From a virus: a stretch of 18,900 nt of DNA. The stretch lies in UHGV virus genome UHGV-1695514, one strand, 5' to 3'. The notes under the pieces were generated by a model. The model had not been told where the DNA came from. It ran no database searches and worked only from the letters and a program-made list of their open reading frames with translations. Within the stretch, counting starts at the first letter, position 1. The number at the start of each line of letters is the position of its first letter. Positions 1 to 18,900 of this stretch are shown here, piece by piece. The translations under genes were made by a program, and so were the position numbers.

Positions 1-776
1 AAGGCAATGAGCTGTATATCGATACGGCACGTATCAAAAACAGTTCCCTGACCTCAACCAAAATCGCGGACGGTTCCATCACGAACGCGAAGATCGGCCA
101 CGAGATCCGCTCGAATGACTTTGTTGACGGGTCACGCGGCTGGCGTATCGCTAAGGATGGCTCTTCGCAGTTCAACAACGTGATCGTTCGCGGTGCGGTT
201 TATGCGACTGACGGCTGGTTCCAGGGTACGGTATATGCGAACCACATCGAGGGCGACATCGGGTCATTTGCGATCAACATCGCTCAGCACCGCACGCGCA
301 AGGTGCCGAAGGCTACATGGCAGTGGTTTGAGCTGGCCCGGTTCCGGCGGCAGAATTTCGACCAGGTGATCAATATTCGCGGTGGACTCCTCCAGACGGA
401 TAGCATCACTATCGACGGCGGCGCGAAACTCAGAGCGGGGATGTCCTACGCGCCAGGGGCTGACGGCGGACTGAATCCTGGCTATCTGTCGTATGCAATG
501 CTTCTTCGTGGCACAGGCGCTACGTCTGGTGGCGGCAGTATGGAGCTAGGCATTGAGCTTATGTATGAAACAGGTGGAGCAACACGCCTGTTAACGGCGC
601 AAGAGTCAATGAACGTAGACAACATGTCATTTGTCGTCCCTGCCGGTACTGGCGACGCTGTTCTGCGATATGGCTGTTACCTGGACCGTAACGGACAGAT
701 GGTATTAACCATCCTCTCAAGATTCGACGCCTTCGCCGCGCGCAATAACAACGTAATTCGCGGTTCATCAACCTGA
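1..776 (+). CDS. phage tail protein, C-terminal portion (5' end lies outside the window); possibly a host-specificity or fibre protein
   Basis: The frame of the listed ORF 180-776 is open from position 3 with no stop, so the gene enters from upstream; it ends at TGA 774-776. Gly/Thr/Asn-rich composition and position directly upstream of a tail-fibre gene. Product is assigned from context and composition, not a recognised motif. Confidence 0.6.
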   Translation, partial: GNELYIDTARIKNSSLTSTKIADGSITNAKIGHEIRSNDFVDGSRGWRIAKDGSSQFNNVIVRGAVYATDGWFQGTVYANHIEGDIGSFAINIAQHRTRKVPKATWQWFELARFRRQNFDQVINIRGGLLQTDSITIDGGAKLRAGMSYAPGADGGLNPGYLSYAMLLRGTGATSGGGSMELGIELMYETGGATRLLTAQESMNVDNMSFVVPAGTGDAVLRYGCYLDRNGQMVLTILSRFDAFAARNNNVIRGSST

Positions 777-787
777 TAACAATATAT

Positions 788-813
788 GGCCCCGCAAGGG
801 GCCTTTTCTTTTT
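788..813 (+). terminator. rho-independent terminator
   Basis: GGCCCC-GCAA-GGGGCC hairpin (788-803) followed by TTTTCTTTTT, 12 nt after the stop of the upstream gene. Confidence 0.75.
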
Positions 814-844
814 CCAGGGAAAACCATCCAGGAGGAACTTTATT

Positions 845-2368
845 ATGGCGATGTATGAAGTCGGTACCGTCACGGGTGCCGCGTCGCAGGCACGGGTGAC
901 AGGTGCGACAACAAAATGGTCACAGGTGGCGCTGGGGATACTGCCCGGGTCGATTCTGGTGGTCTACCGCAGCGGTAGTGCTGACCTGTATGCGATCAAA
1001 TCCGTGGACAGCGACACGCAACTGACGCTGACCCGGAATATCACCACCGCATTTTCCGGTGCCAGTTACGGCATTATTACCGCTGAAACCGCCAGCACCT
1101 CGTCGTTTGCTAACCAGCTGGCCAGCGCGTTTGCATTCTGGCGTAGTGTAGTGGAGGGCTGGTCGATGGCCCTGACCGGCAGCGGCAATATTACCCTGAC
1201 TGACCCGATCACAGGAAAGCAGGTGACCGTGCCGGCGATAGCCGGGATGGCGAAAGCATCGGATCTTAACGCGCTGGCAAAACTCACCGGAGGAAACAAA
1301 CTCGACGGCTCGCAGGTTATAACCAGCGATAATGCCGGTTTTATTCTCGGTAAGAACTCAGATCTGGCTCTGCTCAAAAAACAGGGGCAAGGCGGGACAA
1401 TTGCCGTTGGCTCGGGAACACCGTTCAGGGTTCAGCGTTCAAGAGCGACCACTGTATCACCGGCAGACACCTTTGATGACATCCTCGTTATTGATGCCAA
1501 CAACCGAACGACACTACCTGGCGCGCTGACTGCCGGCGGCGACATCGACAACACGACGAAGGGGTTGCTGTATACCCAGGCGATTGAGCTGTCATTTAGC
1601 ACGCCATACATCGACTTTCATTTTAACTACAGCACCGACGACTTCACCGGGCGGATTATGGCCACTGCCGCCGATCAAATTAGTGTACAAGGTAGTCATT
1701 GGCGAGTTGACAGGGATCTTCGTGTTGGTGGTATGGCAGATATTGGAGGGTGGGCGCAATGCGGAGTCGACCTTTCGGCCAACAGAACAGACTTTGGTTC
1801 CCCTGCTGATGGTTCGTTGGTTTCAGGCGGACGTATTCGATCCAGAATGCTGGGACGCGGCGGTAACGGTGACACCTCCGGAGCGTGGGGTGGTTTCTAC
1901 CTTGAAGAATACGTTGGGTACAACCACCGGGTGGTACTGTATATGGACGGTTTTGACAGAAAAGATGCCTGGCTCTTTTACACCGGTGGGACAATCTCCA
2001 CCCCTAAAGGCGATGTTATGACCACTGGCTCAGACGTGCGGCTGAAAAAGGATTTTACGGAATCCCAGGAAGGGGCCTCCAGGCGTATTAACGCGCTGGG
2101 GGTATGTGAGTTCAACATGAAAGGCGAAACACGCCGTAGGCGTGGATTTATTGCTCAACAAGCTGAAAAAGTGGACCCGATTTACACTTTCCAAAGCGGT
2201 GATGTAGAAATTGATGGCGAGAAGATCAATATCCTTAACGTAGATCAGACAGCAATTGTCGCAGACCTGGTAACTACCGTTCAGGAGCAATGCAACTGTA
2301 TCGAAAAACTTAAAGAAGAGCTCAAAAATCTAAAGGATCTAGTGATGCAAACGCCAGAAACAGCATAA
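845..2368 (+). CDS. tail fibre protein with C-terminal intramolecular chaperone (peptidase S74-type) autoproteolytic domain
   Basis: ATG 845 preceded by GGAGGA (831-836). 507 aa, Gly/Thr/Ser-rich. Near the C-terminus, TGSDVRLKKDF (Ser codon at 2030-2032) fits the S-D-x-R-x-K self-cleavage signature of endosialidase/T5 L-shaped-fibre chaperone domains, followed by GFIAQQ and a coiled-coil-like tail. Confidence 0.75.
   Translation: MAMYEVGTVTGAASQARVTGATTKWSQVALGILPGSILVVYRSGSADLYAIKSVDSDTQLTLTRNITTAFSGASYGIITAETASTSSFANQLASAFAFWRSVVEGWSMALTGSGNITLTDPITGKQVTVPAIAGMAKASDLNALAKLTGGNKLDGSQVITSDNAGFILGKNSDLALLKKQGQGGTIAVGSGTPFRVQRSRATTVSPADTFDDILVIDANNRTTLPGALTAGGDIDNTTKGLLYTQAIELSFSTPYIDFHFNYSTDDFTGRIMATAADQISVQGSHWRVDRDLRVGGMADIGGWAQCGVDLSANRTDFGSPADGSLVSGGRIRSRMLGRGGNGDTSGAWGGFYLEEYVGYNHRVVLYMDGFDRKDAWLFYTGGTISTPKGDVMTTGSDVRLKKDFTESQEGASRRINALGVCEFNMKGETRRRRGFIAQQAEKVDPIYTFQSGDVEIDGEKINILNVDQTAIVADLVTTVQEQCNCIEKLKEELKNLKDLVMQTPETA
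2030..2368 (+). other. intramolecular chaperone / self-cleaving domain of the tail fibre (domain-level feature)
   Basis: Begins at the Ser of the SDVRLK motif (codon 396); cleavage immediately N-terminal to this Ser is expected by analogy with peptidase S74 domains. Confidence 0.55.
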
Positions 2369-2384
2369 AAGCAACTAATATTGT

Positions 2385-2402
2385 ATGTAAGTACTTACCT
2401 AC
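2385..2402. promoter_or_regulatory. intergenic motif with perfect palindrome GTAAGTACTTAC followed by CTAC; candidate operator/promoter element
   Basis: GTAAGTACTTAC at 2387-2398 is a perfect 12-bp palindrome. Sits about 60 bp upstream of the holin-like gene, with an AT-rich TATAAA-like stretch at 2423-2428. Related copies occur in at least six other intergenic regions. Confidence 0.45.
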
Positions 2403-2464
2403 AATTAGTTTCTAATTTATGATATAAATCTGCCATCCGATTTGACTTATTCATGGAGGAAGAC

Positions 2465-2788
2465 ATGTCAAACGAGATGGCAGGCGTGACGCCAGAGCAG
2501 GTGGAGCGCATTGCCGCAATTGTGGCGCGAGAAGTCGTAGGAAAATTAAGTAAGGAGCTTCGAGATGATATTGGCCAGGAGGTCAACGATCAGCTGCGAA
2601 CCTACTTTGGTGATATGACTCCGGCGCAACATAGCATTCAGCATTCCAACCTGGACAAACTTCTTAATCGGCTCGACACGATTTCAAGCGGGTTCTTTGG
2701 AGGCATTATTTCCAAGATTACCTCGTTCCTGATCACCGTGCTGCTTTTGGGTTTGGCCGCTTATGGCGTGAAAAATGGACTGCAATAA
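2465..2788 (+). CDS. putative holin / lysis membrane protein with a single C-terminal transmembrane segment
   Basis: GGAGG at 2455-2459 with ATG at 2465 (alternative in-frame ATG at 2453 has no RBS). Hydrophilic N-terminal part, then hydrophobic ISKITSFLITVLLLGLAAYGV near the C-terminus. First gene of a cluster ending in a spanin pair. Confidence 0.5.
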   Translation: MSNEMAGVTPEQVERIAAIVAREVVGKLSKELRDDIGQEVNDQLRTYFGDMTPAQHSIQHSNLDKLLNRLDTISSGFFGGIISKITSFLITVLLLGLAAYGVKNGLQ

Positions 2789-2801
2789 CAGGAGAACAAG
2801 G

Positions 2802-3494
2802 ATGAGTACTCCAAGAGGCATTCGTAACAATAACCCTGGTAACCTGGATAAGGGGTCGCCGTGGCAAGGGCTAGTAAACAATCCGGCGGAACCGCGGTTC
2901 TGCACTTTTAAAGACCCCGTATGGGGGATTCGAGCACTGACAGTAACGCTCATCACCTACCATGATAAGCGCCGCGCAAAAGACGGTTCCAGCATCGATA
3001 CGATCCGCGAAGTCATCGAGCGTTGGGCGCCGCCACATGAAAACAACACGGCCGCCTATATCAATGAGGTATCTAAAGCCGTAGGCGTGACGCCGGACAT
3101 GATCATCGATCTGCATGACTACAATACTATGCGGCCGCTGGTGGAGGCGATCATTCGTCATGAGAACGGTCGTGGCCCGTTGAAAACACTCAACAGCTGG
3201 TATTCGGCCGAAGTTATTGACGAAGGTATGCGTCGCGCCGGCGTCGTTAAACCGGTAACTGCAGTGAAAGCGGTACCCGTCACGAAAGAAACAGCCGGCG
3301 CAACGGTGACTGCAGGTATCGGTATTGCGCAGCTGGCGGACGTAATGCCGCAGATCTCCGTTGCGATGGATAAGGCCCAGGGACATATCACCAGCGGGGA
3401 TACCGTTCGCATTATCTTCGGTATTGCGACCATTGTTGTCGCCGGCTTTATTGCCTGGGCGCAGATTCGTAAGCATCAGGCAGGAGTGGTGTAA
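2802..3494 (+). CDS. putative endolysin / cell-wall hydrolase (by position in the lysis cassette), with predicted C-terminal membrane helix
   Basis: AGGAG at 2791-2795 with ATG at 2802 (the listed ORF start at 2775 lacks an RBS). N-terminal conserved-looking IRNNNPGNL motif that I cannot assign to a lysozyme family by eye. C-terminal hydrophobic stretch VRIIFGIATIVVAGFIAWAQI. Lies between the holin-like gene and the spanins. Confidence 0.4.
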   Translation: MSTPRGIRNNNPGNLDKGSPWQGLVNNPAEPRFCTFKDPVWGIRALTVTLITYHDKRRAKDGSSIDTIREVIERWAPPHENNTAAYINEVSKAVGVTPDMIIDLHDYNTMRPLVEAIIRHENGRGPLKTLNSWYSAEVIDEGMRRAGVVKPVTAVKAVPVTKETAGATVTAGIGIAQLADVMPQISVAMDKAQGHITSGDTVRIIFGIATIVVAGFIAWAQIRKHQAGVV

Positions 3495-3496
3495 CC

Positions 3497-3748
3497 ATGA
3501 ACGGCAGCCTGTTTTCAAAGGTCAAATCGACCATCATGACTTTGGCTGCCGTCTTCTTTGTGCTCGTTGGGGCGTACACCTGGGGTGGACGCGCTGCCCG
3601 GCGGGCCATGGAGGAAAAGGCGCAGAGAGAAACCAACAAACGGCTTCAAGGCACAGTGGATGTGAAAAATGAGACGATTAATGAAGTCAGGACTAAGGAT
3701 GCTTCTGCCGTTCATCGCGAGCTTCGCGATAAGTGGATGCGTGATTAA
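3497..3748 (+). CDS. i-spanin (Rz-like inner-membrane spanin subunit)
   Basis: 83 aa; N-terminal TM helix (IMTLAAVFFVLVGAYTW) followed by a charged, helical periplasmic domain. Its 3' end is overlapped in the +1 frame by a lipoprotein gene. Confidence 0.75.
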   Translation: MNGSLFSKVKSTIMTLAAVFFVLVGAYTWGGRAARRAMEEKAQRETNKRLQGTVDVKNETINEVRTKDASAVHRELRDKWMRD

Positions 3749-3890
3749 ACCTCAGACCGTGGGCGTACAATTCTGCGATGGGGCAAACCCTATCTACATC
3801 AGCAAGGACGACGCCCTGACAGAAGAAACTGAGAGAGAAATCCTGATCCACAACACGCTGGGTGAAAGAATTTGTGATTGGGGGCGGTAG
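3669..3890 (+). CDS. o-spanin (Rz1-like outer-membrane lipoprotein), overlapping the 3' end of the i-spanin gene
   Basis: Signal peptide with lipobox AISGC (MRRLMKSGLRMLLPFIASFAISGC); short mature protein with additional Cys residues; overlapped architecture. Start could also be the in-frame ATG at 3681 or 3699. Confidence 0.7.
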   Translation: MRRLMKSGLRMLLPFIASFAISGCVIKPQTVGVQFCDGANPIYISKDDALTEETEREILIHNTLGERICDWGR

Positions 3891-3908
3891 CATTTTATGC
3901 CCCGCCTC

Positions 3909-3960
3909 AGAGGATACGCTGCGTTACACTACCTAAACTATGGCGTATCCTCTTTTCTTC
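3909..3960 (+). terminator. hairpin with 11-bp perfect stem followed by a T-rich tract; probable terminator of the lysis cassette
   Basis: AGAGGATACGC (3909-3919) pairs with GCGTATCCTCT (3943-3953), loop 23 nt, then TTTTCTTC. The loop is longer than in a textbook intrinsic terminator. Confidence 0.45.
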
Positions 3961-4019
3961 ACATCTGTCGTCAGAGCTTGATATTCACGGCATCTAACTG
4001 TGCTTCATTCAACCTCATG

Positions 4020-4078
4020 TTGAATGATCCTGCTTAATGATGTAGATTTGATATGACTACAGTCATAACGTGTAGTCA
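4020..4078 (+). promoter_or_regulatory. candidate sigma70-type promoter with a hairpin/operator overlapping the predicted transcription start
   Basis: TTGAAT (4020-4025), 17-bp spacer, TAGATT (4043-4048). Immediately downstream is the inverted repeat TGACTACA (4054-4061) / TGTAGTCA (4071-4078), and a second palindrome GCTACG-CATACT-CGTAGC at about 4084-4101. Confidence 0.3.
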
Positions 4079-4164
4079 CATTCAAGCTACGCATACTCGT
4101 AGCCTCTAAACCCCACAGGGGGTCGCCGCAACGACAGCATTGTCTCAACGGCTAAGGTGGAAAC

Positions 4165-4563
4165 ATGCATAACGCACTTAACTCATCACGTTCTATTCAA
4201 ACGATTAGAGACTGTACCAACATGATCGCATCGGTTCCTTTGCGTCATTGGGATGACTCGCTCCAAATCCGAGAAATGGGCACACCAGGTGAACTTAAGG
4301 ATCAGCGTTTCATCATTACACTGAAGAGTGACGTGGAAGCAGGTAGCTTTACTATCAAATTATTTGCTGAGTTGATGGTTCTGAACAACCGTTTGCGCTT
4401 CCTCGTGAAGCCCGAAAAACAGTTTCCAGAAGTCGTTTACTGCGAAAGGCAAATTTTTTCGGATATCGAGAGTGAAATTGCTACTTTTGTTAAGGACAAG
4501 TACAGTGTAGATGTTAGTCTTGTCCGTACAGATAAATCAATGGACATGCGGCTTGCAAACTAG
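4165..4563 (+). CDS. hypothetical protein (132 aa), first gene of a low-GC two-gene island
   Basis: ATG 4165 preceded by AAGGTGG (4153-4159). No recognisable motif. The stop TAG 4561-4563 directly abuts the ATG of the next gene. Confidence 0.7.
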   Translation: MHNALNSSRSIQTIRDCTNMIASVPLRHWDDSLQIREMGTPGELKDQRFIITLKSDVEAGSFTIKLFAELMVLNNRLRFLVKPEKQFPEVVYCERQIFSDIESEIATFVKDKYSVDVSLVRTDKSMDMRLAN

Positions 4564-5352
4564 ATGGCACCTTCACTAATCGCGGATTACAAAAAGGTAC
4601 TCTCAGATTTCCCAGATCATGATAAACGCGAAAAAATCCGAGTCGGCTATACGGTTGGCTCGGATTTTTCTGTTTTGCGCCTTACTGAGTGGGCGTTGAC
4701 GGGGTCAAGTTACCCATATTGCCTCACTGTATCTGTGGTAGGGGCGCCAGATAATGAGTGGTTGCAAGAAATTGCAATAGAAATGGATGCCTCTGATAAT
4801 GATGAAGAGGAAATCATTGGCTACATACGTGCTTTAGTCGGTGCTGAACCTGAAGATGATGATGGCATCCAGATCGCTAGATTTGTATACAGAGATTTTC
4901 TGTTTCGGTCACAACAAGGTCACCACAGCGGAGTGCAGATTAAAGGTGCTTTTGTTGATCCTTCCAAGGAAAAGAAAGGCCTTGCCCGCTTAGTATATGG
5001 CTTCCTCCTTAACTGGCACGAGCATATCATCAGCGATGACCATCAGACGGTTTATGGGGCTAAGATATGGGCCGTTGGGATGTTAAAAGTAGGTAGAGTG
5101 CAAGTCTACGATAACATAAAAAGTGATTTTGTAGATGTGCTTACTGAAGGCGGTATCGGTATAAATGGATTCAAGCCTTGGGATGCTATGATGCTCAAAG
5201 AAGCACAGCTAAAGCACTGGAACCCTATGGCGATTAGTATAGACCCATCATCGCAGATTCTAGCCATCATTTCAGCGTCTGACAGGCATCAGTATAATGG
5301 TGTTACTGTTTTTAACAGAGTCGTTAGACGAAGGCTCAGAGTAACGAGATAA
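4564..5352 (+). CDS. hypothetical protein (262 aa), second gene of the low-GC island
   Basis: ATG immediately follows the upstream stop (probably co-translated). Acidic stretch (DASDNDEEEI, EPEDDDG). No recognisable catalytic motif. Followed by an intrinsic terminator. Confidence 0.7.
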   Translation: MAPSLIADYKKVLSDFPDHDKREKIRVGYTVGSDFSVLRLTEWALTGSSYPYCLTVSVVGAPDNEWLQEIAIEMDASDNDEEEIIGYIRALVGAEPEDDDGIQIARFVYRDFLFRSQQGHHSGVQIKGAFVDPSKEKKGLARLVYGFLLNWHEHIISDDHQTVYGAKIWAVGMLKVGRVQVYDNIKSDFVDVLTEGGIGINGFKPWDAMMLKEAQLKHWNPMAISIDPSSQILAIISASDRHQYNGVTVFNRVVRRRLRVTR

Positions 5353-5373
5353 ACCCGCTGCGGCGGGTTTTTT
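5353..5373 (+). terminator. rho-independent terminator
   Basis: CCCGC-TGCG-GCGGG hairpin (5354-5367) followed by TTTTTT (5368-5373), directly after the stop at 5350-5352. Confidence 0.8.
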
Positions 5374-5456
5374 GTTGCCATCCTTTAATTAACTCCAAAG
5401 TACCTACCATTTCACCTTTACACCGCAGCCGTAGGCATTTAGGCTATATCGCATAT

Positions 5457-5474
5457 AAGAAAACAAGTTGTTTC
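5457..5474. promoter_or_regulatory. palindromic operator-like element AGAAAACAAGTTGTTTC upstream of parA
   Basis: AAACAA-G-TTGTTT palindrome at 5461-5473, ending 35 bp before the parA start. A near-identical element (AGAAAACAACTTGTTT) precedes the helicase gene. Confidence 0.45.
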
Positions 5475-5508
5475 ATACGACGATAAATCACACGTAGGGA
5501 TATCACGA

Positions 5509-6174
5509 ATGACCCAGATCATTGTGGTGGGCGGCACCAAGGGTGGCCCAGGCAAATCGACTGTTGCTCAGCAAATTGCAGCCTGTCTGAAAATCAAAAA
5601 GAAAAAGAAAGTCCAGATCACTGATATCGACATCCAGCGCACCACGACAGGGTGGTGTGAAGACCGCCGGCACAATGAAGAACTGGAGCTGATCCCGTTC
5701 GCCTATGTCCAGGATGACATCATCAAACACATCACTTCGCTTCGCGGCCGTTTCGATTACGTCGTCGTTGACGCTGGTGGTTTCGACTCCGAAATTCAGC
5801 GCCAGGCTATGCTGATGGCCAACGTGATCCTTATCCCGCTTCGCCCGAAACGTCGCGATCTGAAATCCTTGCGTGACATCGACCCCATCGTCGACAGCGT
5901 TAGCAGCGTGAATGACCAAATCAAAATCCGTGCTGTAATGAACCAGTGCCCGTCTCTGCCTTCCCAGGCTGCGCGCATTATCGCTGCAAAAGAAATTGTC
6001 GAAACCTTTGGCATCGAGGCGGTACCGGTGAATCTTTACAACCGCAACGTCTATGACGATGCCGAAGAGGCGGGCCGTTCCATCTTTGAGATGACCGGAG
6101 CCGAACGCGACAAAAAGGCTGAGGCCGAGATTGAAGCATTAGTAGAATACGTAATGACCTTGGAGGGTGAATAA
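5509..6174 (+). CDS. parA: ParA-family partition ATPase, small type Ib (ParF-like, no N-terminal HTH)
   Basis: Deviant Walker A GGTKGGPGKST near the N-terminus, Walker B-like FDYVVVDAGG, overall ParF-like layout, 221 aa. RBS TAGGGA 8 nt upstream. Stop overlaps the start of the next gene. Confidence 0.8.
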   Translation: MTQIIVVGGTKGGPGKSTVAQQIAACLKIKKKKKVQITDIDIQRTTTGWCEDRRHNEELELIPFAYVQDDIIKHITSLRGRFDYVVVDAGGFDSEIQRQAMLMANVILIPLRPKRRDLKSLRDIDPIVDSVSSVNDQIKIRAVMNQCPSLPSQAARIIAAKEIVETFGIEAVPVNLYNRNVYDDAEEAGRSIFEMTGAERDKKAEAEIEALVEYVMTLEGE

Positions 6175-6536
6175 TGTCCATGAAAATGGGTGATCTGGCA
6201 AAACGTCCGGCTGCGGAAGCTGCTGCGCCTAAAAGCAGCACCCCGATGCGCCAGCCTGTCCGTCCACAAGGCCGTCCAACACGTGGCAAAGAGAAAATCA
6301 AAAGCCGCACGATGTCTCTTGAAGACGAGTATTTCGAATTACTGGAGATGATGAAGTTCATCCCTCGCTTCGAGAAGTTCACCCGTTCTGATGTGATACG
6401 TGCAGCCATTTTCCATCTGGCAGAGAAGTCCCCGCAGGAAATAGAGGACATCGTAAAGATGAACGAGGCGATCACCGCAGCCGATGTGACGATGCGTACC
6501 GATGAAATCAAGCGTGAGCTGATGAAGAAAGGTTAA
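6174..6536 (+). CDS. small basic partition/centromere-binding partner (ParG-like, putative ribbon-helix-helix)
   Basis: ATG overlaps the parA stop (TAATG). Basic Pro/Arg-rich N-terminal tail, then an RHH-like segment (KSRTMSLEDEYFELLEMMKF...SDVIRAAIFHL). Position matches the second gene of type Ib par operons. Confidence 0.55.
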   Translation: MSMKMGDLAKRPAAEAAAPKSSTPMRQPVRPQGRPTRGKEKIKSRTMSLEDEYFELLEMMKFIPRFEKFTRSDVIRAAIFHLAEKSPQEIEDIVKMNEAITAADVTMRTDEIKRELMKKG

Positions 6537-6581
6537 ATAAGAGGCGTCGAAAGATGCCTTTAACTCAAAAGGACTTTGTTT

Positions 6582-7340
6582 GTGCTGTACAAATACGTAG
6601 GGCATGAAGACCCAAACGAATTAATCAAAATTCTTAAATTCTTCATCGAAGATGGAACCATCCGAGCCACCCGGCCACACGACTTCAATGATCCTGCCGA
6701 GTTCAAAGCCAAATTTAGTTTTGACGCCACGATCCAAGAGAAGCTTGTCCGATATCATGAGATGTGGCCTGGCAAAAGCGACGATGACGGTGAGAACTGG
6801 TTAAGAGGGCGAACCAAAAACGCCGAAGAGTTTGACGCCTATATGCTGCGCGGAAATCTGCTTTTGGATACTGGTGTGATATGCCTCACCAGAACTGACA
6901 CTAATTACCTGATGTGGTCGCATTACGCCAGCTCCCACTCTGGATTTTGCATAGGGTTTGATGACGCTATTGTGGAAGCGCTGGATGACCGACACACAGC
7001 GTTAAACGGTGACGTGGAGTACGTGAAATCGCCGCCTGAAGTGAACTTCTATACCGCTGATGTGTACGACATTGTCAGAGCCATCTTTCTGCACAAGGGT
7101 GAGAGCTGGAAGTACGAAGAAGAGTTCCGGATTATCTCTGAGCTGCCAGGGCTTAAGAAGTTGGACACCTCGCTCATCAAAGAGATTTCTATCGGATGCA
7201 AACCCTATCCAGAGCTGGAAAGTTTTGCCCGTGAACTGCTGGACAGCAATCTGGCCGTGTACAAAATGCTTTGCCCTACCGACTCGTACCAACTGAAGCG
7301 TGTGGAGCTGGACAAGAACCTTTCTTTTCAAGGTTACTAG
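6582..7340 (+). CDS. DUF2971-like protein of unknown function
   Basis: N-terminal LYKY motif, FNDP-AEF, and a central MWSHYA...GFCIGFD block resemble my recollection of the DUF2971 family. Start is ambiguous: GTG 6582 (AAGGA 9 nt upstream) or TTG 6576. Lower GC than flanking genes. Confidence 0.5.
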   Translation: MLYKYVGHEDPNELIKILKFFIEDGTIRATRPHDFNDPAEFKAKFSFDATIQEKLVRYHEMWPGKSDDDGENWLRGRTKNAEEFDAYMLRGNLLLDTGVICLTRTDTNYLMWSHYASSHSGFCIGFDDAIVEALDDRHTALNGDVEYVKSPPEVNFYTADVYDIVRAIFLHKGESWKYEEEFRIISELPGLKKLDTSLIKEISIGCKPYPELESFARELLDSNLAVYKMLCPTDSYQLKRVELDKNLSFQGY

Positions 7341-7361
7341 TTCTGGCAGCTTCAATTAAGA

Positions 7362-7427
7362 ACCTGCTTCTGTATATATAAATACTAAGTTACTTATTAT
7401 TATTTATACGGAAGCAGGTCTTTTTCT
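7362..7427 (+). terminator. 9-bp perfect stem enclosing a 40-nt AT-rich loop, followed by CTTTTTCT; terminator-like or regulatory hairpin
   Basis: ACCTGCTTC (7362-7370) pairs with GAAGCAGGT (7411-7419). The loop contains the palindrome TAAGTTACTTA (7386-7396). Confidence 0.4.
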
Positions 7428-7501
7428 ATGCCAACTTCCCAGACACATTCCCTTCCGTTTCCACTTCCAAAAAACATCTCCAGTCGCTATGATCTGTCAA
7501 A

Positions 7502-7519
7502 TAGTAAGTAAGTAGTTAC
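7502..7519. promoter_or_regulatory. TAGTAAGTAAGTAGTTAC motif; candidate operator/promoter element
   Basis: GTAAGTAAGTAGTTAC at 7504-7519, 15 bp upstream of the ATG at 7534. Its exact reverse complement occurs at 14320-14335 upstream of phoH. Confidence 0.45.
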
Positions 7520-7533
7520 CTATCGGTGAGGGC

Positions 7534-8259
7534 ATGAGCCAGATCTTTTTTGACACCATAAACAACGGCCAGTACGACTTCATGACAGAGTGGGACACGG
7601 TCGCCATGGACAAGTGGGTTGCGGAAAACATCGGTCTTTCACGATGCCAGGGGGAGGCTGAGCTCTTTGATACAAAGTGGTTTGACTATCGCGACATGCA
7701 CCCGCTGATGGCAACCTGTCTGTTCACCGAAGCCTATAAGCGCGCATACTCACAGATCATGCTGTCTCATGGCCGCGAGCATTTCGAGACGGCGCCATTC
7801 AGCACTGGTCTGAAACGCCTGCCTTACCAAGAGCTTTCGGCGGTGAACAAAACCTCTCTCTGGAAAGCTCGCCAGTTTGCAGATCGGTATTGCTGTTCTT
7901 ATGACTATTTTATATCAACTGTTCTCTCTGCAGCTGCACGCCGGCTCTGGGACAAATTACCTCGCCCTCAGCATCTTTGGCAGCCAGAACTGATTGAGAT
8001 CTTCGAAAGCAAACTCGCCAGTCGTGCGGGAACGCGTCTGGATGACTCTGTAGTGAGTTTTAAGCACTTAGGAGACATGCAGCATGACCCAATTCAGGAA
8101 CGTTACTTTGAATGGGTTCTGGAGCGTTTGAAGCACATCACCCGTGATAAGCGTATCCGCACCATCTTCTCTGCTGTCTGGTTGATGGAGCTGGTGCCTG
8201 AGCGCGTTATCTATGCCCATTACCCGGAAGAACTGGAAGAAGCACGGCGACTGTGTTGA
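7534..8259 (+). CDS. hypothetical protein (241 aa)
   Basis: Long ORF with uniform coding-like composition; no recognisable motif. Confidence 0.65.
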   Translation: MSQIFFDTINNGQYDFMTEWDTVAMDKWVAENIGLSRCQGEAELFDTKWFDYRDMHPLMATCLFTEAYKRAYSQIMLSHGREHFETAPFSTGLKRLPYQELSAVNKTSLWKARQFADRYCCSYDYFISTVLSAAARRLWDKLPRPQHLWQPELIEIFESKLASRAGTRLDDSVVSFKHLGDMQHDPIQERYFEWVLERLKHITRDKRIRTIFSAVWLMELVPERVIYAHYPEELEEARRLC

Positions 8260-8282
8260 TTGCCTGTTCCATATTTTTACGA

Positions 8283-8300
8283 TTAGAAAACAACTTGTTT
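8283..8300. promoter_or_regulatory. palindromic operator-like element AGAAAACAACTTGTTT upstream of the helicase gene
   Basis: AAACAA-C-TTGTTT palindrome at 8288-8300, 23 bp before the ATG at 8324. Matches the element upstream of parA at 17 of 18 positions. Confidence 0.45.
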
Positions 8301-8323
8301 AAGCACCAAAGGATATCAAACAC

Positions 8324-9664
8324 ATGACCGAACTTTGCCACACGGGACGAGGGTTGTCTGAAGAGTTCGACGACGACTTCCAGAATCGTCTGGCGGCGTA
8401 TTTTTGCCGCGATCATGAGTTTCTGACTCGTGCCGGCGATCTGGTTGCCCCCAACCAATTCTCCAATGCGGCGAACGCCATACTGGTGAACATGGTATCG
8501 GGCTATTTCAGAATGTATAAGAGCGCGCCGTCATCGGCGGCCATCCTCGATATGTTGAAGCGTGCTAAACGCGATAAGACGATCAGAGAAGAGATGTTCC
8601 CGGATGTTGTGGCGGCGTTTAAGCGGGTGCTCTCGGAAAAACTCTCTGATACGGCTTACATGGTCGACCAGGTCGCGACGTTCGCTAAAAGTGTAGCGTT
8701 CGACGATGCGTTGATTAAAGCGGCCGAGATGAAGGAGAAGGGCGACTTCCAGGGAGCGATGGCCATCATGGCCAAAGTGCAGCAGATCGGTTCTAACGAA
8801 GCGACGGGCATTTATGACTATTACGCCTCTGCAGCGGAACGTTACAAGGCCCGTGAATATGAAGCCTCTGATGATTACGTGCCGAACAGCATCACCACCG
8901 GTCTTCCGCTGCTGGATCGCATGCTTTATCAAAAAGGTTGGGCGAAACGTGAGATGGTGCTCTTCATGGGGTTTGCGAAATCAGGTAAATCGACAGCGAT
9001 GGGGGAGTTCTCCATTAACGCAACGCTGGCCGGCTACAACGTTTTGTATCTTTCTCTCGAAGTGCATACCTCGATTCTCTCCGATCGCTTCGATGCACGG
9101 CTGTCTGAAACGGAGATGTCAAAGCTGGTAGAGCAGCGTGACGACGTTCACCGGAAACTCGCGGAGCTTGGCGCGACGAAAGGGGTGGGGAATCTCTGGG
9201 TGGTTGAGCGCCCGTCAGGAAGCATGTCGCCTGCAGATTTGGATCGTATGCTCAATAGCATGAAAGCGAATGGCATGATCCCGGATATGGTGGTGGTCGA
9301 CTATGCGGACTTGATGCGTGCCAGTTACGACCTCCGTGACGACCGGGCGAACATCCGTTCTATCTACACCGATCTGCGTGCTCTCTACGATAAGCACAAC
9401 GTTGCAGGAATCACGGCATCCCAGACCAACCGTGAAGGTGGCTCATCCGAAGTGGCCACCATGATGCACGCCGCAGACAATATCGAAAAAGTCCGTATCG
9501 CCGACTTAGTCATCACTATCAACAAGACTGAGGAGGAAGAAGCCAAAGGTGAAGCACGACTCTATTTTGCTGGTTCCCGTAACCAGAAGGGCGGGGTGAG
9601 TATTCGCGTTAAGCAGAATCTCGAACAGATGCGCTTCATCGAGCGGATCATGGAAGTTCTTTAA
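8324..9664 (+). CDS. DnaB-like replicative DNA helicase (RecA-fold ATPase)
   Basis: Walker A GFAKSGKST, Walker B-like MVVVDYADLM, helicase-like C-terminal region (ITASQTNREG); 446 aa; adjacent to a primase gene. Confidence 0.75.
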   Translation: MTELCHTGRGLSEEFDDDFQNRLAAYFCRDHEFLTRAGDLVAPNQFSNAANAILVNMVSGYFRMYKSAPSSAAILDMLKRAKRDKTIREEMFPDVVAAFKRVLSEKLSDTAYMVDQVATFAKSVAFDDALIKAAEMKEKGDFQGAMAIMAKVQQIGSNEATGIYDYYASAAERYKAREYEASDDYVPNSITTGLPLLDRMLYQKGWAKREMVLFMGFAKSGKSTAMGEFSINATLAGYNVLYLSLEVHTSILSDRFDARLSETEMSKLVEQRDDVHRKLAELGATKGVGNLWVVERPSGSMSPADLDRMLNSMKANGMIPDMVVVDYADLMRASYDLRDDRANIRSIYTDLRALYDKHNVAGITASQTNREGGSSEVATMMHAADNIEKVRIADLVITINKTEEEEAKGEARLYFAGSRNQKGGVSIRVKQNLEQMRFIERIMEVL

Positions 9665-9671
9665 AAAAATA

Positions 9672-9712
9672 GGCGTGGGGCAAAGACGGATAACAGCCCC
9701 ACGCCCTTAAAA
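9672..9712. terminator. 9-bp GC-rich hairpin flanked by A-run upstream and weak T-tract downstream; possible bidirectional terminator
   Basis: GGCGTGGGG (9672-9680) pairs with CCCCACGCC (9697-9705), loop 16 nt. The downstream U-tract on the + strand is weak (CTTAAAAATT); on the - strand it is followed by a T-run. Confidence 0.4.
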
Positions 9713-9746
9713 ATTACCTTTTGGTTAATCACAAAAGGAAAAACAC

Positions 9747-9815
9747 ATGAGCCTTTATGGTATTCAAAAAACGCGGCTTATCAAGATATTGCCGTTTAAA
9801 AACTGCGGTAAATGA
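9747..9815 (+). CDS. possible 22-codon upstream ORF translationally coupled to the primase gene
   Basis: AAGGA (9735-9739) 7 nt before ATG 9747; encodes MSLYGIQKTRLIKILPFKNCGK. Its TGA (9813-9815) overlaps the primase ATG (9812-9814), which itself has no obvious RBS. Confidence 0.25.
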   Translation: MSLYGIQKTRLIKILPFKNCGK

Positions 9816-10933
9816 CAATGAGTGACCTCAAAGAGTTACTGTCCGAGCTGGATTTCGAACAATGGCTGGATATGGAAGGCATCATCTATCGTCGCGGCGG
9901 TGTAAGCGCCCGCGGCCGCGAAGTGAATATCAAAGAATGTCCGGTATGTGGAAGCACAAACTGGAAGGTCTATTTCAACCTGACCAACAACGTCGGGAAA
10001 TGCTTCGCCGGCGATCACCCAGAAGAAATTCAATTTAATAAGCTGGTTTTCCTCAAACACTACAGCGGTAAGTCTCGTCGTGCCTTTGAGGAGTACGTAC
10101 ATAACGCACTCCTGTCTCAAGGTTGGGCGCCAAAAAAAGAAGAGGTTGTGCTGGCCAGTGCTGTGGAACTTGAAGGCCCGGTGGCTTTACCGCGGCATTA
10201 TGAACTGCCAATTGACGGTCGGCTGCCGGACTATCTTGTTGAGCGGAACATTACCCCGGAGCTGGCCAAATATTTTGACCTGCGTTACTGCGTCGAGGGA
10301 AAACATGCTTATGTCGACCCATATACCGATCAGGTAAAAGGGCAGGCATTCGATATGCGCATCCTGATACCGATTTACGATCTGAATGGGGTGATGAAGA
10401 CATTCCAGGGGCGTGACGTCACCGGCGCAGCAGAACGTCGATATCTCTTTCCAATGCAGCTGCCGGCATCCGGGAGGTTTCTCTACAATGGACATAACGC
10501 AGTTGGTAAGCAAACAGTCGTCGTCTGTGAGGGGGCTTTCGATGTCATGGGGGTTAAGCGCGCCATATTCGACGAGGAAACACTCCGGGACTACGTAGAG
10601 CCCATTGGCACGTTCGGGATGCATCTGTCCGGAAACACGACTGTAGACGCAGAAGACCAGCTGGGCGCGTTTCTGTCGTTAAAGGCTGATGGTCTGCGAA
10701 ACGTCATCATGATGTGGGATAGCGAGAAGCAAGCGATCCGAAACACAATGGCGGCCGCCAGACGATTAGCCAGTATAGGGTTAAATGTGAAAATAGCCTG
10801 TCTTGGAGAAGAAGGGCTAGATCCCGGGGAGGCCACCCAGGAACAAATTCTCAAAGCCTACTATCGTGCAAAACCCTACTCTAAGCAACTGGAGCTGCAG
10901 AGCAAGGTTCTCGGTATTAGTGCATTTAATTAG
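9812..10933 (+). CDS. DNA primase (zinc-ribbon plus TOPRIM, DnaG/T7 gp4-primase-like)
   Basis: Zinc-binding-type CPVCGS...(14)...C-x4-H near the N-terminus; TOPRIM signature VVCEGAFDVMG (E-G-x-x-D) and a downstream acidic MWDSE motif; located next to the helicase gene. Confidence 0.7.
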   Translation: MTMSDLKELLSELDFEQWLDMEGIIYRRGGVSARGREVNIKECPVCGSTNWKVYFNLTNNVGKCFAGDHPEEIQFNKLVFLKHYSGKSRRAFEEYVHNALLSQGWAPKKEEVVLASAVELEGPVALPRHYELPIDGRLPDYLVERNITPELAKYFDLRYCVEGKHAYVDPYTDQVKGQAFDMRILIPIYDLNGVMKTFQGRDVTGAAERRYLFPMQLPASGRFLYNGHNAVGKQTVVVCEGAFDVMGVKRAIFDEETLRDYVEPIGTFGMHLSGNTTVDAEDQLGAFLSLKADGLRNVIMMWDSEKQAIRNTMAAARRLASIGLNVKIACLGEEGLDPGEATQEQILKAYYRAKPYSKQLELQSKVLGISAFN

Positions 10934-11053
10934 TTCGACTCATGGCTGTAGTTCCATATCCGTGTCGGAAATACCATAATTTTTTTATGGATGTAGGTAT
11001 CTACTTAAATATTTTAATGTAATAAATAACACTTTGGTTATGGAGGACATCAC

Positions 11054-11842
11054 ATGAAAAAAGGTATCGAACAGGCAGTTTTAGAGATGATCAAGAAGTC
11101 AGGCGTAGAGCTTGGCGAGGGAGAACTGGAGAGCATCATCGATGCCTCATTCAACACGGCATCAGAGCACATATCGAATGCGCTATCCTGCATTCCTCTC
11201 AAAGAAGGGGCGACACATACGTCGGTGTTAGTGTGGTACGCAAAGACGCCTGAAATGCCCGGTACTGTTCAAAAGCGTGTAGCTCTGGTTGCGTTCATCG
11301 TCCCGTCGTTTGAGACCGGCATTGGGCCAGTCGCGCGTTTTGGCGCCTGGTATGACGACAAAATCATCTTCTCAAACTGCTACCAGATGGAAAGCAGGGA
11401 AATGCTTGAGAATAGCGTTAACGTGACTCTAAGAGCCGTAGAAAGCAAATGCGAGACAGTAGGAGAGGCTTTCGTCAGCGTCATGACTTCTCCCGATGTT
11501 GAAAGGCGCCATGTAGATCTGGTAGCACCACCAGGCTTGTTGGAAATGATTGTCTCTGGAGATTACAACAAGGCTATAGCGCGTGTTCGTGAGCTGGACT
11601 ATGGGCGTATCTGCGACTTGTGTCGTAGTGATCTGGATTTAATCAATGTGATCGTTGAGGCTGGCCGCGTCTGTGATGGGGTGTTGGCACAATACGCAAG
11701 TAAGATCAGTCGTTTGGCCAATGAAATGCCTATGCTGATTCAGGAAGCCAAATCCCACGCCGTTCATGCCGCAAACGACCTGCTAACCCCTTATCGATAC
11801 GAAGCCGCAAGTGACAAGATGACCGGCTGGGCCACCTGGTAA
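11054..11842 (+). CDS. hypothetical protein (262 aa)
   Basis: GGAGGA (11042-11047) 6 nt before ATG 11054; coding-like composition; no recognisable motif. Upstream AT-rich region contains a GTAGGTATCTACTTAAAT motif. Confidence 0.7.
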   Translation: MKKGIEQAVLEMIKKSGVELGEGELESIIDASFNTASEHISNALSCIPLKEGATHTSVLVWYAKTPEMPGTVQKRVALVAFIVPSFETGIGPVARFGAWYDDKIIFSNCYQMESREMLENSVNVTLRAVESKCETVGEAFVSVMTSPDVERRHVDLVAPPGLLEMIVSGDYNKAIARVRELDYGRICDLCRSDLDLINVIVEAGRVCDGVLAQYASKISRLANEMPMLIQEAKSHAVHAANDLLTPYRYEAASDKMTGWATW

Positions 11843-11887
11843 GCCGTGACTATGTACTGTGTCCCCGTACAGAGTTATTTAAACTGA

Positions 11888-11904
11888 TTAGTAAGTAAGT
11901 ACAA
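11888..11904. promoter_or_regulatory. TAGTAAGTAAGTACAAG motif; candidate operator/promoter element
   Basis: Direct GTAA repeats (GTAAGTAAGTA at 11890-11900), 21 bp upstream of the ATG at 11922; same family as the 7502 and 14320 motifs. Confidence 0.4.
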
Positions 11905-11921
11905 GATTATCATTTAGAGAA

Positions 11922-12389
11922 ATGGCTACCAAAACTGACTTATCAAAAATCCCTTCGATCTCTGGACTCAACGGCTACTCGCTGCGTTGCCCGGAAGTGA
12001 AGCTTAACGGACATGACTCGTACTGCAGCTACACCGTCTGTCAGCACACGATCCTTGCCTTCAAAGAGAAGCGACTGCCGGCGTCATCGTTCACCTCCTG
12101 TGCGAACGCCATTTCGGCCGGAAAATGCCAGGCGCTGGAAATGATGGTGGAGGAAATCCGGCAAGGTGAGTCGCTGTATTTCGTCGATATGCCGGCGCTC
12201 ATTGAAGAGGTGGAGGAAAGAAACCGAACAGCGAGAACCCTGCAGCCGAAGAGAGGCAGTGCATCTATCTACAGTGGAATTAAAGGGAAGCGCCAATCTT
12301 CGACCGTTGCTGAAACTGGCAGACTGCCCGATGCCAGCGAGATTTATTCAGAACTTATCAAAGAAACCTTAAAGGAGAAGACCGACTAA
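11922..12389 (+). CDS. hypothetical Cys-containing protein (155 aa)
   Basis: First gene of a run of four genes with overlapping start/stop codons; five Cys in the N-terminal half (possible metal site); no recognisable family. Confidence 0.6.
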   Translation: MATKTDLSKIPSISGLNGYSLRCPEVKLNGHDSYCSYTVCQHTILAFKEKRLPASSFTSCANAISAGKCQALEMMVEEIRQGESLYFVDMPALIEEVEERNRTARTLQPKRGSASIYSGIKGKRQSSTVAETGRLPDASEIYSELIKETLKEKTD

Positions 12390-12637
12390 TGGAGAAGCTG
12401 ATCGCGCTTAAACATAAGCTGGACGCCATTAAAGCAATGGGAACGAACGCCAAGAAAGAGGCGCTGGCCAGTATGAATGACTTCGAACAAAGAATGGTGT
12501 CACTCATGCTGAACCCATTTGTTCGTTTCGGGGTGAAGAAATACAAAGTGGCCGATCCACTTAGCAAGTCCGTACCCAGTGATCAGAAGGCGATAGAGCT
12601 GCTGGAGCAACTGATTGAAGCAGGAGAATACTCATGA
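12389..12637 (+). CDS. hypothetical protein (82 aa)
   Basis: ATG overlaps the upstream stop (TAATG); helical, charged composition. Confidence 0.55.
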   Translation: MEKLIALKHKLDAIKAMGTNAKKEALASMNDFEQRMVSLMLNPFVRFGVKKYKVADPLSKSVPSDQKAIELLEQLIEAGEYS

Positions 12638-12786
12638 TTCCATACATCATATTGACTTTTTCTGGAGGCGTCGCCCTTGGCTTCATCATCTGTCATGACT
12701 TGATCAAGCAGGAACTGAAGACCAAAACACTACGTATCGGTAAGCGGGTATATCGCGTCGTTCACGAGACAGGGGTATCAAAATGA
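12634..12786 (+). CDS. possible small membrane protein (50 aa), below the ORF-track length cut-off
   Basis: ATG 12634 overlaps the stop of the upstream gene (ATGA). Encodes MIPYIILTFSGGVALGFIICHDL... with one N-terminal TM helix. Its stop (12784-12786) overlaps the ATG of the next gene (12783). Confidence 0.35.
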   Translation: MIPYIILTFSGGVALGFIICHDLIKQELKTKTLRIGKRVYRVVHETGVSK

Positions 12787-13082
12787 GCAATCTAACCTCG
12801 TTTGACTGGTGGATAGGCTTGTACTTTGTGGCTTCTGGTGTCGCAGTAGCTTTTACGATTGGCCAGTCCCTGGTAAAGCTACTGCTTTTAAGATTCGCCA
12901 ATCGCAAGCGTATCGATGACACGCTTTGGTGCCTTGGATCTCTACTTGAACAGCGTTACGGCGAGCTGAAGGAAGGTGCAACCCTTTGCATAAAGGCAAA
13001 ACGTTTCACGGCCACAATCCAACGGACGCAGGATGAGAAGCCAGTACTGATCAAAAAAGGAGCAAGCGAACGCATGAAATAA
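12783..13082 (+). CDS. hypothetical small membrane protein (99 aa)
   Basis: N-terminal hydrophobic helix (WWIGLYFVASGVAVAFTIGQSLV), then a basic tail; last gene of the overlapping run. Confidence 0.55.
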   Translation: MSNLTSFDWWIGLYFVASGVAVAFTIGQSLVKLLLLRFANRKRIDDTLWCLGSLLEQRYGELKEGATLCIKAKRFTATIQRTQDEKPVLIKKGASERMK

Positions 13083-13108
13083 TAGGTAAGTGTTTACTTA
13101 TTAAGTTG
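13083..13108. promoter_or_regulatory. GGTAAGTGTTTACTTATTAAG motif (TAAGT-N4-ACTTA inverted half-sites)
   Basis: Same half-sites as the 2387 and 7386 palindromes; lies at the start of the long non-coding tRNA region. Confidence 0.35.
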
Positions 13109-13472
13109 ATATAAATATGATTGACTTGTTTTCGTTGAGACGCGACTGTTTGAACGTTTAAAGATAACTGCAAACGACAATCAGTATCTGGCAGTAGCCT
13201 AAAAAGCCAAACACCAGCGAGGTCAGTTTCCAGCCTCGTCACCGAAATGGGACACACTAAGCGAGTGTGATTGCAAAACGCAGGTAGGGCATCTGGTTAA
13301 CCAGTGCCCTTACCGATGAGGTAACAGAATGGGCGGTTGGGTTTTATGTCCAACACATCCCGGCTCCCAAAGGCCCGACCGTCTATCCTGTTACGTCATT
13401 TCTGTTACTTATGTCGTTTAGTTTTGGGTTAAAAATGGCGACGTAACCCGGCTGGTTAGGTGAGCCAGCACG

Positions 13473-13566
13473 CAACGTTGAGACCACTGGTTTTTGCATC
13501 ACAGAGGCAGAGCCGGCAGACATGTAGGGCCAAGTACATTAATCCGTCCCAGTGGTCTCAACGTTG
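13473..13566. repeat. 18-bp perfect inverted repeat enclosing a 58-nt loop (structured RNA or DNA hairpin)
   Basis: CAACGTTGAGACCACTGG (13473-13490) and its exact reverse complement CCAGTGGTCTCAACGTTG (13549-13566). Confidence 0.7.
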
Positions 13567-13809
13567 TGGTCACGGATTCATTATCCTTCTGGTTATAGCC
13601 ATTGTTGTCACTGCCCCGTGGCCACAACGATTAAATGATTCCATACATCTAATTAGATCTGAATGAAAACTCTCCTCAGCCCTCGGAGAGTATTTGAAGA
13701 TCTTGGCTTGTAAGCGTTTGGTGAACACGTAAAGCACAAGTGGCAGGAAACGGTAGGACTGCTGCGAACGACACCGGTGAATCGACAGCGGCTGACGGTG
13801 TCAACCTTA

Positions 13810-13884
13810 GATGGTGTAGCTCAGTGGTAGAGCGGTTGACTGTTAATCAGCTGGTCGGTGGTTCGAATCCCCCCACCATCGCCA
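13810..13884 (+). tRNA. tRNA-Asn (anticodon GTT)
   Basis: Manual cloverleaf: 7-bp acceptor GATGGTG/CACCATC, U8-A9, D-arm GCTC-AGTGGTA-GAGC, anticodon arm GTTGA-CTGTTAA-TCAGC (anticodon at 13842-13844), T-loop TTCGAAT, discriminator G and encoded CCA (13882-13884). One U-C mismatch in the T-stem. Confidence 0.7.
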
Positions 13885-13973
13885 CAACGGTAAGGGTATT
13901 TGGACGACAGCAAGGAAGGCGCGCTCTTTGGCTGTTCGCGACGGATCTGATTCCCTGAATGCCCTTACCGTTG
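13883..13973. repeat. 14-bp perfect inverted repeat enclosing a 63-nt loop, starting at the 3' end of tRNA-Asn
   Basis: ACCAACGGTAAGGG-type arm at 13883-13896 pairs with 13960-13973 (CCCTTACCGTTGTG); the loop contains further short complementary segments. Confidence 0.65.
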
Positions 13974-14041
13974 TGATGAATTGCAGCTCGTTGAAGCAAC
14001 CAGAAGATAAGCATCTGGCGTCACAACGAACGGAGGATAGA

Positions 14042-14128
14042 GGGCATGGCGCCCAAGCGGTCTTGAAAACCGTCCCATTGCGAAAGCGATGATGGTTCGA
14101 TTCCATTATCCTCCGCCAACACAGCGTT
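14042..14128 (+). tRNA. tRNA-Ser (anticodon TGA), class II with long variable arm
   Basis: 7-bp acceptor GGAGGAT/ATCCTCC, anticodon arm GCGGT-CTTGAAA-ACCGT (anticodon at 14074-14076), variable arm with GAAA loop, T-loop TTCGATT, discriminator G and encoded CCA (14126-14128); 87 nt. The D-arm is atypical in my hand fold. Confidence 0.65.
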
Positions 14129-14129
14129 G

Positions 14130-14210
14130 AGCGGTTTGGTTTTGTTTTTCTTATCGAAAAGACTCCGCCTGTCACCATGGCCAGACCGCTCAACGCTGTG
14201 ATAGACATTA
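14130..14210. repeat. 16-bp perfect inverted repeat enclosing a 49-nt loop, starting 2 nt after tRNA-Ser
   Basis: CACAGCGTTGAGCGGT (14130-14145) pairs with ACCGCTCAACGCTGTG (14195-14210). Confidence 0.7.
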
Positions 14211-14273
14211 CGGCAGACGTTCTTTAACCATAGCTTCTAGCATCTTAGCAACACTTTTTTCAGCGCAAAATCC

Positions 14274-14297
14274 AAAGGGGCTTCGGCCCCTTTTCTT
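14274..14297 (+). terminator. rho-independent terminator
   Basis: AAAGGGGC-TTCG-GCCCCTTTT hairpin with a following T-tract; closes the tRNA region. Confidence 0.7.
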
Positions 14298-14319
14298 GCA
14301 TAAACGCCCTTGTCGTTAT

Positions 14320-14335
14320 GTAACTACTTACTTAC
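14320..14335. promoter_or_regulatory. GTAACTACTTACTTAC, exact reverse complement of the 7504-7519 motif
   Basis: 16-nt exact inverted match to GTAAGTAAGTAGTTAC, located 56 bp upstream of the phoH start. Confidence 0.45.
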
Positions 14336-14391
14336 TTTTGTGTTAACTTTTAGGTATAGTTCGTCTGGTTACTCACTTGAAAGGACTCAAT

Positions 14392-18900: not shown

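Follow-up and report, generated by a model that had tools for sequence, protein, structure and literature searches.

Results

The window, an 18,900-nt stretch of DNA whose source is an SSU5-like Klebsiella phage-plasmid, carries a tail-fibre gene with the lysis cassette downstream, a parA operon and its terminator hairpin, a primase gene, a non-coding and tRNA unit, and phoH. Among these genes recurs a quasi-palindrome of 20–24 bp with the consensus aATA[A/G]GTAAGTACTTAC[C/T]TAT. The palindrome GTAAGTACTTAC and the direct form TAAGTAAGTA are a single motif in the same register, the direct form consisting of the left arm ATAA followed by the core; this ATAA often includes the TAA stop codon of the upstream gene. 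Using a 24-column weight matrix trained on two complete relatives, we found six strong sites (19.9–31.7 bits) and one weak site in the window (Table 1). Because the matrix was trained on orthologous sites, a match in the window arises partly by construction, and the real test is the shuffle control: 200 dinucleotide-type shuffles of the window yielded means of 0.01 matches at a threshold of at least 18 bits and 0.07 at a threshold of at least 12 bits.

Table 1 Motif copies scored with the weight matrix in the window
Sequence	Position	Core	Strand	Score (bits)	Description
ttgtatGTAAGTACTTACctacaa	2381–2404	2387–2398	.	28.4/27.4 (two strands)	operator-type site, near-perfect palindrome
tagtaaGTAAGTAGTTACctatcg	7502–7525	7508–7519	+	31.5	site
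atgtagGTATCTACTTAAatattt	10991–11014	10997–11008	−	20.1	inverted weaker site
tagtaaGTAAGTACAAGAttatca	11889–11912	11895–11906	+	19.9	half-site-only copy
taatagGTAAGTGTTTACttatta	13080–13103	13086–13097	+	31.7	site
cgttatGTAACTACTTACttactt	14314–14337	14320–14331	−	27.1	inverted site, upstream of phoH
	7372–7395	7378–7389	−	13.5	weak degenerate copy, doubtful member

Three of the strong sites coincide with promoter-like elements. The near-perfect palindrome, 18 nt past the tail-fibre stop codon and ahead of the lysis cassette, has orthologous copies in the Kp relative, SSU5 and Cyrano, and its right arm TTACCT (2395–2400) together with TATGAT (2418–2423) reads as a sigma-70-like −35/17/−10 pair. 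The site at 13080 begins 3 nt past a stop codon and overlaps the −35 of a predicted promoter, TTTACT-17-TATGAT (13093–13121), heading the non-coding and tRNA unit (tRNAs at 13810–13884 and 14032–14118). The flank TTACTT (14332–14337) of the inverted site before phoH likewise reads as a −35/17/−10 pair with TATAGT (14355–14360). As for the others, the site at 7502 follows the parA operon and its terminator, ends 9 nt short of the ATG at 7534 and is kept in the Kp relative, SSU5 (33598) and Cyrano (31294); the inverted weaker site, with a counterpart at r87002 in the Kp relative, is flanked by the primase stop codon and a gene starting at 11054; and the half-site-only copy, without a right arm, ends 10 nt before the ATG at 11922 and is kept in Cyrano at position 35605, where it reads tgatagGTAAGTACAAGAttattt.

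The original prediction of a recurrent motif thus holds for real copies of one motif in the window. All strings that it quoted are present, six of them in place and two displaced by 2 nt (TAGTAAGTAAGTACAAG lies at 11890–11906 and GGTAAGTGTTTACTTATTAAG at 13085–13105); the 16-mer at 7504–7519 does have its exact reverse complement at 14320–14335, within the phoH site, and the weaker inverted copy reported near 10993–11007 is matched by the matrix. The copy claimed at 5398–5407, AAGTACCTAC, scores −5.5 bits and drops out of the family. The degenerate copy at 7372 is a doubtful member; it lies in the loop of a long terminator hairpin (~7358–7419; −25.4 kcal/mol, z −7.05), an element with a motif-like loop that occurs three times per genome. 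A separate window repeat, GAAAACAAnTTGTTTAA, fits the idea of a phage-specific promoter class better than the operator-type motif does.

We then considered copies genome-wide. Complete relatives hold 28–31 sites per genome versus a shuffle mean of 0.35 at a threshold of at least 12 bits, and TAAGTAAGT occurs 14 times versus 0.9 expected. The most intergenic-enriched 8-mers are all motif-derived, with GTAAGTAC present in 16 copies in the 10.8 kb of intergenic versus 4 copies in the 103 kb of coding sequence. The sites are almost all intergenic and represent every lytic module, early and late alike (lysis, replication, nucleotide metabolism, recombination, head, tail, tRNA and phoH units); within the accessory islands, neither the restriction-modification and IS island nor the moron region with lysogen-expressed genes has any. 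Some are wedged between a stop codon and an intrinsic terminator. Of the 29 copies in the Kp relative, 6 run opposite to transcription, 2 of the 6 strong window copies included.

At the same intergenic positions, we observed six palindrome types across relatives of increasing distance: type A, ATAgGTAAGTACTTACcTAT; type B, ATAGGTAG-N4-CTACCTAT, with 26 sites in the Cronobacter plasmid NZ_CP017663; type C, ATAAGTCAC-NN-GTGACTTAT; and types D, E and F, in plasmids of Klebsiella, Acinetobacter and Aeromonas. The change between types is lineage-specific, symmetric and at orthologous positions, and a copy within the portal gene switches type together with the encoded protein (KSVLT to RLSTT). These results indicate that the site is read by a phage-encoded, co-evolving factor, and we consider it highly probable that this reader is a DNA-binding protein. 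The proposal of one phage-encoded regulator for several modules gains from both the spread of copies over all lytic modules and their symmetric change. It is barely credible that the motif has no dedicated function and reflects AT-rich DNA between genes, or a relic of recombination or of module boundaries that mosaicism has spread. Intergenic regions are AT-rich in this genome and several copies overlap TAA stop codons, but 28–31 sites stand against fewer than one in shuffles, orthologous copies persist at 75–83% genome identity while their flanks diverge, and all copies change in a coordinated way in other lineages, including the coding-sequence copy at the cost of amino-acid changes. Enrichment and co-variation effectively refute such a reading.

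We evaluated whether the sites could instead bind a phage-encoded transcription activator and form a lytic promoter class, with the palindrome ~18–22 bp upstream of the start replacing the −35. P1 Lpa late promoters combine an inverted repeat near −22 with a −10, and Mu C and Mor are comparable activators. About 43% of the sites carry TATnAT, TACAAT or a like hexamer 0–2 nt past the core, ~30 sites is a typical promoter-class number for a 110-kb phage, and lineage-specific co-variation is equally compatible with an activator and a repressor. However, −10-like hexamers occur just as often upstream, at the mirrored position (41 of 81, versus 35 of 81 downstream) and therefore belong to the palindrome rather than to a directional element; the frequency of a −10 at 16–18 nt from an arm shows no excess (12% versus a local background of 12.6%), and the two halves are alike, the better half being upstream in 52 sites and downstream in 32. 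Intrinsic terminators directly follow several sites (downstream of the capsid gene, ahead of nrdA, and at L015 13481 and 17546), some sites end 8–16 nt before a start codon and so leave no space for a leader with a Shine-Dalgarno sequence, and a single activator-dependent temporal class would not usually have sites ahead of early (replication, nucleotide) as well as late (head, tail, lysis) genes. We found no candidate activator co-varying with the motif; in a conserved 88-aa DNA-binding protein encoded next to terminase, the putative recognition segment does not change between types A and B. An activator therefore appears unlikely.

Less likely again, and with only a slim chance in our view, is a role in RNA, as a hairpin that a phage protein would bind to direct processing, antitermination or translational control. 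The candidate reader would be a protein of the FljA family (PF03614), which is encoded in type-A and type-B genomes; FljA is an mRNA-binding regulator. The motif is palindromic and transcribed inside operons, some copies lie just ahead of terminators or start codons, and the symmetric changes between lineages preserve pairing potential. Against this, 23% of mirror positions are unable to pair, G.U pairs on the sense versus antisense strand (97 vs 75) show no clear preference, and conserved half-site-only copies lack a whole arm (window 11895, with no RNA fold at −0.8 kcal/mol, z +1.25). Predicted folds are weak and inconsistent overall (−0.8 to −6.9 kcal/mol; z +1.25 to −2.8), the inverted copies run against transcription, and no FljA-like gene was found in the examined part of the type-C locus. 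Near symmetry, lack of directional −10/−35 geometry, inconsistent RNA folding and, for some copies, placement between a stop codon and a terminator together argue against an RNA element and against the promoter class that had been offered as the alternative to a regulator.

The sites could also bind another phage protein with a mainly non-transcriptional role, such as KorB/ParB-like loading for partition, DNA condensation or packaging. The late operon head encodes two ParB/Srx N-terminal-domain proteins, and in all lineages examined, type C among them, a site lies exactly at the divergent junction before the first ParB-like gene; the type-C palindrome TCAC..GTGA we take to resemble parS cores. 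Precedents for such dispersal are the centromere-like sites of the plasmid prophage N15 and the 12 operators of RK2 KorB. Yet the two proteins are 72–76% identical between types A and B, informal reading of the alignments noted no HTH-like or motif-type-specific segment in them, and the partition system of the window is a small ParA with a 120-aa partner and a different upstream region. Transcription control more easily explains sites at nearly each gene boundary of the lytic operons, and we regard the loading role as improbable.

The regulator had been described as not identifiable in the window, correctly so: the leading candidate gene lies ~2 kb beyond its right end in the closest complete relative, beside the integrase. 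It encodes a putative 126-aa repressor with an XRE-type HTH (WP_014342091.1), homologous to CYRAN_45 of phage Cyrano, with profile matches to PDB 2kpj (E = 7e-4) and the immunity repressor 8bny (E = 0.049) and a place within PHROG transcription-regulator families; it has no Pfam match and no recognisable S24 autocleavage domain. The gene is divergent from a Cro-sized gene, with an operator-type site between them. In Cyrano, the repressor is listed as a putative master repressor and is expressed in lysogens (PMC9928086).

A copy of GGTAAG(T/C)(A/G)CTTACC lies ~30–35 nt ahead of the candidate start codon in 7 of 7 type-A genomes. Type-A proteins share the recognition helix KN(P/A)N(I/N)LSLIK although their overall identity is 56–100%, whereas the helix is a different one in types B, D, E and F. 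Types B and E have a weak site ahead of the repressor gene, and in type D two half-site-like direct repeats replace it. This correlation between repressor and motif is confounded with phylogeny, as motif types follow how far the genomes have diverged overall (helicase identity with that of the window: type A 93–96%, B 80%, D 69%, E and F 37–39%). Further objections are that a dimer of a 126-aa HTH protein would be expected to read a site shorter than a 24–26 bp palindrome, that the immunity region has a single site where classic CI/Cro switches have several, and that phage SSU5 keeps all its 28 sites with the repressor gene absent, which fits a lytic-phase activator equally well. The SSU5 deletion junction was found in no plasmid, so this loss looks recent. 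Weighing these points, we put the XRE-type protein as reader of the site at somewhat better than even.

Discussion

The proposed multi-operator silencing network resembles the P1 C1 operators or the mycobacteriophage stoperators. P1 is an enterobacterial plasmid prophage in which one master repressor, C1, acts through many operators over a ~100-kb genome at functionally unrelated operons. Its operators are asymmetric 17-mers, fewer in number, and are not known to occur inside the late structural operons, whose promoters instead depend on Lpa. Shared with P1 are the enterobacterial plasmid prophage and scattered operators under a single, here putative, repressor; in contrast to P1, sites here also occur in head, tail and lysis genes. 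The palindromic KorB site OB of RK2 (IncP) recurs about a dozen times over the plasmid and mediates global repression, partly from a distance. Repetition of one palindromic site over a plasmid genome is common to both systems, whereas KorB is homologous to ParB and has an HTH of its own, and the best candidate here is XRE-type. With lambdoid Cro/CI systems, the phage-plasmid shares an XRE/Cro-CI-type HTH candidate, a palindromic operator, a repressor gene divergent from a small Cro-sized gene with the operator between, and operator sequences that differ among relatives in an immunity-type manner. Unlike the six or so lambdoid operators at two promoters, there are ~30 dispersed sites here, one of them in the immunity region; the site is also longer (20–26 bp), and the S24 domain is not recognisable in the candidate.

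In Cluster A mycobacteriophages (L5 gp71, Bxb1 gp69 and relatives), the stoperator consensus varies in step with the repressor (PMC6550527; PMC9283540), and lytic D29 has lost its repressor with the sites still present (PMC6550527), for which SSU5 is the counterpart here. Both systems have dozens of repressor-type sites genome-wide, chiefly in the short gaps between the genes of lytic operons, where they often touch stop codons, and one copy at the repressor gene. Stoperators are, however, asymmetric, 13–14 bp long and strongly oriented to transcription, whereas the present sites are quasi-palindromes of 20–24 bp with a mild orientation bias; their reader is a monomeric two-domain repressor, the candidate here a small single-HTH XRE-type protein. 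The hosts here are Gammaproteobacteria and the prophage is a plasmid; the elongation block of the stoperator comparison is here a proposal.

Comparative sequence analysis establishes that the sites exist, how many there are, where they lie and how symmetric they are, as well as their co-variation by lineage; from this we infer the identity of the binder, repression as the direction of control, and the division between occlusion and roadblock. Each site would be an operator bound by a sequence-specific protein, probably a dimer, which the phage-plasmid itself encodes. Sites over a −35/−10 pair (window 2387, 13086 and 14320) may act by promoter occlusion, as may the one at the divergent early promoter adjoining the repressor gene; copies between co-directional genes or inside the portal gene may act as a roadblock or insulator, as argued from their position alone; and the copy ahead of the repressor's own gene would provide autoregulation. 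Placement in early and late lytic modules, absence from accessory islands and the location of one site after the parA operon and its terminator fit a silencer, and we lean slightly towards silencing as the net effect at the sites. In the plasmid state, an XRE/Cro-CI-type repressor on ~30 sites would keep lytic transcription off, and by a modest preference we interpret the motif as the operators of the phage-plasmid's own repressor, which may silence its lytic genes in that state through many operators at once.

Identification of a quasi-palindromic motif in the window

By megablast, the window was placed in the SSU5 group of siphovirus phage-plasmids, with 97-99% identity over 77-96% of its length to ~110-kb Klebsiella pneumoniae plasmids, ~83% identity to Salmonella phage SSU5, and ~78% to Escherichia phage Cyrano. 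We compared four complete genomes: NZ_CP055511.1 (115,055 bp; the closest complete relative, hereafter the Klebsiella relative), SSU5, Cyrano, and the more distant Cronobacter plasmid NZ_CP017663.1. Distant relatives were gathered through a scan of representative genomes for the portal protein and a scan of plasmids for the candidate repressor described below.

The original prediction had described strings based on GTAAGTA/TACTTAC; all quoted strings are present in the window, although two lie 2 nt from where they had been placed, and the exact 16-nt inverted pair is real. The proposed copy "AAGTACCTAC" at 5398 scored -5.5 bits on our weight matrix (24 columns, trained on two complete relatives) and is not a member of the motif. 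Once all copies were aligned, the "palindromic" and "direct-repeat" versions proved to share one register with the consensus (t)aATA[A/G]-GTAAGTACTTAC-[C/T]TAT(ca), giving a 20-24 bp quasi-palindrome (TAATAGGTAAGTACTTACCTATTA, for example) that reaches 24-26 bp with mirrored flanking hexamers. The TAAGTAAGTA form consists of the left arm ATAA followed by the core, the 12-nt centre of the site, and this ATAA is often the TAA stop codon of the upstream gene. The weight matrix matched seven sites in the window, six strong and one weak (see table), compared with 0.01-0.07 in shuffled windows. These results clearly indicate that the recurring motif is real and highly non-random.

Coordinates of motif sites and other elements, and palindromes of the more distant lineages; (-) marks the reverse strand.
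Feature	Genome	Position	Sequence or remark
Strong site, core	window	2387	
Strong site, core	window	7508	
Strong site, core	window	10997 (-)	
Strong site, core	window	11895	left half only; conserved between genomes
Strong site, core	window	13086	
Strong site, core	window	14320 (-)	
Weak site, core	window	7378	in terminator hairpin loop
Left-half-only copy	Cyrano	35605	conserved between genomes
Inverted 16-nt pair	window	7504-7519 / 14320-14335	exact
Plausible sigma-70 promoter over site	window	2395-2423	
Plausible sigma-70 promoter over site	window	13093-13121	heads tRNA unit
Plausible sigma-70 promoter over site	window	14332-14360	
Plausible sigma-70 pair over site	Klebsiella relative		TTACCG-16-TATTAT; directed away from repressor gene
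Portal-internal copy	NZ_CP055511.1	~51352	reverse-complement coordinates
Portal-internal copy	NZ_CP017663.1	~86525	
Palindrome type B	Cronobacter plasmid NZ_CP017663.1, metagenomic contig, IMG/VR contigs		ATAGGTAG-N4-CTACCTAT
Palindrome type C	marine MAG, 58% portal identity		ATAAGTCAC-NN-GTGACTTAT
Palindrome type D	another Klebsiella plasmid		GATAAGTA-NN-TACTTATC
Palindrome type E	Acinetobacter plasmids		TCAGTCAGTACTGACTGA
Palindrome type F	Aeromonas plasmid		TCAGTAAA-NN-TTTACTGA
Location of missing block	SSU5	~42600-42760	
Second repeat GAAAACAAnTTGTTTAA	window	5459-5475	upstream of parA
Second repeat GAAAACAAnTTGTTTAA	window	8286-8302	upstream of dnaB-like helicase gene
Hairpin with T-run	window	~7358-7419	CCTGCTTCTGTATATAT...ATATACGGAAGCAGG
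tRNA unit	window	13104-14320	
tRNA-Asn	window	13810-13884	
tRNA-Ser	window	14032-14118	
Group II intron	window	17721-17946	Rfam RF02005, 186.6 bits
FljA-family protein gene	NZ_CP055511.1	74392-74922	

Number and placement of sites across genomes

Relatives carry 28-31 sites per genome (29 in the Klebsiella relative, 28 in SSU5, and ~30 in Cyrano), whereas shuffled sequences gave 0.35 sites at the same threshold; similarly, TAAGTAAGT occurs 14 times against 0.9 expected. Fragments of the motif top an unbiased 8-mer ranking of intergenic over coding DNA; GTAAGTAC, for example, was counted 16 times in the 10.8 kb of intergenic sequence and 4 times in the 103 kb of coding sequence. Close relatives hold the same motif at orthologous positions.

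Nearly all sites are intergenic or lie at stop codons, and every lytic module is represented. The units flanked by sites in the Klebsiella relative comprise sbcCD, nrdAB, the thymidylate synthase, adenine methylase and RNase H genes, the ParB-like late operon, the portal, scaffold and capsid genes, the tail genes, the lysis cassette, the helicase and primase block, the tRNA unit, phoH, the cobST-dnaE block, and uvsY with the SSB gene; relative to transcription, 23 of its sites have the + and 6 the - orientation. The longest stretches without a site cover the giant tail gene, the restriction-modification/IS island, and the helicase operon on the opposite strand. The moron region of Cyrano, which includes genes reported to be expressed in lysogens, is also free of sites.

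Evaluation of the motif as a promoter or an RNA element

We then considered the alternative that the sites form a phage-specific promoter class. The halves of the site differ little, the stronger one lying upstream in 52 cases and downstream in 32 (orthologues from three genomes were counted separately, so these sites are not independent). Across 81 sites, TATnAT-like (-10-like) hexamers stand beside the core in 35 cases on one side and 41 on the mirrored side; since the hexamer is equally common on both sides, it forms part of the 24-26 bp palindrome rather than a directional -10, which also disposes of a -10 directly after the core. Reading the arm TTAC(C/T)T as a -35 fared no better, with a -10 at 16-18 nt in 10 of the 81 sites (12%) against a local background of 12.6%. 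At several orthologous places, including after the capsid gene and before nrdA, and also in a distant relative, the order is stop codon, motif, intrinsic terminator, next gene, an arrangement that makes no sense for a promoter. The end of some sites is only 8-16 nt from the start codon. The T4-type late promoter TATAAATA adjoins two window sites, yet it is not enriched genome-wide, with 2-5 copies per strand against 1.7 expected and no positional pattern.

A sigma-70 scan of the window returned 14 promoter-like and 18 terminator-like matches, both at or below shuffle expectation, and its sole informative outcome was the promoter at 13093-13121. Plausible sigma-70 promoters do lie across a minority of the sites. 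The main rival reading is an activator-dependent promoter class of the P1 Lpa or Mu C type; we looked for the fixed directional spacing between site and -10 that such a class implies and did not find it, and we regard this explanation as improbable. Symmetric halves, symmetric hexamers and terminators placed after sites thus leave the promoter class put forward in the original prediction without support.

An RNA hairpin, a structured RNA or an intrinsic terminator is likewise unsupported by mirror-pair counts and folding. Across sites, 23% of mirror positions are unable to pair; G.U-compatible mismatches showed no clear sense-strand preference (97 sense vs 75 antisense), and copies consisting of the left half only are conserved between genomes. 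Predicted RNA folds of single sites range from -0.8 to -6.9 kcal/mol, mostly inside the shuffle range. No Rfam family matched at the sites at gathering thresholds, the window yielding only a tRNA and the group II intron.

Lineage-specific palindrome types

Distant relatives carry a different palindrome at positions orthologous to the sites of the window and its close relatives, which we call type A; types B to F are listed in the table. The Cronobacter plasmid has 26 type-B sites (TAATAGGTAGTTAACTACCTATTA, for example) against 0-1 in shuffles, and type-C copies stand at the terminase/portal junction, between the capsid gene and a terminator, and where the helicase and ParB-like genes diverge. 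Outer positions are common to the palindrome types, and inner positions are altered symmetrically.

A copy inside the portal gene, ~100 nt before its stop codon, illustrates this change within coding sequence. The type-A genomes encode ENKSVLTY (GAA AAT AAG TCA GTA CTT ACT TAT), whereas the type-B genome encodes ENRLSTTY (GAA AAT AGG TTG TCA ACT ACC TAT), so that the protein (KSVLT vs RLSTT) follows the motif type that its genome carries. Copies are uniform inside a genome and shift together between lineages, which argues for a sequence-specific reader that co-evolves with the element and is therefore encoded by it. This joint change at orthologous positions, the central finding of the analysis, supports the single phage-encoded regulator of the original prediction.

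We examined several element-encoded proteins as the potential reader. An 88-aa DNA-binding protein beside the terminase was rejected because types A and B do not differ in its putative recognition segment. A FljA-like regulator (PF03614) is encoded in types A and B, but the part of the type-C locus examined yielded none; it was set aside also because most sites do not behave as RNA elements. The protein in question (conserved, 176 aa, "repressor of phase-1 flagellin", PF03614, E=1.5e-72) has the homologues SSU5_121 and CYRAN_114, and its gene sits in the opposite-strand helicase operon. Two ParB/Srx-N-domain proteins, considered with KorB/ParB-type dispersed operator or centromere sites in mind, share 72-76% identity across types A and B; informal inspection of these alignments revealed no segment specific to motif type.

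A candidate repressor beside the integrase

The candidate that we favor is WP_014342091.1, a 126-aa protein encoded beside the integrase; in the closest relative its gene lies ~2 kb past the window's right end. Its annotation is transcriptional regulator or XRE-family regulator, and it is 56% identical to CYRAN_45, whose gene is transcribed in lysogens and which the authors of Cyrano name as the putative master repressor (PMC9928086). Pfam and NCBIfam gave no match, and single-protein searches of IMG/VR recovered close relatives only. A profile built from six homologues matched two PDB entries, 2kpj, which carries the annotation LexA-type SOS repressor (E=7e-4), and 8bny, an immunity repressor (E=0.049), as well as PHROG 8, 2967 and 638, all transcription-regulator families; by these profile matches, the protein has a helix-turn-helix of the XRE/Cro-CI type.

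The repressor gene is divergent from a 70-aa gene of PHROG 2627, a family with no assigned function. In 7/7 type-A genomes (Klebsiella, two E. coli, Salmonella, Enterobacter, C. sakazakii, and Y. pestis pFra), the palindrome GGTAAG(T/C)(A/G)CTTACC lies ~30-35 nt before the repressor start codon, with -10-like hexamers beside it in both directions. The corresponding copy is weak in types B and E and clear in F; type D has two half-site-like repeats in its place. The presumed recognition helix, KN(P/A)N(I/N)LSLIK, is kept across type-A proteins that are 56-100% identical overall, and reads ENANNLSNIK in type B, ENANNISLIK in D, KRPNVLSMIK in E, and NQASMLSMIK in F. The type-B repressor is WP_181954717.1. 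The helix is thus distinct in each of the five types with a repressor sequence (A, B, D, E and F), a pattern confounded by overall divergence, which motif type also tracks. This confounding, the weak copies in types B and E and the replaced copy in type D are caveats on the candidate. We infer that the XRE-type repressor beside the integrase is the likeliest binder of the motif.

A further caveat is that SSU5 has no repressor gene, yet retains 28 good sites. It lacks the integrase and repressor block and phoH, which are found between the tRNA and cobT-like genes in related plasmids. The deletion junction occurs in 0/822 matching plasmids, though flanks of 98-99% identity are present, so that SSU5 looks like a recent deletion derivative, probably a repressor-less and obligately lytic one. 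We therefore do not take its missing repressor as an argument against the candidate. Mycobacteriophage D29 is in the same position: part of its repressor gene is gone, and this derivative is obligately lytic (PMC6550527).

Other elements in the window and its relatives

A second, unrelated repeat family (GAAAACAAnTTGTTTAA) numbers ~13-20 copies in each of four relatives, where shuffles yield 0-1. Its copies are 70-90% gene-sense and most end 10-35 nt before an ATG; many have a TGcGATAAT-like extended -10 upstream at a fixed distance, often after a terminator tail. Unlike the GTAAGTA motif, its consensus is the same in type-A and type-B lineages, with no co-variation. The family resembles a cassette made of a promoter with a leader or operator.

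The hairpin with a T-run (-25.4 kcal/mol, z -7) ends the parA-DUF2971 operon; relatives have three such elements per genome, the loop always containing a degenerate GTAAGTA copy. The tRNA unit opens with ~700 nt without a convincing ORF, followed by its two tRNA genes, and its predicted promoter overlaps a motif copy; the long leader may harbor a gene for a non-coding RNA. The group II intron is followed by a reverse-transcriptase/maturase ORF that continues beyond the window end at 18900; in the relative, the intron directly adjoins the integrase gene, with the candidate repressor gene just past the integrase. Y. pestis pFra/pMT1 has a repressor homologue (66% identical) and type-A sites, one of them before the repressor gene, and its caf1 capsule operon is inserted beside the integrase. 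Further over-represented 8-mers across NZ_CP055511.1 (CTGACAGC, CAGCATAC, ACCGCTGA and CGCTGACA) suggest another repeat, possibly the iterons of the plasmid replicon.

Proposed silencing network and its significance

We propose that, while the element is a plasmid prophage, the XRE-type repressor would sit as a dimer on the ~30 sites. Where a site lies over a promoter, as at the window's lysis, tRNA and phoH units and at the divergent early promoter next to the repressor gene, RNA polymerase would be excluded; through the copy at its own gene the repressor would control itself. The many sites that lie between co-directional genes or inside the portal gene, and the site at 7508, which follows the constitutively needed parA operon and its terminator, would instead act as roadblocks or insulators against read-through. 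The positions of these inter-gene, portal and post-parA sites are hints of a roadblock role; the sequences show that the sites exist and are enriched, how they are placed, and that they are symmetric and co-vary, whereas the binding protein, repression itself and its division between occlusion and roadblock are inferred.

Among known systems the arrangement most resembles two, the first being the stoperators of Cluster A mycobacteriophages, with >20 dispersed sites chiefly in short intergenic regions of lytic operons. Stoperators, however, are short and asymmetric (13-14 bp), strongly oriented (mostly one orientation) and read by a monomer, whereas the site described here is a 20-24 bp quasi-palindrome whose upstream half is only slightly better and which does not belong to that class. 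The second is P1, whose C1 operators are likewise dispersed over a phage-plasmid; P1 operators are asymmetric and are not known from late operons, and the present sites do not belong with them. Ordinary Cro/CI-type repressors share the fold class, the palindromic site and, in type A, a palindrome at the repressor's own divergent promoter, but differ in the number and dispersal of sites. The motif is best regarded as part of a putative network of many operators that silences the prophage, built on a palindromic site that varies by lineage, in a phage-plasmid family that is widespread in the clinic. The searchable literature, which is incomplete, contained no description of the motif or of lysogeny control in the SSU5 group, and the motif strings had no matches.

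A bolder reading, which we hold only tentatively, is a stoperator-like strategy in which one small XRE-type repressor, acting at ~30 palindromes at nearly every lytic gene boundary and in the portal gene, silences the prophage largely by elongation block instead of control at one or two early promoters, with the six or more types forming heteroimmune groups. That the strategy extends over the SSU5-like phage-plasmids of Enterobacterales, Acinetobacter and Aeromonas is a similarly speculative suggestion. We know of no description of a stoperator-like mechanism outside actinobacteriophages; if true, this would be an independent, symmetric-site version of genome-wide stoperator-like silencing.

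Hundreds of PLSDB records match SSU5-like phage-plasmids, which occur commonly among clinical Klebsiella, E. coli, Enterobacter and Salmonella; the group takes in pMT1/pFra of Yersinia pestis and plasmids of the S. Typhi pHCM2 type, and resistance genes are carried by some members. The operator family and its candidate repressor would provide a handle on how ~100 kb of lytic genes are silenced, and a means to test whether genome-wide multi-site silencing arose outside mycobacteriophages. Furthermore, operator types A to F may allow these elements to be sorted into immunity groups by sequence, and operator and repressor together may serve as parts for engineering or curing these plasmids.

Follow-up and report, generated by a model that had tools for sequence, protein, structure and literature searches.

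A probable four-gene lysis cassette around a chi/Enc34/M4Lys-type endolysin in an SSU5-type phage-plasmid

The cassette and its source element

In this study, positions 2465-3890 of a window of 18,900 nucleotides (the whole stretch of DNA that was analysed) were investigated, and four closely packed open reading frames on the plus strand were confirmed there at the coordinates given in Table 1; they are referred to here as genes 1 to 4. The intergenic spacings along the cassette, in gene order, are 13 nt, 2 nt and -80 nt. The window is 98-100% identical in nucleotide sequence to Klebsiella phage-plasmids, namely pJN2-26 and the plasmid NZ_CP089764, and judged by this identity its source element is an SSU5-like Klebsiella phage-plasmid. 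Very probably, the four genes are the late operon by which an SSU5-type phage-plasmid lyses its host, with an endolysin of the chi/Enc34/M4Lys type as the core of the operon. The lysis cassette that the first-pass annotation had proposed for this region is borne out by the homology of the endolysin, a gene in the holin position and a spanin pair.

Table 1. Features of the putative lysis cassette, with positions in the window
Feature	Coordinates	Strand	Basis and remarks
Holin-position protein (gene 1)	2465..2788	+	107 aa, phrog_5093 E=6e-68
Enc34/chi gp38/M4Lys-type endolysin (gene 2)	2802..3494	+	230 aa, phrog_873 E=7e-87; PDB 7Q47 E=5e-56
Endolysin catalytic domain, residues ~1-150	2802..3251	+	PHA02564-type, all-helical lysozyme-like
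Endolysin C-terminal membrane domain	3252..3494	+	hydropathy, chi gp38 alignment
i-spanin (gene 3)	3497..3748	+	83 aa, phrog_1026 E=6e-25
o-spanin (gene 4)	3669..3890	+	73 aa, phrog_1275 E=1e-23

In the Enc34/chi-type cassettes, too, the endolysin lies between a gene in the holin slot and an overlapped spanin pair. The elements that carry the arrangement differ, being an SSU5-type phage-plasmid of ~110 kb here and a chi-like virulent siphovirus of ~59 kb there. A promoter and terminator scan of positions 2200-4300 gave no signal exceeding the shuffled background. SSU5 genes have long carried the annotation 'putative holin/endolysin', and in the literature searched no functional work on the SSU5 cassette came up.

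Endolysin and spanins

The start of gene 2 at 2802 is preceded by a Shine-Dalgarno-like AGGAGA; an alternative start at 2775, giving 239 aa, was rejected, being closed in many homologous loci and lacking a Shine-Dalgarno sequence. Residues 2-153 of the product match PDB 7Q47, the catalytic domain of the Hafnia phage Enc34 endolysin, at 60% identity (phmmer, E=5.3e-56), and 7Q47 is also the top Foldseek match (E=2e-16, TM-score 0.81, 60% identity) of the AF2 model, the catalytic domain of which has a pLDDT of 84-96. The likeness to chi gp38 (55% identity) extends over residues 4-228 of 230, the membrane domain included, and M4Lys of BSPM4 matches at a similar level. Trp75, Tyr86 and Glu121 (codon 3162-3164) align with Enc34 Trp79, Tyr95 and Glu131, and are invariant in homologue sets of 14 and of 23.

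The first-pass annotation had described an endolysin candidate without a familiar catalytic signature, bearing a conserved-looking IRNNNPGNL motif. Both descriptions hold, as no Pfam or NCBIfam model matches the protein, and around the motif (residues 7-15) 23 homologues share G6, N11, P12, G13 and N14 without exception. HMM and structure searches with the 2802-3494 product likewise agree with a lytic function, having returned a lytic family (7Q47, phrog_873) and not a non-lytic one. With regard to a canonical endolysin elsewhere, which would have spoken against this function, none was found by Pfam among the 20 other ORFs of the window and no second endolysin is annotated in the near-identical pJN2-26, although the many hypothetical proteins of that genome leave room for another lysin.

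These comparisons support gene 2 as a putative peptidoglycan hydrolase, one of an unusual class that carries its membrane domain at the C-terminus. The family itself is not new: homologues in Enc34, chi and BSPM4 have been crystallised or assayed, and the class was published with Siskin in 2019 (PMC6498227), with M4Lys in 2020 (PMC7143992) and with the Enc34 structure in 2022 (PMC8943055). The endolysins Enc34 ORF39, chi gp38, M4Lys and that of Siskin resemble the gene 2 product in catalytic fold, in the Glu, Tyr and Trp residues, in length and in the succession of linker, proximal helix, TM and basic tail. The functional data on the class stem from homologues 54-60% identical to gene 2 (PMC8943055, PMC7143992); for Enc34, muralytic activity was shown for the catalytic domain and toxicity for the full-length protein (PMC8943055).

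The linker of the gene 2 product carries a conserved PVTKET, and the terminal TM helix covers residues 201-222 (nt 3402-3467, KD ~2.2), followed by a basic tail, RKHQAGVV. Separated from it by a loop, a proximal helix at about residues 165-190 is conserved and weakly hydrophobic (KD <=1.25), and contains Asp and Pro. The single C-terminal helix claimed earlier stands in so far as hydropathy gives one strong TM; for homologues, the literature gives a TMD of either one or two helices.

As for export, M4Lys alone lyses E. coli in an azide-insensitive manner, the removal of its last 13 aa abolishes lysis, and its TMD by itself is bacteriostatic (PMC7143992). This work on a homologue supports the earlier suggestion of a non-canonical release mechanism, in that export probably follows neither the holin/endolysin nor the SAR model. 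Our literature searches found nothing more recent on how C-terminally anchored endolysins are exported. The systems of SAR endolysin and pinholin, such as phage 21 and P1 Lyz, resemble the present cassette in having a membrane-tethered endolysin and a small membrane partner, and SAR endolysins also lyse without a holin upon overexpression. The holin-independent lysis by M4Lys was likewise seen under strong overexpression (PMC7143992), and for both reasons it may not reflect infection. In SAR endolysins, however, the anchor is N-terminal, whereas in gene 2 it is C-terminal, and Sec independence has been shown on M4Lys by means of azide (PMC7143992). A SAR domain is not found in the gene 2 product, the N-terminus of which (MSTPRGIRNNNPGNLDKGSPWQG) is hydrophilic; residues 1-30 hold no hydrophobic segment, such segments being confined to the C-terminal part.

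Genes 3 and 4 would constitute an overlapped two-component spanin, and the pair noticed in the first reading, a TM protein overlapped by a lipobox lipoprotein, was recovered as such. The i-spanin has its TM near the N-terminus, at about residues 9-27, after which comes a charged C-terminal periplasmic part of 55 aa ending in RDKWMRD. The o-spanin gene, the first 80 nt of which are shared with the 3' end of the i-spanin gene, has an alternative start at 3681 and encodes the lipobox AISG/C with Cys24 (codon 3738-3740), Val and not Asp at +2, and additional Cys at 36 and 69; its product shares 49% identity with chi gp40 (E=2e-16). The overlapped architecture and the C-terminal KWMR motif of the i-spanin are common to these genes and to the two-component spanins of the Chi family, although the i-spanin here is very short at 83 aa and shares just 31% identity with chi gp39 (E=2e-6). 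For SSU5, the o-spanin has been placed in the Chi family and the i-spanin classed as a singleton (Kongari et al. 2018, PMC6139136).

The protein in the holin position

Gene 1 has the Shine-Dalgarno sequence GGAGGA 5-10 nt 5' of ATG 2465. An in-frame ATG at 2453, which together with ATG 2465 would make a possible dual-start motif, overlaps this sequence and is missing in more distant homologues. The protein has an N-terminal helical domain of ~80 aa, with His56 and His60 invariant in its core YFGDMTPAQHSIQHSNLDKLL, and then, in agreement with the holin-like protein with one C-terminal TM described at first reading, its only hydrophobic segment, residues 81-99 (KD 2.12), followed by the tail YGVKNGLQ, which is 8 aa long with one Lys (phrog_5093 mean, 9 aa).

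Holins of classes I-III and of the class IV proposed for Siskin have three TMs, two TMs, an N-terminal TM with a periplasmic domain, or an N-terminal TM in the N-out/C-in orientation, and a charged C-terminal tail is typical of them. The number and topology of the TM in the gene 1 protein fit none of these classes; the TM lies at the extreme C-terminus and the charged hydrophilic holin tail is absent. It is nevertheless holin-like in being small (107 aa), in having at least one TMD (one TM) and in lying next to the endolysin, 13 nt upstream of its start; in one of the loci examined (L089) the two genes overlap. Its AF2 model (pLDDT 48) is too poor for a fold search. BLASTP of the gene 1 protein against chi gp37 showed no similarity (E=2.9), so that the 'holin-slot' proteins of the SSU5 type and of chi are not homologous; the chi partner is unrelated in sequence and has its TM at the opposite end.

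Gene 1 is kept and syntenic across all SSU5-like loci, and a profile search with phrog_5093 brought together 56 clusters, in every one of which both the HxxxH pair and the C-terminal TM are present. In six distant cassettes headed by phrog_5093 members, the gene is followed by Peptidase_M15_3 (three loci), Amidase_2 (one) or a phrog_8226 holin and then a phrog_669 endolysin (two); the endolysins of such cassettes are of M15, amidase or SLT type. The phrog_5093 protein thus lies directly 5' of a recognised 3-TM holin (phrog_8226) in two of the six, and three of the six have a further small TM protein 3' of the endolysin. As distant members head cassettes with such varied endolysins, sometimes before a recognised 3-TM holin, we infer that the phrog_5093 protein belongs to lysis cassettes in general and acts as a holin or as the partner of one; since a recognised 3-TM holin or another small TM protein is present in distant cassettes, the family need not itself form the pore. 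The role of gene 1 as holin or partner is deduced from synteny, and 'holin' is a provisional label for it. Literature searches found neither a functional study nor experimental data for phrog_5093 members.

In Bacillus PBSX (XhlA-XhlB-XlyA) and SPP1, which are Gram-positive systems, a protein with a soluble N-domain and a C-terminal TM is followed by a multi-TM holin and an endolysin. With PBSX and with SPP1 gp24.1/gp26, the distant phrog_5093 members at loci L091 and L092 share gene order, a likeness in architecture and order only. The separate holin present in XhlA-type systems is missing in the SSU5-type cassette, and the XhlA family (PF10779) matched neither the gene 1 protein at E<=1 nor any of 10 distant relatives at E<=0.5.

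The upstream proteins of two further loci (L037 and L038), with the same layout of soluble N-domain and C-terminal TM, were rejected as phrog_5093 members, as they lack the HxxxH pair; that of L037 also has no PHROG match. An Alcaligenaceae protein (L005) aligns on both histidines without a PHROG match and is a possible relative only.

A proposed lysis scheme and its alternatives

The scheme that we consider highly likely as a whole is as follows. By analogy with its muralytic homologues, the gene 2 enzyme would cut the glycan strands of peptidoglycan through its all-helical lysozyme-like domain, with Glu121 as the probable catalytic acid and Tyr86 and Trp75 positioning the substrate. The C-terminal membrane domain would anchor the enzyme in the inner membrane. 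In M4Lys and Enc34 this domain has been shown to let the endolysin reach the wall independently of Sec and, when overexpressed, of a holin, and it may do likewise here. We consider it most likely that the domain itself opens a membrane lesion or makes use of one, and the protein would then act like a holin-endolysin fusion. Gene 1, as synteny suggests, would encode a tail-anchored inner-membrane protein whose helical domain lies in the cytoplasm and which, as holin or holin partner, determines or gates when lysis occurs, and the spanin genes, by homology, would disrupt the outer membrane after the wall is cut.

A more speculative extension, offered tentatively, is that phrog_5093 comprises previously unrecognised tail-anchored lysis proteins, N-in, with a TM ending at most ~9 residues from the C-terminus and a cytoplasmic HxxxH, serving as timers for any endolysin. 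In SSU5 such a protein would be paired with a tail-anchored endolysin, both being inserted post-translationally and free of Sec, and a separate multi-TM holin would be dispensable because the membrane domain of the endolysin does that job.

Among the alternatives, a classical logic with an unusual tether is a serious possibility, though we are inclined to doubt it. Here, gene 1 would be the sole true hole-forming holin, and the endolysin an N-in/C-in hairpin of two helices that stays cytoplasmic until holes form, its membrane domain just concentrating the enzyme at the membrane. The SSU5-type cassette indeed has no other small membrane protein besides the spanins, phrog_5093 members precede soluble M15 and amidase endolysins that require a holin, and the conservation of the proximal helix fits a hairpin, as does the N-in/C-in two-helix topology given by TMHMM for the Siskin homologue (PMC6498227). 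Yet that helix is the weakly hydrophobic one with Asp and Pro, gene 1 has no charged holin tail, distant cassettes offer the phrog_8226 holin or another small TM protein for the task, and M4Lys lyses without its upstream partner, co-expression of which brings no faster lysis (PMC7143992).

A mirror image of the SAR logic is unlikely. In that case the C-terminal helix would be a reverse signal-anchor holding the catalytic domain periplasmic but inactive, until gene 1, as a pinholin-like depolariser, releases it. The basic RKH tail after the TM fits a cytoplasmic C-terminus and therefore an N-out topology. However, we know of no machinery for exporting an N-terminal domain of 150-200 aa that is folded and has no signal sequence, and nothing indicates that tethering inactivates this catalytic fold. 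The model was raised by Cernooka et al., and the N-out topology with a cytoplasmic C-terminus given for M4Lys by Phobius and Phyre2 agrees with it, but azide leaves M4Lys lysis unaffected (PMC7143992).

It is quite improbable that gene 1 has no part in lysis and just happens to lie between tail-fibre and lysis genes, as an exclusion protein or a tail-fibre accessory might. A tail-fibre-like gene always precedes it, searches of Pfam, NCBIfam and PADLOC gave no match, and PHROG labels phrog_5093 'unknown function'; against this, in all loci examined the gene directly 3' of it encodes an endolysin or holin, whichever type the endolysin is, and the preceding tail fibre bears its own S74 intramolecular chaperone.

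Finally, it is very improbable that gene 2 is a virion-associated wall-piercing enzyme for infection, even though the same catalytic domain occurs in K1F-type gp16 internal virion proteins (K1F gp16 N-terminus), tape-measure proteins and 'structural proteins' of many phages (E1004 Gp29, PDB 9VVP, and D3112-like proteins among the relatives, at 33-45% identity), because those PHA02564 domains form the N-terminal part of large tail or ejected proteins, or stand as proteins of ~130-190 aa, have no C-terminal TM domain and lie outside lysis cassettes, whereas gene 2 sits between a holin-position gene and spanins, pJN2-26 has no other annotated endolysin, and M4Lys and Enc34 ORF39 act as lysis proteins (PMC7143992, PMC8943055).

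The enzyme of this cassette shows that the C-terminally anchored Enc34/M4Lys endolysin class extends beyond chi-like phages. It is standard in the widespread SSU5-type phage-plasmids of Klebsiella, E. coli, Salmonella, Cronobacter, Xenorhabdus and others, and the same class also occurs in Pasteurella and Alcaligenaceae prophages; on these comparisons, the published limit of the architecture to Chivirus and close relatives is too narrow. The cassette frames the question of how an enzyme of ~200 aa having only a C-terminal membrane helix enters the periplasm, and it provides a helpful natural comparison, since here the partner that goes with the same endolysin and spanins has its TM at the other end. 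Moreover, since phrog_5093 heads cassettes with four different endolysin types, it is a tractable candidate for a new class of holin or holin accessory.

Organization of the cassette and its known components

Four tightly spaced plus-strand ORFs were observed at 2465-3890, immediately 3' of a tail-fibre gene, and the first-pass annotation's coordinates and description of the lysis cassette proved correct. The cassette region shares 98-98.5% identity with Klebsiella phage-plasmids such as pJN2-26 and vB_KpnS_p4727, and the DNA flanking it is 100% identical to the K. pneumoniae plasmid NZ_CP089764. In pJN2-26 the four genes are labelled 'putative holin', 'putative endolysin', 'hypothetical protein' and 'putative Rz1', on the strength of similarity to Salmonella phage SSU5; a 12-kb tail-fibre gene there precedes the counterpart of the 845-2368 gene.

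Features of the lysis cassette and of neighbouring regions
Feature	Coordinates	Strand	Properties
Tail-fibre protein	845-2368	+	507 aa, phrog_1980; C-terminal Peptidase_S74 intramolecular chaperone domain, residues 396-445
Gene 1, holin position	2465-2788	+	107 aa; GGAGGA Shine-Dalgarno
Gene 2, endolysin	2802-3494	+	230 aa; begins 13 nt past gene 1
Gene 3, i-spanin	3497-3748	+	83 aa; N-terminal TM; begins 2 nt past gene 2
Gene 4, o-spanin	3669-3890	+	73 aa; lipobox AISG|C; 80-nt overlap with gene 3
Hypothetical gene	4165-4563		GC about 0.44; no Pfam/PADLOC match
Hypothetical gene	4564-5352		GC about 0.44; no Pfam/PADLOC match
ParA-like gene	5509-6174		just upstream of the DUF2971 gene
DUF2971 protein	6576-7340	+	254 aa; PADLOC candidate defence family PDC-S31, E=8e-34
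ORF of unknown function	15901-16518		205 aa; directly upstream of the YafO-type gene
YafO-type toxin domain protein	16528-16938	+	E=3.5e-24
Colicin E1/microcin immunity domain protein	17002-17361	-	E=9e-7

No familiar catalytic signature had been recognised in gene 2 by eye, and this is explained by Pfam and NCBIfam, neither of which holds a model matching it. The HMM and structure check for a non-lytic family led to a lytic one instead: the product is assigned to phrog_873 'endolysin' in PHROGs (E=7e-87), and in a search of PDB sequences its residues 2-153 match 7Q47 (E=5e-56), the catalytic part of the endolysin from Hafnia phage Enc34. Modelling with AlphaFold2 on an alignment of 23 homologues gave a pLDDT of 84-96 in the catalytic domain, and 7Q47 was also the model's best Foldseek match (TM-score 0.81, 60% identity). 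Glu131, Tyr95 and Trp79 of Enc34, which are catalytic or substrate-positioning (Cernooka et al., PMC8943055), correspond to Glu121, Tyr86 and Trp75 of gene 2, and are invariant across the homologue alignments. The similarity to gp38 of Salmonella phage chi (55% identity over residues 4-228, E=8e-90) does not stop at the enzyme domain but extends through the PVTKET linker and a conserved proximal helix into the terminal TM helix and its basic tail. By hydropathy, the single C-terminal helix proposed earlier holds, with residues 201-222 (KD about 2.2) as the sole convincing TM segment, the proximal helix being too weak (maximum KD 1.25, with Asp and Pro within it). This ambiguity between one and two helices parallels a published disagreement, as TMHMM predicted two for the Siskin (PMC6498227) and Enc34 (PMC8943055) endolysins, whereas one was accepted for M4Lys by its authors (PMC7143992).

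The TM protein overlapped by a lipobox lipoprotein is indeed a spanin pair: besides the lipobox and the overlap, genes 3 and 4 match phrog_1026 and phrog_1275, both 'Rz-like spanin' in PHROGs, and share 31% and 49% identity with chi gp39 and gp40, respectively. The SSU5 o-spanin has already been placed in the Chi family, with the i-spanin as a singleton (Kongari et al., PMC6139136). The endolysin and spanins of the cassette belong to known, partly characterised families. We also observed that the 'putative Rz1' CDS deposited for pJN2-26 (7342-7485, equal to 3741-3884 in the window) begins at a GTG immediately after the lipobox Cys and is therefore annotated without signal peptide and lipobox; the complete o-spanin ORF is intact there, with MRRLMKSGLRMLLPFIASFAISGC. 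The holin-position gene of chi, gp37 (1144-1482 in the chi locus), is named 'Rz-like spanin' in RefSeq, and phrog_7686 is labelled likewise, which is probably a propagated annotation error because gp39 and gp40 already form a spanin pair in chi.

Similarity to pJN2-26 stops in the final o-spanin codons (ERICDWGR in the window versus ERLCNW), and pJN2-26 has a different minus-strand gene at the position of the two hypothetical genes. The window version of 3866-5500 is complete in about 32 plasmids; lying between the lysis and partition modules, this interval resembles a variable cargo slot.

The tail-anchored protein at the holin position

Gene 1 encodes the only cassette part without prior description. 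Its one hydrophobic helix lies, as first noticed, at the C-terminus (residues 81-99), leaving a tail of just 8 residues. In chi gp37 the TM is near the N-terminus, and the two proteins show no detectable similarity. The close homologues are a narrow group, 31 clusters in all, and the gene is present in only 12 deposited phage genomes, all SSU5-like. Searching 1.84 billion representative proteins with a profile widened the family to 56 clusters of 94-143 aa. When 25 of these were aligned with the window protein, His56 and His60 (gene 1 numbering) were the only invariant residues, both within the conserved core YFGDMxPxQHxIQHxRxDKLL. Every aligned member has a single terminal TM helix, a tail of 9 residues on average and no second hydrophobic segment, and the layout is therefore tail-anchored. 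Post-translational insertion with a cytoplasmic N-terminal domain would be the default expectation, while the charges flanking the TM do not settle orientation. All ten distant members tested match phrog_5093, which carries the label 'unknown function', and none of them matches Pfam.

Distant phrog_5093 genes stand first in a lysis cassette in six loci, behind tail-fibre-like or other genes. Directly 3' of the phrog_5093 gene lies a Peptidase_M15_3 endolysin (L089, L090, L094) or an Amidase_2 endolysin (L093), and in L091 and L092 a 3-TM phrog_8226 'holin' and then a phrog_669 'endolysin'; an additional small 1-2-TM protein is encoded 3' of the endolysin in L089, L093 and L094. Two of the six contigs (108 and 114 kb) are of phage-plasmid size. 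The order XhlA-XhlB-XlyA is that of Bacillus PBSX, and the order tail-anchored protein, holin, endolysin resembles it, without sequence similarity. Since the downstream endolysins vary, phrog_5093 appears as a lysis-cassette component indifferent to endolysin type, which favours its involvement in lysis and speaks against co-adaptation specific to the TMD (membrane domain) endolysin. Its co-occurrence with recognised holins means that pore formation need not be its task.

Possible route of lysis

Judged from sequence, the cassette is an operon-like set of a tail-anchored protein, a predicted membrane-anchored glycosidase and a spanin pair. Homology to tested proteins suggests that gene 2 cuts the glycan backbone via Glu121 and requires its terminal helix to reach the wall, Sec-independently. 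The membrane domain itself may create or exploit a lesion, an event that the phrog_5093 protein might time or gate, and as the last step the spanins would fuse both membranes. The suggestion that topology and release may be non-canonical is supported, and for chi-like phages has been the published view since 2019-2022. Once their outer membrane is permeabilised, E. coli, P. aeruginosa and H. alvei are lysed by the catalytic domain of Enc34, and the full-length enzyme is toxic (PMC8943055). M4Lys of phage BSPM4 is sufficient to lyse E. coli, within 20-60 min, azide does not block this, and loss of the TMD, or of the last 13 residues only, abolishes it; the TMD by itself is bacteriostatic, HPLC-MS suggested N-acetylglucosaminidase activity, and the upstream ORF_37 is not toxic and is dispensable for lysis (PMC7143992). 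Both papers state the enzyme's path across the membrane as unknown, and our literature search found no later work settling it for this type of endolysin.

Chief among the alternatives is the classical reading, with gene 1 as sole holin and the endolysin as cytoplasmically tethered cargo. The cassette offers no other holin candidate, but the findings on M4Lys argue against this reading, as does the presence of other holins alongside phrog_5093 proteins, and we consider it tenable though doubtful. A mirror-image SAR model is less likely, and a non-lysis role for gene 1, against which the varied cassettes headed by phrog_5093 speak, is improbable. No second endolysin is annotated in the near-identical 110-kb pJN2-26, where many genes are hypothetical, no lysin domain was found in twenty other window ORFs, and gene 2 is very improbable as a virion lysin.

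Partners and variants of the TMD endolysin

Upstream genes were surveyed in 80 IMG/VR loci and three genomes. Ahead of the TMD endolysin we found the phrog_5093 type (25 SSU5-like loci and Xenorhabdus), the chi type with N-proximal TM (L035, L041, L043, L045), unrelated proteins with a C-terminal TM (L037, L038 and possibly L005, an Alcaligenaceae prophage) and a 2-TM phrog_920 holin (L039, L044); in a Pasteurella prophage, an upstream membrane protein was not evident. Enzyme variants of 160-190 aa without the TMD exist, and K1F-type gp16, tape-measure and 'structural' proteins contain the same catalytic domain. Given these varied upstream genes, TMD-less variants and virion-protein copies, the endolysin is modular and its partner freely exchanged.

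Several irregular loci were also noticed. In the SSU5-like element of Xenorhabdus hominickii (L003, 3205-4181), endolysin and i-spanin are separated by two additional genes, whose products of 107 and 218 aa have neither a TM nor a Pfam match. In four IMG/VR loci (L031-L034), the TMD endolysin is preceded by the gene for a protein of roughly 150 aa that contains a lipobox-like motif, LLTSC, and may be a lipoprotein or the o-spanin of a rearranged cassette. The records GU169904 (Staphylococcus phage SA1) and PV593182 (Staphylococcus phage SVV09-A) contain a full-length chi-type, TMD-bearing Gram-negative endolysin (47-55% identity), one of them in a genome of chi-like size (58.8 kb), suggesting a mislabelled host or a mixed assembly.

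This study adds two modest points, namely that the TMD endolysin class is standard in SSU5-type phage-plasmids, and hence broader than the literature states, and that phrog_5093 is an uncharacterised wider family of tail-anchored HxxxH proteins heading diverse lysis cassettes.

Follow-up and report, generated by a model that had tools for sequence, protein, structure and literature searches.

A mobile two-gene cassette encoding a divergent GNAT-fold protein and its obligate partner at a multi-allelic site of SSU5-like phage-plasmids

The DNA window analyzed here (18,900 nucleotides) derives from an SSU5-like phage-plasmid of Klebsiella pneumoniae. Downstream of the genes encoding a holin, an endolysin, Rz and Rz1, and upstream of ParA and a ParB-like gene, it harbors two ORFs on the plus strand. 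Gene A (4165-4563) encodes a 132 amino acid cytoplasmic partner protein that matches phrog_2594 (2e-43), and gene B (4564-5352) encodes a 262 amino acid acidic protein, predicted to be a divergent GNAT-fold acyltransferase, that matches phrog_3307 (3e-76). These PHROG matches, together with the dozens of homologue clusters of A and B, indicate that both ORFs are real genes. The stop codon of A directly abuts the start codon of B (TAG followed by ATG). A preliminary description of this locus had proposed an abutting two-gene unit placed between the lysis cassette and the partition module, and both the gene boundaries and the gene content of the two flanks agree with it. The cassette is annotated as "hypothetical" in all records and clusters examined, and searches of the literature by protein accessions, PHROG numbers, SSU5 locus tags, GNAT defense and phage-plasmid hotspots returned no description of the pair. 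A YafO-family toxin module is encoded elsewhere in the same window.

The cassette carries its own transcription signals, as anticipated in the preliminary description (a promoter, two palindromes and a terminator). A sigma-70-type promoter (4020-4048, plus strand) consists of a -35 element TTGAAT (4020-4025), a 17-nt spacer and a -10 element TAGATT (4043-4048). This promoter was overlooked by a generic promoter scan (8/12 matches). Of 18 independent loci of differing genomic context, chromosomal ones included, 15 have the arrangement TTGnnn-17-TAGATT 5' of A. Transcription is predicted to start near position 4055. The palindrome TATGACT-AC-AGTCATA (4052-4067, plus strand) spans this putative start site and also lies within a predicted 5'-terminal RNA hairpin (4055-4077); in other alleles the sequence at this position differs, and the dyad symmetry is often retained. 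A second palindrome is GCTACG/CGTAGC (4086-4103). Instead of, or besides, acting as operators, both palindromes may form RNA hairpins of a structured leader, the first one with a stabilizing role at the 5' end. The idea of an operator co-varying with the A allele was not supported: promoter and leader are identical between the window and p4727, with proteins that share 44% (A) and 30% (B) identity.

On the 5' side, a hairpin located 3' of the Rz1 stop codon (3909-3960, plus strand) has 11-bp arms (3909-3919 and 3943-3953) that are 100% complementary and are followed by TTTTCTT, and is probably a terminator that shields the two genes from the late lysis operon. On the 3' side, the terminator scan identified an intrinsic terminator (5351-5376, plus strand; AAACCCGC-TGCG-GCGGGTTT, then TTTGTT) with a G+C-rich 8-bp stem (5351-5370) followed by TTTTTTGTT, and most alleles have the same or an equivalent hairpin and U run 3' of B. 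The cassette is also more AT-rich than the tail, lysis and par genes, as had been noted earlier: the GC content of A and B is 0.426 and 0.444, and their GC3 is 0.451 and 0.414, versus 0.56-0.63 for the tail, lysis, par and replication genes. The A and B stretch falls within the lowest 2.8% of segments of the same size, lower values being found only in a patch at ~16.5-17.7 kb, and in 18 of 20 genomic contexts the flanks are less AT-rich than the cassette.

Fold and covariance analyses identified a structured 5' leader of 76 nt (4092-4167, plus strand) that ends at the start codon of A. In this fold, the anti-SD sequence CUCGUAGCCUCU (4096-4107) pairs with the SD sequence AAGGUGG and the bases next to it (4154-4163), enclosing two hairpins (4110-4123 and 4125-4152). 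The single-sequence fold has a z-score of -3.1, and among 10 leaders the pairs are kept in 95% of cases, versus 38-51% in slid controls. Across 16 distinct leader sequences, 93% of the cells are paired and six pairs have changed on both sides, an outcome seen in 0 of 500 shuffles. The covariance model R1 matched in 22 of 40 loci, each time immediately 5' of A, and had no matches at other places. The leader travels with the cassette and is predicted to mask the ribosome-binding site. No Rfam family matched the leader (cmscan over 3880-5450, E <= 1), the only hit being a sub-threshold rsmX over the terminator.

A second RNA element was identified inside B. This terminator-like hairpin (4632-4679, plus strand) starts ~70 nt into the gene, has a 17-pair stem (4632-4669; dG -22.7 kcal/mol) followed by CTGTTTTG, and was flagged by the terminator scan; no other 40-nt fold of the operon is as strong (z = -5.7). 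In 8 of 18 alleles (~2 expected), a comparably strong hairpin lies within B, 10-130 nt past its start, and the window and E. coli pLH09 alleles differ by synonymous compensatory changes in the hairpin. It is a candidate attenuator that may hold B below A.

The two genes are consistently found together. A homologue of A is encoded immediately 5' of B in all 28 loci examined with profile HMMs; with tblastn, the same holds for 34 of 35 viral loci, the 35th having a 119 amino acid ORF upstream. A is an obligate partner of B, located directly upstream in every B locus examined (more than 60, the one with the 119 amino acid ORF included), and pairwise sequence identity in A correlates with that in B (r = 0.88). 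Among 18 alleles, the A/B junction is a 16-nt overlap in 11, abutting in two (the window and E. coli pLH09) and an interval of 11-32 nt in five, the 32-nt interval of SSU5 depending on the annotated start. B is translationally coupled to A, with junctions that abut or overlap. Disrupted copies are found as well. B is broken with A intact in two lineages, by an IS5 insertion in a circular plasmid record whose size is normal among SSU5-like phage-plasmids, and by a frameshift in the PhiR12 phages; A is frameshifted with B intact in one draft assembly, which could be tolerated because of lost translational coupling. As a gauge of toxicity, these natural knock-outs are too few to be decisive (two with B lost versus one with A lost).

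The preliminary description found no assignable motif in either protein, a statement now overtaken for B. Our analysis showed that B is a very divergent GNAT-fold protein with a mixed beta-sheet and a beta4-alpha3-beta5-alpha4 core at approximately residues 103-193, and its structural neighbors include AtaT, TacT2 and TacT3. The invariant residues of B include R106, Q125, Y145, D158, Q161, G165, W169 and Y182; five of these (Q125, Y145, D158, Q161 and Y182) are polar, invariant across 23 diverse members and located inside the predicted core, and point indirectly to a putative acyl-CoA-dependent transferase activity. No Pfam match was obtained for B at E <= 1. The B-family profile weakly reaches proteins in which a Pfam Acetyltransf_1/7 domain overlaps the matched stretch (E 4e-6 to 2e-4), namely P0105 (272-319, Pfam domain 267-335), P0109 (253-299, Pfam domain 231-281) and P0112 (271-341, Pfam domain 246-294). 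At the position of the motif A loop (Q/R-x-x-G-x-G/A, between beta4 and alpha3), the protein of the window has E-K-K-G-L-A (136-141), so that the first position is not Q/R, and other alleles have A, S or R in place of the Gly. The GNAT pyrophosphate loop binds through main-chain atoms, and therefore these deviations do not preclude CoA binding.

A is a globular protein with invariant polar residues, its invariant positions being R9, T13, T18, R36, I50, A68, E69, Q86, P88 and I101. Its fold was modeled with low confidence and found no support in Foldseek. A had no Pfam match except a sub-threshold one to PilX, no Pfam domain was present in 91 A-family clusters, and RHH, HTH and DUF1778 domains were absent from A and its clusters in these Pfam searches; in the same kind of test, the antitoxin of the sister phage-plasmid Cyrano matched TacA1 at 8e-26. 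Searches of PDB sequences with A and B returned nothing informative.

The distribution of the cassette extends well beyond the source element. In PLSDB, B was detected in 375 records, 112 of them from Acinetobacter, and the flank was matched by 635 records; very roughly 40% of the related plasmids in this database have some cassette allele, and individual alleles occur on 1000 or more contigs each. The cassette thus occurs on Acinetobacter plasmids, and a further copy is flanked by IS elements. In four chromosomes (Erwinia, Photorhabdus, Pectobacterium and Pseudescherichia) the cassette is solitary, between housekeeping genes. In prophages, it was found at the P2-like gpA-portal hotspot, where it adjoins a PARIS-like AriA/AriB pair, and at P2-like S-V, lambdoid tail and int-proximal sites. 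As an autonomous moron, the cassette moves whole between phages, plasmids and chromosomes. Its signals, composition, patchy presence and unrelated contexts bear out the earlier proposal of a horizontally acquired accessory moron.

A comparison among relatives, which the preliminary description had called for, showed that the pair is patchy. At the same site, Cyrano encodes a TacA1 antitoxin (8e-26) and a GNAT toxin instead of the cassette, and in pJN2-26 another gene replaces it. Sibling phage-plasmids with flanks that are 98-100% identical have cassette alleles that are only 30-46% identical, including a pair with 46% identity in A and 34% in B. The view of the locus as an island of presence or absence therefore holds in that the cassette is absent or replaced in relatives, but the syntenic pair of SSU5 is so divergent (~26-36% identical to the pair of the window) that the site is better described as a multi-allelic hotspot. 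Neither homology of the proteins to structural or replication proteins nor uniform presence of the pair was found.

We compared the cassette with known systems of similar layout. As in the GNAT/RHH type II toxin-antitoxin systems (TacA-TacT, AtaR-AtaT, KacA-KacT and ItaR-ItaT), a small first gene overlaps or abuts a gene for a GNAT-fold protein in a coupled bicistronic unit present on plasmids, prophages and chromosomes, and a TacA1-GNAT pair occupies the exact cassette site in Cyrano. However, the toxins of these systems have ~160-180 amino acids, and B is ~90 residues longer, acidic, without a Pfam GNAT match and outside the TacT/AtaT clade; a profile comparison of B with the TacT-like toxin of Cyrano was not significant (hhalign probability 0.3%). 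Their antitoxins have an RHH domain for DNA binding and a DUF1778/TacA region that neutralizes the toxin, whereas A has neither and is conserved and globular. In addition, control of the cassette appears to operate at the RNA level, through the leader and the hairpin in B, in contrast to an autorepressing antitoxin. None of the ~5000 models of PADLOC-DB v2 matched A, B or the P2-like alleles, in a search where the ATPase next to a P2-like allele matched AriA (9e-25). The cassette belongs neither to the TacAT family nor to any PADLOC system.

With phage morons and hotspots (P2 orf30, tin and old; the P2/P4 defense hotspots; the lambda b region) the cassette shares its own promoter and terminator, an AT-rich composition and variable presence, and it occupies P2-like S-V and gpA-portal sites and positions near a lambdoid int, once with the PARIS-like neighbor. 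Moron is, however, a positional and evolutionary category that implies no mechanism, and the proteins match no hotspot system of PADLOC. In split systems of the HipBST type, the antitoxin is similar to one of the toxin domains. For the cassette, a profile comparison of A against B, which bears on an origin by duplication, was not significant, and the low-confidence model of A had no Foldseek support.

Exclusion, defense and toxin-antitoxin functions, also suggested in the preliminary description, are the best candidate classes for the cassette. The reading that we favor, at somewhat short of an even chance, is that of a toxin-antitoxin-like or abortive-infection conflict module, consisting of a GNAT effector and a non-RHH partner expressed from the lysogen as a moron. 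With an acyl-CoA as donor, B would acylate an amine of a target in the cell or the phage. Toxins of the GNAT family that acetylate tRNA have basic tRNA-binding surfaces. B has a pI of 4.7-6.1 and A is mostly basic, so the charge looks reversed relative to those surfaces; the acidic surface of B may thus favor a cationic target, such as a basic protein, a peptide or a polyamine-like molecule, instead of tRNA. A would bind B and restrain or direct it, and the RBS-masking leader, the strict coupling and the hairpin in B would limit B to small amounts and prevent its production in the absence of A. The activity of B would be freed when the element is lost or when phage induces a disturbance; this would stop growth or block the invader, and so stabilize the phage-plasmid or exclude competitors. 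The diversity of alleles would then reflect selection against cross-neutralization between co-resident elements.

Several observations argue against the toxin-antitoxin side of this model. A is globular with invariant polar residues, unlike typical labile antitoxins, and has no RHH, HTH or DUF1778 domain. PADLOC gave no match, the acidic B and mostly basic A look reversed in charge relative to the tRNA-acetylating toxins, B is unlike the Cyrano toxin in sequence, one assembly has A frameshifted with B intact, and a YafO-family module is already present. It is possible, though rather doubtful in its full form, that the cassette represents a new conflict family of phages and plasmids, with an acidic and highly divergent GNAT effector, an obligate non-RHH/HTH partner, an RBS-masking leader and an in-gene attenuator, its many alleles acting in allele-specific exclusion or addiction among competing SSU5-like phage-plasmids as well as in phage defense, on a protein or another cationic target in place of tRNA.

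Among clinical Klebsiella, E. coli, Shigella and Salmonella, SSU5-like phage-plasmids are frequently found. If confirmed, a GNAT effector that falls outside the TacT/AtaT clade of tRNA acetylators and has a non-RHH partner would widen the acetyltransferase conflict systems and point to a new target. A hyper-allelic hotspot next to the partition genes would be a plausible determinant of competition or incompatibility between phage-plasmids, and would bear on their persistence as carriers of resistance genes. The leader RNA and the hairpin in B would provide a setting in which dosing of two proteins at the RNA level can be tested.

A somewhat unlikely alternative is a non-toxic role in lysogenic conversion, with A and B as the two subunits of an acyltransferase acting on a small cationic molecule (antibiotic, bacteriocin, peptide or polyamine) or on a host protein. 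The lysogen would benefit, for example, from resistance or tolerance, or from an exclusion of superinfecting phages that leaves the cell alive. Acidity is typical of enzymes with polycationic substrates such as aminoglycosides, polyamines and histone tails, and B is acidic throughout. The conserved polar residues of A would suit a ligand-binding or catalytic subunit, solitary chromosomal copies are stably retained within species, and the A frameshift is tolerated in one assembly. Nonetheless, the proteins show no likeness to known resistance acetyltransferase families and have no Pfam or NCBI-style name, their homologues all being hypothetical. A metabolic or resistance enzyme would not usually show such extreme divergence of alleles between identical flanks, or a location in accessory and defense hotspots, and the elaborate devices that limit B suggest a dangerous product.

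A dedicated anti-phage defense system that does not resemble a toxin-antitoxin module, and in which A would sense infection and B acylate a phage component, is unlikely. The PARIS-like pair adjoining the cassette at the P2 gpA-portal hotspot and the moron positions in several temperate phage families are in line with such a role, and the diversification of alleles is consistent with an arms race; however, the PARIS-like pair is the single co-location with a known defense system, the ~5000 PADLOC models gave no match, and chromosomal copies are mostly isolated, outside defense islands. This function also overlaps the toxin-antitoxin or abortive-infection reading, from which sequence alone does not separate it.

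Counter-defense or self-protection appears very improbable. AcrVA5 is a GNAT anti-CRISPR protein that acetylates a host immune protein, and Mom of phage Mu is a GNAT-fold DNA modifier regulated by Com; by analogy, B would acetylate a host immune protein or modify DNA, with A as a Com-like regulator. AcrVA5 is, like B, a GNAT enzyme of a mobile element engaged in genetic conflict, and the weak profile matches include multi-domain proteins of great length in which GNAT is joined to ParB-like nuclease or IrrE-like domains. The small upstream gene that overlaps the GNAT gene, with an RNA hairpin, recalls the general layout of com-mom. AcrVA5 is, however, a single gene of ~90 residues, in contrast to an obligate two-gene unit that is also solitary in chromosomes, and isolated chromosomal copies with a constitutive-type promoter do not fit a gene of the infection stage. 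As for com-mom, A is not a Com-like zinc finger, the hairpin lies 70 nt inside B and not over its start codon, B has no specific similarity to Mom, and its acidity makes DNA binding unlikely.

Finally, an ordinary backbone role in partition, replication, lysis or the virion, which the placement between the lysis and par modules and the syntenic pair of SSU5 might suggest, is already contradicted and has almost no likelihood left, because one circular plasmid record, normal in size, has IS5 inserted in B and the cassette is missing or replaced in many relatives, and copies reside in chromosomes and unrelated phages.

The window is from an SSU5-family phage-plasmid, and over the 1.6 kb compared (3900-5500) it is 100% identical to a Klebsiella pneumoniae IncFIB 'plasmid' of 117 kb (NZ_CP089764.1). 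Its genes are ordered as tail fibre, holin, endolysin, Rz/Rz1, A, B, ParA, ParB-like, DUF2971, DnaB-type helicase and primase, where A and B are the two genes of the cassette under study. The layout given in the preliminary description holds: the TAG stop codon of gene A (4165-4563; 132 amino acids) directly abuts the ATG of gene B (4564-5352; 262 amino acids), and the pair has its own promoter (-35 TTGAAT at 4020-4025, a 17-nt spacer, and -10 TAGATT at 4043-4048), two palindromes (4052-4067 and 4086-4103) and a clean intrinsic terminator (5351-5370) with an 8-bp stem followed by a T run. A hairpin and T tract at 3909-3960 close the lysis operon. The promoter scores below the cut-off of a generic promoter scan, yet 15 of 18 independent loci, chromosomal ones included, show the arrangement TTGnnn-17-TAGATT ahead of A, and we judge the promoter to be real in a comparative sense. 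The two genes are also AT-richer than their neighbors, as had been proposed, with a GC3 of 0.45 (A) and 0.41 (B) versus 0.56-0.63 for neighboring genes, and the composition of the pair falls in the lowest 2.8% of same-size windows.

Comparative analysis indicates that the cassette site, between the lysis and par genes, is a hotspot in SSU5-like elements. By megablast, the par-side flank is present in 635 plasmids and the window's allele in only 32, while tblastn detected B-family genes in 375 plasmids, 112 of them from Acinetobacter. In K. pneumoniae elements that match the window at 98-100% identity in endolysin and ParA, A and B are only 46 and 34% identical, respectively, and E. coli elements sharing identical endolysin and ParA proteins carry four B alleles with 72, 32, 31, and 28% identity to the window's. 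SSU5 itself has a syntenic pair in which A shows 36% identity and the C-terminal 139 residues of B show 33%. Chromosomal copies of Enterobacter and Erwinia resemble the window's allele more (59-64%) than those of sibling elements do, so cassette alleles are exchanged horizontally. Between the window and p4727, an element with another allele, conservation spans the promoter, the leader (a structured RNA 5' of A) and the first ~60 nt of A and then collapses, which suggests recombination anchored in the conserved leader. In the related phage-plasmid Cyrano, this site is occupied on the opposite strand by a GNAT toxin together with an antitoxin of the TacA1 type (8e-26). Presence of the cassette at this locus is thus variable among relatives, which carry divergent alleles, the TacA1-GNAT pair or, in the Klebsiella phage pJN2-26, a single unrelated 184 amino acid gene (locus L004, 3231-3788, minus strand). 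The latter gene, with no match in Pfam or PADLOC, is a third, uncharacterised occupant of the hotspot.

Two additional observations concern this region. The DUF2971-family gene (6576-7340, plus strand) comes after the ParA and ParB-like pair; SSU5 and pJN2-26 have two further small genes inserted between them, which shows that variation extends to the stretch past par. In addition, a 38-nt stretch of an annotated CRISPR array in the E. coli NY1601 chromosome (NZ_CM135959.1, 1059145-1059182) has 97% identity to gene B, the matched segment being that of the E. coli pLH09 allele (locus L025, 1594-1632); this stretch is a spacer acquired against the SSU5-like phage-plasmid family.

Beyond SSU5-like elements, the cassette stands alone between housekeeping genes in four chromosomes, those of Erwinia (between a sugar ABC transporter and malic enzyme), Photorhabdus (cat and sohB), Pectobacterium (rsmI and a LigB-family gene) and Pseudescherichia. 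Among P2-like prophages, it lies between gpS and gpV or, in one case (locus L022, 7615-9805), between gpA and the portal gene together with a PARIS-like pair directly 3' of it. This pair consists of an AAA_15/AAA_21 ATPase (AriA match, 9e-25) and a 299 amino acid protein with a weak AriAB match. The cassette also precedes the lambdoid tail genes M-L-J, adjoins a lambdoid int gene, or follows a GH108 endolysin gene; further contexts are Acinetobacter plasmids of ~110 kb, a 5.5-kb linear plasmid record, and an IncFIB/IncHI1B plasmid where the cassette lies between IS elements with mcr-9 adjacent. Taking into account these stand-alone and varied contexts, and that its AT content exceeds that of the flanks in 18 of 20 contexts, the cassette behaves as an autonomous moron, in agreement with the horizontal acquisition initially proposed.

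A and B travel as one unit. Profile HMMs placed an A homologue immediately 5' of B in 28 of 28 loci, and tblastn did so in 34 of another 35 loci, all viral; at the remaining locus (L067), a 119 amino acid ORF, outside the A-homology comparison, adjoins B upstream. The last 16 nt of A overlap the start of B in 11 of 18 alleles, a shared stretch that encodes the conserved end of A (Q-W-H-L) as well as the first residues of B (M-A-P-S), and the genes abut in the window and pLH09 alleles. Inspection of the window by eye revealed no obvious ribosome-binding site for B, so its translation probably depends on that of A.

Expression of the unit may be further controlled at the RNA level. The 110-nt leader folds better than 200 of 200 shuffles (z = -3.1). 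Within its conserved 3' 76 nt (4092-4167), a C/U-rich segment (4096-4107) is predicted to pair with positions 4154-4163, the Shine-Dalgarno sequence AAGGUGG plus its downstream neighbors, in a long-range helix that encloses two hairpins. The proposed pairs form in 95% of cases across 10 leaders, compared with 38-51% when partners are slid, and in 93% of cells across 16 distinct leaders, where six pairs change on both sides (reached by 0 of 500 shuffles); a caveat is that the structure derives from these same sequences, which are related, and that the model guided the second alignment. Variation in the masking helix consists only of C/U changes opposite G. A covariance model built from the 10 leaders located the element at 22 of 40 loci, in each case just ahead of A, with no occurrence elsewhere in the sequence searched; it is absent from the Photorhabdus/Xenorhabdus and Acinetobacter clades and some prophage clades. 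Given this exclusive association with A-family genes and no match in Rfam, the 76-nt leader is a candidate new cis-regulatory RNA motif. A second element, 70 nt into B, is a 17-pair hairpin with a U-rich tail (4632-4679; dG -22.7), the strongest local fold in the entire operon (z = -5.7). In 8 of 18 alleles, B has an equivalent strong hairpin of differing sequence within nt 10-130 (~2 expected from region length), and synonymous changes that compensate each other (CGA to AGA with TCG to TCT) preserve the stem between the window and pLH09. This hairpin is a candidate attenuator that would keep B below A.

Searches of Pfam, PADLOC and PDB returned nothing for either protein, which belong to PHROG families of unknown function (A, phrog_2594; B, phrog_3307). 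For B, AlphaFold2 produced a reasonably confident model from 21 homologues (pLDDT 77.6, pTM 0.77). An exhaustive search of 1.84 billion representatives with the B profile recovered only 68 relatives, the weakest being multi-domain proteins; in three of these (P0105, P0109, and P0112) the stretch matching B residues ~116-185 coincides with a Pfam Acetyltransf domain. Residues invariant across 23 diverse members, Acinetobacter included, comprise among others R106, Q125, Y145, D158, Q161, G165, W169, and Y182, all in the predicted beta3-beta6 core, which argues for a working active site. Based on the model, these profile matches and the invariant core, B is predicted to be a very divergent GNAT-fold enzyme. 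The model of A is poor (pLDDT 63.6), and its profile retrieved 91 clusters, all 'hypothetical', from Enterobacterales (Klebsiella, Escherichia, Shigella, Photorhabdus, Xenorhabdus, Proteus, and Providencia) and Acinetobacter, with no Pfam domain and no fusion to other domains among them. Its invariant polar residues are R9, T13, T18, R36, E69, and Q86, with R78 nearly invariant; A is usually basic (pI 8-9.7), the window's protein being exceptional (pI 6.1).

The cassette would represent a mobile two-gene GNAT-effector module with an unrelated partner and unusual RNA-level control. The closest systems in mode of working are the GNAT/RHH toxin-antitoxins; however, A lacks the RHH/DUF1778 domain that defines their antitoxins and B falls outside the TacT/AtaT sequence clade, which excludes membership in that family. 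The cassette matches no PADLOC model, and no description of it emerged from literature searches, which covered accessions, PHROG numbers, locus tags and relevant topics. The initial interpretation of a self-contained accessory cassette with an undescribed function is supported and sharpened.

We tentatively favor a reading in which the cassette would act as a toxin-antitoxin-like or abortive-infection conflict module, with the GNAT enzyme B as effector and A as controller. The obligate pairing with the small gene first, the strict translational coupling, the devices limiting B expression, the stand-alone mobility, the hotspot common to a TacAT module, the extreme allelic diversity and the loss of B with A kept in two lineages are together what such a module would be expected to show. 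Against it, A lacks a DNA-binding antitoxin domain and resembles a conserved globular protein, and B is acidic in all alleles (pI 4.7-6.1), which makes a cationic substrate, either a protein or a small molecule, a better fit than tRNA. One draft assembly with A frameshifted and B intact also runs counter to a conflict module, a tolerance that lost coupling could explain. Among the alternatives, a benign two-subunit acyltransferase converting the lysogen is less likely than the favored reading. We consider a dedicated defence system of a type other than toxin-antitoxin unlikely, and counter-defence or DNA modification in the style of AcrVA5 or Mom improbable. B is frameshifted and A retained in PhiR12 phages. 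In NZ_CP097672.1, an otherwise identical K. pneumoniae phage-plasmid, the IS5-family element ISEc68 is inserted in B with A intact (locus L030, 2165-4154), so B is dispensable for element maintenance; a backbone function is highly improbable.

The window also encodes a YafO-family type II toxin (16528-16938, plus strand; Pfam 3.5e-24), so the element already has one recognisable toxin-antitoxin-type toxin; a 205 amino acid ORF just upstream (15901-16518), with no Pfam match, could be its partner. On the minus strand, a 119 amino acid ORF (17002-17361; GC 0.40, GC3 0.38) matches the colicin E1/microcin immunity family (Pfam 9e-07). The low-GC patch around it (~16500-17700) is probably another accessory island, as it is the only part of the window AT-richer than the A-B cassette.

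Follow-up and report, generated by a model that had tools for sequence, protein, structure and literature searches.

Two palindromes upstream of the partition and helicase genes of an SSU5-like phage-plasmid belong to a probable genome-wide operator family

The stretch of DNA analysed here, 18,900 nucleotides in length and referred to below as the window, derives from an SSU5-like phage-plasmid and is 97% identical to Klebsiella phage pJN2-26. All of the features described lie on the + strand. An intrinsic terminator (5351–5370) closes the operon upstream of parA, which must therefore have its own promoter. The parA gene (5509–6174) encodes a small, 221-residue Walker-type partition ATPase, matched by the Pfam families AAA_31, MipZ, CbiA and VirC1 and by the PHROG 'ParA-like partition protein'; the Pfam matches cover the whole protein, which has no N-terminal helix-turn-helix (HTH) or other DNA-binding domain. 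The stop codon of parA is overlapped by the start of the gene for a 120-residue protein (6174–6536), called ParG-like in an earlier, sequence-only reading of this DNA. Further along are genes for a DnaB-like helicase (8324–9664; 446 residues, Pfam DnaB_C) and, 3' of it, a DnaG-type primase (9812–10933; 373 residues), which has weak Pfam matches to DNAG_N and Toprim_2 and is annotated as a primase in relatives. Both belong to a block that also contains ligase, PolIII alpha and recombination genes; given this setting and the near-background lysogen reads described below, a role in lytic replication is probable. The plasmid initiator gene (RepA/RepB) is located elsewhere.

Two near-identical palindromic elements, here called motif A, precede parA and the helicase gene. 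Copy 1, AGAAAACAAGTTGTTT (5458–5473), has a 13-bp palindromic core at 5461–5473 and ends 35 nt before the parA ATG at 5509, occupying approximately positions +6 to +21 of the predicted parA promoter. Copy 2, AGAAAACAACTTGTTT (8285–8300), has its core at 8288–8300, ends 23 nt before the helicase ATG at 8324, the first gene 3' of it, and lies over the predicted start site of the helicase promoter. The sequence-only reading had thus placed both 13-bp palindromes correctly. It was also right that the copies are nearly identical, but its count of 17 matches in 18 positions is slightly too high, since the copies of the named motif agree at 15 of 16 positions, or at 16 of 18 when two more 5' bases are included; the sole difference between the 16-nt copies is the central base, G in one and C in the other. 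With up to one mismatch allowed, AAACAASTTGTTT occurs exactly twice in the 18.9-kb window, whereas shuffling gives an expectation of 0.05 for the 13-bp core and none of 200 shuffles reached two.

Both elements coincide with predicted core promoters, which were assigned by reading the sequence. For parA, a -35 hexamer TTTACA (5417–5422) is separated by 17 nt from a -10 hexamer TAGGCT (5440–5445), which would place the start site near 5452–5453. For the helicase gene, TTGATT (8256–8261), which overlaps the stop codon of the preceding open reading frame (ORF), is followed after 16 nt by TACGAT (8278–8283). A sigma70 consensus scan of positions 5200–8500 reported neither promoter because each has a weak -10, that of parA matching the consensus at only three of six positions, and the promoters were therefore assigned from conservation. 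Upstream of parA, TTAGGCTA is invariant, TTTACA, TTGTCA or TTGTTT stands at equal spacing in six lineages, and no blocks other than the two promoter hexamers and motif A are conserved in these lineages, motif A as an invariant ATAAGAAAACA..TTGTTT. The helicase promoter layout, with TTGAT(T/C) or TTGAGC, about 16 nt, then TAnnAT or CATAAT, recurs in SSU5, Cyrano and three further lineages (L014, L015 and L017).

Both sites are conserved in position in pJN2-26, SSU5, Cyrano and PhiR41_1, in elements from Kluyvera, Buttiauxella and Cronobacter, and in a divergent Klebsiella lineage; the helicase copy of SSU5 has one mismatch. Across these relatives the flanking DNA of both sites differs and any of the four bases may occupy the centre; even where protein identity has fallen to about 70% and neighbouring bases have been replaced, the sites are still present. 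A Raoultella lineage (L154), which is nested inside the clade and has a ParA 75% identical to that of the window, lacks the canonical motif at both promoters and instead carries a new 12-mer, TAAAATAATAAA, common to the two; this reading of L154 covers 20 kb, and a search of PLSDB for its full genome gave a best match of 60%. A second lineage, L155, combines a perfect parA site with a degenerate helicase site, and in a third, L147, the helicase and primase genes are absent altogether, but parA, its site and the ParG-like gene remain. The proposal that the palindromes are a shared operator is supported by the strictly conserved dyad with its free centre, by the overlap with predicted core promoters and by the joint change of both sites in one lineage.

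The two copies in the window are members of a much larger family. Complete relatives carry 26–28 sites with no more than two mismatches, and perfect cores number 11 in pJN2-26, nine in Cyrano and 15 in pfekpn2511-2, against an expectation of 0.016–0.026. In an unbiased scan, motif A was the top 6+6 palindrome in each of these three genomes. Nearly all copies are intergenic and in promoter regions, preceding nrdB, methylase, terB-like, cobT-like and terminase-small genes as well as many small ORFs. The family is largely peculiar to these elements: 79 of 120 IMG/VR loci with the 16-base motif are SSU5-like, three or more copies occur only in SSU5-like loci, and elsewhere the motif appears almost exclusively as single, chance-level copies, one unrelated locus having two. 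A second palindrome family, motif B (GGTAAGNNCTTACC), was found in passing.

A logo of 146 non-redundant sites shows both arms to be near-invariant and the centre free (A 48, C 29, G 31, T 38), with the right arm and the C/G pair kept as strictly as the left arm. Approximately two thirds of the sites lie 12–40 nt before a start codon with a ribosome-binding site, spanning the predicted start site to about +20, just ahead of the ribosome-binding site; the remaining third are flipped and lie 43–65 nt upstream, over the -35 region. A TGn-extended -10 is found upstream of 33 of the 146 sites, compared with two on the control side, and paired sites are exactly 51 bp apart in four cases, bracketing the -10, and 25 bp apart in three.

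Expression data come from a relative, Cyrano, in an E. coli LF82 lysogen (PMC9928086, table S1). Genes behind motif A there read 5–13 against a background median of 9.8, so that most are silent; the exceptions are parA (50) and the ParG-like gene (89), which are moderately expressed, and the helicase gene (21), the gene upstream of which reads 6. That the parA operon stands five to nine times above background despite a perfect operator counts against simple, uniform repression.

We consider it likely that motif A is the DNA operator of a genome-wide regulon. As members of a set of some 20–28 operator copies, the two palindromes in the window would therefore mark a genome-wide regulon, mostly of lytic genes, and not a private link between partition and replication. 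A dimeric (or dimer-of-dimers) repressor would bind double-stranded 5'-(A)TAAGAAAACAA-N-TTGTTTA-3' and block RNA polymerase, at parA with the core at about +9 to +21 of the TTTACA-17-TAGGCT promoter and at the helicase gene with the core spanning the start site of the TTGATT-16-TACGAT promoter. The same operator would act at some 20–28 other sigma70-type promoters, many with a TGn-extended -10, forming one regulon of mostly early or lytic genes kept low in the plasmid-prophage state. As for the binder, we infer, tentatively, that it is the small protein encoded directly after parA, which would autoregulate its own operon and hold the other promoters down, coupling the level of the partition protein to lytic-gene silencing. 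This complete account, with genome-wide operator, ParG-like binder and lytic-gene repression, is one that we propose with reservation.

What recommends the ParG-like protein? It is expressed in the Cyrano lysogen, motif A is the one conserved block besides the promoter hexamers upstream of its operon in six lineages, and no repeat array was found near the par genes. A search for a par-less SSU5 element still carrying the motif yielded none: all 15 loci that span the interval from endolysin to helicase (or to the ORF just before it) retain both parA and the ParG-like gene, and ST13-OXA48phi12.3 proved simply to end before the par region. The protein has a disordered basic N-terminus with the segment PQGRPTRGK, then IKSRTMSLEDE, then helices, and a monomer model (pLDDT 69.5), in which the N-terminus is disordered and IKSRTMS unstructured ahead of the helices, is compatible with a beta-alpha-alpha arrangement, though no proof of one. 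PQGRPTRGK and SRTMS are invariant among the aligned motif-A lineages, and L155, with its perfect parA site, has PQGRPSRGK and an identical SRTMS strand. In L154, where the motif has changed, the corresponding segments are PQGKPRRGK and SRSLS, and in the Pectobacterium plasmid Drgb1, which has no motif A anywhere, the basic arm is altered. These are two contrasts only, and other regulators may also differ there. Several points count against the ParG-like protein as binder. L155 has a degenerate helicase site and an unchanged SRTMS strand, with one substitution in the basic arm (PQGRPSRGK); Drgb1 lacks the motif with its strand nearly unchanged (KSRTVS); and a silencer of lytic genes needs a route of inactivation after SOS induction, none being evident for this protein. 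Moreover, short repeats set in arrays are the sites of known type Ib centromere-binding proteins, and the earlier reading had noted that a palindrome is atypical for RHH (ribbon-helix-helix) partition proteins. No array occurs in positions 5300–7600 or in the rest of the window, where a single dyad stands upstream of parA. In the one distant non-SSU5 homologue found (L152), arrays of GCTT(A/G)C boxes surround the par genes and there is no palindrome.

The earlier suggestion that this protein might bind the palindrome was reasonable, and the protein is the best single candidate on purely comparative grounds. Its designation as ParG-like, with an RHH fold, was not confirmed by sequence or fold comparison: there was no Pfam match even at E=10, no ParB domain, no match among PDB sequences or by Foldseek, and a probability of 0.1 in an hhalign comparison with a ParG sequence, leaving it in no known family.

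The operator evidence applies equally if another element-encoded repressor binds the same sites and the ParG-like protein binds elsewhere or non-specifically, a reading that we think unlikely; it draws strength from the want of a demonstrable DNA-binding fold in the ParG-like protein and from the fact that temperate phages usually have dedicated repressors. Candidates would be the FljA-like regulator acting on DNA, an 88-residue DNA-binding protein whose gene precedes terS, or some protein that is not annotated. Every complete motif-bearing genome examined encodes the FljA-like protein, CYRAN_62 and CYRAN_111, and the motif-less Drgb1 encodes none of the three; CYRAN_37 shows this distribution too, yet its homologue is deleted from the window, and it was removed on that ground. 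The other candidates are each absent from at least one motif-bearing genome. Among lysogen-expressed genes, CYRAN_43, 98, 99, 102 and 109 and KacAT were removed as absent from pJN2-26, and CYRAN_46, 81 and 117 as absent from pfekpn2511-2. In the lysogen, CYRAN_123 and the genes for the ParB-like proteins are silent, and genomes with identical motifs have FljA-like proteins that are only 34% identical to one another. The HTH 'putative repressor' (CYRAN_45 / pJN226_0108) is disfavoured because its own upstream region bears a different palindrome, GGTAAGTNCTTACC, a form of motif B, which covaries with lineage. Salmonella FljA blocks translation of fliC mRNA, and the motif might be read as RNA by the FljA-like protein, in the 5' untranslated region immediately ahead of the ribosome-binding site. 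The predicted start and the ribosome-binding site do enclose most sites, whose AGA...A flank has a fixed orientation to the gene, and the Flag1_repress protein (1e-80), with a weak Hfq-like C-terminal match, is found in all motif-bearing genomes and not in Drgb1. We regard this as improbable, however: the third of the sites that are flipped over the -35 would be untranscribed from the promoter they flank, so that the site is not in the transcribed leader of every target, and the predicted helicase start falls inside the left arm. The exact dyad, with no compensatory changes, fits a DNA-binding dimer, and an RNA hairpin was rejected, the value at the helicase site (-0.7 kcal/mol) being no better than for shuffles; the parA leader fold makes no use of the palindrome, and Rfam has no match at either window site. 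Finally, the E. coli fliC leader lacks motif A, and motif-A mRNAs are at background in lysogens.

A host factor of the Enterobacteriaceae, nucleoid-associated or regulatory, might account for an identical motif in elements of Salmonella, Escherichia, Klebsiella, Kluyvera, Buttiauxella and Cronobacter and its absence from the Pectobacterium element. No enterobacterial regulator is known to us to have this consensus; the lineage with both sites changed is found in Raoultella, which is itself an enterobacterium, and the near-confinement of multiple copies to SSU5-like contigs likewise makes this explanation quite improbable. Many copies share flanks beyond the dyad (GATAAT-aacaccaaca-AGAAAACAA), and promoter cassettes of the ATAAGAAAA type are retained in Drgb1 without the palindrome, as might be expected of a promoter cassette that has been duplicated, in the manner of the mobile promoter-stem-loop units of T4-like phages, and is kept by descent or as a promoter or initial-transcribed element with no dedicated binder. 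The parA and helicase flanks are, however, unrelated to the common cassette while the dyad is exact, and the equally strict right arm and C/G pair, the free centre and the persistence of sites amid base turnover make a cassette very unlikely. The least probable explanation, and one we scarcely credit, is that proposed in the sequence-only reading, of an operator private to the partition operon and the helicase and primase genes that couples partition to plasmid replication. The presence of only two copies in the window suggested it, but it does not survive comparison with complete relatives, where 26–28 sites precede many unrelated genes; the plasmid initiator gene has no site, the helicase is near background in the lysogen, and L147 keeps the parA site without any helicase or primase gene.

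How does a genome-wide operator with a ParG-like binder compare with known systems? One likeness is to KorB of the IncP plasmid RK2, a large HTH protein of the ParB family (type Ia) that is both partition protein and global repressor. Its OB site is also a dispersed 13-bp palindrome with a degenerate central base (TTTAGCSGCTAAA), in about a dozen copies, one at the partition operon. KorB, however, in many cases exerts its effect from upstream of the -35 or from a distant site, whereas motif A occupies the stretch between start site and +20 or covers the -35; the candidate here is a 120-residue protein of no known family and the proposed regulon comprises phage lytic genes, and the two ParB/Srx-domain proteins of the relatives are lysogen-silent. 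Omega of pSM19035, which also controls copy-number and toxin-antitoxin promoters, and ParG of TP228 are type Ib RHH proteins that bind arrays of 7–10 heptads or 8–12 tetramer boxes. The present cassette resembles theirs in that the gene for a small Walker ParA, one that has no N-terminal DNA-binding domain, is directly followed by that for a small protein expected to repress its own promoter; it differs in having one isolated dyad per promoter and a fold that is only putatively RHH. Short dyad operators overlapping promoters are found for the RHH proteins CopG of pMV158 (13 bp) and Arc and Mnt of P22, where (pseudo)palindromes are bound by two dimers, but these are single-promoter regulators, not partition proteins, without a genome-wide site family.

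Among phage-plasmids, the many dispersed operators of P1 C1 control scattered lytic operons of a plasmid prophage, including ban, which encodes a DnaB analogue. These operators are asymmetric 17-mers with no sequence similarity to motif A, and C1 is a dedicated immunity repressor under antirepressor control. The many promoter sites and the silence of downstream genes in the Cyrano lysogen, save the parA operon and the helicase gene, recall this system; the palindrome beside the HTH repressor gene is motif B and not motif A. The IR sites of phage-plasmid N15, through SopB, have an effect on late genes. SopB has four dispersed inverted-repeat centromere sites, IR1–4 (PMC7205306). These, too, are single palindromes scattered through the genome instead of one array, but SopB is a type Ia HTH ParB, and its sites number four, compared with about 25, and are not systematically on core promoters.

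In clinical Klebsiella, E. coli, Salmonella and Enterobacter, SSU5-like phage-plasmids are frequent, and a literature search returned neither a description of their lysogeny control nor, among 8 million papers, the motif strings. An operator of about 17 bp on some 25 promoters offers a direct handle on the lysogeny circuit and predicts a regulon, and motif A together with the lineage-variable palindrome beside the HTH repressor gene suggests a two-regulator architecture. A further step, which we consider doubtful, would give the 120-residue protein two roles, as centromere-binding partner of ParA and as global silencer of the SSU5-type phage-plasmid, with the roughly 25 palindromes serving simultaneously as centromere sites and operators. 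Assembly of the partition complex and repression of early and lytic promoters would then be one event, in a family represented among approximately 800 sequenced enterobacterial plasmids; the small par protein by itself occurs on 797 PLSDB plasmids. If the partition protein does bind motif A, the theme of partition proteins as global regulators, known from KorB, omega and N15, would then also cover a type Ib-like system with phage lytic genes under its control.

Two copies of motif A, a 13-bp palindromic core with its flank, lie in the window, at 5458-5473 (AGAAAACAAGTTGTTT), ending 35 nt before the parA start codon, and at 8285-8300 (AGAAAACAACTTGTTT), ending 23 nt before the start codon of the helicase gene. 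Both cores are perfect palindromes that differ solely in their central base, and when one mismatch is allowed the window holds exactly these two copies, against 0.05 expected. The sequence-only reading slightly overcounted their identity, at 17 of 18 positions (15 of 16 over the named motif); the rest of its description, of two palindromes with their positions and distances, is correct, and the pair is not a random occurrence.

The local gene order, which is the same in annotated relatives, runs from the lysis genes through a terminator (5351-5370) to parA (5509-6174), a gene for a 120-residue ParG-like protein (6174-6536) whose start overlaps the parA stop, a DUF2971 gene, a 241-residue ORF, the DnaB-like helicase (8324-9664) and the primase (9812-10933). 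Over bases 5200-9700 the match is 97% for the Klebsiella phage pJN2-26 and 86% for the Salmonella phage SSU5, with weaker matches to the E. coli phage-plasmids Cyrano and PhiR41_1. Directly 3' of the DUF2971 gene is an AT-rich inverted repeat (7362-7419; 20-nt arms, 90% complementary, 18 nt apart) that might act as a terminator, as an origin-like element or as a binding region; beyond it, TTCC/CTTCC repeats extend over ∼7430-7470. Elsewhere in the window, the ATP-dependent ligase gene (12389-12637) is cut down to its first 75 codons, and ∼1.5 kb present in pJN2-26 is deleted, comprising the remaining ligase and two small genes, one of them a 'putative transcriptional regulator' homologue. Genes for tRNA-Asn(GTT) and tRNA-Ser(TGA) occupy 13810-13884 and 14032-14118, and the opposite-strand ORF called at 13843-14208, which overlaps both, is probably not a gene. 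A protein with a YafO-type toxin domain (16528-16938; Pfam 3.5e-24) and a colicin E1/microcin immunity-like membrane protein (17002-17361) are likely to be accessory cargo. A group II intron RNA domain at 17721-17946 (Rfam RF02005, 186.6 bits), together with the loss of the pJN2-26 match from ∼17.5 kb (region ∼17.4-18.9 kb), suggests that an intron has inserted close to the integrase/immunity region.

Motif A is not confined to these two genes. Scanned for the core, pJN2-26 has 11 perfect copies, a number that rises to 17 when one mismatch is allowed and to 26 when two are; the corresponding counts are 9, 18 and 27 for Cyrano, and 15, 21 and 28 for pfekpn2511-2, a more distant Klebsiella plasmid whose helicase is 69% identical. 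A first-order Markov model predicts 0.016-0.026 cores per genome, and AAACAA-N1-TTGTTT comes out on top in each of the three when all 6+6 palindromes with gaps of 0-4 are counted without bias. Perfect copies in pJN2-26 precede terB-like, DUF4942-methylase, HD-domain, cobT-like and terminase-small genes, parA, the helicase gene and a run of small ORFs, and one-mismatch copies precede nrdB; ten of the 11 perfect copies are intergenic, the remaining one lying in the last codons of a 58-residue ORF. Among 120 IMG/VR loci with the 16-base motif, 79 are SSU5-like, and three or more copies occur only in these, a single unrelated locus having two. No copy was found near the plasmid initiator gene (RepA/RepB) in any genome scanned. 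The search for further copies that had been proposed thus gives two in the window and 26-28 per relative genome at up to two mismatches, a distribution that contradicts a private link between partition and replication. We found no description of motif A in the searchable literature.

The 25.5-27.0 kb stretch of pJN2-26, also contained in a 262-kb IncFIB/HI1B Klebsiella plasmid (L019:5063), is largely non-coding, with a motif-A copy and then GATAAGAAAACAACAAAACAAGATAACG; it might function as a regulatory RNA or as an origin region. A Cronobacter-type SSU5-like variant (Logan SRR31164113 contig, 10437-13303) retains parA with its operator, as well as the small par gene, and lacks the helicase and primase genes.

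Conservation around the two sites points to promoters. Across six lineages whose ParA proteins are 63-83% identical, only three blocks are common to the parA upstream region: a -35-like hexamer (TTTACA, TTGTCA or TTGTTT), an invariant TTAGGCTA 17 nt downstream of it, and ATAAGAAAACA..TTGTTT. Upstream of the helicase gene, TAGAAAACAA-N-TTGTTTAA is retained while its surroundings vary, with C, A or T at the centre across relatives. From this pattern we predict a parA promoter comprising TTTACA (5417-5422), a 17-nt spacer and TAGGCT (5440-5445), and a helicase promoter comprising TTGATT (8256-8261), a 16-nt spacer and TACGAT (8278-8283); a consensus promoter scan picked up neither. On these models, which place the start sites near 5452-5453 for parA and near 8290 for the helicase gene, the dyad would extend over about +9 to +21 in the first case and would span the predicted start site in the second. 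The whole of ∼5403-5478 shows few scattered differences among the window, pJN2-26, SSU5, Cyrano and PhiR41_1, and ∼5426-5475 a single one, the adjoining coding DNA being only 79-86% identical; this conservation seems to exceed what a promoter and operator alone would need.

The anatomy of the site bears on whether it acts as DNA or as RNA. A logo of 146 non-redundant contexts shows two near-invariant arms, at positions -6 to -1 and +1 to +6, about a random centre (A48, C29, G31, T38), and asymmetric flanks, with AGA next to one arm and A next to the other. About two-thirds of sites face a gene that starts 12-40 nt away, with the ribosome-binding site between; about one-third are flipped, lying 43-65 nt upstream, over the -35 region. 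Hexamers resembling a -10 tend to end 20 or 27 nt from the dyad centre, and 33 of them have a TGn extension, compared with 2 on the control side. At some promoters there is a pair of sites, spaced centre to centre by exactly 51 bp in four cases, with a GATAAT -10 between them, and by 25 bp in three. RNA folding of the helicase site (-0.7 kcal/mol) is no better than that of shuffled sequences, and the fold at parA leaves the dyad unused. Taken together, the conservation of two arms about a free centre, the copies that are not transcribed and the fixed spacing of pairs indicate a site for a dimeric protein on duplex DNA. We consider it likely that motif A is the DNA operator of a repressor-controlled, genome-wide regulon in this SSU5-type phage-plasmid; the shared operator proposed earlier holds, as part of that larger set. 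Dispersed operator sets are known from P1 (C1), RK2 (KorB/OB) and pSM19035 (omega), and the motif-A regulon is like them in kind. It is likewise similar in kind to the scattered SopB sites of the phage-plasmid N15 (PMC7205306).

Which protein binds motif A is a more tentative matter. The best single candidate, in which our confidence falls a little short of even, is the ParG-like protein. Upstream of parA, motif A is the sole conserved block outside the promoter, no repeat array was found near parA, and autoregulation from this position is the norm in type Ib systems. The gene is expressed in the Cyrano lysogen (PMC9928086), and its PQGRPTRGK segment, which may be AT-hook-like, and SRTMS segment are invariant in the aligned motif-A lineages. 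A further lineage (L155), which retains a perfect parA site, has PQGRPSRGK and an unchanged SRTMS strand. A Raoultella lineage (L154) nested inside the clade, with ParA 75% and helicase 69% identical to the window's, has PQGKPRRGK and SRSLS instead; the site at parA reads AAACAATTTATTA, that at the helicase gene is missing, and a new 12-mer, TAAAATAATAAA, is common to both upstream regions and occurs nowhere else in the 20 kb read of its 112.7-kb contig (Logan SRR29816690_64). In the Pectobacterium plasmid Drgb1 the basic arm is altered and motif A is entirely absent. These two contrasts are the only covariation between protein and motif, which we count as a weakness. Also against the ParG-like protein is the degenerate helicase site of L155, despite its canonical β-strand and single basic-arm change. 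None of the comparisons made supported an RHH fold. The sole homologue found outside SSU5-type elements also counts against this candidate, being surrounded by GCTT(A/G)C box arrays and not by a dyad. This distant homologue (34% identical), on a GC-rich JGI metagenome contig, has arrays upstream and downstream (L152:1780-2060 and 3001-3170) with ∼9-bp periodicity that resemble the operator and centromere of a classical type Ib system.

Several other lysogen-expressed proteins were rejected, each being absent from at least one motif-A genome. A FljA-like protein (Pfam Flag1_repress, 1e-80) is encoded by every motif genome and missing from the motif-less Drgb1; between genomes with an identical motif its sequence identity is just 34%. 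Drgb1 (L018:11234-11455), which is syntenic, has neither palindrome family; its parA is frameshifted, and the gene immediately preceding its helicase codes for an Hfq homologue; in motif-bearing genomes the FljA-like protein, encoded elsewhere, has a weak Hfq-like C-terminus. The HTH 'putative repressor' encoded next to the integrase has no motif A in its divergent region; it has a palindrome of its own, GGTAAGT(A/G)CTTACC, 34 nt before its start. This palindrome belongs to motif B, a distinct genome-wide family whose form varies with lineage: AGGTAA-N4-TTACCT in pJN2-26 and Cyrano, AAGTAA-N4-TTACTT in pfekpn2511-2 and TAAGT-N4-ACTTA in the Raoultella lineage. Given this placement and distribution, the HTH protein would pair with motif B. 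Motif B (ATAGGTAAGTACTTACCTAT, core GGTAAGNNCTTACC) occurs in the window at 2386-2399, before a holin-like ORF, at 7507-7520, 14 nt before the 241-residue ORF upstream of the helicase, and at 13085-13098, after ORF 12783-13082; at least 12 copies are present in pJN2-26, among them that before the HTH gene. Its changes between lineages are symmetric, and it resembles the SlmA site GTGAGTACTCAC.

Finally, a study of LF82 gives normalised lysogen reads for every Cyrano gene, with a median of 9.8 (PMC9928086, table S1). Genes directly behind motif A lie near this median: terS 7.1, cobT-like 7.8, CYRAN_58 5.7, nrdB 12.9, tciA-like 7.0, CYRAN_87 7.1, CYRAN_101 7.5, CYRAN_108 5.7 and CYRAN_110 6.7 (PMC9928086). 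Extended -10 promoters would be expected to be active by default, yet these are silent, and we infer that motif-A promoters are repressed in the lysogen. Reads are 50 for parA, 89 for the ParG-like gene, 55 for the gene that follows and 133 for RepA; the helicase gene has 21, against 6 for the gene preceding it (PMC9928086). This low helicase signal, and the neighbouring primase, ligase, PolIII alpha and recombination genes, suggest that the helicase-primase genes serve lytic rather than plasmid replication.

What the first reader, a model, noticed from the sequence alone, without database searches (positions are those of the whole stretch)
5509..10933. Plasmid-type partition system next to phage replication genes suggests a phage-plasmid lifestyle
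A ParF-like ATPase with a small RHH partner sits a few kb from tail-fibre and lysis genes and immediately upstream of a DnaB-like helicase and primase. That combination is typical of prophages that replicate as low-copy plasmids (SSU5/pHCM2-like or N15/P1-like) rather than integrating. No centromere-like iteron array is evident in the par flanks, so the centromere is unidentified.
Basis: inference. Interest (0 to 1): 0.5.

Follow-up and report, generated by a model that had tools for sequence, protein, structure and literature searches.

The report
Partition operon of a known Klebsiella phage-plasmid

Summary
Window 5509-6174 encodes a 221-aa ParF-like Walker ATPase. Its stop codon overlaps the start of a 120-aa partner gene (6174-6536). 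A DnaB-like helicase (8324-9664) and a primase (9812-10933) lie downstream, and tail-fibre and lysis genes lie upstream.

The window is 97-99% identical to about 110-kb circular Klebsiella plasmids and to isolated phages of the SSU5 supergroup (pKpn type). The closest complete plasmid carries an iteron-flanked Rep3 RepA. In 5,426 complete E. coli genomes the par-helicase segment occurs at 272 places, all on plasmids and none on chromosomes. The phage-plasmid reading is therefore supported and already published.

Corrections:
- Two genes separate par from the helicase.
- The RHH fold of the partner has only weak, convergent support.
- Relatives do carry an integrase-family gene.

No iteron centromere exists. 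The only conserved palindrome in the parA promoter (5459-5475, GAAAACAAGTTGTTTCA) is one of 13-20 copies of a genome-wide promoter-leader element. A second copy lies before the helicase gene (8286-8302). Its presence across genomes follows an FljA-like repressor rather than the partner, so the centromere remains unidentified.

The parts
845..2368 (+). Tail fibre gene (507 aa). This is the phage context named in the finding.
   Evidence: phrog_1980 tail fiber protein, E 6e-119. RefSeq annotation of the closest plasmid reads 'tail fiber domain-containing protein'.
2387..2398 (.). Perfect palindrome GTAAGTACTTAC between the tail-fibre gene and the lysis genes. It is a member of dispersed motif B and fits the published rule for SlmA-binding sites.
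   Evidence: The SlmA-binding-site rule comes from PMC3020112. There are 5 such sites in the closest plasmid against 0.06 expected.
2453..3748 (+). Lysis cassette: putative holin (2453-2788), endolysin (2775-3494) and Rz-like spanin (3497-3748).
   Evidence: phrog_873 endolysin and phrog_1026 Rz-like spanin. Synteny with SSU5_026 to SSU5_028.
4165..5352 (+). Two hypothetical genes (132 and 262 aa) upstream of par. They are absent from some relatives, so they are not core to par.
   Evidence: phrog_2594 and phrog_3307, both of unknown function. They are missing in Cyrano and in L008.
5351..5370 (+). Intrinsic terminator that closes the upstream unit, so par has its own promoter.
   Evidence: Terminator scan. 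Conserved in 5 of 7 relatives in alignment A2.
5417..5445 (+). Predicted parA promoter: -35 TTTACA (5417-5422), a 17-nt spacer, and -10 TAGGCT (5440-5445). An alternative -10, TATAAG, lies at 5454-5459.
   Evidence: Read from the sequence. TTTACAC and TTAGGCTA are invariant in 7 diverged loci. The promoter assignment is an inference.
5459..5475 (+). Motif A, the 17-bp palindrome GAAAACAAGTTGTTTCA, between the parA promoter and the parA start codon. It is the only conserved symmetric element in the par flank.
   Evidence: Core invariant across 7 loci. It is one of 13 copies in the closest plasmid against 0.14 expected, and one of 20 in SSU5 against 0.06 expected.
5509..6174 (+). parA: a small (221 aa) ParF-like deviant-Walker-A partition ATPase with no N-terminal DNA-binding extension.
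6174..6536 (+). Partner gene (120 aa), probably translationally coupled to parA. It has a disordered basic N-terminus with an invariant MGDL.K motif, then a probable ribbon-helix-helix segment at residues 42-84, then two more helices. It is the presumed centromere-binding protein.
   Evidence: Overlapping stop and start codons. phrog_5111. The family is confined to SSU5-like elements. Always adjacent to parA. AF2 models. Weak RHH clues.
6582..7340 (+). DUF2971 gene in a variable cargo slot between par and the replication genes.
   Evidence: Pfam DUF2971. In relatives the same slot holds GIY-YIG, P-loop NTPase or other genes.
7362..7419 (.). Long hairpin with 20-nt arms, followed by a T-run. 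It is probably a terminator that closes the par/cargo unit.
   Evidence: the repeat finder I1. Conserved in relatives.
7505..7520 (+). Motif B copy (TAAGTAAGTAGTTACC) between a predicted promoter and the 241-aa gene.
7534..8259 (+). Conserved 241-aa gene of unknown function. In every relative examined it lies just upstream of the helicase gene, directly adjacent except in Drgb1, where an hfq gene intervenes.
   Evidence: phrog_2500. No Pfam or PDB match. Synteny.
8286..8302 (+). Second copy of motif A (GAAAACAACTTGTTTAA), 21 nt upstream of the helicase start codon.
   Evidence: Conserved in 7 loci.
8324..9664 (+). DnaB-like replicative helicase (446 aa).
   Evidence: Pfam DnaB_C. phrog_19, E 2e-88.
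9812..10933 (+). DnaG/Toprim-type primase (373 aa).
   Evidence: phrog_47, E 1.5e-61. TIGR01391 dnaG domain. Weak Pfam DNAG_N and Toprim_2 hits.

Best explanation
The region is the partition operon plus the phage-type replication module of a pKpn-type, SSU5-supergroup phage-plasmid of Klebsiella.

In the prophage state the roughly 110-kb circle replicates from an iteron-controlled Rep3 RepA origin that lies outside the window. It is segregated by a two-gene, type Ib (ParF-like) system, as follows:
1. The 221-aa ParA binds ATP, dimerises and coats the nucleoid.
2. The 120-aa partner binds plasmid DNA through a probable ribbon-helix-helix dimer.
3. The partner's flexible basic N-terminal tail stimulates the ParA ATPase.
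4. Plasmid copies are therefore driven apart over the nucleoid.

The helicase and primase, together with the Pol III alpha, ligase and nrd genes elsewhere on the element, serve phage-mode replication.

Shown here: gene identities, operon structure, membership of the element, extrachromosomal occurrence, and the RepA-iteron replicon in near-identical relatives.

Inferred: the partition mechanism, DNA binding by the partner and its RHH fold, and the division of labour between RepA and the helicase/primase.

The cis-acting centromere is not identified. The parA promoter-leader carries one copy of a 17-bp palindrome that marks 13-20 promoters across the genome. This suggests that par expression is wired into a genome-wide regulon.
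For: - Identity and lifestyle. 97.4-99.5% identity to many circular plasmids of about 110 kb and to isolated phages. Full phage gene set and RepA with iterons in NZ_CP055511.1. 272 plasmid places and 0 chromosomal places in 5,426 complete E. coli genomes. The group is described in PMC7969092 and PMC12977533.
- ParA. Deviant Walker A motif, ParA and MipZ profile hits, and ParF as the best solved relative.
- Partner. Stop and start codons overlap. It is adjacent to parA in all 8 diverged loci examined, including Pectobacterium Drgb1 at 32% identity. Both genes are lost together in pMT1, which carries a type Ia ParAB instead.
- Partner DNA-binding segment. SRT.S.EDE and RSDV.RAA segments are conserved or invariant, and weak RHH matches fall on exactly that segment.
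- Own transcription unit. An upstream terminator plus a conserved promoter.
Against: - No centromere-like repeat array lies next to the operon, although one is usual for type Ib systems.
- The partner shows no detectable homology to ParG, and neither monomer model shows the ribbon strand expected of an RHH fold; the one model searched has no significant fold match.
- ParA scores below the NCBIfam equivalog cut-off.
- Nothing here shows function. No stability data for this cassette were found in the searchable literature.
- The window itself contains neither RepA nor the recombinase, so the lifestyle argument rests on near-identical complete relatives.
Confidence: 0.85

Rival explanations
1. 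The partner is a global regulator and the centromere is dispersed. On this reading the RHH partner binds the 17-bp palindrome GAAAACAAnTTGTTTAA at the parA promoter and at its 12-19 other copies. It would then act as autorepressor, co-regulator of replication and late genes, and centromere-binding protein. Precedents are omega of pSM19035, KorB of RK2 and the scattered SopB sites of N15.
For: - The palindrome is the only conserved symmetric element in the par flank, and type Ib partners normally autoregulate through such a site.
- Both the palindrome core and the partner's presumed DNA-reading segment are invariant across the family.
- Seven-bp arms centred 10 bp apart would suit two RHH dimers (inference).
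- Drgb1 has no genome-wide regulon of this motif, yet AAGAAAACAA and GTTTTCTT half-sites lie upstream of its parA.
Against: - The phyletic pattern disagrees in two of four genomes. pMT1 lacks the partner but keeps 6 sites at orthologous promoters. Drgb1 keeps the partner, with the same motifs, but has no such sites elsewhere.
- An FljA-like repressor (Pfam Flag1_repress, E 1.5e-72) matches the motif's presence and absence in all four genomes.
- All sites share one orientation and a fixed distance from a -10 hexamer: T at -12 in 32 of 32 sites. That is promoter-leader architecture, not centromere architecture.
- Caveat: the pMT1 flanks are as conserved as the sites themselves, so that genome is weak evidence.
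Confidence: 0.1
2. The cassette is not the working partition system of the prophage. ParA and its partner would serve another role, such as positioning replicating phage DNA or regulation. Segregation would then depend on other functions, such as copy number, dimer resolution by the tyrosine recombinase, or toxin-antitoxin killing.
For: - No adjacent centromere.
- The parA promoter-leader carries the same element as the promoters of the helicase, nrd and terminase operons. This is unexpected for a gene that must be expressed during lysogeny if that element is the prophage repressor's operator.
- A YafO-family toxin gene lies in the window, and a recombinase gene lies in relatives.
Against: - ParA keeps intact Walker motifs, and the cassette is conserved from Klebsiella to Pectobacterium.
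- In pMT1 its loss coincides with the presence of a different complete ParAB, as expected if a partition system is required.
- Low-copy replicons of 100 kb generally need active partition (general knowledge, also stated in PMC7969092).
Confidence: 0.05
3. The real centromere-binding partner of this ParA is one of the two ParB N-terminal-domain proteins encoded about 36 kb away (SSU5_125 and SSU5_126, annotated 'ParB-like partition protein'). The 120-aa protein would then be something else.
For: Both carry Pfam ParB_N and PHROG 'ParB-like partition protein' labels. A surveillance study uses 'parB' as a marker gene for SSU5.
Against: - They sit in the conserved phage block next to the DEAD-box helicase and terminase genes. 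They persist in pMT1, which has lost this ParA and has its own ParAB, and they persist in Drgb1. They are therefore not coupled to this ParA.
- They also hit PHROG nuclease and methyltransferase-associated ParB_N families.
- The 120-aa gene is probably translationally coupled to parA and always adjacent to it.
Confidence: 0.03
4. The element is an ordinary integrating prophage, and its par genes are a relic.
For: A 366-aa tyrosine recombinase (phrog_1 integrase) lies just beyond the right end of the window in the closest plasmid, and also in pMT1, Cyrano and Drgb1.
Against: - 0 of 272 places are chromosomal in complete E. coli genomes.
- Hundreds of circular plasmid records of 100-125 kb.
- A RepA-iteron replicon is present.
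- Plasmid prophages commonly use such recombinases for dimer resolution, as in P1 Cre-lox (general knowledge).
Confidence: 0.01

Closest known systems
SSU5-supergroup phage-plasmids, pKpn type (e.g. Klebsiella plasmid pRHBSTW-00472_3, phages pJN2-26 and vB_KpnS_p4727; prototypes SSU5 and pHCM2)
   Same: - Nucleotide identity of 97-99% to Klebsiella members and 83% to SSU5 over the par-replication block.
- Identical gene order: tail fibre, lysis, ParA, partner, variable slot, 241-aa gene, helicase, primase.
- Relatives are circular plasmids of about 110 kb with an IncFIB-type RepA.
   Different: - Only strain-level differences.
- DUF2971 occupies the variable slot.
- The DNA ligase gene is reduced to an 82-aa remnant.
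- A group II intron lies at the right end.
- The tail fibre is mosaic with other Klebsiella phages.
ParF/ParG (type Ib) partition system of plasmid TP228
   Same: - A small deviant-Walker-A ATPase with no N-terminal DNA-binding domain. ParF is its best solved relative (E 1.7e-10, nearly full length).
- A small partner gene immediately downstream.
- The partner has a flexible basic N-terminal tail followed by a probable RHH segment.
   Different: - The partner is 120 aa against 76 aa for ParG, has two extra C-terminal helices, and shows no detectable sequence homology to ParG.
- No array of short repeat boxes lies upstream, unlike the array described for ParG's site (from my own knowledge of the ParF/ParG literature).
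- The single upstream palindrome is shared with many unrelated promoters.
Plasmid prophages P1 (ParAB/parS, type Ia) and N15 (SopAB with dispersed centromeres)
   Same: Temperate phages kept as low-copy plasmids by a Walker-type ParA system. N15 is a precedent for centromere sites lying away from the par operon (from my own knowledge).
   Different: - This ParA is the short type Ib kind, not type Ia.
- No protelomerase and no linear-plasmid features.
- No sequence relationship to P1 or N15 in the par-replication block.
- pMT1, within the same supergroup, is the member that carries a type Ia ParAB.

Membership tests
SSU5-supergroup phage-plasmid (pKpn type) | High gene-repertoire and sequence similarity to recognised members | tested here: met
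   96% cover at 97.9% identity to NZ_CP055511.1. 70-72% cover at 97-98% identity to phages pJN2-26 and vB_KpnS_p4727. 83% identity to SSU5 over 5349-13884. Shared synteny.
SSU5-supergroup phage-plasmid (pKpn type) | Phage structural and lysis genes on the same replicon | tested here: met
   In the window: tail fibre, endolysin and spanin. In the closest plasmid: terminase, portal, capsid, tape measure and tail genes.
SSU5-supergroup phage-plasmid (pKpn type) | Plasmid replication initiator and origin | tested here: met
   Not in the window. In the closest complete relative there is a 365-aa Rep3_N RepA, with TATGCTGTCAGCGGTA iterons at 21-bp spacing on both sides. PLSDB types it as an IncFIB replicon.
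SSU5-supergroup phage-plasmid (pKpn type) | Extrachromosomal rather than integrated | tested here: met
   The par-helicase segment occurs at 272 places on plasmids and 0 on chromosomes in 5,426 complete E. coli genomes. The closest records are circular plasmids of about 110 kb, and the related records are 100-125 kb plasmid records.
Type Ib (ParF/ParG-like) partition system | Short ParA with a deviant Walker A (KGGxxK[ST]) and no N-terminal HTH domain | tested here: met
   221 aa, with KGGPGKST at residues 11-18. The alignment to ParF covers residues 8-215.
Type Ib (ParF/ParG-like) partition system | Small partner gene directly downstream in the same operon | tested here: met
   The TAATG overlap at 6172-6176. 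Adjacent in all 8 loci examined.
Type Ib (ParF/ParG-like) partition system | Partner is a ribbon-helix-helix dimer | tested here: inconclusive
Type Ib (ParF/ParG-like) partition system | Centromere of repeated partner-binding sites next to the operon | tested here: not met
   No direct-repeat or tandem arrays. The 150-bp upstream region holds a single palindrome that is not specific to par. A loose cluster of three GTAGG boxes is not conserved.
Type Ib (ParF/ParG-like) partition system | Stabilises a low-copy replicon, and the partner stimulates the ParA ATPase | not testable with these tools
   Needs stability and biochemical assays. None for this cassette were found in the searchable literature.
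   All phage records sharing the par-replication block are SSU5-like. The closest plasmid is circular, and no gene in it is annotated as a protelomerase. ParA is the short type.

The most novel reading that the evidence does not exclude
SSU5-type phage-plasmids may lack a conventional par-adjacent centromere and may segregate through dispersed short palindromes. One version is that the RHH partner binds the 17-bp GAAAACAAnTTGTTTAA sites that also mark 13-20 promoters. Partition, replication genes and late genes would then be coupled through one protein. The other version is that the element recruits a host factor through its GTAAGTACTTAC palindromes. These fit the published SlmA-binding rule and are about 80-fold over-represented.
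Probability: 0.12. Interest if true: 0.6.

Novelty: already known. Interest (0 to 1): 0.22.

Why it matters
pKpn and SSU5 phage-plasmids are common in clinical Klebsiella, E. coli and Salmonella, and they can carry resistance genes (PMC9600943). How they are stably inherited is therefore of practical interest. This finding adds nothing new on lifestyle.

The useful residue is narrower:
1. The family's presumed centromere-binding protein belongs to a tiny, unannotated family: 21 representatives among 1.84 billion proteins.
2. No centromere can be recognised next to the operon.
3. The par promoter shares a genome-wide promoter-leader element with the promoters of the replication, nucleotide-metabolism and late operons.

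Points 2 and 3 give concrete, cheap targets for ChIP, EMSA and stability experiments.

Tried and rejected
1. **Iteron or tandem-repeat centromere.** The repeat finder and TRF found nothing in 3900-8400 or in the whole window.
2. **Motif A as a par-specific centromere.** Rejected as par-specific. There are 13 copies in the closest plasmid and 20 in SSU5, all in promoter-leader position. The phyletic pattern fits an FljA-like repressor better than the partner.
3. **Short GTAGG/TAGGC boxes upstream of parA.** Three GTAGG boxes in 120 bp ties for the densest cluster in the plasmid, but they are not conserved in SSU5 or other relatives.
4. **Centromere downstream of the partner gene.** That position is a variable cargo slot with no conserved non-coding block.
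5. **Homology of the partner to ParG.** None. The ParG sequence used was verified against 1p94.
7. **ParB_N proteins as the partner of this ParA.** Rejected on linkage and phyletic grounds.
8. **Similarity of motif A to the E. coli fliC leader, the known FljA target.** No convincing match.
9. **Pectobacterium Drgb1 as a co-variation test.** Suggestive half-sites only.
10. **Function of the 241-aa gene upstream of the helicase.** No Pfam or PDB relative.
11. **Literature on an SSU5 or pHCM2 centromere or operator.** None found in the searchable library.

Full report
**What is in the window.** The 18.9-kb window is transcribed almost entirely rightward. The order of genes is as follows.
- The end of a giant tail protein gene.
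- A tail-fibre gene (845-2368), then a holin-like gene, an endolysin and an Rz-like spanin (2453-3748).
- Two hypothetical genes (4165-5352), followed by a terminator (5351-5370).
- parA (5509-6174) and its 120-aa partner (6174-6536).
- A DUF2971 gene (6582-7340), then a long hairpin (7362-7419).
- A conserved 241-aa gene (7534-8259).
- A DnaB-like helicase (8324-9664) and a primase (9812-10933).
- Further right: small genes, two tRNAs, phoH, a glutaredoxin, a YafO-family toxin, a colicin-immunity gene and a group II intron.

**Checking the observation.**
- ParA is 221 aa. It carries the deviant Walker A motif KGGPGKST.
- It matches ParA, MipZ, CbiA and VirC1 profiles. It scores 119.6 bits on NCBIfam ParA_partition, below the equivalog cut-off of 180.
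- Its best solved relative is ParF of TP228, aligned over nearly its full length. 'ParF-like' is therefore accurate.
- The partner's ATG overlaps the parA stop codon (TAATG).
- Repeat finders report no iteron or tandem array in the flanks.
- Two details need correction. Two genes (1.8 kb) separate par from the helicase. The RHH fold of the partner was an assumption.

**Testing the RHH claim.**
- *Positive but weak results.* All fall on residues 42-84 (IKSRTMSLEDEY...TRSDVIRAAI). There is a sub-threshold NCBIfam hit to the RHH protein aCcr1. Family member P0029 hits RHH_1 at E 0.005, and a remote member, P0042, just passes the RHH_1 and RHH_8 cut-offs. The only PDB hit of the broadened family profile is the RHH domain of NikR at E 1.6.
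- I rate the RHH fold probable but unproven.
- The family is tiny. It has 28 clusters in the 5.8-billion-protein set and 21 representatives in 1.84 billion proteins. In the plasmid collection it occurs in 797 enterobacterial records, nearly all about 100-115 kb and non-mobilizable.

**What the element is.**
- The window is 96% covered at 97.9% identity by the circular IncFIB plasmid NZ_CP055511.1. It is similarly close to many other Klebsiella plasmids of about 110 kb and to Klebsiella phages pJN2-26, vB_KpnS_p4727 and vB_Kpn_1825-KPC53.
- Salmonella phage SSU5 matches at 83% across the par-replication block.
- Gene order is conserved in SSU5, Cyrano, PhiR41_1, three metagenomic or genomic lineages and, more distantly, Pectobacterium plasmid Drgb1.
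- This is the pKpn type of the SSU5 supergroup described by Pfeifer et al. (PMC7969092; PMC12977533).

- The closest complete plasmid carries a 365-aa Rep3-type RepA. It is flanked on both sides by 21-bp-spaced iterons (TATGCTGTCAGCGGTA).
- The same plasmid has a full siphovirus morphogenesis block, Pol III alpha, nrdAB and thymidylate synthase.
- A 366-aa tyrosine recombinase lies just beyond the right end of the window. An 'integrase' therefore does exist.
- Nevertheless the par-helicase segment is present in 264 of 5,426 complete E. coli genomes, at 272 places on plasmids and none on chromosomes.
- One preprint reports chromosomally integrated rep/par fragments without phage genes in S. Agona (10.1101/2025.09.12.675607). 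This does not affect the conclusion.

**Is the 120-aa protein really ParA's partner?**
- It is adjacent to parA in all eight loci examined. The start overlaps the parA stop in the window, and the two annotated genes abut or overlap in most of the other loci.
- Both genes are absent together from pMT1, which has a type Ia ParA/ParB pair instead.
- Two ParB_N-domain proteins are annotated as 'ParB-like partition proteins' in SSU5. They lie 36 kb away in the conserved block next to the terminase genes.
- Those two proteins persist in pMT1 and in Drgb1 regardless of the par type. They are therefore not the cognate partner.

**The centromere question.**
- I aligned the 150-bp parA upstream region from seven diverged loci. 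Three blocks are invariant: TTTACAC, TTAGGCTA and ATAAGAAAACA..TTGTTT. The first two are my predicted -35 and -10.
- The third block is a 17-bp palindrome, motif A (window 5459-5475).
- A second copy lies 21 nt before the helicase start codon (8286-8302). That copy is also conserved in all seven loci.
- The motif is not specific to par. The closest plasmid has 13 copies against 0.14 expected. SSU5 has 20 against 0.06 expected.
- In the closest plasmid almost all copies, and in SSU5 about two-thirds, lie on the same strand as the gene that follows. In every case they start 11 nt after a -10-like hexamer, with T at -12 in 32 of 32 sites, and they typically lie 10-35 nt before a ribosome-binding site and start codon.
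- The downstream genes include parA, the helicase, the small-terminase/late operon, nrdB, a cobT-like gene, ant and many small early genes.
- Motif A is therefore a genome-wide promoter-leader or operator element.

**Who binds motif A?** I compared four genomes.
- The motif-A regulon is present in the Klebsiella plasmid, SSU5 and pMT1. It is absent from Drgb1.
- The partner is present in the Klebsiella plasmid, SSU5 and Drgb1. It is absent from pMT1. That is a mismatch in two of four genomes.
- A 176-aa protein annotated as a repressor (orthologue of SSU5_121) has exactly the motif's distribution.
- That protein is an FljA homologue (Pfam Flag1_repress, E 1.5e-72). FljA-type repressors block translation of fliC mRNA (PMC2652032). 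An RNA-level role for the leader element is therefore conceivable.
- The E. coli fliC leader shows no convincing similarity to motif A.
- Four genomes are few, and pMT1's flanks are as conserved as its sites. I therefore leave about 10% for the idea that the partner binds motif A and that the centromere is dispersed, as in omega, KorB or N15.
- No other candidate emerged. GTAGG boxes cluster upstream of parA in the Klebsiella element but are not conserved. The region downstream of the partner is a variable cargo slot.

**How it most likely works.**
- *Shown:* a self-contained two-gene operon with its own terminator-bounded promoter; a ParF-like ATPase with intact motifs; a co-inherited small partner with a conserved basic N-terminus (MGDL.K, then PQGRPTRGK) and a conserved probable DNA-binding segment; an extrachromosomal, RepA-iteron replicon.
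- *Inferred from what is established for type Ib systems:* ATP-bound ParA dimers bind the nucleoid. Partner dimers bound to plasmid DNA stimulate ATP hydrolysis through their flexible N-terminal tails. The resulting ParA gradient moves plasmid copies apart.
- *Inferred:* the helicase and primase serve phage-mode replication, and RepA serves prophage maintenance.

**Novelty and score.** The element and its lifestyle are already published, and near-identical sequences are abundant in databases. The finding is therefore correct but ordinary. The remaining open point, an unidentified centromere in a widespread clinical phage-plasmid family, is real but modest. The dispersed motifs give concrete experimental handles.

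Noticed in passing
window 5459-5475 and 8286-8302; NZ_CP055511.1 positions 2739, 17359, 30743, 33570, 67153, 77300, 78170, 78221, 79129, 79714, 91011, 91725, 92440: A 17-bp palindrome, GAAAACAAnTTGTTTAA, follows a -10-like hexamer at a fixed 11-nt distance and precedes the ribosome-binding site. It does so at 13 promoters in the Klebsiella plasmid and 20 in SSU5, including those of parA, the helicase, the small terminase, nrdB, the cobT-like gene and ant. It looks like a genome-wide operator or 5'-leader element. I found no description of it in the searchable literature.
   Followed up: yes
NZ_CP055511.1 74392-74922 (L004 36393-36923); SSU5_121; pMT1 34465-34992: The 'transcriptional repressor' of these phage-plasmids is an FljA homologue (Pfam Flag1_repress, E 1.5e-72). 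FljA is a family known to block translation of fliC mRNA. Its presence and absence across four genomes match the 17-bp palindrome regulon. It could regulate phage-plasmid mRNAs, host flagellin, or both.
   Followed up: partly
window 2387-2398; also 7505-7520, 11888-11901, 13085-13098, 14319-14338; NZ_CP055511.1 17899, 36647, 61754, 65200, 78729: A second dispersed motif, GTAAGTA in inverted or direct pairs. The perfect palindromes (GTAAGTACTTAC) fit the published SlmA-binding-site rule GTRAGYRCTYAC (PMC3020112). They occur 5 times against 0.06 expected in the plasmid and 3 times against 0.08 in SSU5. They lie in short intergenic gaps, for example between terL and portal, before the holin gene, and before a 126-aa HTH regulator gene. 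They could be host SlmA sites, a phage operator, or intercistronic RNA hairpins.
   Followed up: partly
window 6537-7533: The slot between the par partner gene and the conserved 241-aa gene is a cargo hotspot. It holds DUF2971 here. In relatives it holds a LEM-3-like GIY-YIG nuclease, a P-loop NTPase or other unrelated genes.
   Followed up: partly
window 12389-12637: The DNA ligase gene of SSU5-type elements (440 aa) is reduced here to an 82-aa N-terminal remnant, 81% identical to the start of the SSU5 ligase. Some close relatives keep the full gene.
   Followed up: yes
window 17665-18900: A group II intron (Rfam group-II-D1D4-6, 186.6 bits, at 17721-17946, followed by the start of an ltrA-type reverse transcriptase gene) is inserted between the colicin-immunity gene and the recombinase gene. 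It is present in only a few of the closest plasmids. It is 99.8% identical to a copy in an unrelated Klebsiella phage record.
   Followed up: partly
window 13810-13884 and 14032-14118: The element carries tRNA-Asn(GTT) and tRNA-Ser(TGA) genes. SSU5 has tRNA-Asn and Cyrano has Asn, Thr and Ser at the same place.
   Followed up: no
window 1-2368: The tail-tip and tail-fibre segment is mosaic. It is 90-98% identical to tail-fibre genes of unrelated 40-55-kb Klebsiella siphoviruses, but not to the SSU5-type relatives that match the rest of the window. This suggests exchange of host-range modules.
   Followed up: no
window 16528-17361: A YafO-family toxin gene (16528-16938) and, on the opposite strand, a colicin E1-family immunity gene (17002-17361) lie near the right end. 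They may act as addiction or competition cargo alongside par.
   Followed up: no
L014 4227-4915 (Pectobacterium plasmid Drgb1): In this distant SSU5-like plasmid the parA gene is split into two ORFs in the deposited record, either by a frameshift or by a sequencing error. The partner gene is intact. The plasmid also carries an hfq gene directly upstream of the helicase gene.
   Followed up: no

Follow-up and report, generated by a model that had tools for sequence, protein, structure and literature searches.

A DUF2971 gene in a variable cargo slot of an SSU5-type phage-plasmid, and its conserved replication-module neighbour

Proteins of the DUF2971 family are assigned to the ADP-ribosyltransferase (ART) superfamily (PMC12522546; PMC11381338). 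One of them, the 316-aa protein Aristaios of the Lactococcus plasmid pUCCL641_199 in a Gram-positive host, is a proven single-gene abortive-infection defence (PMC11381338). The equation of two family motifs, WSHY and Y-E-x-E, with ART motifs II and III rests on a study that also describes the motif I histidine as poorly conserved in the family (PMC12522546). At the Z/fun locus of P2 and at the P2/P4 cos-proximal hotspot (PMC13586616), unrelated defence genes alternate at a fixed backbone position, which is sometimes empty and takes cargo in either orientation. SSU5-type elements have also been reported to carry defence genes, namely PD-T4-3 (CMoRE), a validated restriction enzyme, and PD-T7-5, which is listed among the systems of Vassallo 2022.

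Here we compare these systems with a locus in an SSU5-family phage-plasmid of Klebsiella. The window, i.e., the whole stretch of 18,900 nucleotides of the virus genome UHGV-1695514 that was analysed, is 99.7% identical to a K. pneumoniae IncFIB plasmid and 85.7% identical to phage SSU5; phage-plasmids of this type occur frequently in clinical Klebsiella, E. coli, Salmonella and Shigella. Two genes, here called A and B, lie between a partition module and a replication module, as a first-pass annotation made from the letters had placed them. Upstream are a ParA-type partition ATPase (5509-6174, + strand; Pfam AAA_31, MipZ, CbiA and ParA; phrog_164), which starts the partition unit ahead of the cargo slot, and its conserved partner, a basic 120-aa protein (6174-6536, + strand; pI 9.6; phrog_5111) that adjoins ParA in all 73 loci spanning the slot. 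Downstream are a DnaB-like replicative helicase (8324-9664, + strand; Pfam DnaB_C; phrog_19) and a DNA primase (9812-10933, + strand; phrog_47), whose matches to DNAG_N (E 1.6e-5, 25.4 bits against a cut-off of 26) and Toprim_2 (20.8 against 22.1) fall just below Pfam's cut-offs. The joint explanation that we favour, with moderate confidence, is that gene A is defence cargo, that the backbone hairpin behind it is a terminator and that gene B is the helicase-loading gene of the replication operon.

The DUF2971 gene and its cargo slot

Gene A (6582-7340, + strand) encodes a 252-aa protein. It had been called DUF2971-like, and it indeed matches the full Pfam DUF2971 model (PF11185, positions 1-89) with 39.9 bits (E 1.1e-9) against a curated cut-off of 22; all of the homologues found are annotated PF11185. 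The PADLOC model PDC-S31 is matched at E 6.6e-34, with residues 2-240 on model positions 9-255 of 259. The match is thus full-length, to an entry that is itself a candidate in PADLOC-DB and is mentioned nowhere in the literature searched. The gene begins, as had been proposed, at a non-ATG codon: the GTG at 6582 has a Shine-Dalgarno sequence (AAGGA, 6569-6573) 8 nt upstream, and this start is supported by pJN2-26, in which an ATG stands at the same codon. The cargo leader (6537-6581, + strand) also contains a small hairpin, AGGCGTC-GAAA-GATGCCT (6542-6559). The AT-richness that had been noted for gene A proved marginal: its GC content is 48.4%, where the neighbours have 51-53% and the window 49.9%; the GC3 of gene A (58.5%) is similar to that of its neighbours, and AT-richness is far stronger in the genes at 4165-5352 (GC 42-44%). 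The deviation is too small to serve as a mark of foreign origin, and this argument was dropped.

Gene A is the swappable single-gene cargo of a hyper-variable slot in SSU5-type phage-plasmids. The slot begins at the stop codon of the 120-aa ParA partner, immediately after which relatives diverge, and is bounded on the other side by a conserved terminator-like hairpin. The cassette in the window measures about 805 bp, with junctions at 6537 and 7341, and holds one gene; comparison with three empty-slot loci (L062, L064 and L068) places at the right junction (7341-7361) the backbone sequence TCTGGCAGCTTCAAT.A.GAA, which is common to empty sites. Among the 73 loci spanning the slot, the slot itself is variable and gene B constant. 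Slot length ranges from 206 to 2214 bp, and four of the loci are empty. DUF2971 genes occupy the slot in 23 loci, in both orientations and as five divergent alleles, all of which match PDC-S31; the DUF2971 identities are 96, 73, 50, 43, 36 and 26%, against 83-100% for the flanks. The other occupants include PD-T4-3 (15 loci), PD-T7-5 (two loci), the KAP NTPase candidate PDC-S49 (eight loci), an unannotated protein of 357-374 aa (15 loci), pairs of membrane proteins (about 11 loci) and a lipoprotein, and about one third of the slot contents have no assigned function. Each alternative cargo carries its own distinct small GC-rich hairpin at the leader position. Plasmid records give 124 occurrences of gene A (at least 90% identity) against 828 of gene B.

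The slot shares with the P2-type hotspots the properties listed above, and differs from them in belonging to an SSU5-type phage-plasmid and in being flanked by a partition gene and a terminator. A search of the literature found no description of it. We tentatively propose that it is an undescribed defence hotspot of the SSU5 supergroup whose unannotated occupants are new anti-phage systems and, as part of the same proposal, that phrog_2500, the family of gene B, is a new family of DnaB-type helicase loaders or initiation factors. Should the slot indeed be such a hotspot, the phage-plasmids would influence which phages, among them those used in therapy, are able to infect the hosts, and the slot would be a cheap place to seek new defence genes.

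Gene B and the replication operon

A small gene that stands immediately beside a phage DnaB-family helicase gene and is conserved with it is the usual signature of a helicase loader. Gene B is similar to lambda P, SPP1 G39P, T4 gp59 and DnaC in being small and encoded beside a DnaB-family helicase. It lies at 7534-8259 (+ strand) and encodes a 241-aa all-alpha protein that matches phrog_2500 over its full length (E 4.4e-109); distant members of its family, which numbers at least 854 cluster representatives, match this profile too. It belongs to the fixed core of the replication module rather than to the cargo: every relative has it, whatever the slot holds, and it stands beside the DnaB-like helicase gene, its invariant downstream partner, in 80 of 80 SSU5-like loci. 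Among distant viral loci, at 24-39% identity, it directly precedes the helicase gene and then the primase gene, again in 80 of 80. The order of gene B, helicase and primase recurs in the phages nickie and RHEph10, which are of virulent type and without a partition module. The first-pass annotation had grouped gene B with gene A as a candidate for anti-defence or host takeover, a view that does not agree with a backbone gene found in all relatives and strictly syntenic with a DnaB-like helicase. The same annotation had named confident homology to housekeeping phage functions as the finding that would tell against its view; for gene B no such homology was found, and it is the conserved synteny that points to a role in replication.

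From this synteny, gene B is probably a helicase loader or a replication-initiation factor. It would open a conserved replication operon consisting of gene B, the DnaB-like helicase and the primase, and most likely helps to load or recruit the phage DnaB-type helicase when lytic replication initiates. Searches with the protein itself gave no match in Pfam, NCBIfam or PADLOC, and a profile search of PDB sequences gave none at E values up to 10. The predicted structure (pLDDT 86) has no convincing fold match, Foldseek against viral predicted structures returning nothing below E 0.47, and the protein has no ATPase motifs. A role for the gene B family would fill a gap in the replication modules of a wide group of 100-120-kb siphoviruses.

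Ahead of the operon would lie a conserved promoter region and a palindrome resembling an operator. The putative promoter region (7430-7503, + strand) comprises five TTCC repeats (7436-7467), a direct repeat ACTTCC...CAT that occurs twice, and a -10-like TATGAT (7488-7493), and it is nearly invariant among the window, pJN2-26, SSU5, Cyrano, p4727 and IMG/VR loci. It is followed by the palindrome TAAGTA-GT-TACCTA (7505-7522), overlapped by GTAAGTAAGTA; this palindrome is conserved in all relatives and may serve the replication operon as an operator or promoter element. Gene B had been credited with its own copy of a GTAAGTA motif, and this element is present at 7504-7522, 12-30 nt upstream of the ATG. 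GTAAGTA occurs nine times in the window against 1.16 expected, a count reached by none of 200 shuffles; TAAGTA-NN-TACYTA, at up to two mismatches, has 17 matches against 1.17 expected, all of them intergenic. The SSU5 genome holds 25 copies of GTAAGTA, mostly in annotated intergenic gaps, where about four would be expected.

These upstream elements also bear on the main alternative for gene B, namely that it regulates transcription or serves the early or replication operon in some other accessory way, e.g., as an initiator that binds an origin at the TTCC repeats or a replisome organiser. Its place as first gene of the operon, directly after the TTCC repeats and the palindrome, would suit such a role; its conserved basic and aromatic motifs (KWFDYR, TGLKR, WKARQ and LPRPQ) could bind nucleic acid; and the protein has no sequence or convincing fold similarity to known loaders (DnaC/IstB, lambda P, T4 gp59, DciA and G39P). 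We nevertheless regard this alternative as somewhat unlikely. No helix-turn-helix or known DNA-binding fold was found in gene B, and the gene and the end of phoH overlap in RHEph10, leaving no upstream intergenic region, which indicates that the TTCC region is lineage-specific. The helicase, in contrast, is the sole invariant neighbour of gene B across 24-39% identity.

Predicted fold and proposed function of gene A

The predicted structure of gene A (pLDDT 95) has the ART core fold, and its nearest folds are the DarT and Tpt1 ADP-ribosyltransferases. Identity to DarT is 9-15% over about 125 aligned residues, and a profile search of PDB sequences with gene A gave no match at E values up to 10. 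All of the residues invariant in the family are present, including the WSHY (W112-S113-H114-Y115) and Y-E-x-E (Y178-E179-x-E181) motifs, which show little or no variation among 58 homologues. In strand 1, where ART motif I has His or Arg, there is instead an invariant Y-K-Y (K4). On the strength of this model, gene A is probably an ADP-ribosyltransferase. It differs from DarT, the single-stranded-DNA thymidine ADP-ribosyltransferase of DarTG, in its large helical inserts, in a motif I histidine that is not conserved in the DUF2971 family and in having no adjacent DarG macrodomain antitoxin.

The best reading of the gene A cassette is that it is a prophage-encoded defence rather than an anti-defence. 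This reading follows from the contents of the slot in relatives, i.e., PD-T4-3, PD-T7-5 and the candidates PDC-S49 and PDC-S31, although a function common to slot-mates is implied and not proven. In P2-like prophages, the Z/fun defence locus, flanked by the genes for tail-fibre assembly and for the sheath, holds a 38%-identical DUF2971 gene; the DUF2971 genes stand alone both there and in a Serratia island. Aristaios, to which gene A is likened by description, is a distant member of the family relative to gene A. A 251/252-identical gene A in the same layout is carried by plasmid p2 of Kp1604, and phages plate 10-100 fold better once p2 has been cured; because the plasmid has a type I restriction-modification system as well, this phenotype cannot be credited to the DUF2971 gene.

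A simple scan found no terminator-like or promoter-like site in the 45-nt gap ahead of gene A. Together with the gene's location on the same strand as the partition genes, the short gap and this null result suggest that gene A is co-transcribed with them, and hence expressed in the plasmid (lysogenic) state. Most likely, gene A would be expressed together with the partition genes during the plasmid phase of the element, and its product would, on its own, protect against phages by abortive infection, as Aristaios does. When another phage enters the cell, the enzyme would consume NAD+ in ADP-ribosylating a target, most probably nucleic acid, because its closest folds are DarT and Tpt1; the modification would keep the incoming phage from replicating, and the cell would be sacrificed. 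If confirmed, a solitary DUF2971 effector would be a Gram-negative, prophage-borne addition to the ADP-ribosylating defences, and it would have to be explained how the cell tolerates a DarT-like enzyme when no antitoxin restrains it.

Some phage ADP-ribosyltransferases serve in takeover or anti-defence, among them T4 Alt, ModA/ModB and AcrIF11. By analogy with these takeover and anti-CRISPR enzymes, gene A (perhaps with gene B) might instead act early in infection by modifying host machinery or a defence protein of the host, much as the first-pass annotation had supposed from their position. Gene A is phage-borne and variable, has an ART fold and lies just upstream of the replication operon, and the high allelic divergence of DUF2971 would fit any arms-race gene. 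We consider this explanation improbable, since relatives carry PD-T4-3 and PD-T7-5, both validated defences, as well as defence candidates in this slot, the PADLOC models matched are those of candidate defence systems, a relative of gene A lies in the P2 Z/fun defence locus and Aristaios defends. In addition, gene A is joined to the partition unit and parted from the lytic replication operon by the terminator-like hairpin, and gene B is core and helicase-linked rather than accessory. Of the earlier claim, the accessory, conflict-related position of gene A therefore stands, and the anti-defence or takeover role gives way to the prophage-plasmid defence to which slot-mates and relatives point.

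The hairpin and the partition unit

The strong hairpin reported 3' of gene A is present on the + strand at 7362-7428, with arms at 7362-7381 and 7400-7419 followed by CTTTTTCTA, and closes the partition-plus-cargo unit. Its stability (dG -31.4 kcal/mol, z -6.7) was equalled by none of 200 shuffles. The 40-nt loop described earlier is mostly self-complementary: the structure folds into a single extended stem that leaves a loop of 3 nt at the apex. This stem is unusual in its length and in the AT-richness of its upper part; a simple terminator scan missed the hairpin, its apparent loop being above the limit of the scan. Nor does the loop carry a GTAAGTA-family palindrome as had been suggested: the apex, TAAGT-T-ACTTA, is a single match against 0.4 expected, at least one match occurs in 68 of 200 shuffles, and membership of the apex in the TAAGTA-NN-TACYTA family was rejected on half-site spacing and on these statistics. 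The hairpin is kept in 47 of 47 distinct relatives, including those with empty slots and with other cargos, and is thus a backbone element that is not specific to the DUF2971 gene.

The hairpin has the layout of an intrinsic terminator, with a stable stem, a following U-run (CUUUUUCU) and conserved pairing. In the alignment, 98.2% of cells are paired, and changes occur almost only via G-U pairs on the + strand; this fits an RNA element, as the opposite strand would have A-C mismatches at these positions. The alignment varies too little for covariation to reach significance over shuffles (51/500 and 126/500), and Rfam on 6500-7600 gave only a spurious miRNA-precursor match on the AT-rich hairpin. 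These features suggest that the hairpin acts as a + strand RNA terminator, which would insulate the partition-plus-cargo unit from the next operon.

The same stretch could be read as a replication origin, with the AT-rich hairpin as unwinding element and the adjacent TTCC repeats as iterons. It does contain a 36-nt stretch of about 8% GC between GC clamps, beside five short repeats and immediately upstream of the helicase-associated gene B. Such an origin is less likely than a terminator, and in our estimate very unlikely, given that arm substitutions keep pairing by G-U on the + strand only, as fits an RNA element, that a U-run follows the stem, that empty slots put the hairpin directly 3' of the partition gene, where a terminator is expected, and that the hairpin is absent from distant relatives with gene B (nickie and RHEph10).

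Least likely of all is that the predicted transferase is a DarT-like plasmid-addiction toxin, stabilising the phage-plasmid by post-segregational killing with an antitoxin nearby or in trans, as its nearest folds in DarT toxins, its place beside the partition module and the toxin genes of the window and its relatives might suggest; the cassette is limited to a single gene, neither a macrodomain nor any other candidate antitoxin was found, gene B, which has no macrodomain, occurs with or without DUF2971, and the DUF2971 genes of P2 prophages and the Serratia island are solitary. Gene B was rejected as an antitoxin or partner of the DUF2971 protein, being kept in all relatives that lack DUF2971. 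As for the toxin genes, a YafO-type toxin is encoded in the window, and a second variable slot, upstream of parA, carries toxin-antitoxin pairs in relatives (KacT with its antitoxin in Cyrano, DUF1778 with GNAT in p4-20710).

Cargo slot between the partition and replication modules

The open reading frames of the window include a tail fibre, a lysis cassette, ParA, a DnaB-like helicase, a primase and PhoH. Over the region 5400-9700, identity is 99.7% to the K. pneumoniae plasmid NZ_CP089764.1 (IncFIB, non-mobilizable), 97% to Klebsiella phage pJN2-26 and 85.7% to Salmonella phage SSU5, with 741 matching plasmid records in all. Gene content and identities mark the window as a portion of an SSU5-family phage-plasmid. 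The DUF2971 gene (6582-7340, + strand, 252 aa) lies between p120, which encodes a 120-aa ParA partner (6174-6536, +), and gene B, a 241-aa open reading frame (7534-8259, +). In tblastn searches gene B was recovered from 828 plasmid records, with an identity of at least 80% in 721; the DUF2971 gene occurs in only 124 at 90% or more and in a further 280 below 60%.

We surveyed 80 SSU5-like loci from IMG/VR, 73 of which span both flanks, clustering the open reading frames of the interval and scanning representatives. The distance from the p120 stop to the gene B start ranges from 206 to 2214 bp. The slot is empty in 4 of the 73 loci and holds DUF2971 alleles in 23 (100/96, 50, 43, 36 and 26% identical to the window gene, the last on the opposite strand; all match PDC-S31), a GIY-YIG protein in 15 (PD-T4-3, E 1e-23), KAP-family NTPases in 8 (PDC-S49) and a 387-aa protein in 2 (PD-T7-5, E 5.5e-138). 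PD-T4-3 is a modification-dependent restriction enzyme characterized by experiment (PMC12923530) and PD-T7-5 is among the Vassallo 2022 systems; both have already been reported in SSU5-type elements, their location not being stated. The flanks are 83-100% identical while the cargo differs, one junction falling immediately 3' of the p120 stop and the other within about 25 nt of a hairpin (7362-7428, +). The cassette in the window is 6537-7341, so that the stop codon of the DUF2971 gene abuts backbone sequence. The DUF2971 gene is cargo of a hotspot; a limited literature search found no description of the p120-gene B slot as one.

Three further kinds of cargo were recorded. A minus-strand protein of 357-374 aa with no match in Pfam or PADLOC (15/73 loci; L005:2695-3768 (-), L014, L027, L028, L037, L061, L077 and others) sometimes adjoins a DUF2971 allele and is a candidate new defense gene. 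Pairs of membrane proteins with no family match (about 11/73 loci; L003:3137-4181 (+), L012, L016, L031, L039 and others) come in three divergent versions, of about 214-255 aa plus 136-174 aa, standing alone or, as in SSU5 and pJN2-26, upstream of DUF2971; such pairs might act in superinfection exclusion or abortive infection. A lipoprotein without a match occupies one locus. Directly 3' of the p120 stop, each different cargo has its own version of a short GC-rich hairpin (window 6537-6560; equivalents in L014, L018, L029, L042, L046, L063 and L065), which may serve as an attenuator, as a terminator belonging to the cargo or as a signal for recombination.

The DUF2971 gene and its family

The non-ATG start proposed in the first-pass annotation is borne out: the gene begins with GTG at 6582, AAGGA lies 8 nt upstream, RefSeq annotates the identical start, and pJN2-26 has ATG at the equivalent codon. 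Membership in DUF2971, for which an HMM check had been suggested, is confirmed by a Pfam match above threshold, and the match to the PADLOC models for the defense candidate PDC-S31 spans the whole protein (E 6.6e-34). The gene is indeed richer in AT than its neighbors, as had been noted (GC 48.4% versus 51-53%, and 49.9% for the window), but the deviation is trivial; GC3 is ordinary, codon-usage divergence is unremarkable and the genes at 4165-5352 are much richer in AT. An AlphaFold model with 58 homologues as input reached a pLDDT of 95. Since the protein has all the residues that are invariant in the family (K4, N36-D37-P38, W112-S113-H114-Y115, Y147, K172, W176, Y178-E179 and R183), as well as E181, conserved in at least 90% of members, it is probably active.

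DUF2971 has been assigned to the ADP-ribosyltransferases independently in two papers (PMC12522546; PMC11381338). The former points out a resemblance to DarT and AbiGi, an ExE motif and a Tyr that is strictly conserved; the latter shows that Aristaios, a DUF2971 protein on lactococcal plasmids, acts as a single-gene abortive-infection defense. The window gene adds a member to kinds already known (DUF2971, PDC-S31 and, putatively, Aristaios-type ADP-ribosyltransferase defense) and occupies a prophage hotspot. Having no antitoxin, it does not count as a DarTG system. The partition genes and the cargo would form a single + strand unit that ends at the hairpin and is on during the plasmid state, as would suit a defense gene.

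Relatives occur elsewhere: one of 49% identity lies in a Serratia integrative island, and one of 38% identity lies in E. coli P2-like prophages between a tail-fibre assembly gene and the sheath gene, which on the P2 map is the position of Z/fun. This locus has been cited as one for defense (PMC13586616). A single experimental hint comes from K. pneumoniae Kp1604: curing it of plasmid p2 increased the plating of three phages 10-100 fold and also raised transformation efficiency (PMC8969562). This plasmid has the same gene layout, with a DUF2971 protein identical at 251 of 252 residues, but the plating effect is not assignable to the DUF2971 gene because p2 also encodes a type I restriction-modification system.

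Palindromes and the intergenic hairpin

GTAAGTA occurs 9 times in the window against 1.16 expected, and the motif refines to the palindrome TAAGTA-NN-TACYTA, found 17 times (1.17 expected) and clustered at five intergenic places (2384-2401, 7505-7522, 10994-11007, 13083-13100 and 14317-14334; also in the SSU5 loci L177 and L178). Gene B was correctly credited with its own copy, the element upstream of it belonging to a strongly over-represented family. SSU5 has 25 GTAAGTA sites against about 4 expected, mostly in intergenic gaps about 20-110 nt upstream of annotated start codons, and these precede structural, replication and nucleotide-metabolism genes alike. Overall, nearly all sites are intergenic and 20-110 nt from the gene start that they precede, and the genes concerned include late, lysis, replication and metabolic ones without distinction. 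In P1, the operators of C1 are scattered. The sites here, being dyad-symmetric, may likewise be operators bound by a dimeric regulator, and could be the operator set of a C1-like prophage repressor; the alternative is a phage-specific promoter element. Downstream of the hairpin, a conserved region with a -10-like TATGAT (7488-7493), the palindrome at 7505-7522, a Shine-Dalgarno sequence and gene B follow in order.

The hairpin after the DUF2971 gene (arms 7362-7381 and 7400-7419) is real, but its supposed 40-nt loop is itself self-complementary, so that the whole folds into a single long stem capped by 3 unpaired nt (dG -31.4 kcal/mol, z -6.7), with CUUUUUCU directly after it. Nor does that loop carry a member of the palindrome family: the apex, TAAGT-T-ACTTA, is not significant alone and departs from the refined pattern. 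The hairpin is a backbone element and not the DUF2971 gene's own, because it is kept in 47 of 47 distinct sequence variants regardless of cargo, including empty slots, where it lies 35-40 nt beyond the p120 stop codon. Pairing is kept in 98.2% of 448 cells (14 base pairs), and almost all changes pass through G-U on the + strand (C-G to U-G, G-C to G-U, U-G to U-A or C-G), the same changes being A-C mismatches on the other strand. This pattern is consistent with a + strand RNA structure, for instance an intrinsic terminator; with so little variation, covariation statistics did not reach significance. An origin-like element is less likely: the hairpin is AT-rich and has five TTCC repeats alongside, but it is absent from distant relatives that carry gene B. 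Even relatives with an overall identity of about 80% keep the TTCC block itself (7436-7467) nearly unchanged; it is better conserved than flanking coding DNA and may contain sites bound by an activator or initiator.

Gene B and other features of the window

Gene B matches phrog_2500, a family without a known function; Pfam, NCBIfam, PADLOC and PDB sequences gave no match. When 1.84 billion representatives were searched with a profile, 854 clusters reached E 1e-3 or better, all phrog_2500 among those checked. All of the 80 loci where gene B is 24-39% identical continue downstream, on the same strand, with a DnaB-like helicase (34-44% identical) followed by a primase, and none has ParA, p120 or DUF2971; Pseudomonas phage nickie and Rhizobium phage RHEph10 have the order lysis genes, PhoH, gene B, DnaB, primase. 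This invariant order places gene B, on synteny, in the phage replication module. The partition genes and cargo slot were inserted ahead of it in the SSU5 lineage. Gene B represents a large uncharacterized family with unusually strict helicase linkage. DnaB-family helicases normally require a loader, which phages usually encode beside the helicase (lambda O/P, SPP1 G38P-G40P, T4 gp59/gp41); from this adjacency we would give a loader or initiation factor slightly less than an even chance. One distant homologue, P0212, has an N-terminal HNH endonuclease domain, probably a homing-endonuclease fusion.

A further variable slot separates the lysis cassette from parA (3900-5500). In the window it holds genes 4165-4563 and 4564-5352 (GC 42-44%; phrog_2594 and phrog_3307, function unknown), in Cyrano and E. 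hormaechei p4-20710 an acetyltransferase-type toxin-antitoxin pair, and in pJN2-26 a different minus-strand gene. Two + strand tRNA genes, Asn (GTT) at 13810-13884 and Ser (TGA) at 14032-14118, were found, the Rfam gathering score being reached by Asn only. Upstream of a YafO-type toxin (16528-16938, +; E 3.5e-24) is a 205-aa open reading frame that may encode its antitoxin (pair 15901-16938, +), and the other strand encodes a colicin E1 immunity-like protein (17002-17361, -). A full-length match to Rfam group II intron D1-D4 at 17721-17946 (+; 186.6 bits, E 3e-55) points to the insertion of a group II intron into the phage-plasmid, extending beyond the window end; GC climbs to 57-60% from about 17800.

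What the first reader, a model, noticed from the sequence alone, without database searches (positions are those of the whole stretch)
11054..13082. Five genes of unknown function between primase and the tRNA region, four with overlapping start and stop codons
An unknown 262-aa gene is followed by four genes (155, 82, about 50 and 99 aa) joined by ATGA/TAATG overlaps, implying tight translational coupling and fixed stoichiometry. Two encode small single-pass membrane proteins and one is Cys-rich. The 50-aa gene is below the ORF-track cut-off and would be missed by standard annotation. Coupled small membrane proteins in phages are frequent exclusion or host-modulation factors.
Basis: seen in the sequence. 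Interest (0 to 1): 0.4.

Follow-up and report, generated by a model that had tools for sequence, protein, structure and literature searches.

The report
Replication-module genes with a ligase deletion scar
The five open reading frames are real, but one of them (82 aa) is what remains of a phage DNA ligase gene after a 1.4-kb deletion, and the other four are conserved genes of unknown function at the end of the replication module of a common Klebsiella phage-plasmid, so the block is largely ordinary.

Summary
Five same-strand ORFs lie at the stated coordinates with TAATG/ATGA/ATGA overlaps. The window is an SSU5-supergroup phage-plasmid of Klebsiella, 95-99% identical to about 315 IncFIB plasmids of about 110 kb.

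The interpretation needs correcting. Intact relatives (pJN2-26, SSU5, Cyrano, Y. pestis pMT1) have the chain p155, 440-aa ATP-dependent DNA ligase, p59 (membrane), p71, p50 (membrane), p99 (membrane). The window lost 1,449 bp (483 codons) between two 13-bp direct repeats (AGAGCTGCTGGAG). This fused ligase codons 1-73 in frame to the last 9 codons of p71, producing the "82-aa gene". The catalytic domains, p59 and most of p71 are gone.

About 108 of 311 plasmids carry this junction. At least four other independent deletions also hit the ligase, so roughly half of these plasmids lack it.

p262, p155, p50 and p99 are under purifying selection (dN/dS about 0.1-0.2). The 50-aa gene is annotated in several relatives.

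p155, with four invariant Cys, sits directly upstream of the ligase in 33 of 33 distant viral contigs. It therefore looks like a replication or ligase accessory gene, not an exclusion factor. The function of p50 and p99 remains unknown.

The parts
9812..10933 (+). DNA primase (context: upstream border of the block)
   Evidence: Pfam DNAG_N/Toprim_2 hits; annotated as primase in relatives.
11054..11842 (+). p262: conserved gene of unknown function in the replication module, found only in SSU5-supergroup phage-plasmids
11922..12389 (+). p155: four-Cys protein (C23, C40, C60, C69 invariant), a disordered basic linker and a conserved C-terminal helix; the conserved upstream partner gene of the phage ligase
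   Evidence: phrog_5055 E=2.5e-87 and distant phrog_4558. 223 representative relatives. Invariant Cys. Directly upstream of the ATP-dependent ligase in ZY21, BUCTxx99 and 33 of 33 evaluable IMG/VR loci. dN/dS 0.08-0.11. AF2 model poor (pLDDT 46).
12389..12637 (+). Chimeric 82-aa ORF: ligase remnant fused in frame to the 3' end of p71 (a deletion scar, not an ancestral gene)
   Evidence: 97% identity over 75 aa to the ligase N-terminus of L016, 81% to the SSU5 ligase. The last 16 aa align with the p71 C-terminus (14 identical). No adenylation or OB domain. BLAST breakpoints.
12389..12594 (+). Ligase-only part of the remnant (codons 1-68)
   Evidence: Collinear with L001 4332-4537 and L016 2836-3041.
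12595..12607 (+). Deletion junction: the single remaining copy of the 13-bp direct repeat AGAGCTGCTGGAG
   Evidence: In the closest intact relative, L016, the repeat is perfect (13/13, 18/19 with flank). It occurs once in the ligase and once in p71, 1,449 bp apart. Three-way alignment.
12608..12637 (+). 3' end of p71 (last 9 codons plus stop), carrying the AGGAG Shine-Dalgarno sequence and the ATGA overlap of p50
   Evidence: Identical to L001 6000-6029; SD context.
12634..12786 (+). p50: small single-pass membrane protein, probable paralogue of the deleted p59
   Evidence: phrog_6302 E=8e-34. 74-96% identity across four lineages, dN/dS 0.09-0.22. hhalign against p59: probability 82%, E=1e-5. 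Hydrophobic N-terminus, KD 1.85. Annotated as SSU5_047, CYRAN_38, pJN226_0096 and WP_002225462.
12783..13082 (+). p99: single-pass membrane protein with a basic C-terminal domain
   Evidence: phrog_4507 E=3e-49. dN/dS 0.08-0.13. KD about 1.65. ATGA overlap with p50 conserved in all five lineages. Carries the spurious name 'C-type natriuretic protein' in SSU5 and PGAP records.
13810..13884 (+). tRNA-Asn (context: downstream border)
   Evidence: ARAGORN; Rfam tRNA 67 bits.
14032..14118 (+). tRNA-Ser (context)
   Evidence: ARAGORN.
14377..15168 (+). PhoH-like ATPase (context: far border of the plastic ligase-PhoH interval)
   Evidence: Pfam PhoH E=2e-75; PMC9600943 names the ligase-PhoH interval as the ARG insertion locus.

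Best explanation
The block is the 3' end of the lytic replication module of an SSU5-supergroup (pKpn-type) Klebsiella phage-plasmid: helicase, primase, p262, p155, ligase, then small genes.

Shown: the ancestral arrangement is p262, then a chain with overlapping stops and starts: p155, a 440-aa ATP-dependent DNA ligase, p59, p71, p50 and p99. In this window a 1,449-bp (483-codon) deletion between two 13-bp direct repeats removed ligase codons 74-440 (all catalytic motifs), all of p59 and p71 codons 1-62. What remains is an in-frame ligase(1-73)::p71(63-71) chimera of 82 aa. It still ends in the p71 stop, which overlaps the p50 start.

Inferred: the deletion arose by replication slippage or short-homology recombination. 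It is tolerated because the host NAD-dependent LigA can seal nicks and because plasmid-mode maintenance does not need the phage ligase. p155 is a metal-binding accessory or adaptor of the ligase or replisome. p50 and p99 are lineage-specific small inner-membrane proteins translated from the same mRNA, and their function is not identified.
For: Breakpoints and frame: BLAST of the window against pJN2-26 gives window 10994-12613 matching L001 2941-4556 and 12595-13400 matching 5987-6780. The perfect 13-bp repeat lies 1,449 bp apart in the closest intact relative, L016.

Identity of the remnant: 97% over 75 aa to the L016 ligase and 81% to the SSU5 ligase. The C-terminal 16 aa align with p71, 14 identical. 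phrog_114 E=1e-10. The intact protein has PF01068 at residues 161-342, which is absent here.

Polarity (loss, not gain): the ligase is present in SSU5, Cyrano, pMT1, ZY21 and BUCTxx99, and in 33 of 33 evaluable IMG/VR loci.

Population: 311-315 plasmids carry the block. About 108 have this junction and 159 Klebsiella records have the ligase segment. Other independent deletions are B (44-aa in-frame fusion, about 45 records), C (about 8 records), D (ligase-PhoH fusion) and E.

Other genes are real: dN/dS 0.08-0.22, and p262 and p155 are intact in 12 of 12 Klebsiella loci whatever the ligase state.

p155-ligase linkage: the two genes are adjacent or overlapping in three divergent phage groups.
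Against: No expression or activity data exist, so nothing shows that the 82-aa chimera is non-functional. The allele is common and in frame, which is also compatible with a retained role.

The p155-ligase link rests on synteny within one broad phage lineage (all loci share the same primase), so it may reflect conserved module order and not a physical partnership. p155 also stays intact after ligase loss, so it cannot depend solely on the phage ligase.

The structure model of p155 is poor (pLDDT 46) and metal binding is inferred only from four invariant Cys. Host-ligase compensation is argued from T4 and T7 precedent (general knowledge), not tested here. Whether the 108 records with junction A share a single origin was not determined.
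Confidence: 0.85

Rival explanations
1. One reading: five independent genes, in which the coupled small membrane proteins (p50 and p99, with the 82-aa product) form a fixed-stoichiometry superinfection-exclusion or host-modulation module.
For: p50 and p99 are single-pass membrane proteins with conserved ATGA overlaps. They are confined to the SSU5 lineage and absent downstream of the ligase in distant relatives. They border the element's plastic locus (PMC9600943). In L002, L011 and L013 they are replaced by a different membrane-protein cassette, which is typical of accessory or conflict genes. A Klebsiella SSU5-like plasmid was reported to reduce phage and plasmid uptake, though the gene responsible is unknown (PMC8969562).
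Against: There are no hits to PADLOC, Pfam or NCBIfam. The 82-aa ORF is a ligase remnant. p50 and p99 are long-conserved, with dN/dS about 0.1 across Salmonella, E. coli, Yersinia and Klebsiella elements, and show no sign of rapid diversification. Their GC content (0.45-0.48) is close to the window mean of 0.50. No functional test is available.
Confidence: 0.15
2. The 82-aa chimera is a neofunctionalised gene. Under this reading the isolated N-terminal segment of the ligase acts as a DNA-binding or regulatory peptide, or it is kept so that ribosomes are delivered to the p50 start.
For: The allele is frequent (about 108 of 311 records), is in frame, and keeps its start codon and the ATGA overlap. 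The second most common allele (B) is also in frame. PHROG 21758 groups similar N-terminal ligase fragments.
Against: The independent alleles keep very different lengths of the ligase N-terminus (139, 73, 55, 30 and 25 codons). Two of the five are out of frame (C and E). Three of five in frame does not differ significantly from the 1 in 3 expected by chance. p50 has its own strong AGGAG Shine-Dalgarno sequence 7 nt upstream. The fragment covers less than half of the roughly 160-aa pre-catalytic region.
Confidence: 0.07
3. Reverse polarity: the short form is ancestral, and the ligase-p59-p71 segment was inserted into an 82-aa gene in some relatives.
For: The junction is flanked by a direct repeat, which could in principle be a target duplication.
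Against: The ligase is in every outgroup at the same position. The first 75 residues of the 82-aa ORF are collinear with the N-terminus of those ligases at 81-97% identity. Four other deletion alleles have different left ends.
Confidence: 0.02
4. The deletion is an assembly artefact: a collapse between short repeats.
For: None beyond the presence of a short repeat.
Against: A 13-bp repeat is far too short to collapse an assembly. The identical junction is found in about 108 independently assembled complete plasmids and in one phage record.
Confidence: 0.01

Closest known systems
Replication-module block of Klebsiella phage-plasmid pJN2-26 (MZ779062; pJN226_0091-0097) and of Salmonella phage SSU5 (SSU5_042-048)
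   Same: Same gene order, strand and overlaps. The window is 96% nt identical to pJN2-26 over the shared parts, and p262, p155, p50 and p99 are 52-82% aa identical to their SSU5 counterparts.
   Different: Those elements have the intact 440-aa ligase, p59 and p71. The window has the 1,449-bp deletion.
Klebsiella phage vB_KpnS_p4727 (PQ492289) and about 108 Klebsiella IncFIB plasmids of about 110 kb (e.g. NZ_CP084833)
   Same: Identical deletion junction and the same five ORFs at 98-99% nt identity.
   Different: Only point differences. In these records the remnant is annotated as 'hypothetical protein' or not at all.
ATP-dependent DNA ligases of phages (PF01068 / phrog_114; T7 gene 1.3 and T4 gene 30 as the classical cases)
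   Same: The first 73 codons of the 82-aa ORF are the N-terminus of such a ligase. General knowledge: phage ligases can be dispensable when the host ligase is sufficient, which would explain why the loss is tolerated.
   Different: The adenylation domain (KxDG) and OB domain are absent, so the ORF is a remnant and not an enzyme.
Deletions between short direct repeats (replication slippage or RecA-independent short-homology recombination)
   Same: A perfect 13-bp repeat flanks the lost segment and one copy is retained. Other alleles show 4-7-bp microhomologies (GGCG, GTGGCCG).
   Different: Nothing unusual. Three of the five alleles have right ends within 12 bp of each other at the end of p71, and this clustering is unexplained.
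phrog_5055 / phrog_4558 proteins of Nickievirus (Pseudomonas phage ZY21 S21ZY_054) and Stenotrophomonas phage BUCTxx99 (WPH68509)
   Same: Homologous four-Cys N-terminal domain and conserved C-terminal helix. Same position between the primase and an overlapping ATP-dependent ligase.
   Different: Only 25-38% identity. The relatives are longer (180-230 aa) and many have an extra C-terminal motif. In the window the partner ligase is gone.

Membership tests
ATP-dependent DNA ligase (PF01068 / phrog_114), tested on the 82-aa ORF | Nucleotidyltransferase (adenylation) domain with the motif I lysine (KxDG) | tested here: not met
   No Pfam hit in the 82-aa ORF. In the intact homologue PF01068 covers residues 161-342, which lie inside the deleted segment.
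ATP-dependent DNA ligase (PF01068 / phrog_114), tested on the 82-aa ORF | C-terminal OB-fold domain | tested here: not met
   The OB hits sit at residues 364-423 of the intact protein, a region deleted in the window.
ATP-dependent DNA ligase (PF01068 / phrog_114), tested on the 82-aa ORF | Sequence homology to the family's N-terminal region | tested here: met
   73 of 75 residues identical to the L016 ligase and 61 of 75 to the SSU5 ligase; phrog_114 E=1e-10. The ORF is therefore a remnant of a family member, not a member.
SSU5-supergroup phage-plasmid (pKpn-type) replication module | Synteny: DnaB-like helicase, primase, p262, p155, ligase, small genes, tRNA, PhoH | tested here: met
   The window shows the same order apart from the deleted segment, matching pJN2-26, SSU5, Cyrano and pMT1.
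SSU5-supergroup phage-plasmid (pKpn-type) replication module | High nucleotide identity to Klebsiella IncFIB phage-plasmids of about 110 kb | tested here: met
   315 PLSDB records at 90-99% identity, 313 of them Klebsiella; 5 phage records. Group names come from PMC7969092.
phrog_5055 / phrog_4558 (p155 family) | Full-length profile match and the four invariant cysteines | tested here: met
   E=2.5e-87 over residues 1-155. C23, C40, C60 and C69 are invariant in 38 diverse sequences.
phrog_5055 / phrog_4558 (p155 family) | Position immediately upstream of an ATP-dependent ligase | tested here: inconclusive
   True in 33 of 33 evaluable IMG/VR loci and in ZY21 and BUCTxx99. In the window p155 is followed only by the ligase remnant.
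Known anti-phage defence or superinfection-exclusion proteins | Profile match to a described defence or exclusion family | tested here: not met
   PADLOC gave no hit below E=0.02 for any of the five ORFs, p59 or p71. Pfam and NCBIfam gave nothing above their cut-offs.
Known anti-phage defence or superinfection-exclusion proteins | Protective phenotype on expression | not testable with these tools
   Needs plating assays.
Translationally coupled operon | Stop/start overlaps conserved across diverged relatives | tested here: met
   The p50/p99 ATGA is present in all five lineages. p71/p50 is ATGA, or a 1-nt overlap in SSU5. p155/ligase overlaps by 1 or 4 nt in Klebsiella, Cyrano and ZY21 but has a 34-nt gap in SSU5 and pMT1.
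Translationally coupled operon | Downstream translation depends on upstream translation | not testable with these tools
   Each downstream gene has its own SD (AGGAG for p50, AGGGG for p99). Two of the five deletion alleles break the upstream frame, so obligatory coupling is not implied.

The most novel reading that the evidence does not exclude
p155 (phrog_5055/4558) is an unrecognised metal-binding accessory factor of phage ATP-dependent DNA ligases or of the replisome. It would use its four-Cys domain and its conserved C-terminal helix to tether the ligase to DNA or to other replication proteins in a large group of siphophages and phage-plasmids of about 105-113 kb. Its survival in every ligase-less Klebsiella allele would then mean that it also works with host LigA or has a second role.
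Probability: 0.3. Interest if true: 0.5.

Novelty: new member of a known kind. Interest (0 to 1): 0.3.

Why it matters
Annotation: an ORF labelled 'hypothetical protein' in a hundred or so Klebsiella plasmid records is a ligase pseudogene fragment and should not be counted as a gene family.

Phage-plasmid biology: roughly half of the sequenced Klebsiella SSU5-like elements have lost their own DNA ligase, and with it p59 and p71, through at least five independent deletions. Either the enzyme is dispensable in this host or many of these elements are drifting towards plasmid-only life. This bears on whether these carriers of resistance genes still spread as viruses.

Lead for experiments: the strict p155-ligase pairing across distant phages gives a concrete, testable handle on one widespread protein family of unknown function.

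Tried and rejected
1. Selection for reading-frame preservation. The idea was that deletions are kept in frame to maintain translational coupling into p50. It was rejected because only 3 of 5 independent alleles are in frame (A, B, D in; C, E out).

4. Homology between p262 and the gene at the equivalent position in ZY21 (257 aa): hhalign found none.

5. Paralogy of p50 with p99, and of p59 with the 62-aa gene after the ZY21 ligase: not supported. p50 against p59 is moderately supported.

6. Rfam and promoter/terminator scans of 10800-14400 found only the tRNAs and no convincing signal inside the block.

7. Junction-specific counts for alleles B and E were confounded, because the search tool joins nearby pieces. 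Only approximate numbers are given.

8. A search of viral contigs with the broad p155 alignment failed for lack of a conserved stretch. A subgroup alignment worked.

9. Literature: none of the phage-plasmid papers checked for the word mentions ligase loss or these ORFs.
Full report
OBSERVATION

The ORF list and the sequence confirm five + strand ORFs:
- 11054-11842 (262 aa, called p262 here)
- 11922-12389 (155 aa, p155)
- 12389-12637 (82 aa)
- 12634-12786 (50 aa, p50)
- 12783-13082 (99 aa, p99)

The last four are joined by TAATG, ATGA and ATGA. Upstream lie a DnaB-like helicase and a primase. Downstream lie tRNA-Asn, tRNA-Ser and PhoH. Overlaps of 1 or 4 nt also occur elsewhere in the window, so they are normal phage gene packing and not a special signal.

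WHAT THE ELEMENT IS

The block is 96-98% identical to five Klebsiella phage records. It is 90-99% identical to 315 PLSDB plasmids, 313 of them Klebsiella, mostly non-mobilizable and about 110 kb; those examined in detail are typed IncFIB. More distant relatives are Salmonella phage SSU5, E. coli phage Cyrano and the Yersinia pestis pMT plasmid. This is the SSU5 supergroup of phage-plasmids, whose Klebsiella group is called pKpn (PMC7969092).

THE 82-aa ORF IS A DELETION SCAR

In the annotated relative pJN2-26, p155 is followed, with overlapping stops and starts, by:
- a 440-aa ATP-dependent DNA ligase (PF01068 at residues 161-342, plus OB domain)
- a 59-aa membrane protein (p59)
- a 71-aa protein (p71; weak winged-helix hits only)
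- p50
- p99

BLAST of the window against this locus gives two collinear pieces that overlap by 19 nt and skip about 1.45 kb. The three-way alignment shows the crossover. In the closest intact relative (NZ_CP097672, locus L016), the 13-mer AGAGCTGCTGGAG occurs once in the ligase and once near the end of p71. The match is 18 of 19 with flank, and the two copies lie 1,449 bp apart, which is 483 codons. The window keeps one copy, at 12595-12607.

The resulting ORF is made up as follows:
- Residues 1-68 come from the ligase only.
- Residues 69-73 (IELLE) are encoded by the repeat.
- Residues 74-82 (QLIEAGEYS) come from p71 only.

BLASTP confirms this. The ORF matches the L016 ligase at 73 of 75 residues and the SSU5 ligase at 61 of 75. 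Its last 16 residues align with the p71 tail, 14 of them identical. It also hits the PHROG ligase family at E=1e-10. All catalytic parts of the ligase, all of p59 and codons 1-62 of p71 are gone. The ATGA at 12634 is the old p71 stop/p50 start.

POLARITY AND POPULATION

The ligase is at this position in every outgroup examined: SSU5, Cyrano, pMT1, Pseudomonas phage ZY21 and Stenotrophomonas phage BUCTxx99. It is also there in all 33 IMG/VR loci that extend far enough. The short form is therefore derived.

A query spanning the junction finds 311 plasmid records, 108 of which carry this junction in one piece. 159 Klebsiella records carry the ligase segment.

Other loci reveal independent deletions with different left ends:
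- B: L003, L010 and L012. A 44-aa in-frame fusion, in about 45 records (minus).
- C: L008. Ligase joined out of frame to the p59 3' end through GTGGCCG, in about 8 records.
- D: L009. An in-frame fusion of ligase residues 1-139 to the PhoH C-terminus, which removes everything in between.
- E: L011. Out of frame, with GGCG microhomology.

B cannot derive from A, because it retains p71-side sequence that A lacks. E most simply arises from the intact form by GGCG microhomology, but descent from A by a junction without microhomology is not excluded. Roughly half of the sequenced Klebsiella elements therefore lack a functional phage ligase.

I tested whether deletions are selected to stay in frame, which would be evidence for functional coupling into p50. 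Only 3 of 5 are in frame, so the idea is not supported.

The right ends of A, B and E fall within 12 bp of each other, just upstream of the p50 Shine-Dalgarno sequence. I cannot explain this clustering.

THE OTHER FOUR GENES

All four are real genes. Between Klebsiella, Salmonella, E. coli and Yersinia lineages, where dS is near or beyond saturation, dN/dS is as follows:
- p155: 0.08-0.11
- p50: 0.09-0.22
- p99: 0.08-0.13
- the ligase itself: 0.02-0.04

p262 keeps 36-52% aa identity over its full length. Each gene has its own PHROG of unknown function. None has a Pfam, NCBIfam or PADLOC match.

p50 is annotated in pJN2-26, SSU5, Cyrano, pMT1 and some PGAP records, so it is not systematically missed. 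It is absent from some gene tables.

p262. The family is confined to SSU5-like elements. A confident AF2 model (pLDDT 87) has no convincing structural neighbour. Its function stays unknown.

p155. An exhaustive profile search finds 223 representative relatives, all in phrog_5055/4558. They share four invariant cysteines (C23, C40, C60, C69), a disordered basic or proline-rich linker, and a conserved short C-terminal helix.
- In ZY21 the homologue overlaps the ligase start by ATGA. In BUCTxx99 it overlaps a PF01068 ligase by 11 nt.
- In 33 of 33 evaluable IMG/VR contigs the order is primase, a gene of about 250 aa, the p155 homologue, then the ligase.
- This conserved pairing, at 25-38% protein identity, is the basis for my inference that p155 is a replication or ligase accessory protein, probably metal-binding.
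- It remains an inference. The structure model is poor. All these phages belong to one broad lineage. p155 also stays intact in all eight ligase-less Klebsiella loci examined, so it cannot serve only the phage ligase.

p50, p59 and p99. p50 and the deleted p59 look like paralogues: an N-terminal transmembrane helix followed by a G(K/R)R(V/I)YR(V/I) motif, with hhalign probability 82% and E=1e-5. p99 has one transmembrane helix and a basic C-terminal domain.
- These small genes are absent downstream of the ligase in distant relatives, which carry other small genes and a guanylate-kinase-like gene instead.
- In some Klebsiella elements the C-terminal half of p50 and all of p99 are replaced by a different membrane-anchored protein.
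- They border the ligase-PhoH interval. Pfeifer et al. report this as the single locus where resistance genes insert in SSU5-like elements (PMC9600943). In pMT1 the caf1 capsule operon follows the p99 homologue directly.
- An accessory, host-interaction or exclusion role for p50 and p99 is therefore possible but has no positive evidence.

MECHANISM (shown and inferred)

Shown:
- the ancestral six-gene chain
- the repeat-flanked 1,449-bp in-frame deletion
- loss of all ligase catalytic motifs
- recurrence of ligase loss
- purifying selection on the four remaining genes

Inferred:
- The deletion arose by slippage or short-homology recombination.
- The loss is tolerated because host LigA substitutes (by analogy with T7 gene 1.3 and T4 gene 30, general knowledge) and because plasmid-mode replication does not need the phage ligase.
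- The remnant is probably still translated, since its start, SD and frame are intact, and ribosomes finishing it terminate on the p50 start. p50 and p99 nevertheless have their own SD sequences.

Two further data points:
- One ligase-less element is deposited as a phage from lake water (vB_KpnS_p4727, marked 'UNVERIFIED'). This hints that virion formation survives the loss.
- One Klebsiella SSU5-like plasmid was reported not to be inducible (PMC8969562). Its allele is unknown.

VERDICT

The block is an ordinary, well-populated set of conserved hypothetical genes plus a gene remnant. The useful new points are:
- re-identifying the 82-aa ORF as a ligase scar
- the high frequency and recurrence of ligase loss in Klebsiella phage-plasmids
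- the strict p155-ligase synteny, as a lead to the function of p155

Interest is 0.3. In kind, it is a new member of a known kind.

Noticed in passing
window 10934-11053; L001 1546-2712: pJN2-26 and several plasmids carry a reverse-strand 388-aa hypothetical gene (pJN226_0090) between the primase and p262. The window and vB_KpnS_p4727 have only a 120-bp AT-rich spacer there (GC 0.33). This is a second presence/absence polymorphism next to the block.
   Followed up: partly
L009 (NZ_CP144133) 2776-3855: A large deletion fuses ligase residues 1-139 in frame to the C-terminal part of PhoH, giving a 359-aa ORF. It removes p59, p71, p50, p99 and the tRNA region.
   Followed up: partly
L002 5655-5777; L013 4095-; one search hits H76-H80: In several plasmids with an intact ligase, p59 has a 57-bp in-frame deletion that removes its transmembrane segment (40 aa instead of 59). 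In L013 an IS3 element sits just after it. The ligase-p59-p71 stretch appears to be under relaxed constraint in Klebsiella.
   Followed up: partly
L002 5973-6540; also L011 and L013: An alternative cassette replaces the C-terminal half of p50 and all of p99. It encodes a 138-aa protein with a C-terminal hydrophobic segment. p50 is left as a 71-aa variant that shares only its first 25 residues.
   Followed up: partly
window 12783-13082 and homologues (SSU5_048, several PGAP records): p99 homologues carry the product name 'C-type natriuretic protein'. This is almost certainly a spurious annotation that has propagated through databases.
   Followed up: no
L007 (Y. pestis pMT) 2968-9365: In pMT1 the p262 homologue is truncated next to IS100. 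The F1 capsule operon (caf1R, caf1M, caf1A) begins about 500 bp downstream of the p99 homologue. This is the same interval that PMC9600943 reports as the sole resistance-gene insertion locus of SSU5-like phage-plasmids.
   Followed up: partly
L005 (Cyrano) 5089-5268: An unannotated p59 homologue (59 aa, ATGA overlap with the ligase stop) is present in phage Cyrano.
   Followed up: yes
L014 4114-4887; IMG/VR loci L017-L050, roughly 3260-4000: Distant relatives have a gene of about 250 aa between the primase and the p155 homologue, the slot that p262 occupies. The ZY21 copy shows no detectable sequence similarity to p262 (hhalign). This could be a structural analogue or a non-orthologous replacement.
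   Followed up: partly
window 13083-13809 and 13885-14031: A 727-bp stretch without a convincing ORF precedes tRNA-Asn, with one sigma-70-like site at 13093-13121. Cyrano has Asn-Thr-Ser tRNAs, whereas the window has only Asn and Ser, separated by 147 bp. Rfam scores the Ser tRNA as tRNA-Sec-like, below the gathering threshold.
   Followed up: no
junction region: L001 5976-5997, window 12595-12607: Deletion alleles A, B and E have different left ends, but their right ends lie within about 12 bp of each other, just upstream of the p50 Shine-Dalgarno sequence. The cause (a mechanistic hotspot, or selection to remove p71 while keeping p50 expression) was not resolved.
   Followed up: partly

What the first reader, a model, noticed from the sequence alone, without database searches (positions are those of the whole stretch)
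13473..14210. Three long perfect inverted repeats (18, 14 and 16 bp stems, 49-63 nt loops) associated with the two tRNA genes
Perfect inverted repeats of this length are far beyond chance in 19 kb. Two start within 0-2 nt of a tRNA 3' end (13883 after tRNA-Asn, 14130 after tRNA-Ser) and the third lies upstream in the same non-coding region. Possible roles are RNase III-type processing hairpins, long-loop terminators, small structured RNAs, degenerate tRNA-like elements, or recombination sites. Two arms share the core CGTTGAG.
Basis: seen in the sequence. Interest (0 to 1): 0.6.

Follow-up and report, generated by a model that had tools for sequence, protein, structure and literature searches.

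The report
Conserved long RNA hairpins beside phage tRNAs
The three inverted repeats are real and conserved RNA hairpins inside a 1.2-kb non-coding tRNA operon of an SSU5-like phage-plasmid, belonging to uncatalogued RNA module families also found in P1 and lambdoid phages, and they most likely act as RNA-processing or refolding punctuation, though this is untested.

Summary
The window holds three perfect inverted repeats of 18, 14 and 16 bp, all in 13473-14200; shuffles give a mean of 0.01. With G·U pairs the stems reach 20-25 bp.

All lie on the + strand of one non-coding unit, from a promoter-like site near 13093 to a terminator near 14290. The unit also carries tRNA-Asn and tRNA-Ser.

The stems are kept by compensatory changes across SSU5-like and P1-like phage-plasmids. 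Non-Watson-Crick pairs are almost all G·U on the sense strand, so selection acts on the RNA.

- H4 abuts a tRNA 3' end in 83 of 90 copies.
- H3 abuts tRNA CCA ends, or follows the tR' terminator in lambdoid late leaders.
- H3b also occurs alone in N-gene leaders.
- The 3' strand CGUUGUG of H1 and H3 doubles as the 5' strand of H2 and H3b.

No Rfam family matches any of them.

My best reading (confidence about 0.4) is double-strand-specific processing, RNase III type, coupled to refolding. Nothing here shows cleavage.

Upstream lies a conserved 340-nt RNA with a start-less 10-codon tmRNA-tag-like frame, ANDNQYLAVA*.

The parts
13093..13121 (+). Promoter-like site (TTTACT, 17 nt, TATGAT) heading the non-coding unit
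   Evidence: The hexamers are conserved in relatives in the alignment. Function is inferred.
13128..13470 (+). Highly conserved 5' structured RNA domain. It contains a start-less 10-codon tmRNA-tag-like frame at 13170-13202 (GCA AAC GAC AAT CAG TAT CTG GCA GTA GCC TAA = ANDNQYLAVA*).
   Evidence: conservation and covarying hairpins; no start codon; 27 variants, mostly synonymous or conservative changes; Rfam tmRNA local hit at 13159-13213, model positions 82-140, 14.5 bits, E = 5.7e-4 in that small search; ARAGORN finds no tmRNA.
13316..13400 (+). H0: long hairpin (21-25 bp with G·U pairs) with a variable apical loop, inside the 5' domain
13471..13568 (+). H1: 20-bp stem (18 bp perfect) with a 58-nt interior that includes a conserved small hairpin (AUGUA-GGGCCAAG-UACAU)
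   Evidence: 19 pairs, 4 with compensatory double changes, 17 G·U cells against 2 A·C cells over 16 distinct sequences.
13562..13629 (+). H2: 14-bp stem CGUUGUGGUCACGG/CCGUGGCCACAACG. Its first 7 nt are the last 7 nt of H1.
   Evidence: It is conserved in Cyrano and SSU5, with non-Watson-Crick pairs that are G·U on the + strand.
13810..13884 (+). tRNA-Asn (GUU), CCA encoded
   Evidence: 67.2 bits.
13883..13975 (+). H3: 21-bp stem (14 bp perfect), CACAACGGUAAGGGUAUUUGG / CUGAAUGCCCUUACCGUUGUG, starting inside the CCA of tRNA-Asn. It belongs to a widespread family with a hypervariable interior.
   Evidence: 36 of 53 tRNA-proximal copies abut a tRNA 3' end. G·U 24 against A·C 0, and 65 against 4, at positions not fixed by the search pattern.
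13966..14029 (+). H3b: three-way junction. It has an outer stem CGUUGUGAUG/CGUCACAACG, a small hairpin UUGC..GCAA, and a hairpin CCAGA-AGAUAAGCA-UCUGG. It shares CGUUGUG with H3.
   Evidence: 12 pairs, 6 with compensatory double changes over 28 distinct sequences; it folds only when the H3 5' arm is absent.
14032..14118 (+). tRNA-Ser (UGA), CCA encoded
14120..14200 (+). H4: 20-25-bp stem (16 bp perfect) that always follows the last tRNA of the array. The interior carries a near-invariant AAGACUCCGC (11 of the 12 aligned sequences).
   Evidence: 83 of 90 copies abut a tRNA 3' end (Ser 51, Asn 31, His 1); 20 pairs, 2 compensatory.
14274..14297 (+). Intrinsic terminator (AAAGGGGC-UUCG-GCCCCUUUUCUU) ending the non-coding unit
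   Evidence: Read from the sequence and conserved in Cyrano. The simple scan did not flag it.

Best explanation
The repeats are sense-strand RNA helices. They belong to reusable RNA modules that punctuate a roughly 1.2-kb untranslated phage transcript: 5' structured RNA, H1/H2, tRNA-Asn, H3/H3b, tRNA-Ser, H4, terminator.

Shown here:
- The helices are conserved, covary, and are selected on the tRNA-sense strand.
- They start at or within 2 nt of tRNA CCA ends.
- The last 7 nt of H1 and H3 (CGUUGUG) are also the first 7 nt of the next conserved structure, H2 or H3b, which ends in a second CACAACG. Each pair of modules is therefore a three-strand switch.

Inferred:
- The stems of about 20-22 bp are substrates of a double-strand-specific endonuclease, host RNase III. 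This would resemble the RNase III stems of lambda N-leader RNA, T7 early RNA and rRNA operons.
- Cutting the long stem, or opening its lowest 7 bp, separates the tRNA from what follows and exposes its 3' trailer for trimming.
- It also frees CGUUGUG to close the next module, H3b or H2.
- In lambdoid phages, H3b sits 20-40 nt upstream of the N start codon.
For: - Reality and non-randomness.
- One non-coding unit with a promoter-like site and a terminator.
- Compensatory changes. H1: GAGACC/GGUCUC, GAGGCC/GGCCUC, GAAGCC/GGCUUC, GAGAUC/GAUCUC, GAGAAC/GUUCUC. H4: GUUGAGCGG/CCGCUCAAC against GCUGAACGG/CCGUUCAGC. H3: GGGUA/UACCC against GAGCA/UGCUC. H3b: six covarying pairs.
- Strand asymmetry, G·U against A·C: 17:2, 12:1, 24:0 and 65:4.
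- Stem length is held at 19-25 bp in four unrelated sequence families.
- Adjacency to tRNA 3' ends.
- H3b occupies the position between nutL and the N start in Stx and P22-like phages, where lambda has its known RNase III site (the lambda site is from established knowledge).
- H3 lies directly after tR' in late leaders.
- Where H3 precedes it, the H3b 5' strand always begins GUUGUG. In N leaders without H3 the same stem is free to vary: GGUGAUGUG, GAUGCGAUG, AUGGCGCG.
- Thermodynamic prediction: the covariation-supported H3b fold (-21.2 kcal/mol) appears only when the H3 5' arm is removed.
Against: - No cleavage or transcript-end data exist for any copy. The Y. pestis pMT1 small RNAs I could trace do not map here.
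- RNase III needs no specific sequence, yet the stem sequences are strongly conserved across distant phages (CACAAC(A)GGUAAGRGCAUU; CACAGCGYUGARCGGUUUGG). This hints at a sequence-specific partner.
- H1 and H4 interiors carry conserved motifs (AUGUUGGG..AACAU; AAGACUCCGC) that a mere processing stalk would not need.
- E. coli tRNA maturation does not normally use RNase III.
- H3b outer stems are only 7-10 bp in most copies.
Confidence: 0.4

Rival explanations
1. The hairpins are stand-alone stable small RNAs of about 80-120 nt. A conserved long-stem scaffold presents a variable or motif-bearing apical part that acts in trans, as a decoy, sponge or antisense seed. They would be released from the tRNA precursor like 3' external transcribed spacer RNAs, or like the stable RNAs C and D of the T4 tRNA cluster.
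For: H4 has a near-invariant interior AAGACUCCGC and H1 a conserved inner hairpin. H3 keeps its stem sequence while the interior is replaced by at least 9 unrelated sequences, which is the pattern of a scaffold with a payload. They are co-transcribed with tRNAs. There is a precedent of an 80-nt hairpin precursor RNA in a lambdoid phage, 24B_1.
Against: No target or partner was identified. No terminator or Hfq-type 3' end is present. The hypervariable H3 interior could equally mean it is unconstrained. The shared CGUUGUG strand ties each hairpin to its neighbour rather than marking an independent gene.
Confidence: 0.25
2. The hairpins are tRNA-mimicking punctuation cut by RNase P or other tRNA-processing enzymes. 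The long helix imitates the stacked acceptor and T stems, so cleavage at its 5' base directly creates the upstream tRNA 3' end, as the next tRNA does in tight arrays.
For: The stems start 0-2 nt after CCA. In Cyrano and P1 the same position is occupied by the next tRNA, 2 nt after the previous one. Some H3 variants carry a T-arm. H3b has tRNA-like proportions: a 7-10-bp stem, a 4-bp arm and a 5-bp arm.
Against: There is no RCCA after the 3' strand. The T-arm is absent from most variants, including this window. The tRNA covariance model and ARAGORN do not score them. H3 copies in late leaders have no tRNA nearby.
Confidence: 0.1
3. The repeats are DNA-level elements: palindromic, MITE-like or linker sequences that mediate module shuffling or inversion between phages. 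RNA folding would be a by-product.
For: The modules occur in different orders and contexts in SSU5-like, P1, D6, Sasha and lambdoid phages. H3+H3b and H1+H2 are each bounded by direct CACAAC repeats, and Cyrano, which lacks H3+H3b, keeps a single ACACAA at that junction. One contig has the H1 interior inverted between its arms. They lie in the 'moron' insertion zone downstream of PR'.
Against: There is strong sense-strand G·U against A·C asymmetry, which DNA-level selection does not predict. Compensatory changes maintain pairing. No target-site duplications and no associated transposase were seen.
Confidence: 0.1
4. The hairpins are transcription-level devices in untranslated RNA. Long helices would block Rho loading or pause or terminate unmodified RNA polymerase, so that only antiterminated polymerase reads through.
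For: All contexts are long untranslated stretches: a non-coding RNA and tRNA operon, N leaders, and late leaders right after tR'. A boxA-like CGTTCTTTAACCA follows H4 at 14218-14230.
Against: No U-tracts follow the stems, and the consensus scan found no terminator-like site. Blocking Rho needs neither a fixed stem length nor conserved sequence. This reading does not explain the adjacency to CCA or the shared strand.
Confidence: 0.1

Closest known systems
RNase III processing stems in phage and rRNA precursors (lambda N-leader site, T7 early-RNA sites, the stalks flanking 16S/23S rRNA and spacer tRNAs); from established knowledge
   Same: Long-range helices of about two turns in untranslated polycistronic RNA. 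H3b sits between nutL and the N start codon, where lambda has its RNase III site. tRNAs lie next to the stems.
   Different: No cleavage has been shown. The stems here are near-perfect and sequence-conserved. They directly abut CCA ends. They share a strand with the next structure. Lambda itself has no copy among the hits.
3' external transcribed spacer RNAs of tRNA operons (3'ETS-leuZ of E. coli); from memory
   Same: A structured RNA encoded immediately 3' of the last tRNA of an operon and made from the same precursor, like H4.
   Different: 3'ETS-leuZ is a short Hfq-dependent sponge ending in the operon terminator. H4 is a 20-25-bp hairpin followed by about 75 nt and a separate terminator. 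No target is known.
Stable RNAs C and D (species 1 and 2) of the phage T4 tRNA gene cluster; from memory
   Same: Structured RNAs of unknown function, co-transcribed and co-processed with phage tRNAs.
   Different: No sequence relationship was tested. The T4 RNAs are not long perfect hairpins.
Transcribed palindromic repeat elements (Neisseria Correia elements, enterobacterial ERIC/IRU); from memory
   Same: Imperfect palindromes of about 100 bp, in many copies, in transcribed intergenic DNA. Correia hairpins are cut by RNase III.
   Different: These are phage-borne, have no target-site duplication, and show strand-specific RNA-level selection. The interior is replaced rather than conserved.
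24B_1 precursor of Stx phage Phi24B (PMC10732415, PMC4426718)
   Same: An 80-nt long-hairpin RNA in a lambdoid phage that is processed to a smaller RNA.
   Different: It is at a different locus (lom region).
tmRNA (ssrA), for the RNA domain just upstream of H1
   Same: A start-less 10-codon frame AN(D/E)xxYLAVA* or ANDDLMMVAA*, similar in length and pattern to E. coli ANDENYALAA. Rfam tmRNA models hit exactly the tag segment.
   Different: ARAGORN finds no tRNA-like domain, no G3·U70 acceptor stem and no terminal CCA. Only about 42 nt precede the resume codon. Scores are far below the gathering thresholds.

Membership tests
E. coli-type RNase III substrate | About two turns (roughly 20 bp or more) of mostly Watson-Crick double-stranded RNA | tested here: met
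   The stems are 19-25 bp in H0, H1, H3 and H4 in the window and in relatives. H2 (14 bp) and H3b (7-10 bp) are shorter.
E. coli-type RNase III substrate | No antideterminant base pairs in the proximal and distal boxes | not tested
   I had no reliable rule set at hand.
E. coli-type RNase III substrate | Staggered cleavage that depends on rnc | not testable with these tools
   This needs end mapping in rnc+ and rnc- hosts, or an in vitro assay.
Intrinsic terminator | A short G+C-rich hairpin followed directly by a U-tract | tested here: not met
   The sequences after the stems are GGUCACGG, AUGAAUUG and AUAGACAU. The scan found none. A separate canonical terminator lies at 14274-14297.
tRNA or pseudo-tRNA | A cloverleaf scored by ARAGORN or the Rfam tRNA model | tested here: not met
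   Only the Asn and Ser genes are called. In P1 only Asn and Thr are called, although its H3 holds GGGTTCGAATCCC.
Known self-cleaving ribozymes found next to phage tRNAs (HDV-like, hammerhead, twister, pistol, hatchet) | A match to the family covariance model or core motifs | tested here: not met
   No Rfam hit up to E = 10 on 13000-14450, and none up to E = 5 on a lambdoid late leader. A 20-bp pairing of the 5' and 3' ends does not fit the HDV double pseudoknot; that point is inference. Theta ribozymes may not be in Rfam.
Bacterial Y RNA (YrlA) | A match to RF02553, and a Ro60/Rsr partner gene | tested here: not met
   The only hits are weak ones over the true tRNAs: 18.6 and 25.6 bits against a gathering score of 69. 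None of the 20 ORFs scanned in the window has a TROVE/Ro60 domain.
MITE-like palindromic repeat (Correia or ERIC type) | Terminal inverted repeats, target-site duplication, and many dispersed copies | tested here: inconclusive
   There are many copies in many phages. No target-site duplication was seen. The strand-asymmetric G·U pattern argues for RNA selection. One inversion was found.
tmRNA (upstream domain 13128-13470) | A tag reading frame that begins with an Ala resume codon, has no start codon, and ends in hydrophobic or Ala residues and a stop | tested here: met
   RF00023 gives a local hit at model positions 82-140. RF04321 scores 24.1 bits in P1.
tmRNA (upstream domain 13128-13470) | A tRNA-like domain: acceptor stem with G3·U70, T-arm and 3' CCA | tested here: not met
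   ARAGORN finds no tmRNA, standard or permuted. No full-length Rfam tmRNA match was found. I saw none by eye.

The most novel reading that the evidence does not exclude
The whole 13093-14297 unit may be a phage 'translation kit' carried by SSU5-like and P1-like phage-plasmids, including Y. pestis pMT1. It would combine a tmRNA-like messenger RNA that lacks its own tRNA-like domain (tag AN(D/E)xxYLAVA) with tRNAs and switchable long-stem modules. The modules' processing would release or activate the parts. The long hairpins, some with T-arms, could supply or regulate the missing partner, or act as SmpB or nuclease decoys. This would be a new way for a phage to tap or blunt host ribosome rescue. 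It would also mean that classic P1 carries unrecognised RNA genes under the annotated 'plp' ORF.
Probability: 0.15. Interest if true: 0.85.

Novelty: new variant of a known kind. Interest (0 to 1): 0.6.

Why it matters
These modules sit in some of the most studied phages (P1, P22-like, Stx phages) and in clinically common Klebsiella, Salmonella and Yersinia phage-plasmids. Yet they are unannotated or overlaid by doubtful ORFs, such as P1 plp and Cyrano gp40.

If they are processing and refolding switches, they would explain three things: how phage tRNAs in untranslated operons get their 3' ends, how N-leader and late-leader RNAs are matured, and why the modules travel together.

They also give well-covarying RNA families (H1, H3, H4, H3b) ready for curation. 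Finally, they point to an adjacent tmRNA-tag-like RNA that an exhaustive 2014 ssrA survey of phages and plasmids did not report.

Tried and rejected
- Rfam at gathering and permissive thresholds on the window, a lambdoid late leader and P1. Only tRNAs, a group II intron and chance microRNA-precursor hits turned up; no ribozyme or small-RNA family.
- YrlA/Ro60. Rejected.
- AgvB/AsxR anti-sRNAs and the GcvB target motif CACAACA. These are different RNAs, upstream PR'-region small RNAs ending in terminators. Here CACAAC is buried in stems. Kept only as a remote idea.
- Literature searches for tmRNA in phage-plasmids, P1 transcriptomes, and RNase III with phage tRNAs. Nothing described these elements.
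- Y. pestis pMT1 small RNAs sR082 and sR083. They do not map to this locus.
- E. coli K-12 DLP12, checked in the hope of using published RNase III maps. It lacks the elements. Qin and Rac were not checked.
- A long-range helix between the tag 3' end and 13454-13468, proposed by RNAalifold. The local hairpin GCUGG/CCAGC has the true compensatory change in L012, so the long-range version is doubtful.
- Pairing of the transcript 5' end CGUUGAGAC with the H1 3' arm. One supporting covariation (L012), but mismatches in SSU5 and Cyrano. Unresolved.
- Nucleotide similarity to E. coli ssrA beyond the tag.

Full report
**What the window is.** The 1.3-kb gap between + strand genes at 13083-14376 is 99.8% identical to Klebsiella phage vB_KpnS_p4727. 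It is 73-95% identical to other SSU5-like phage-plasmids, and parts of it match P1, P7 and D6. The neighbouring genes encode a ParA-like ATPase, a DnaB-like helicase and a primase upstream. PhoH, a gp49/66-family protein, a glutaredoxin and a YafO toxin lie downstream. ARAGORN finds tRNA-Asn at 13810-13884 and tRNA-Ser at 14032-14118.

**Check of the observation.** The three perfect inverted repeats exist: 18 bp at 13473-13490/13549-13566, 14 bp at 13883-13896/13962-13975, and 16 bp at 14120-14135/14185-14200. They are the only perfect inverted repeats of 14 bp or more, with loops up to 120 nt, in the whole window. In 200 dinucleotide-preserving shuffles the mean was 0.01. With G·U pairs the stems are 20, 21 and 20-25 bp, and the folding z-scores are -6.2, -5.8 and -9.0. 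The third repeat starts at 14120, not 14130.

**The transcription unit.** A promoter-like site lies at 13093-13121 and is conserved in relatives. A canonical terminator lies at 14274-14297. None of the long stems is followed by a U-tract. ORFs drawn across the region, such as 13843-14208 on the minus strand, overlap tRNA genes and the conserved RNA helices. The same holds for Cyrano gp40 and P1 plp. These ORFs are probably not genes.

**Conservation.** The region has homologues in 774 plasmid records from Klebsiella, Escherichia, Enterobacter, Yersinia (pMT1), Salmonella, Citrobacter and Cronobacter. I mapped hairpins in 17 fetched loci and in several hundred IMG/VR loci found by pattern scans.
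- H1: 16 distinct sequences give 19 pairs. Four pairs show compensatory double changes. There are 17 G·U cells against 2 A·C cells.
- H4: 12 sequences give 20 pairs, 2 of them compensatory, with G·U 12 against C·A 1. The interior carries AAGACUCCGC in 11 of the 12 sequences.
- H3: I oriented 51 distinct copies independently of pairing, by the strand of nearby tRNAs or an upstream T-run. At positions not fixed by the search pattern, G·U outnumbers A·C by 24 to 0 and by 65 to 4.

G·U on one strand is A·C on the other, so selection acts on RNA transcribed in the tRNA direction.

**Anatomy and context.**
- H4 follows the last tRNA of the array in 83 of 90 copies (Ser 51, Asn 31, His 1).
- H3 abuts a tRNA CCA end in 36 of the 53 copies that have tRNAs nearby. 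Another 78 copies have no tRNA within 500 nt.
- In one E. coli lambdoid prophage I examined, H3 lies directly after the tR' terminator, between Q and the holin gene. This is the 'moron' zone described by Tree et al..
- The H3 stem sequence CACAAC(A)GGUAAGRGCAUU is conserved, but its interior is replaced by at least nine unrelated sequences. Some contain a tRNA T-arm, for example P1 GGGTTCGAATCCC.
- In Cyrano, P1 and E. marmotae plasmids the arrays read Asn-Thr-Ser, Asn-Thr-H3 or Asn-Tyr-Thr-H3...Ser. The modules are therefore shuffled.

**H3b.** The 'spacer' after H3 is itself a conserved motif. It has an outer stem, a 3-4-bp hairpin with a CNNNGA loop, and a CCAG...CUGG hairpin with loop AGAUMAGC. 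The junction bases GAAUUGCAG and AACC are conserved. Twenty-eight distinct sequences give 12 pairs, six with compensatory double changes. It also occurs alone, 20-40 nt upstream of the start codons of N-like antiterminator genes in Stx and P22-like phages, downstream of nutL. No Rfam family matches any of these elements.

**The shared strand.** CGUUGUG at 13562-13568 ends H1 and begins H2. CGUUGUG at 13969-13975 ends H3 and begins H3b. H2 and H3b each end in another CACAACG. Five of the six CACAACG sites in the window lie here. Where H3 precedes H3b, the H3b 5' strand always starts GUUGUG. In N leaders without H3 the same stem varies freely. That is what a dual pairing constraint predicts. Folding predicts that in the precursor H3 wins and the covariation-supported H3b fold is absent. 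Once the H3 5' arm is removed, H3b forms at -21.2 kcal/mol. H1 and H2 partition the shared strand.

**Mechanism.** What is shown is a set of conserved sense-strand helices of about two turns, placed at tRNA 3' ends and in untranslated leaders, and linked in pairs by a mutually exclusive strand. From this I infer double-strand-specific processing by RNase III coupled to refolding. The cut, or opening of the lowest 7 bp, would separate the tRNA, expose its trailer and let the next module fold. The analogy with the lambda N-leader RNase III site supports this, but it rests on position only.

Against this reading:
- There are no end-mapping data.
- The stem sequences are conserved more than RNase III would require.
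- H1 and H4 have conserved interiors.

I put this mechanism at about 0.4. The rivals are stand-alone scaffold RNAs (0.25), RNase P-type tRNA-mimic punctuation (0.1), DNA-level mobile or linker palindromes (0.1) and anti-Rho or pause devices (0.1). One contig (L184) has the H1 interior inverted between its arms. DNA recombination at the arms therefore does happen.

**The upstream RNA.** The 340 nt from 13128 to 13470 are almost invariant across genera, with covarying hairpins. They contain GCA AAC GAC AAT CAG TAT CTG GCA GTA GCC TAA, which reads ANDNQYLAVA*. P1 has ANDDLMMVAA*.
- The frame has no start codon, and indels immediately upstream break it.
- Among 27 variants the changes are largely synonymous (TAT/TAC, CTG/CTA, GCA/GCT, GCC/GCT/GCA, ACG/ACA) or conservative.
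- The Rfam tmRNA model aligns locally to exactly this segment: RF00023 positions 82-140, 14.5 bits, E = 5.7e-4 in a 391-nt search.
- The permuted-tmRNA model scores 24.1 bits in P1.
- No tRNA-like domain is found.
- A 2014 exhaustive ssrA survey reported none in phages or plasmids other than mycobacteriophages and Bacillus phage G.

I therefore do not call it a tmRNA. I flag it as a tmRNA-tag-like RNA.

**Verdict.** It is a set of uncatalogued, widely shared phage RNA modules. Their function is unproven. I class it as a new variant of a known kind, structured processing elements of untranslated phage RNAs, with interest 0.6.

Noticed in passing
window 13128-13470 (tag frame 13170-13202); P1 locus L004 1098-1130: A highly conserved structured RNA holds a start-less 10-codon frame, ANDNQYLAVA* (P1: ANDDLMMVAA*), resembling the tmRNA tag. 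Variants differ mostly by synonymous or conservative changes. Rfam tmRNA models give weak local hits on exactly this segment. No tRNA-like domain was found.
   Followed up: partly
window 17721-17946 (+): There is a strong Rfam match to group II intron domains D1-D4 (RF02005, 186.6 bits), next to ORF 17951-18553, which has no Pfam hit. A perfect 12-bp hairpin lies just upstream at 17587-17617.
   Followed up: no
window 12634, 13635, 17587 (+) and 17606 (-): The 12-mer ATGATTCCATAC occurs four times against 0.07 expected. One copy is at the start of ORF 12634-12786, one is in the conserved spacer after H2, and two form the palindrome at 17587-17617. It may be a protein-binding site.
   Followed up: partly
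L184 (IMGVR_UViG_2823367306_000002) 7637-7749: The interior of H1 is inverted between its arms compared with close relatives, while both flanks keep their orientation. This could be an arm-mediated DNA inversion or an assembly artefact.
   Followed up: partly
L004 (phage P1) 1625-2002 minus strand; window 13843-14208 minus strand; L001 2392-2604 minus strand: The annotated or possible ORFs (P1 plp 'putative lipoprotein', Cyrano gp40, a 121-aa ORF here) lie antisense over tRNA genes and covarying RNA hairpins. They are probably annotation artefacts.
   Followed up: partly
window 14218-14230: CGTTCTTTAACCA after H4 resembles the boxA antitermination motif (rrn TGCTCTTTAACAA). Cyrano has a one-base-shorter version.
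   Followed up: no
window 13089-13100 and 14323-14334: A shared TTTACTTA / ACTTACTTAC motif overlaps the -35 regions of the non-coding RNA promoter and of the PhoH promoter region. It is conserved in relatives as TATTTACTTACTTATC, and may be a phage-specific promoter or operator element.
   Followed up: no
L002 (pJN2-26) 2733-3647; L016 (K. pneumoniae AR_0152) about 2060-3570: Some relatives carry about 1-kb insertions of minus-strand genes inside this non-coding unit. These are after H4 in pJN2-26, and within or next to tRNA-Asn in L016. L016 also has an in-frame TAG in the tag-like frame and a deleted H1.
   Followed up: no
window 14160-14170 (H4 interior): The conserved H4 motif GACUCCGCC repeats the 3' acceptor strand of the adjacent tRNA-Ser (CUCCGCC) and is complementary to its 5' end CGGAG. 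The CUCCGC part is also kept in copies that follow tRNA-Asn.
   Followed up: no
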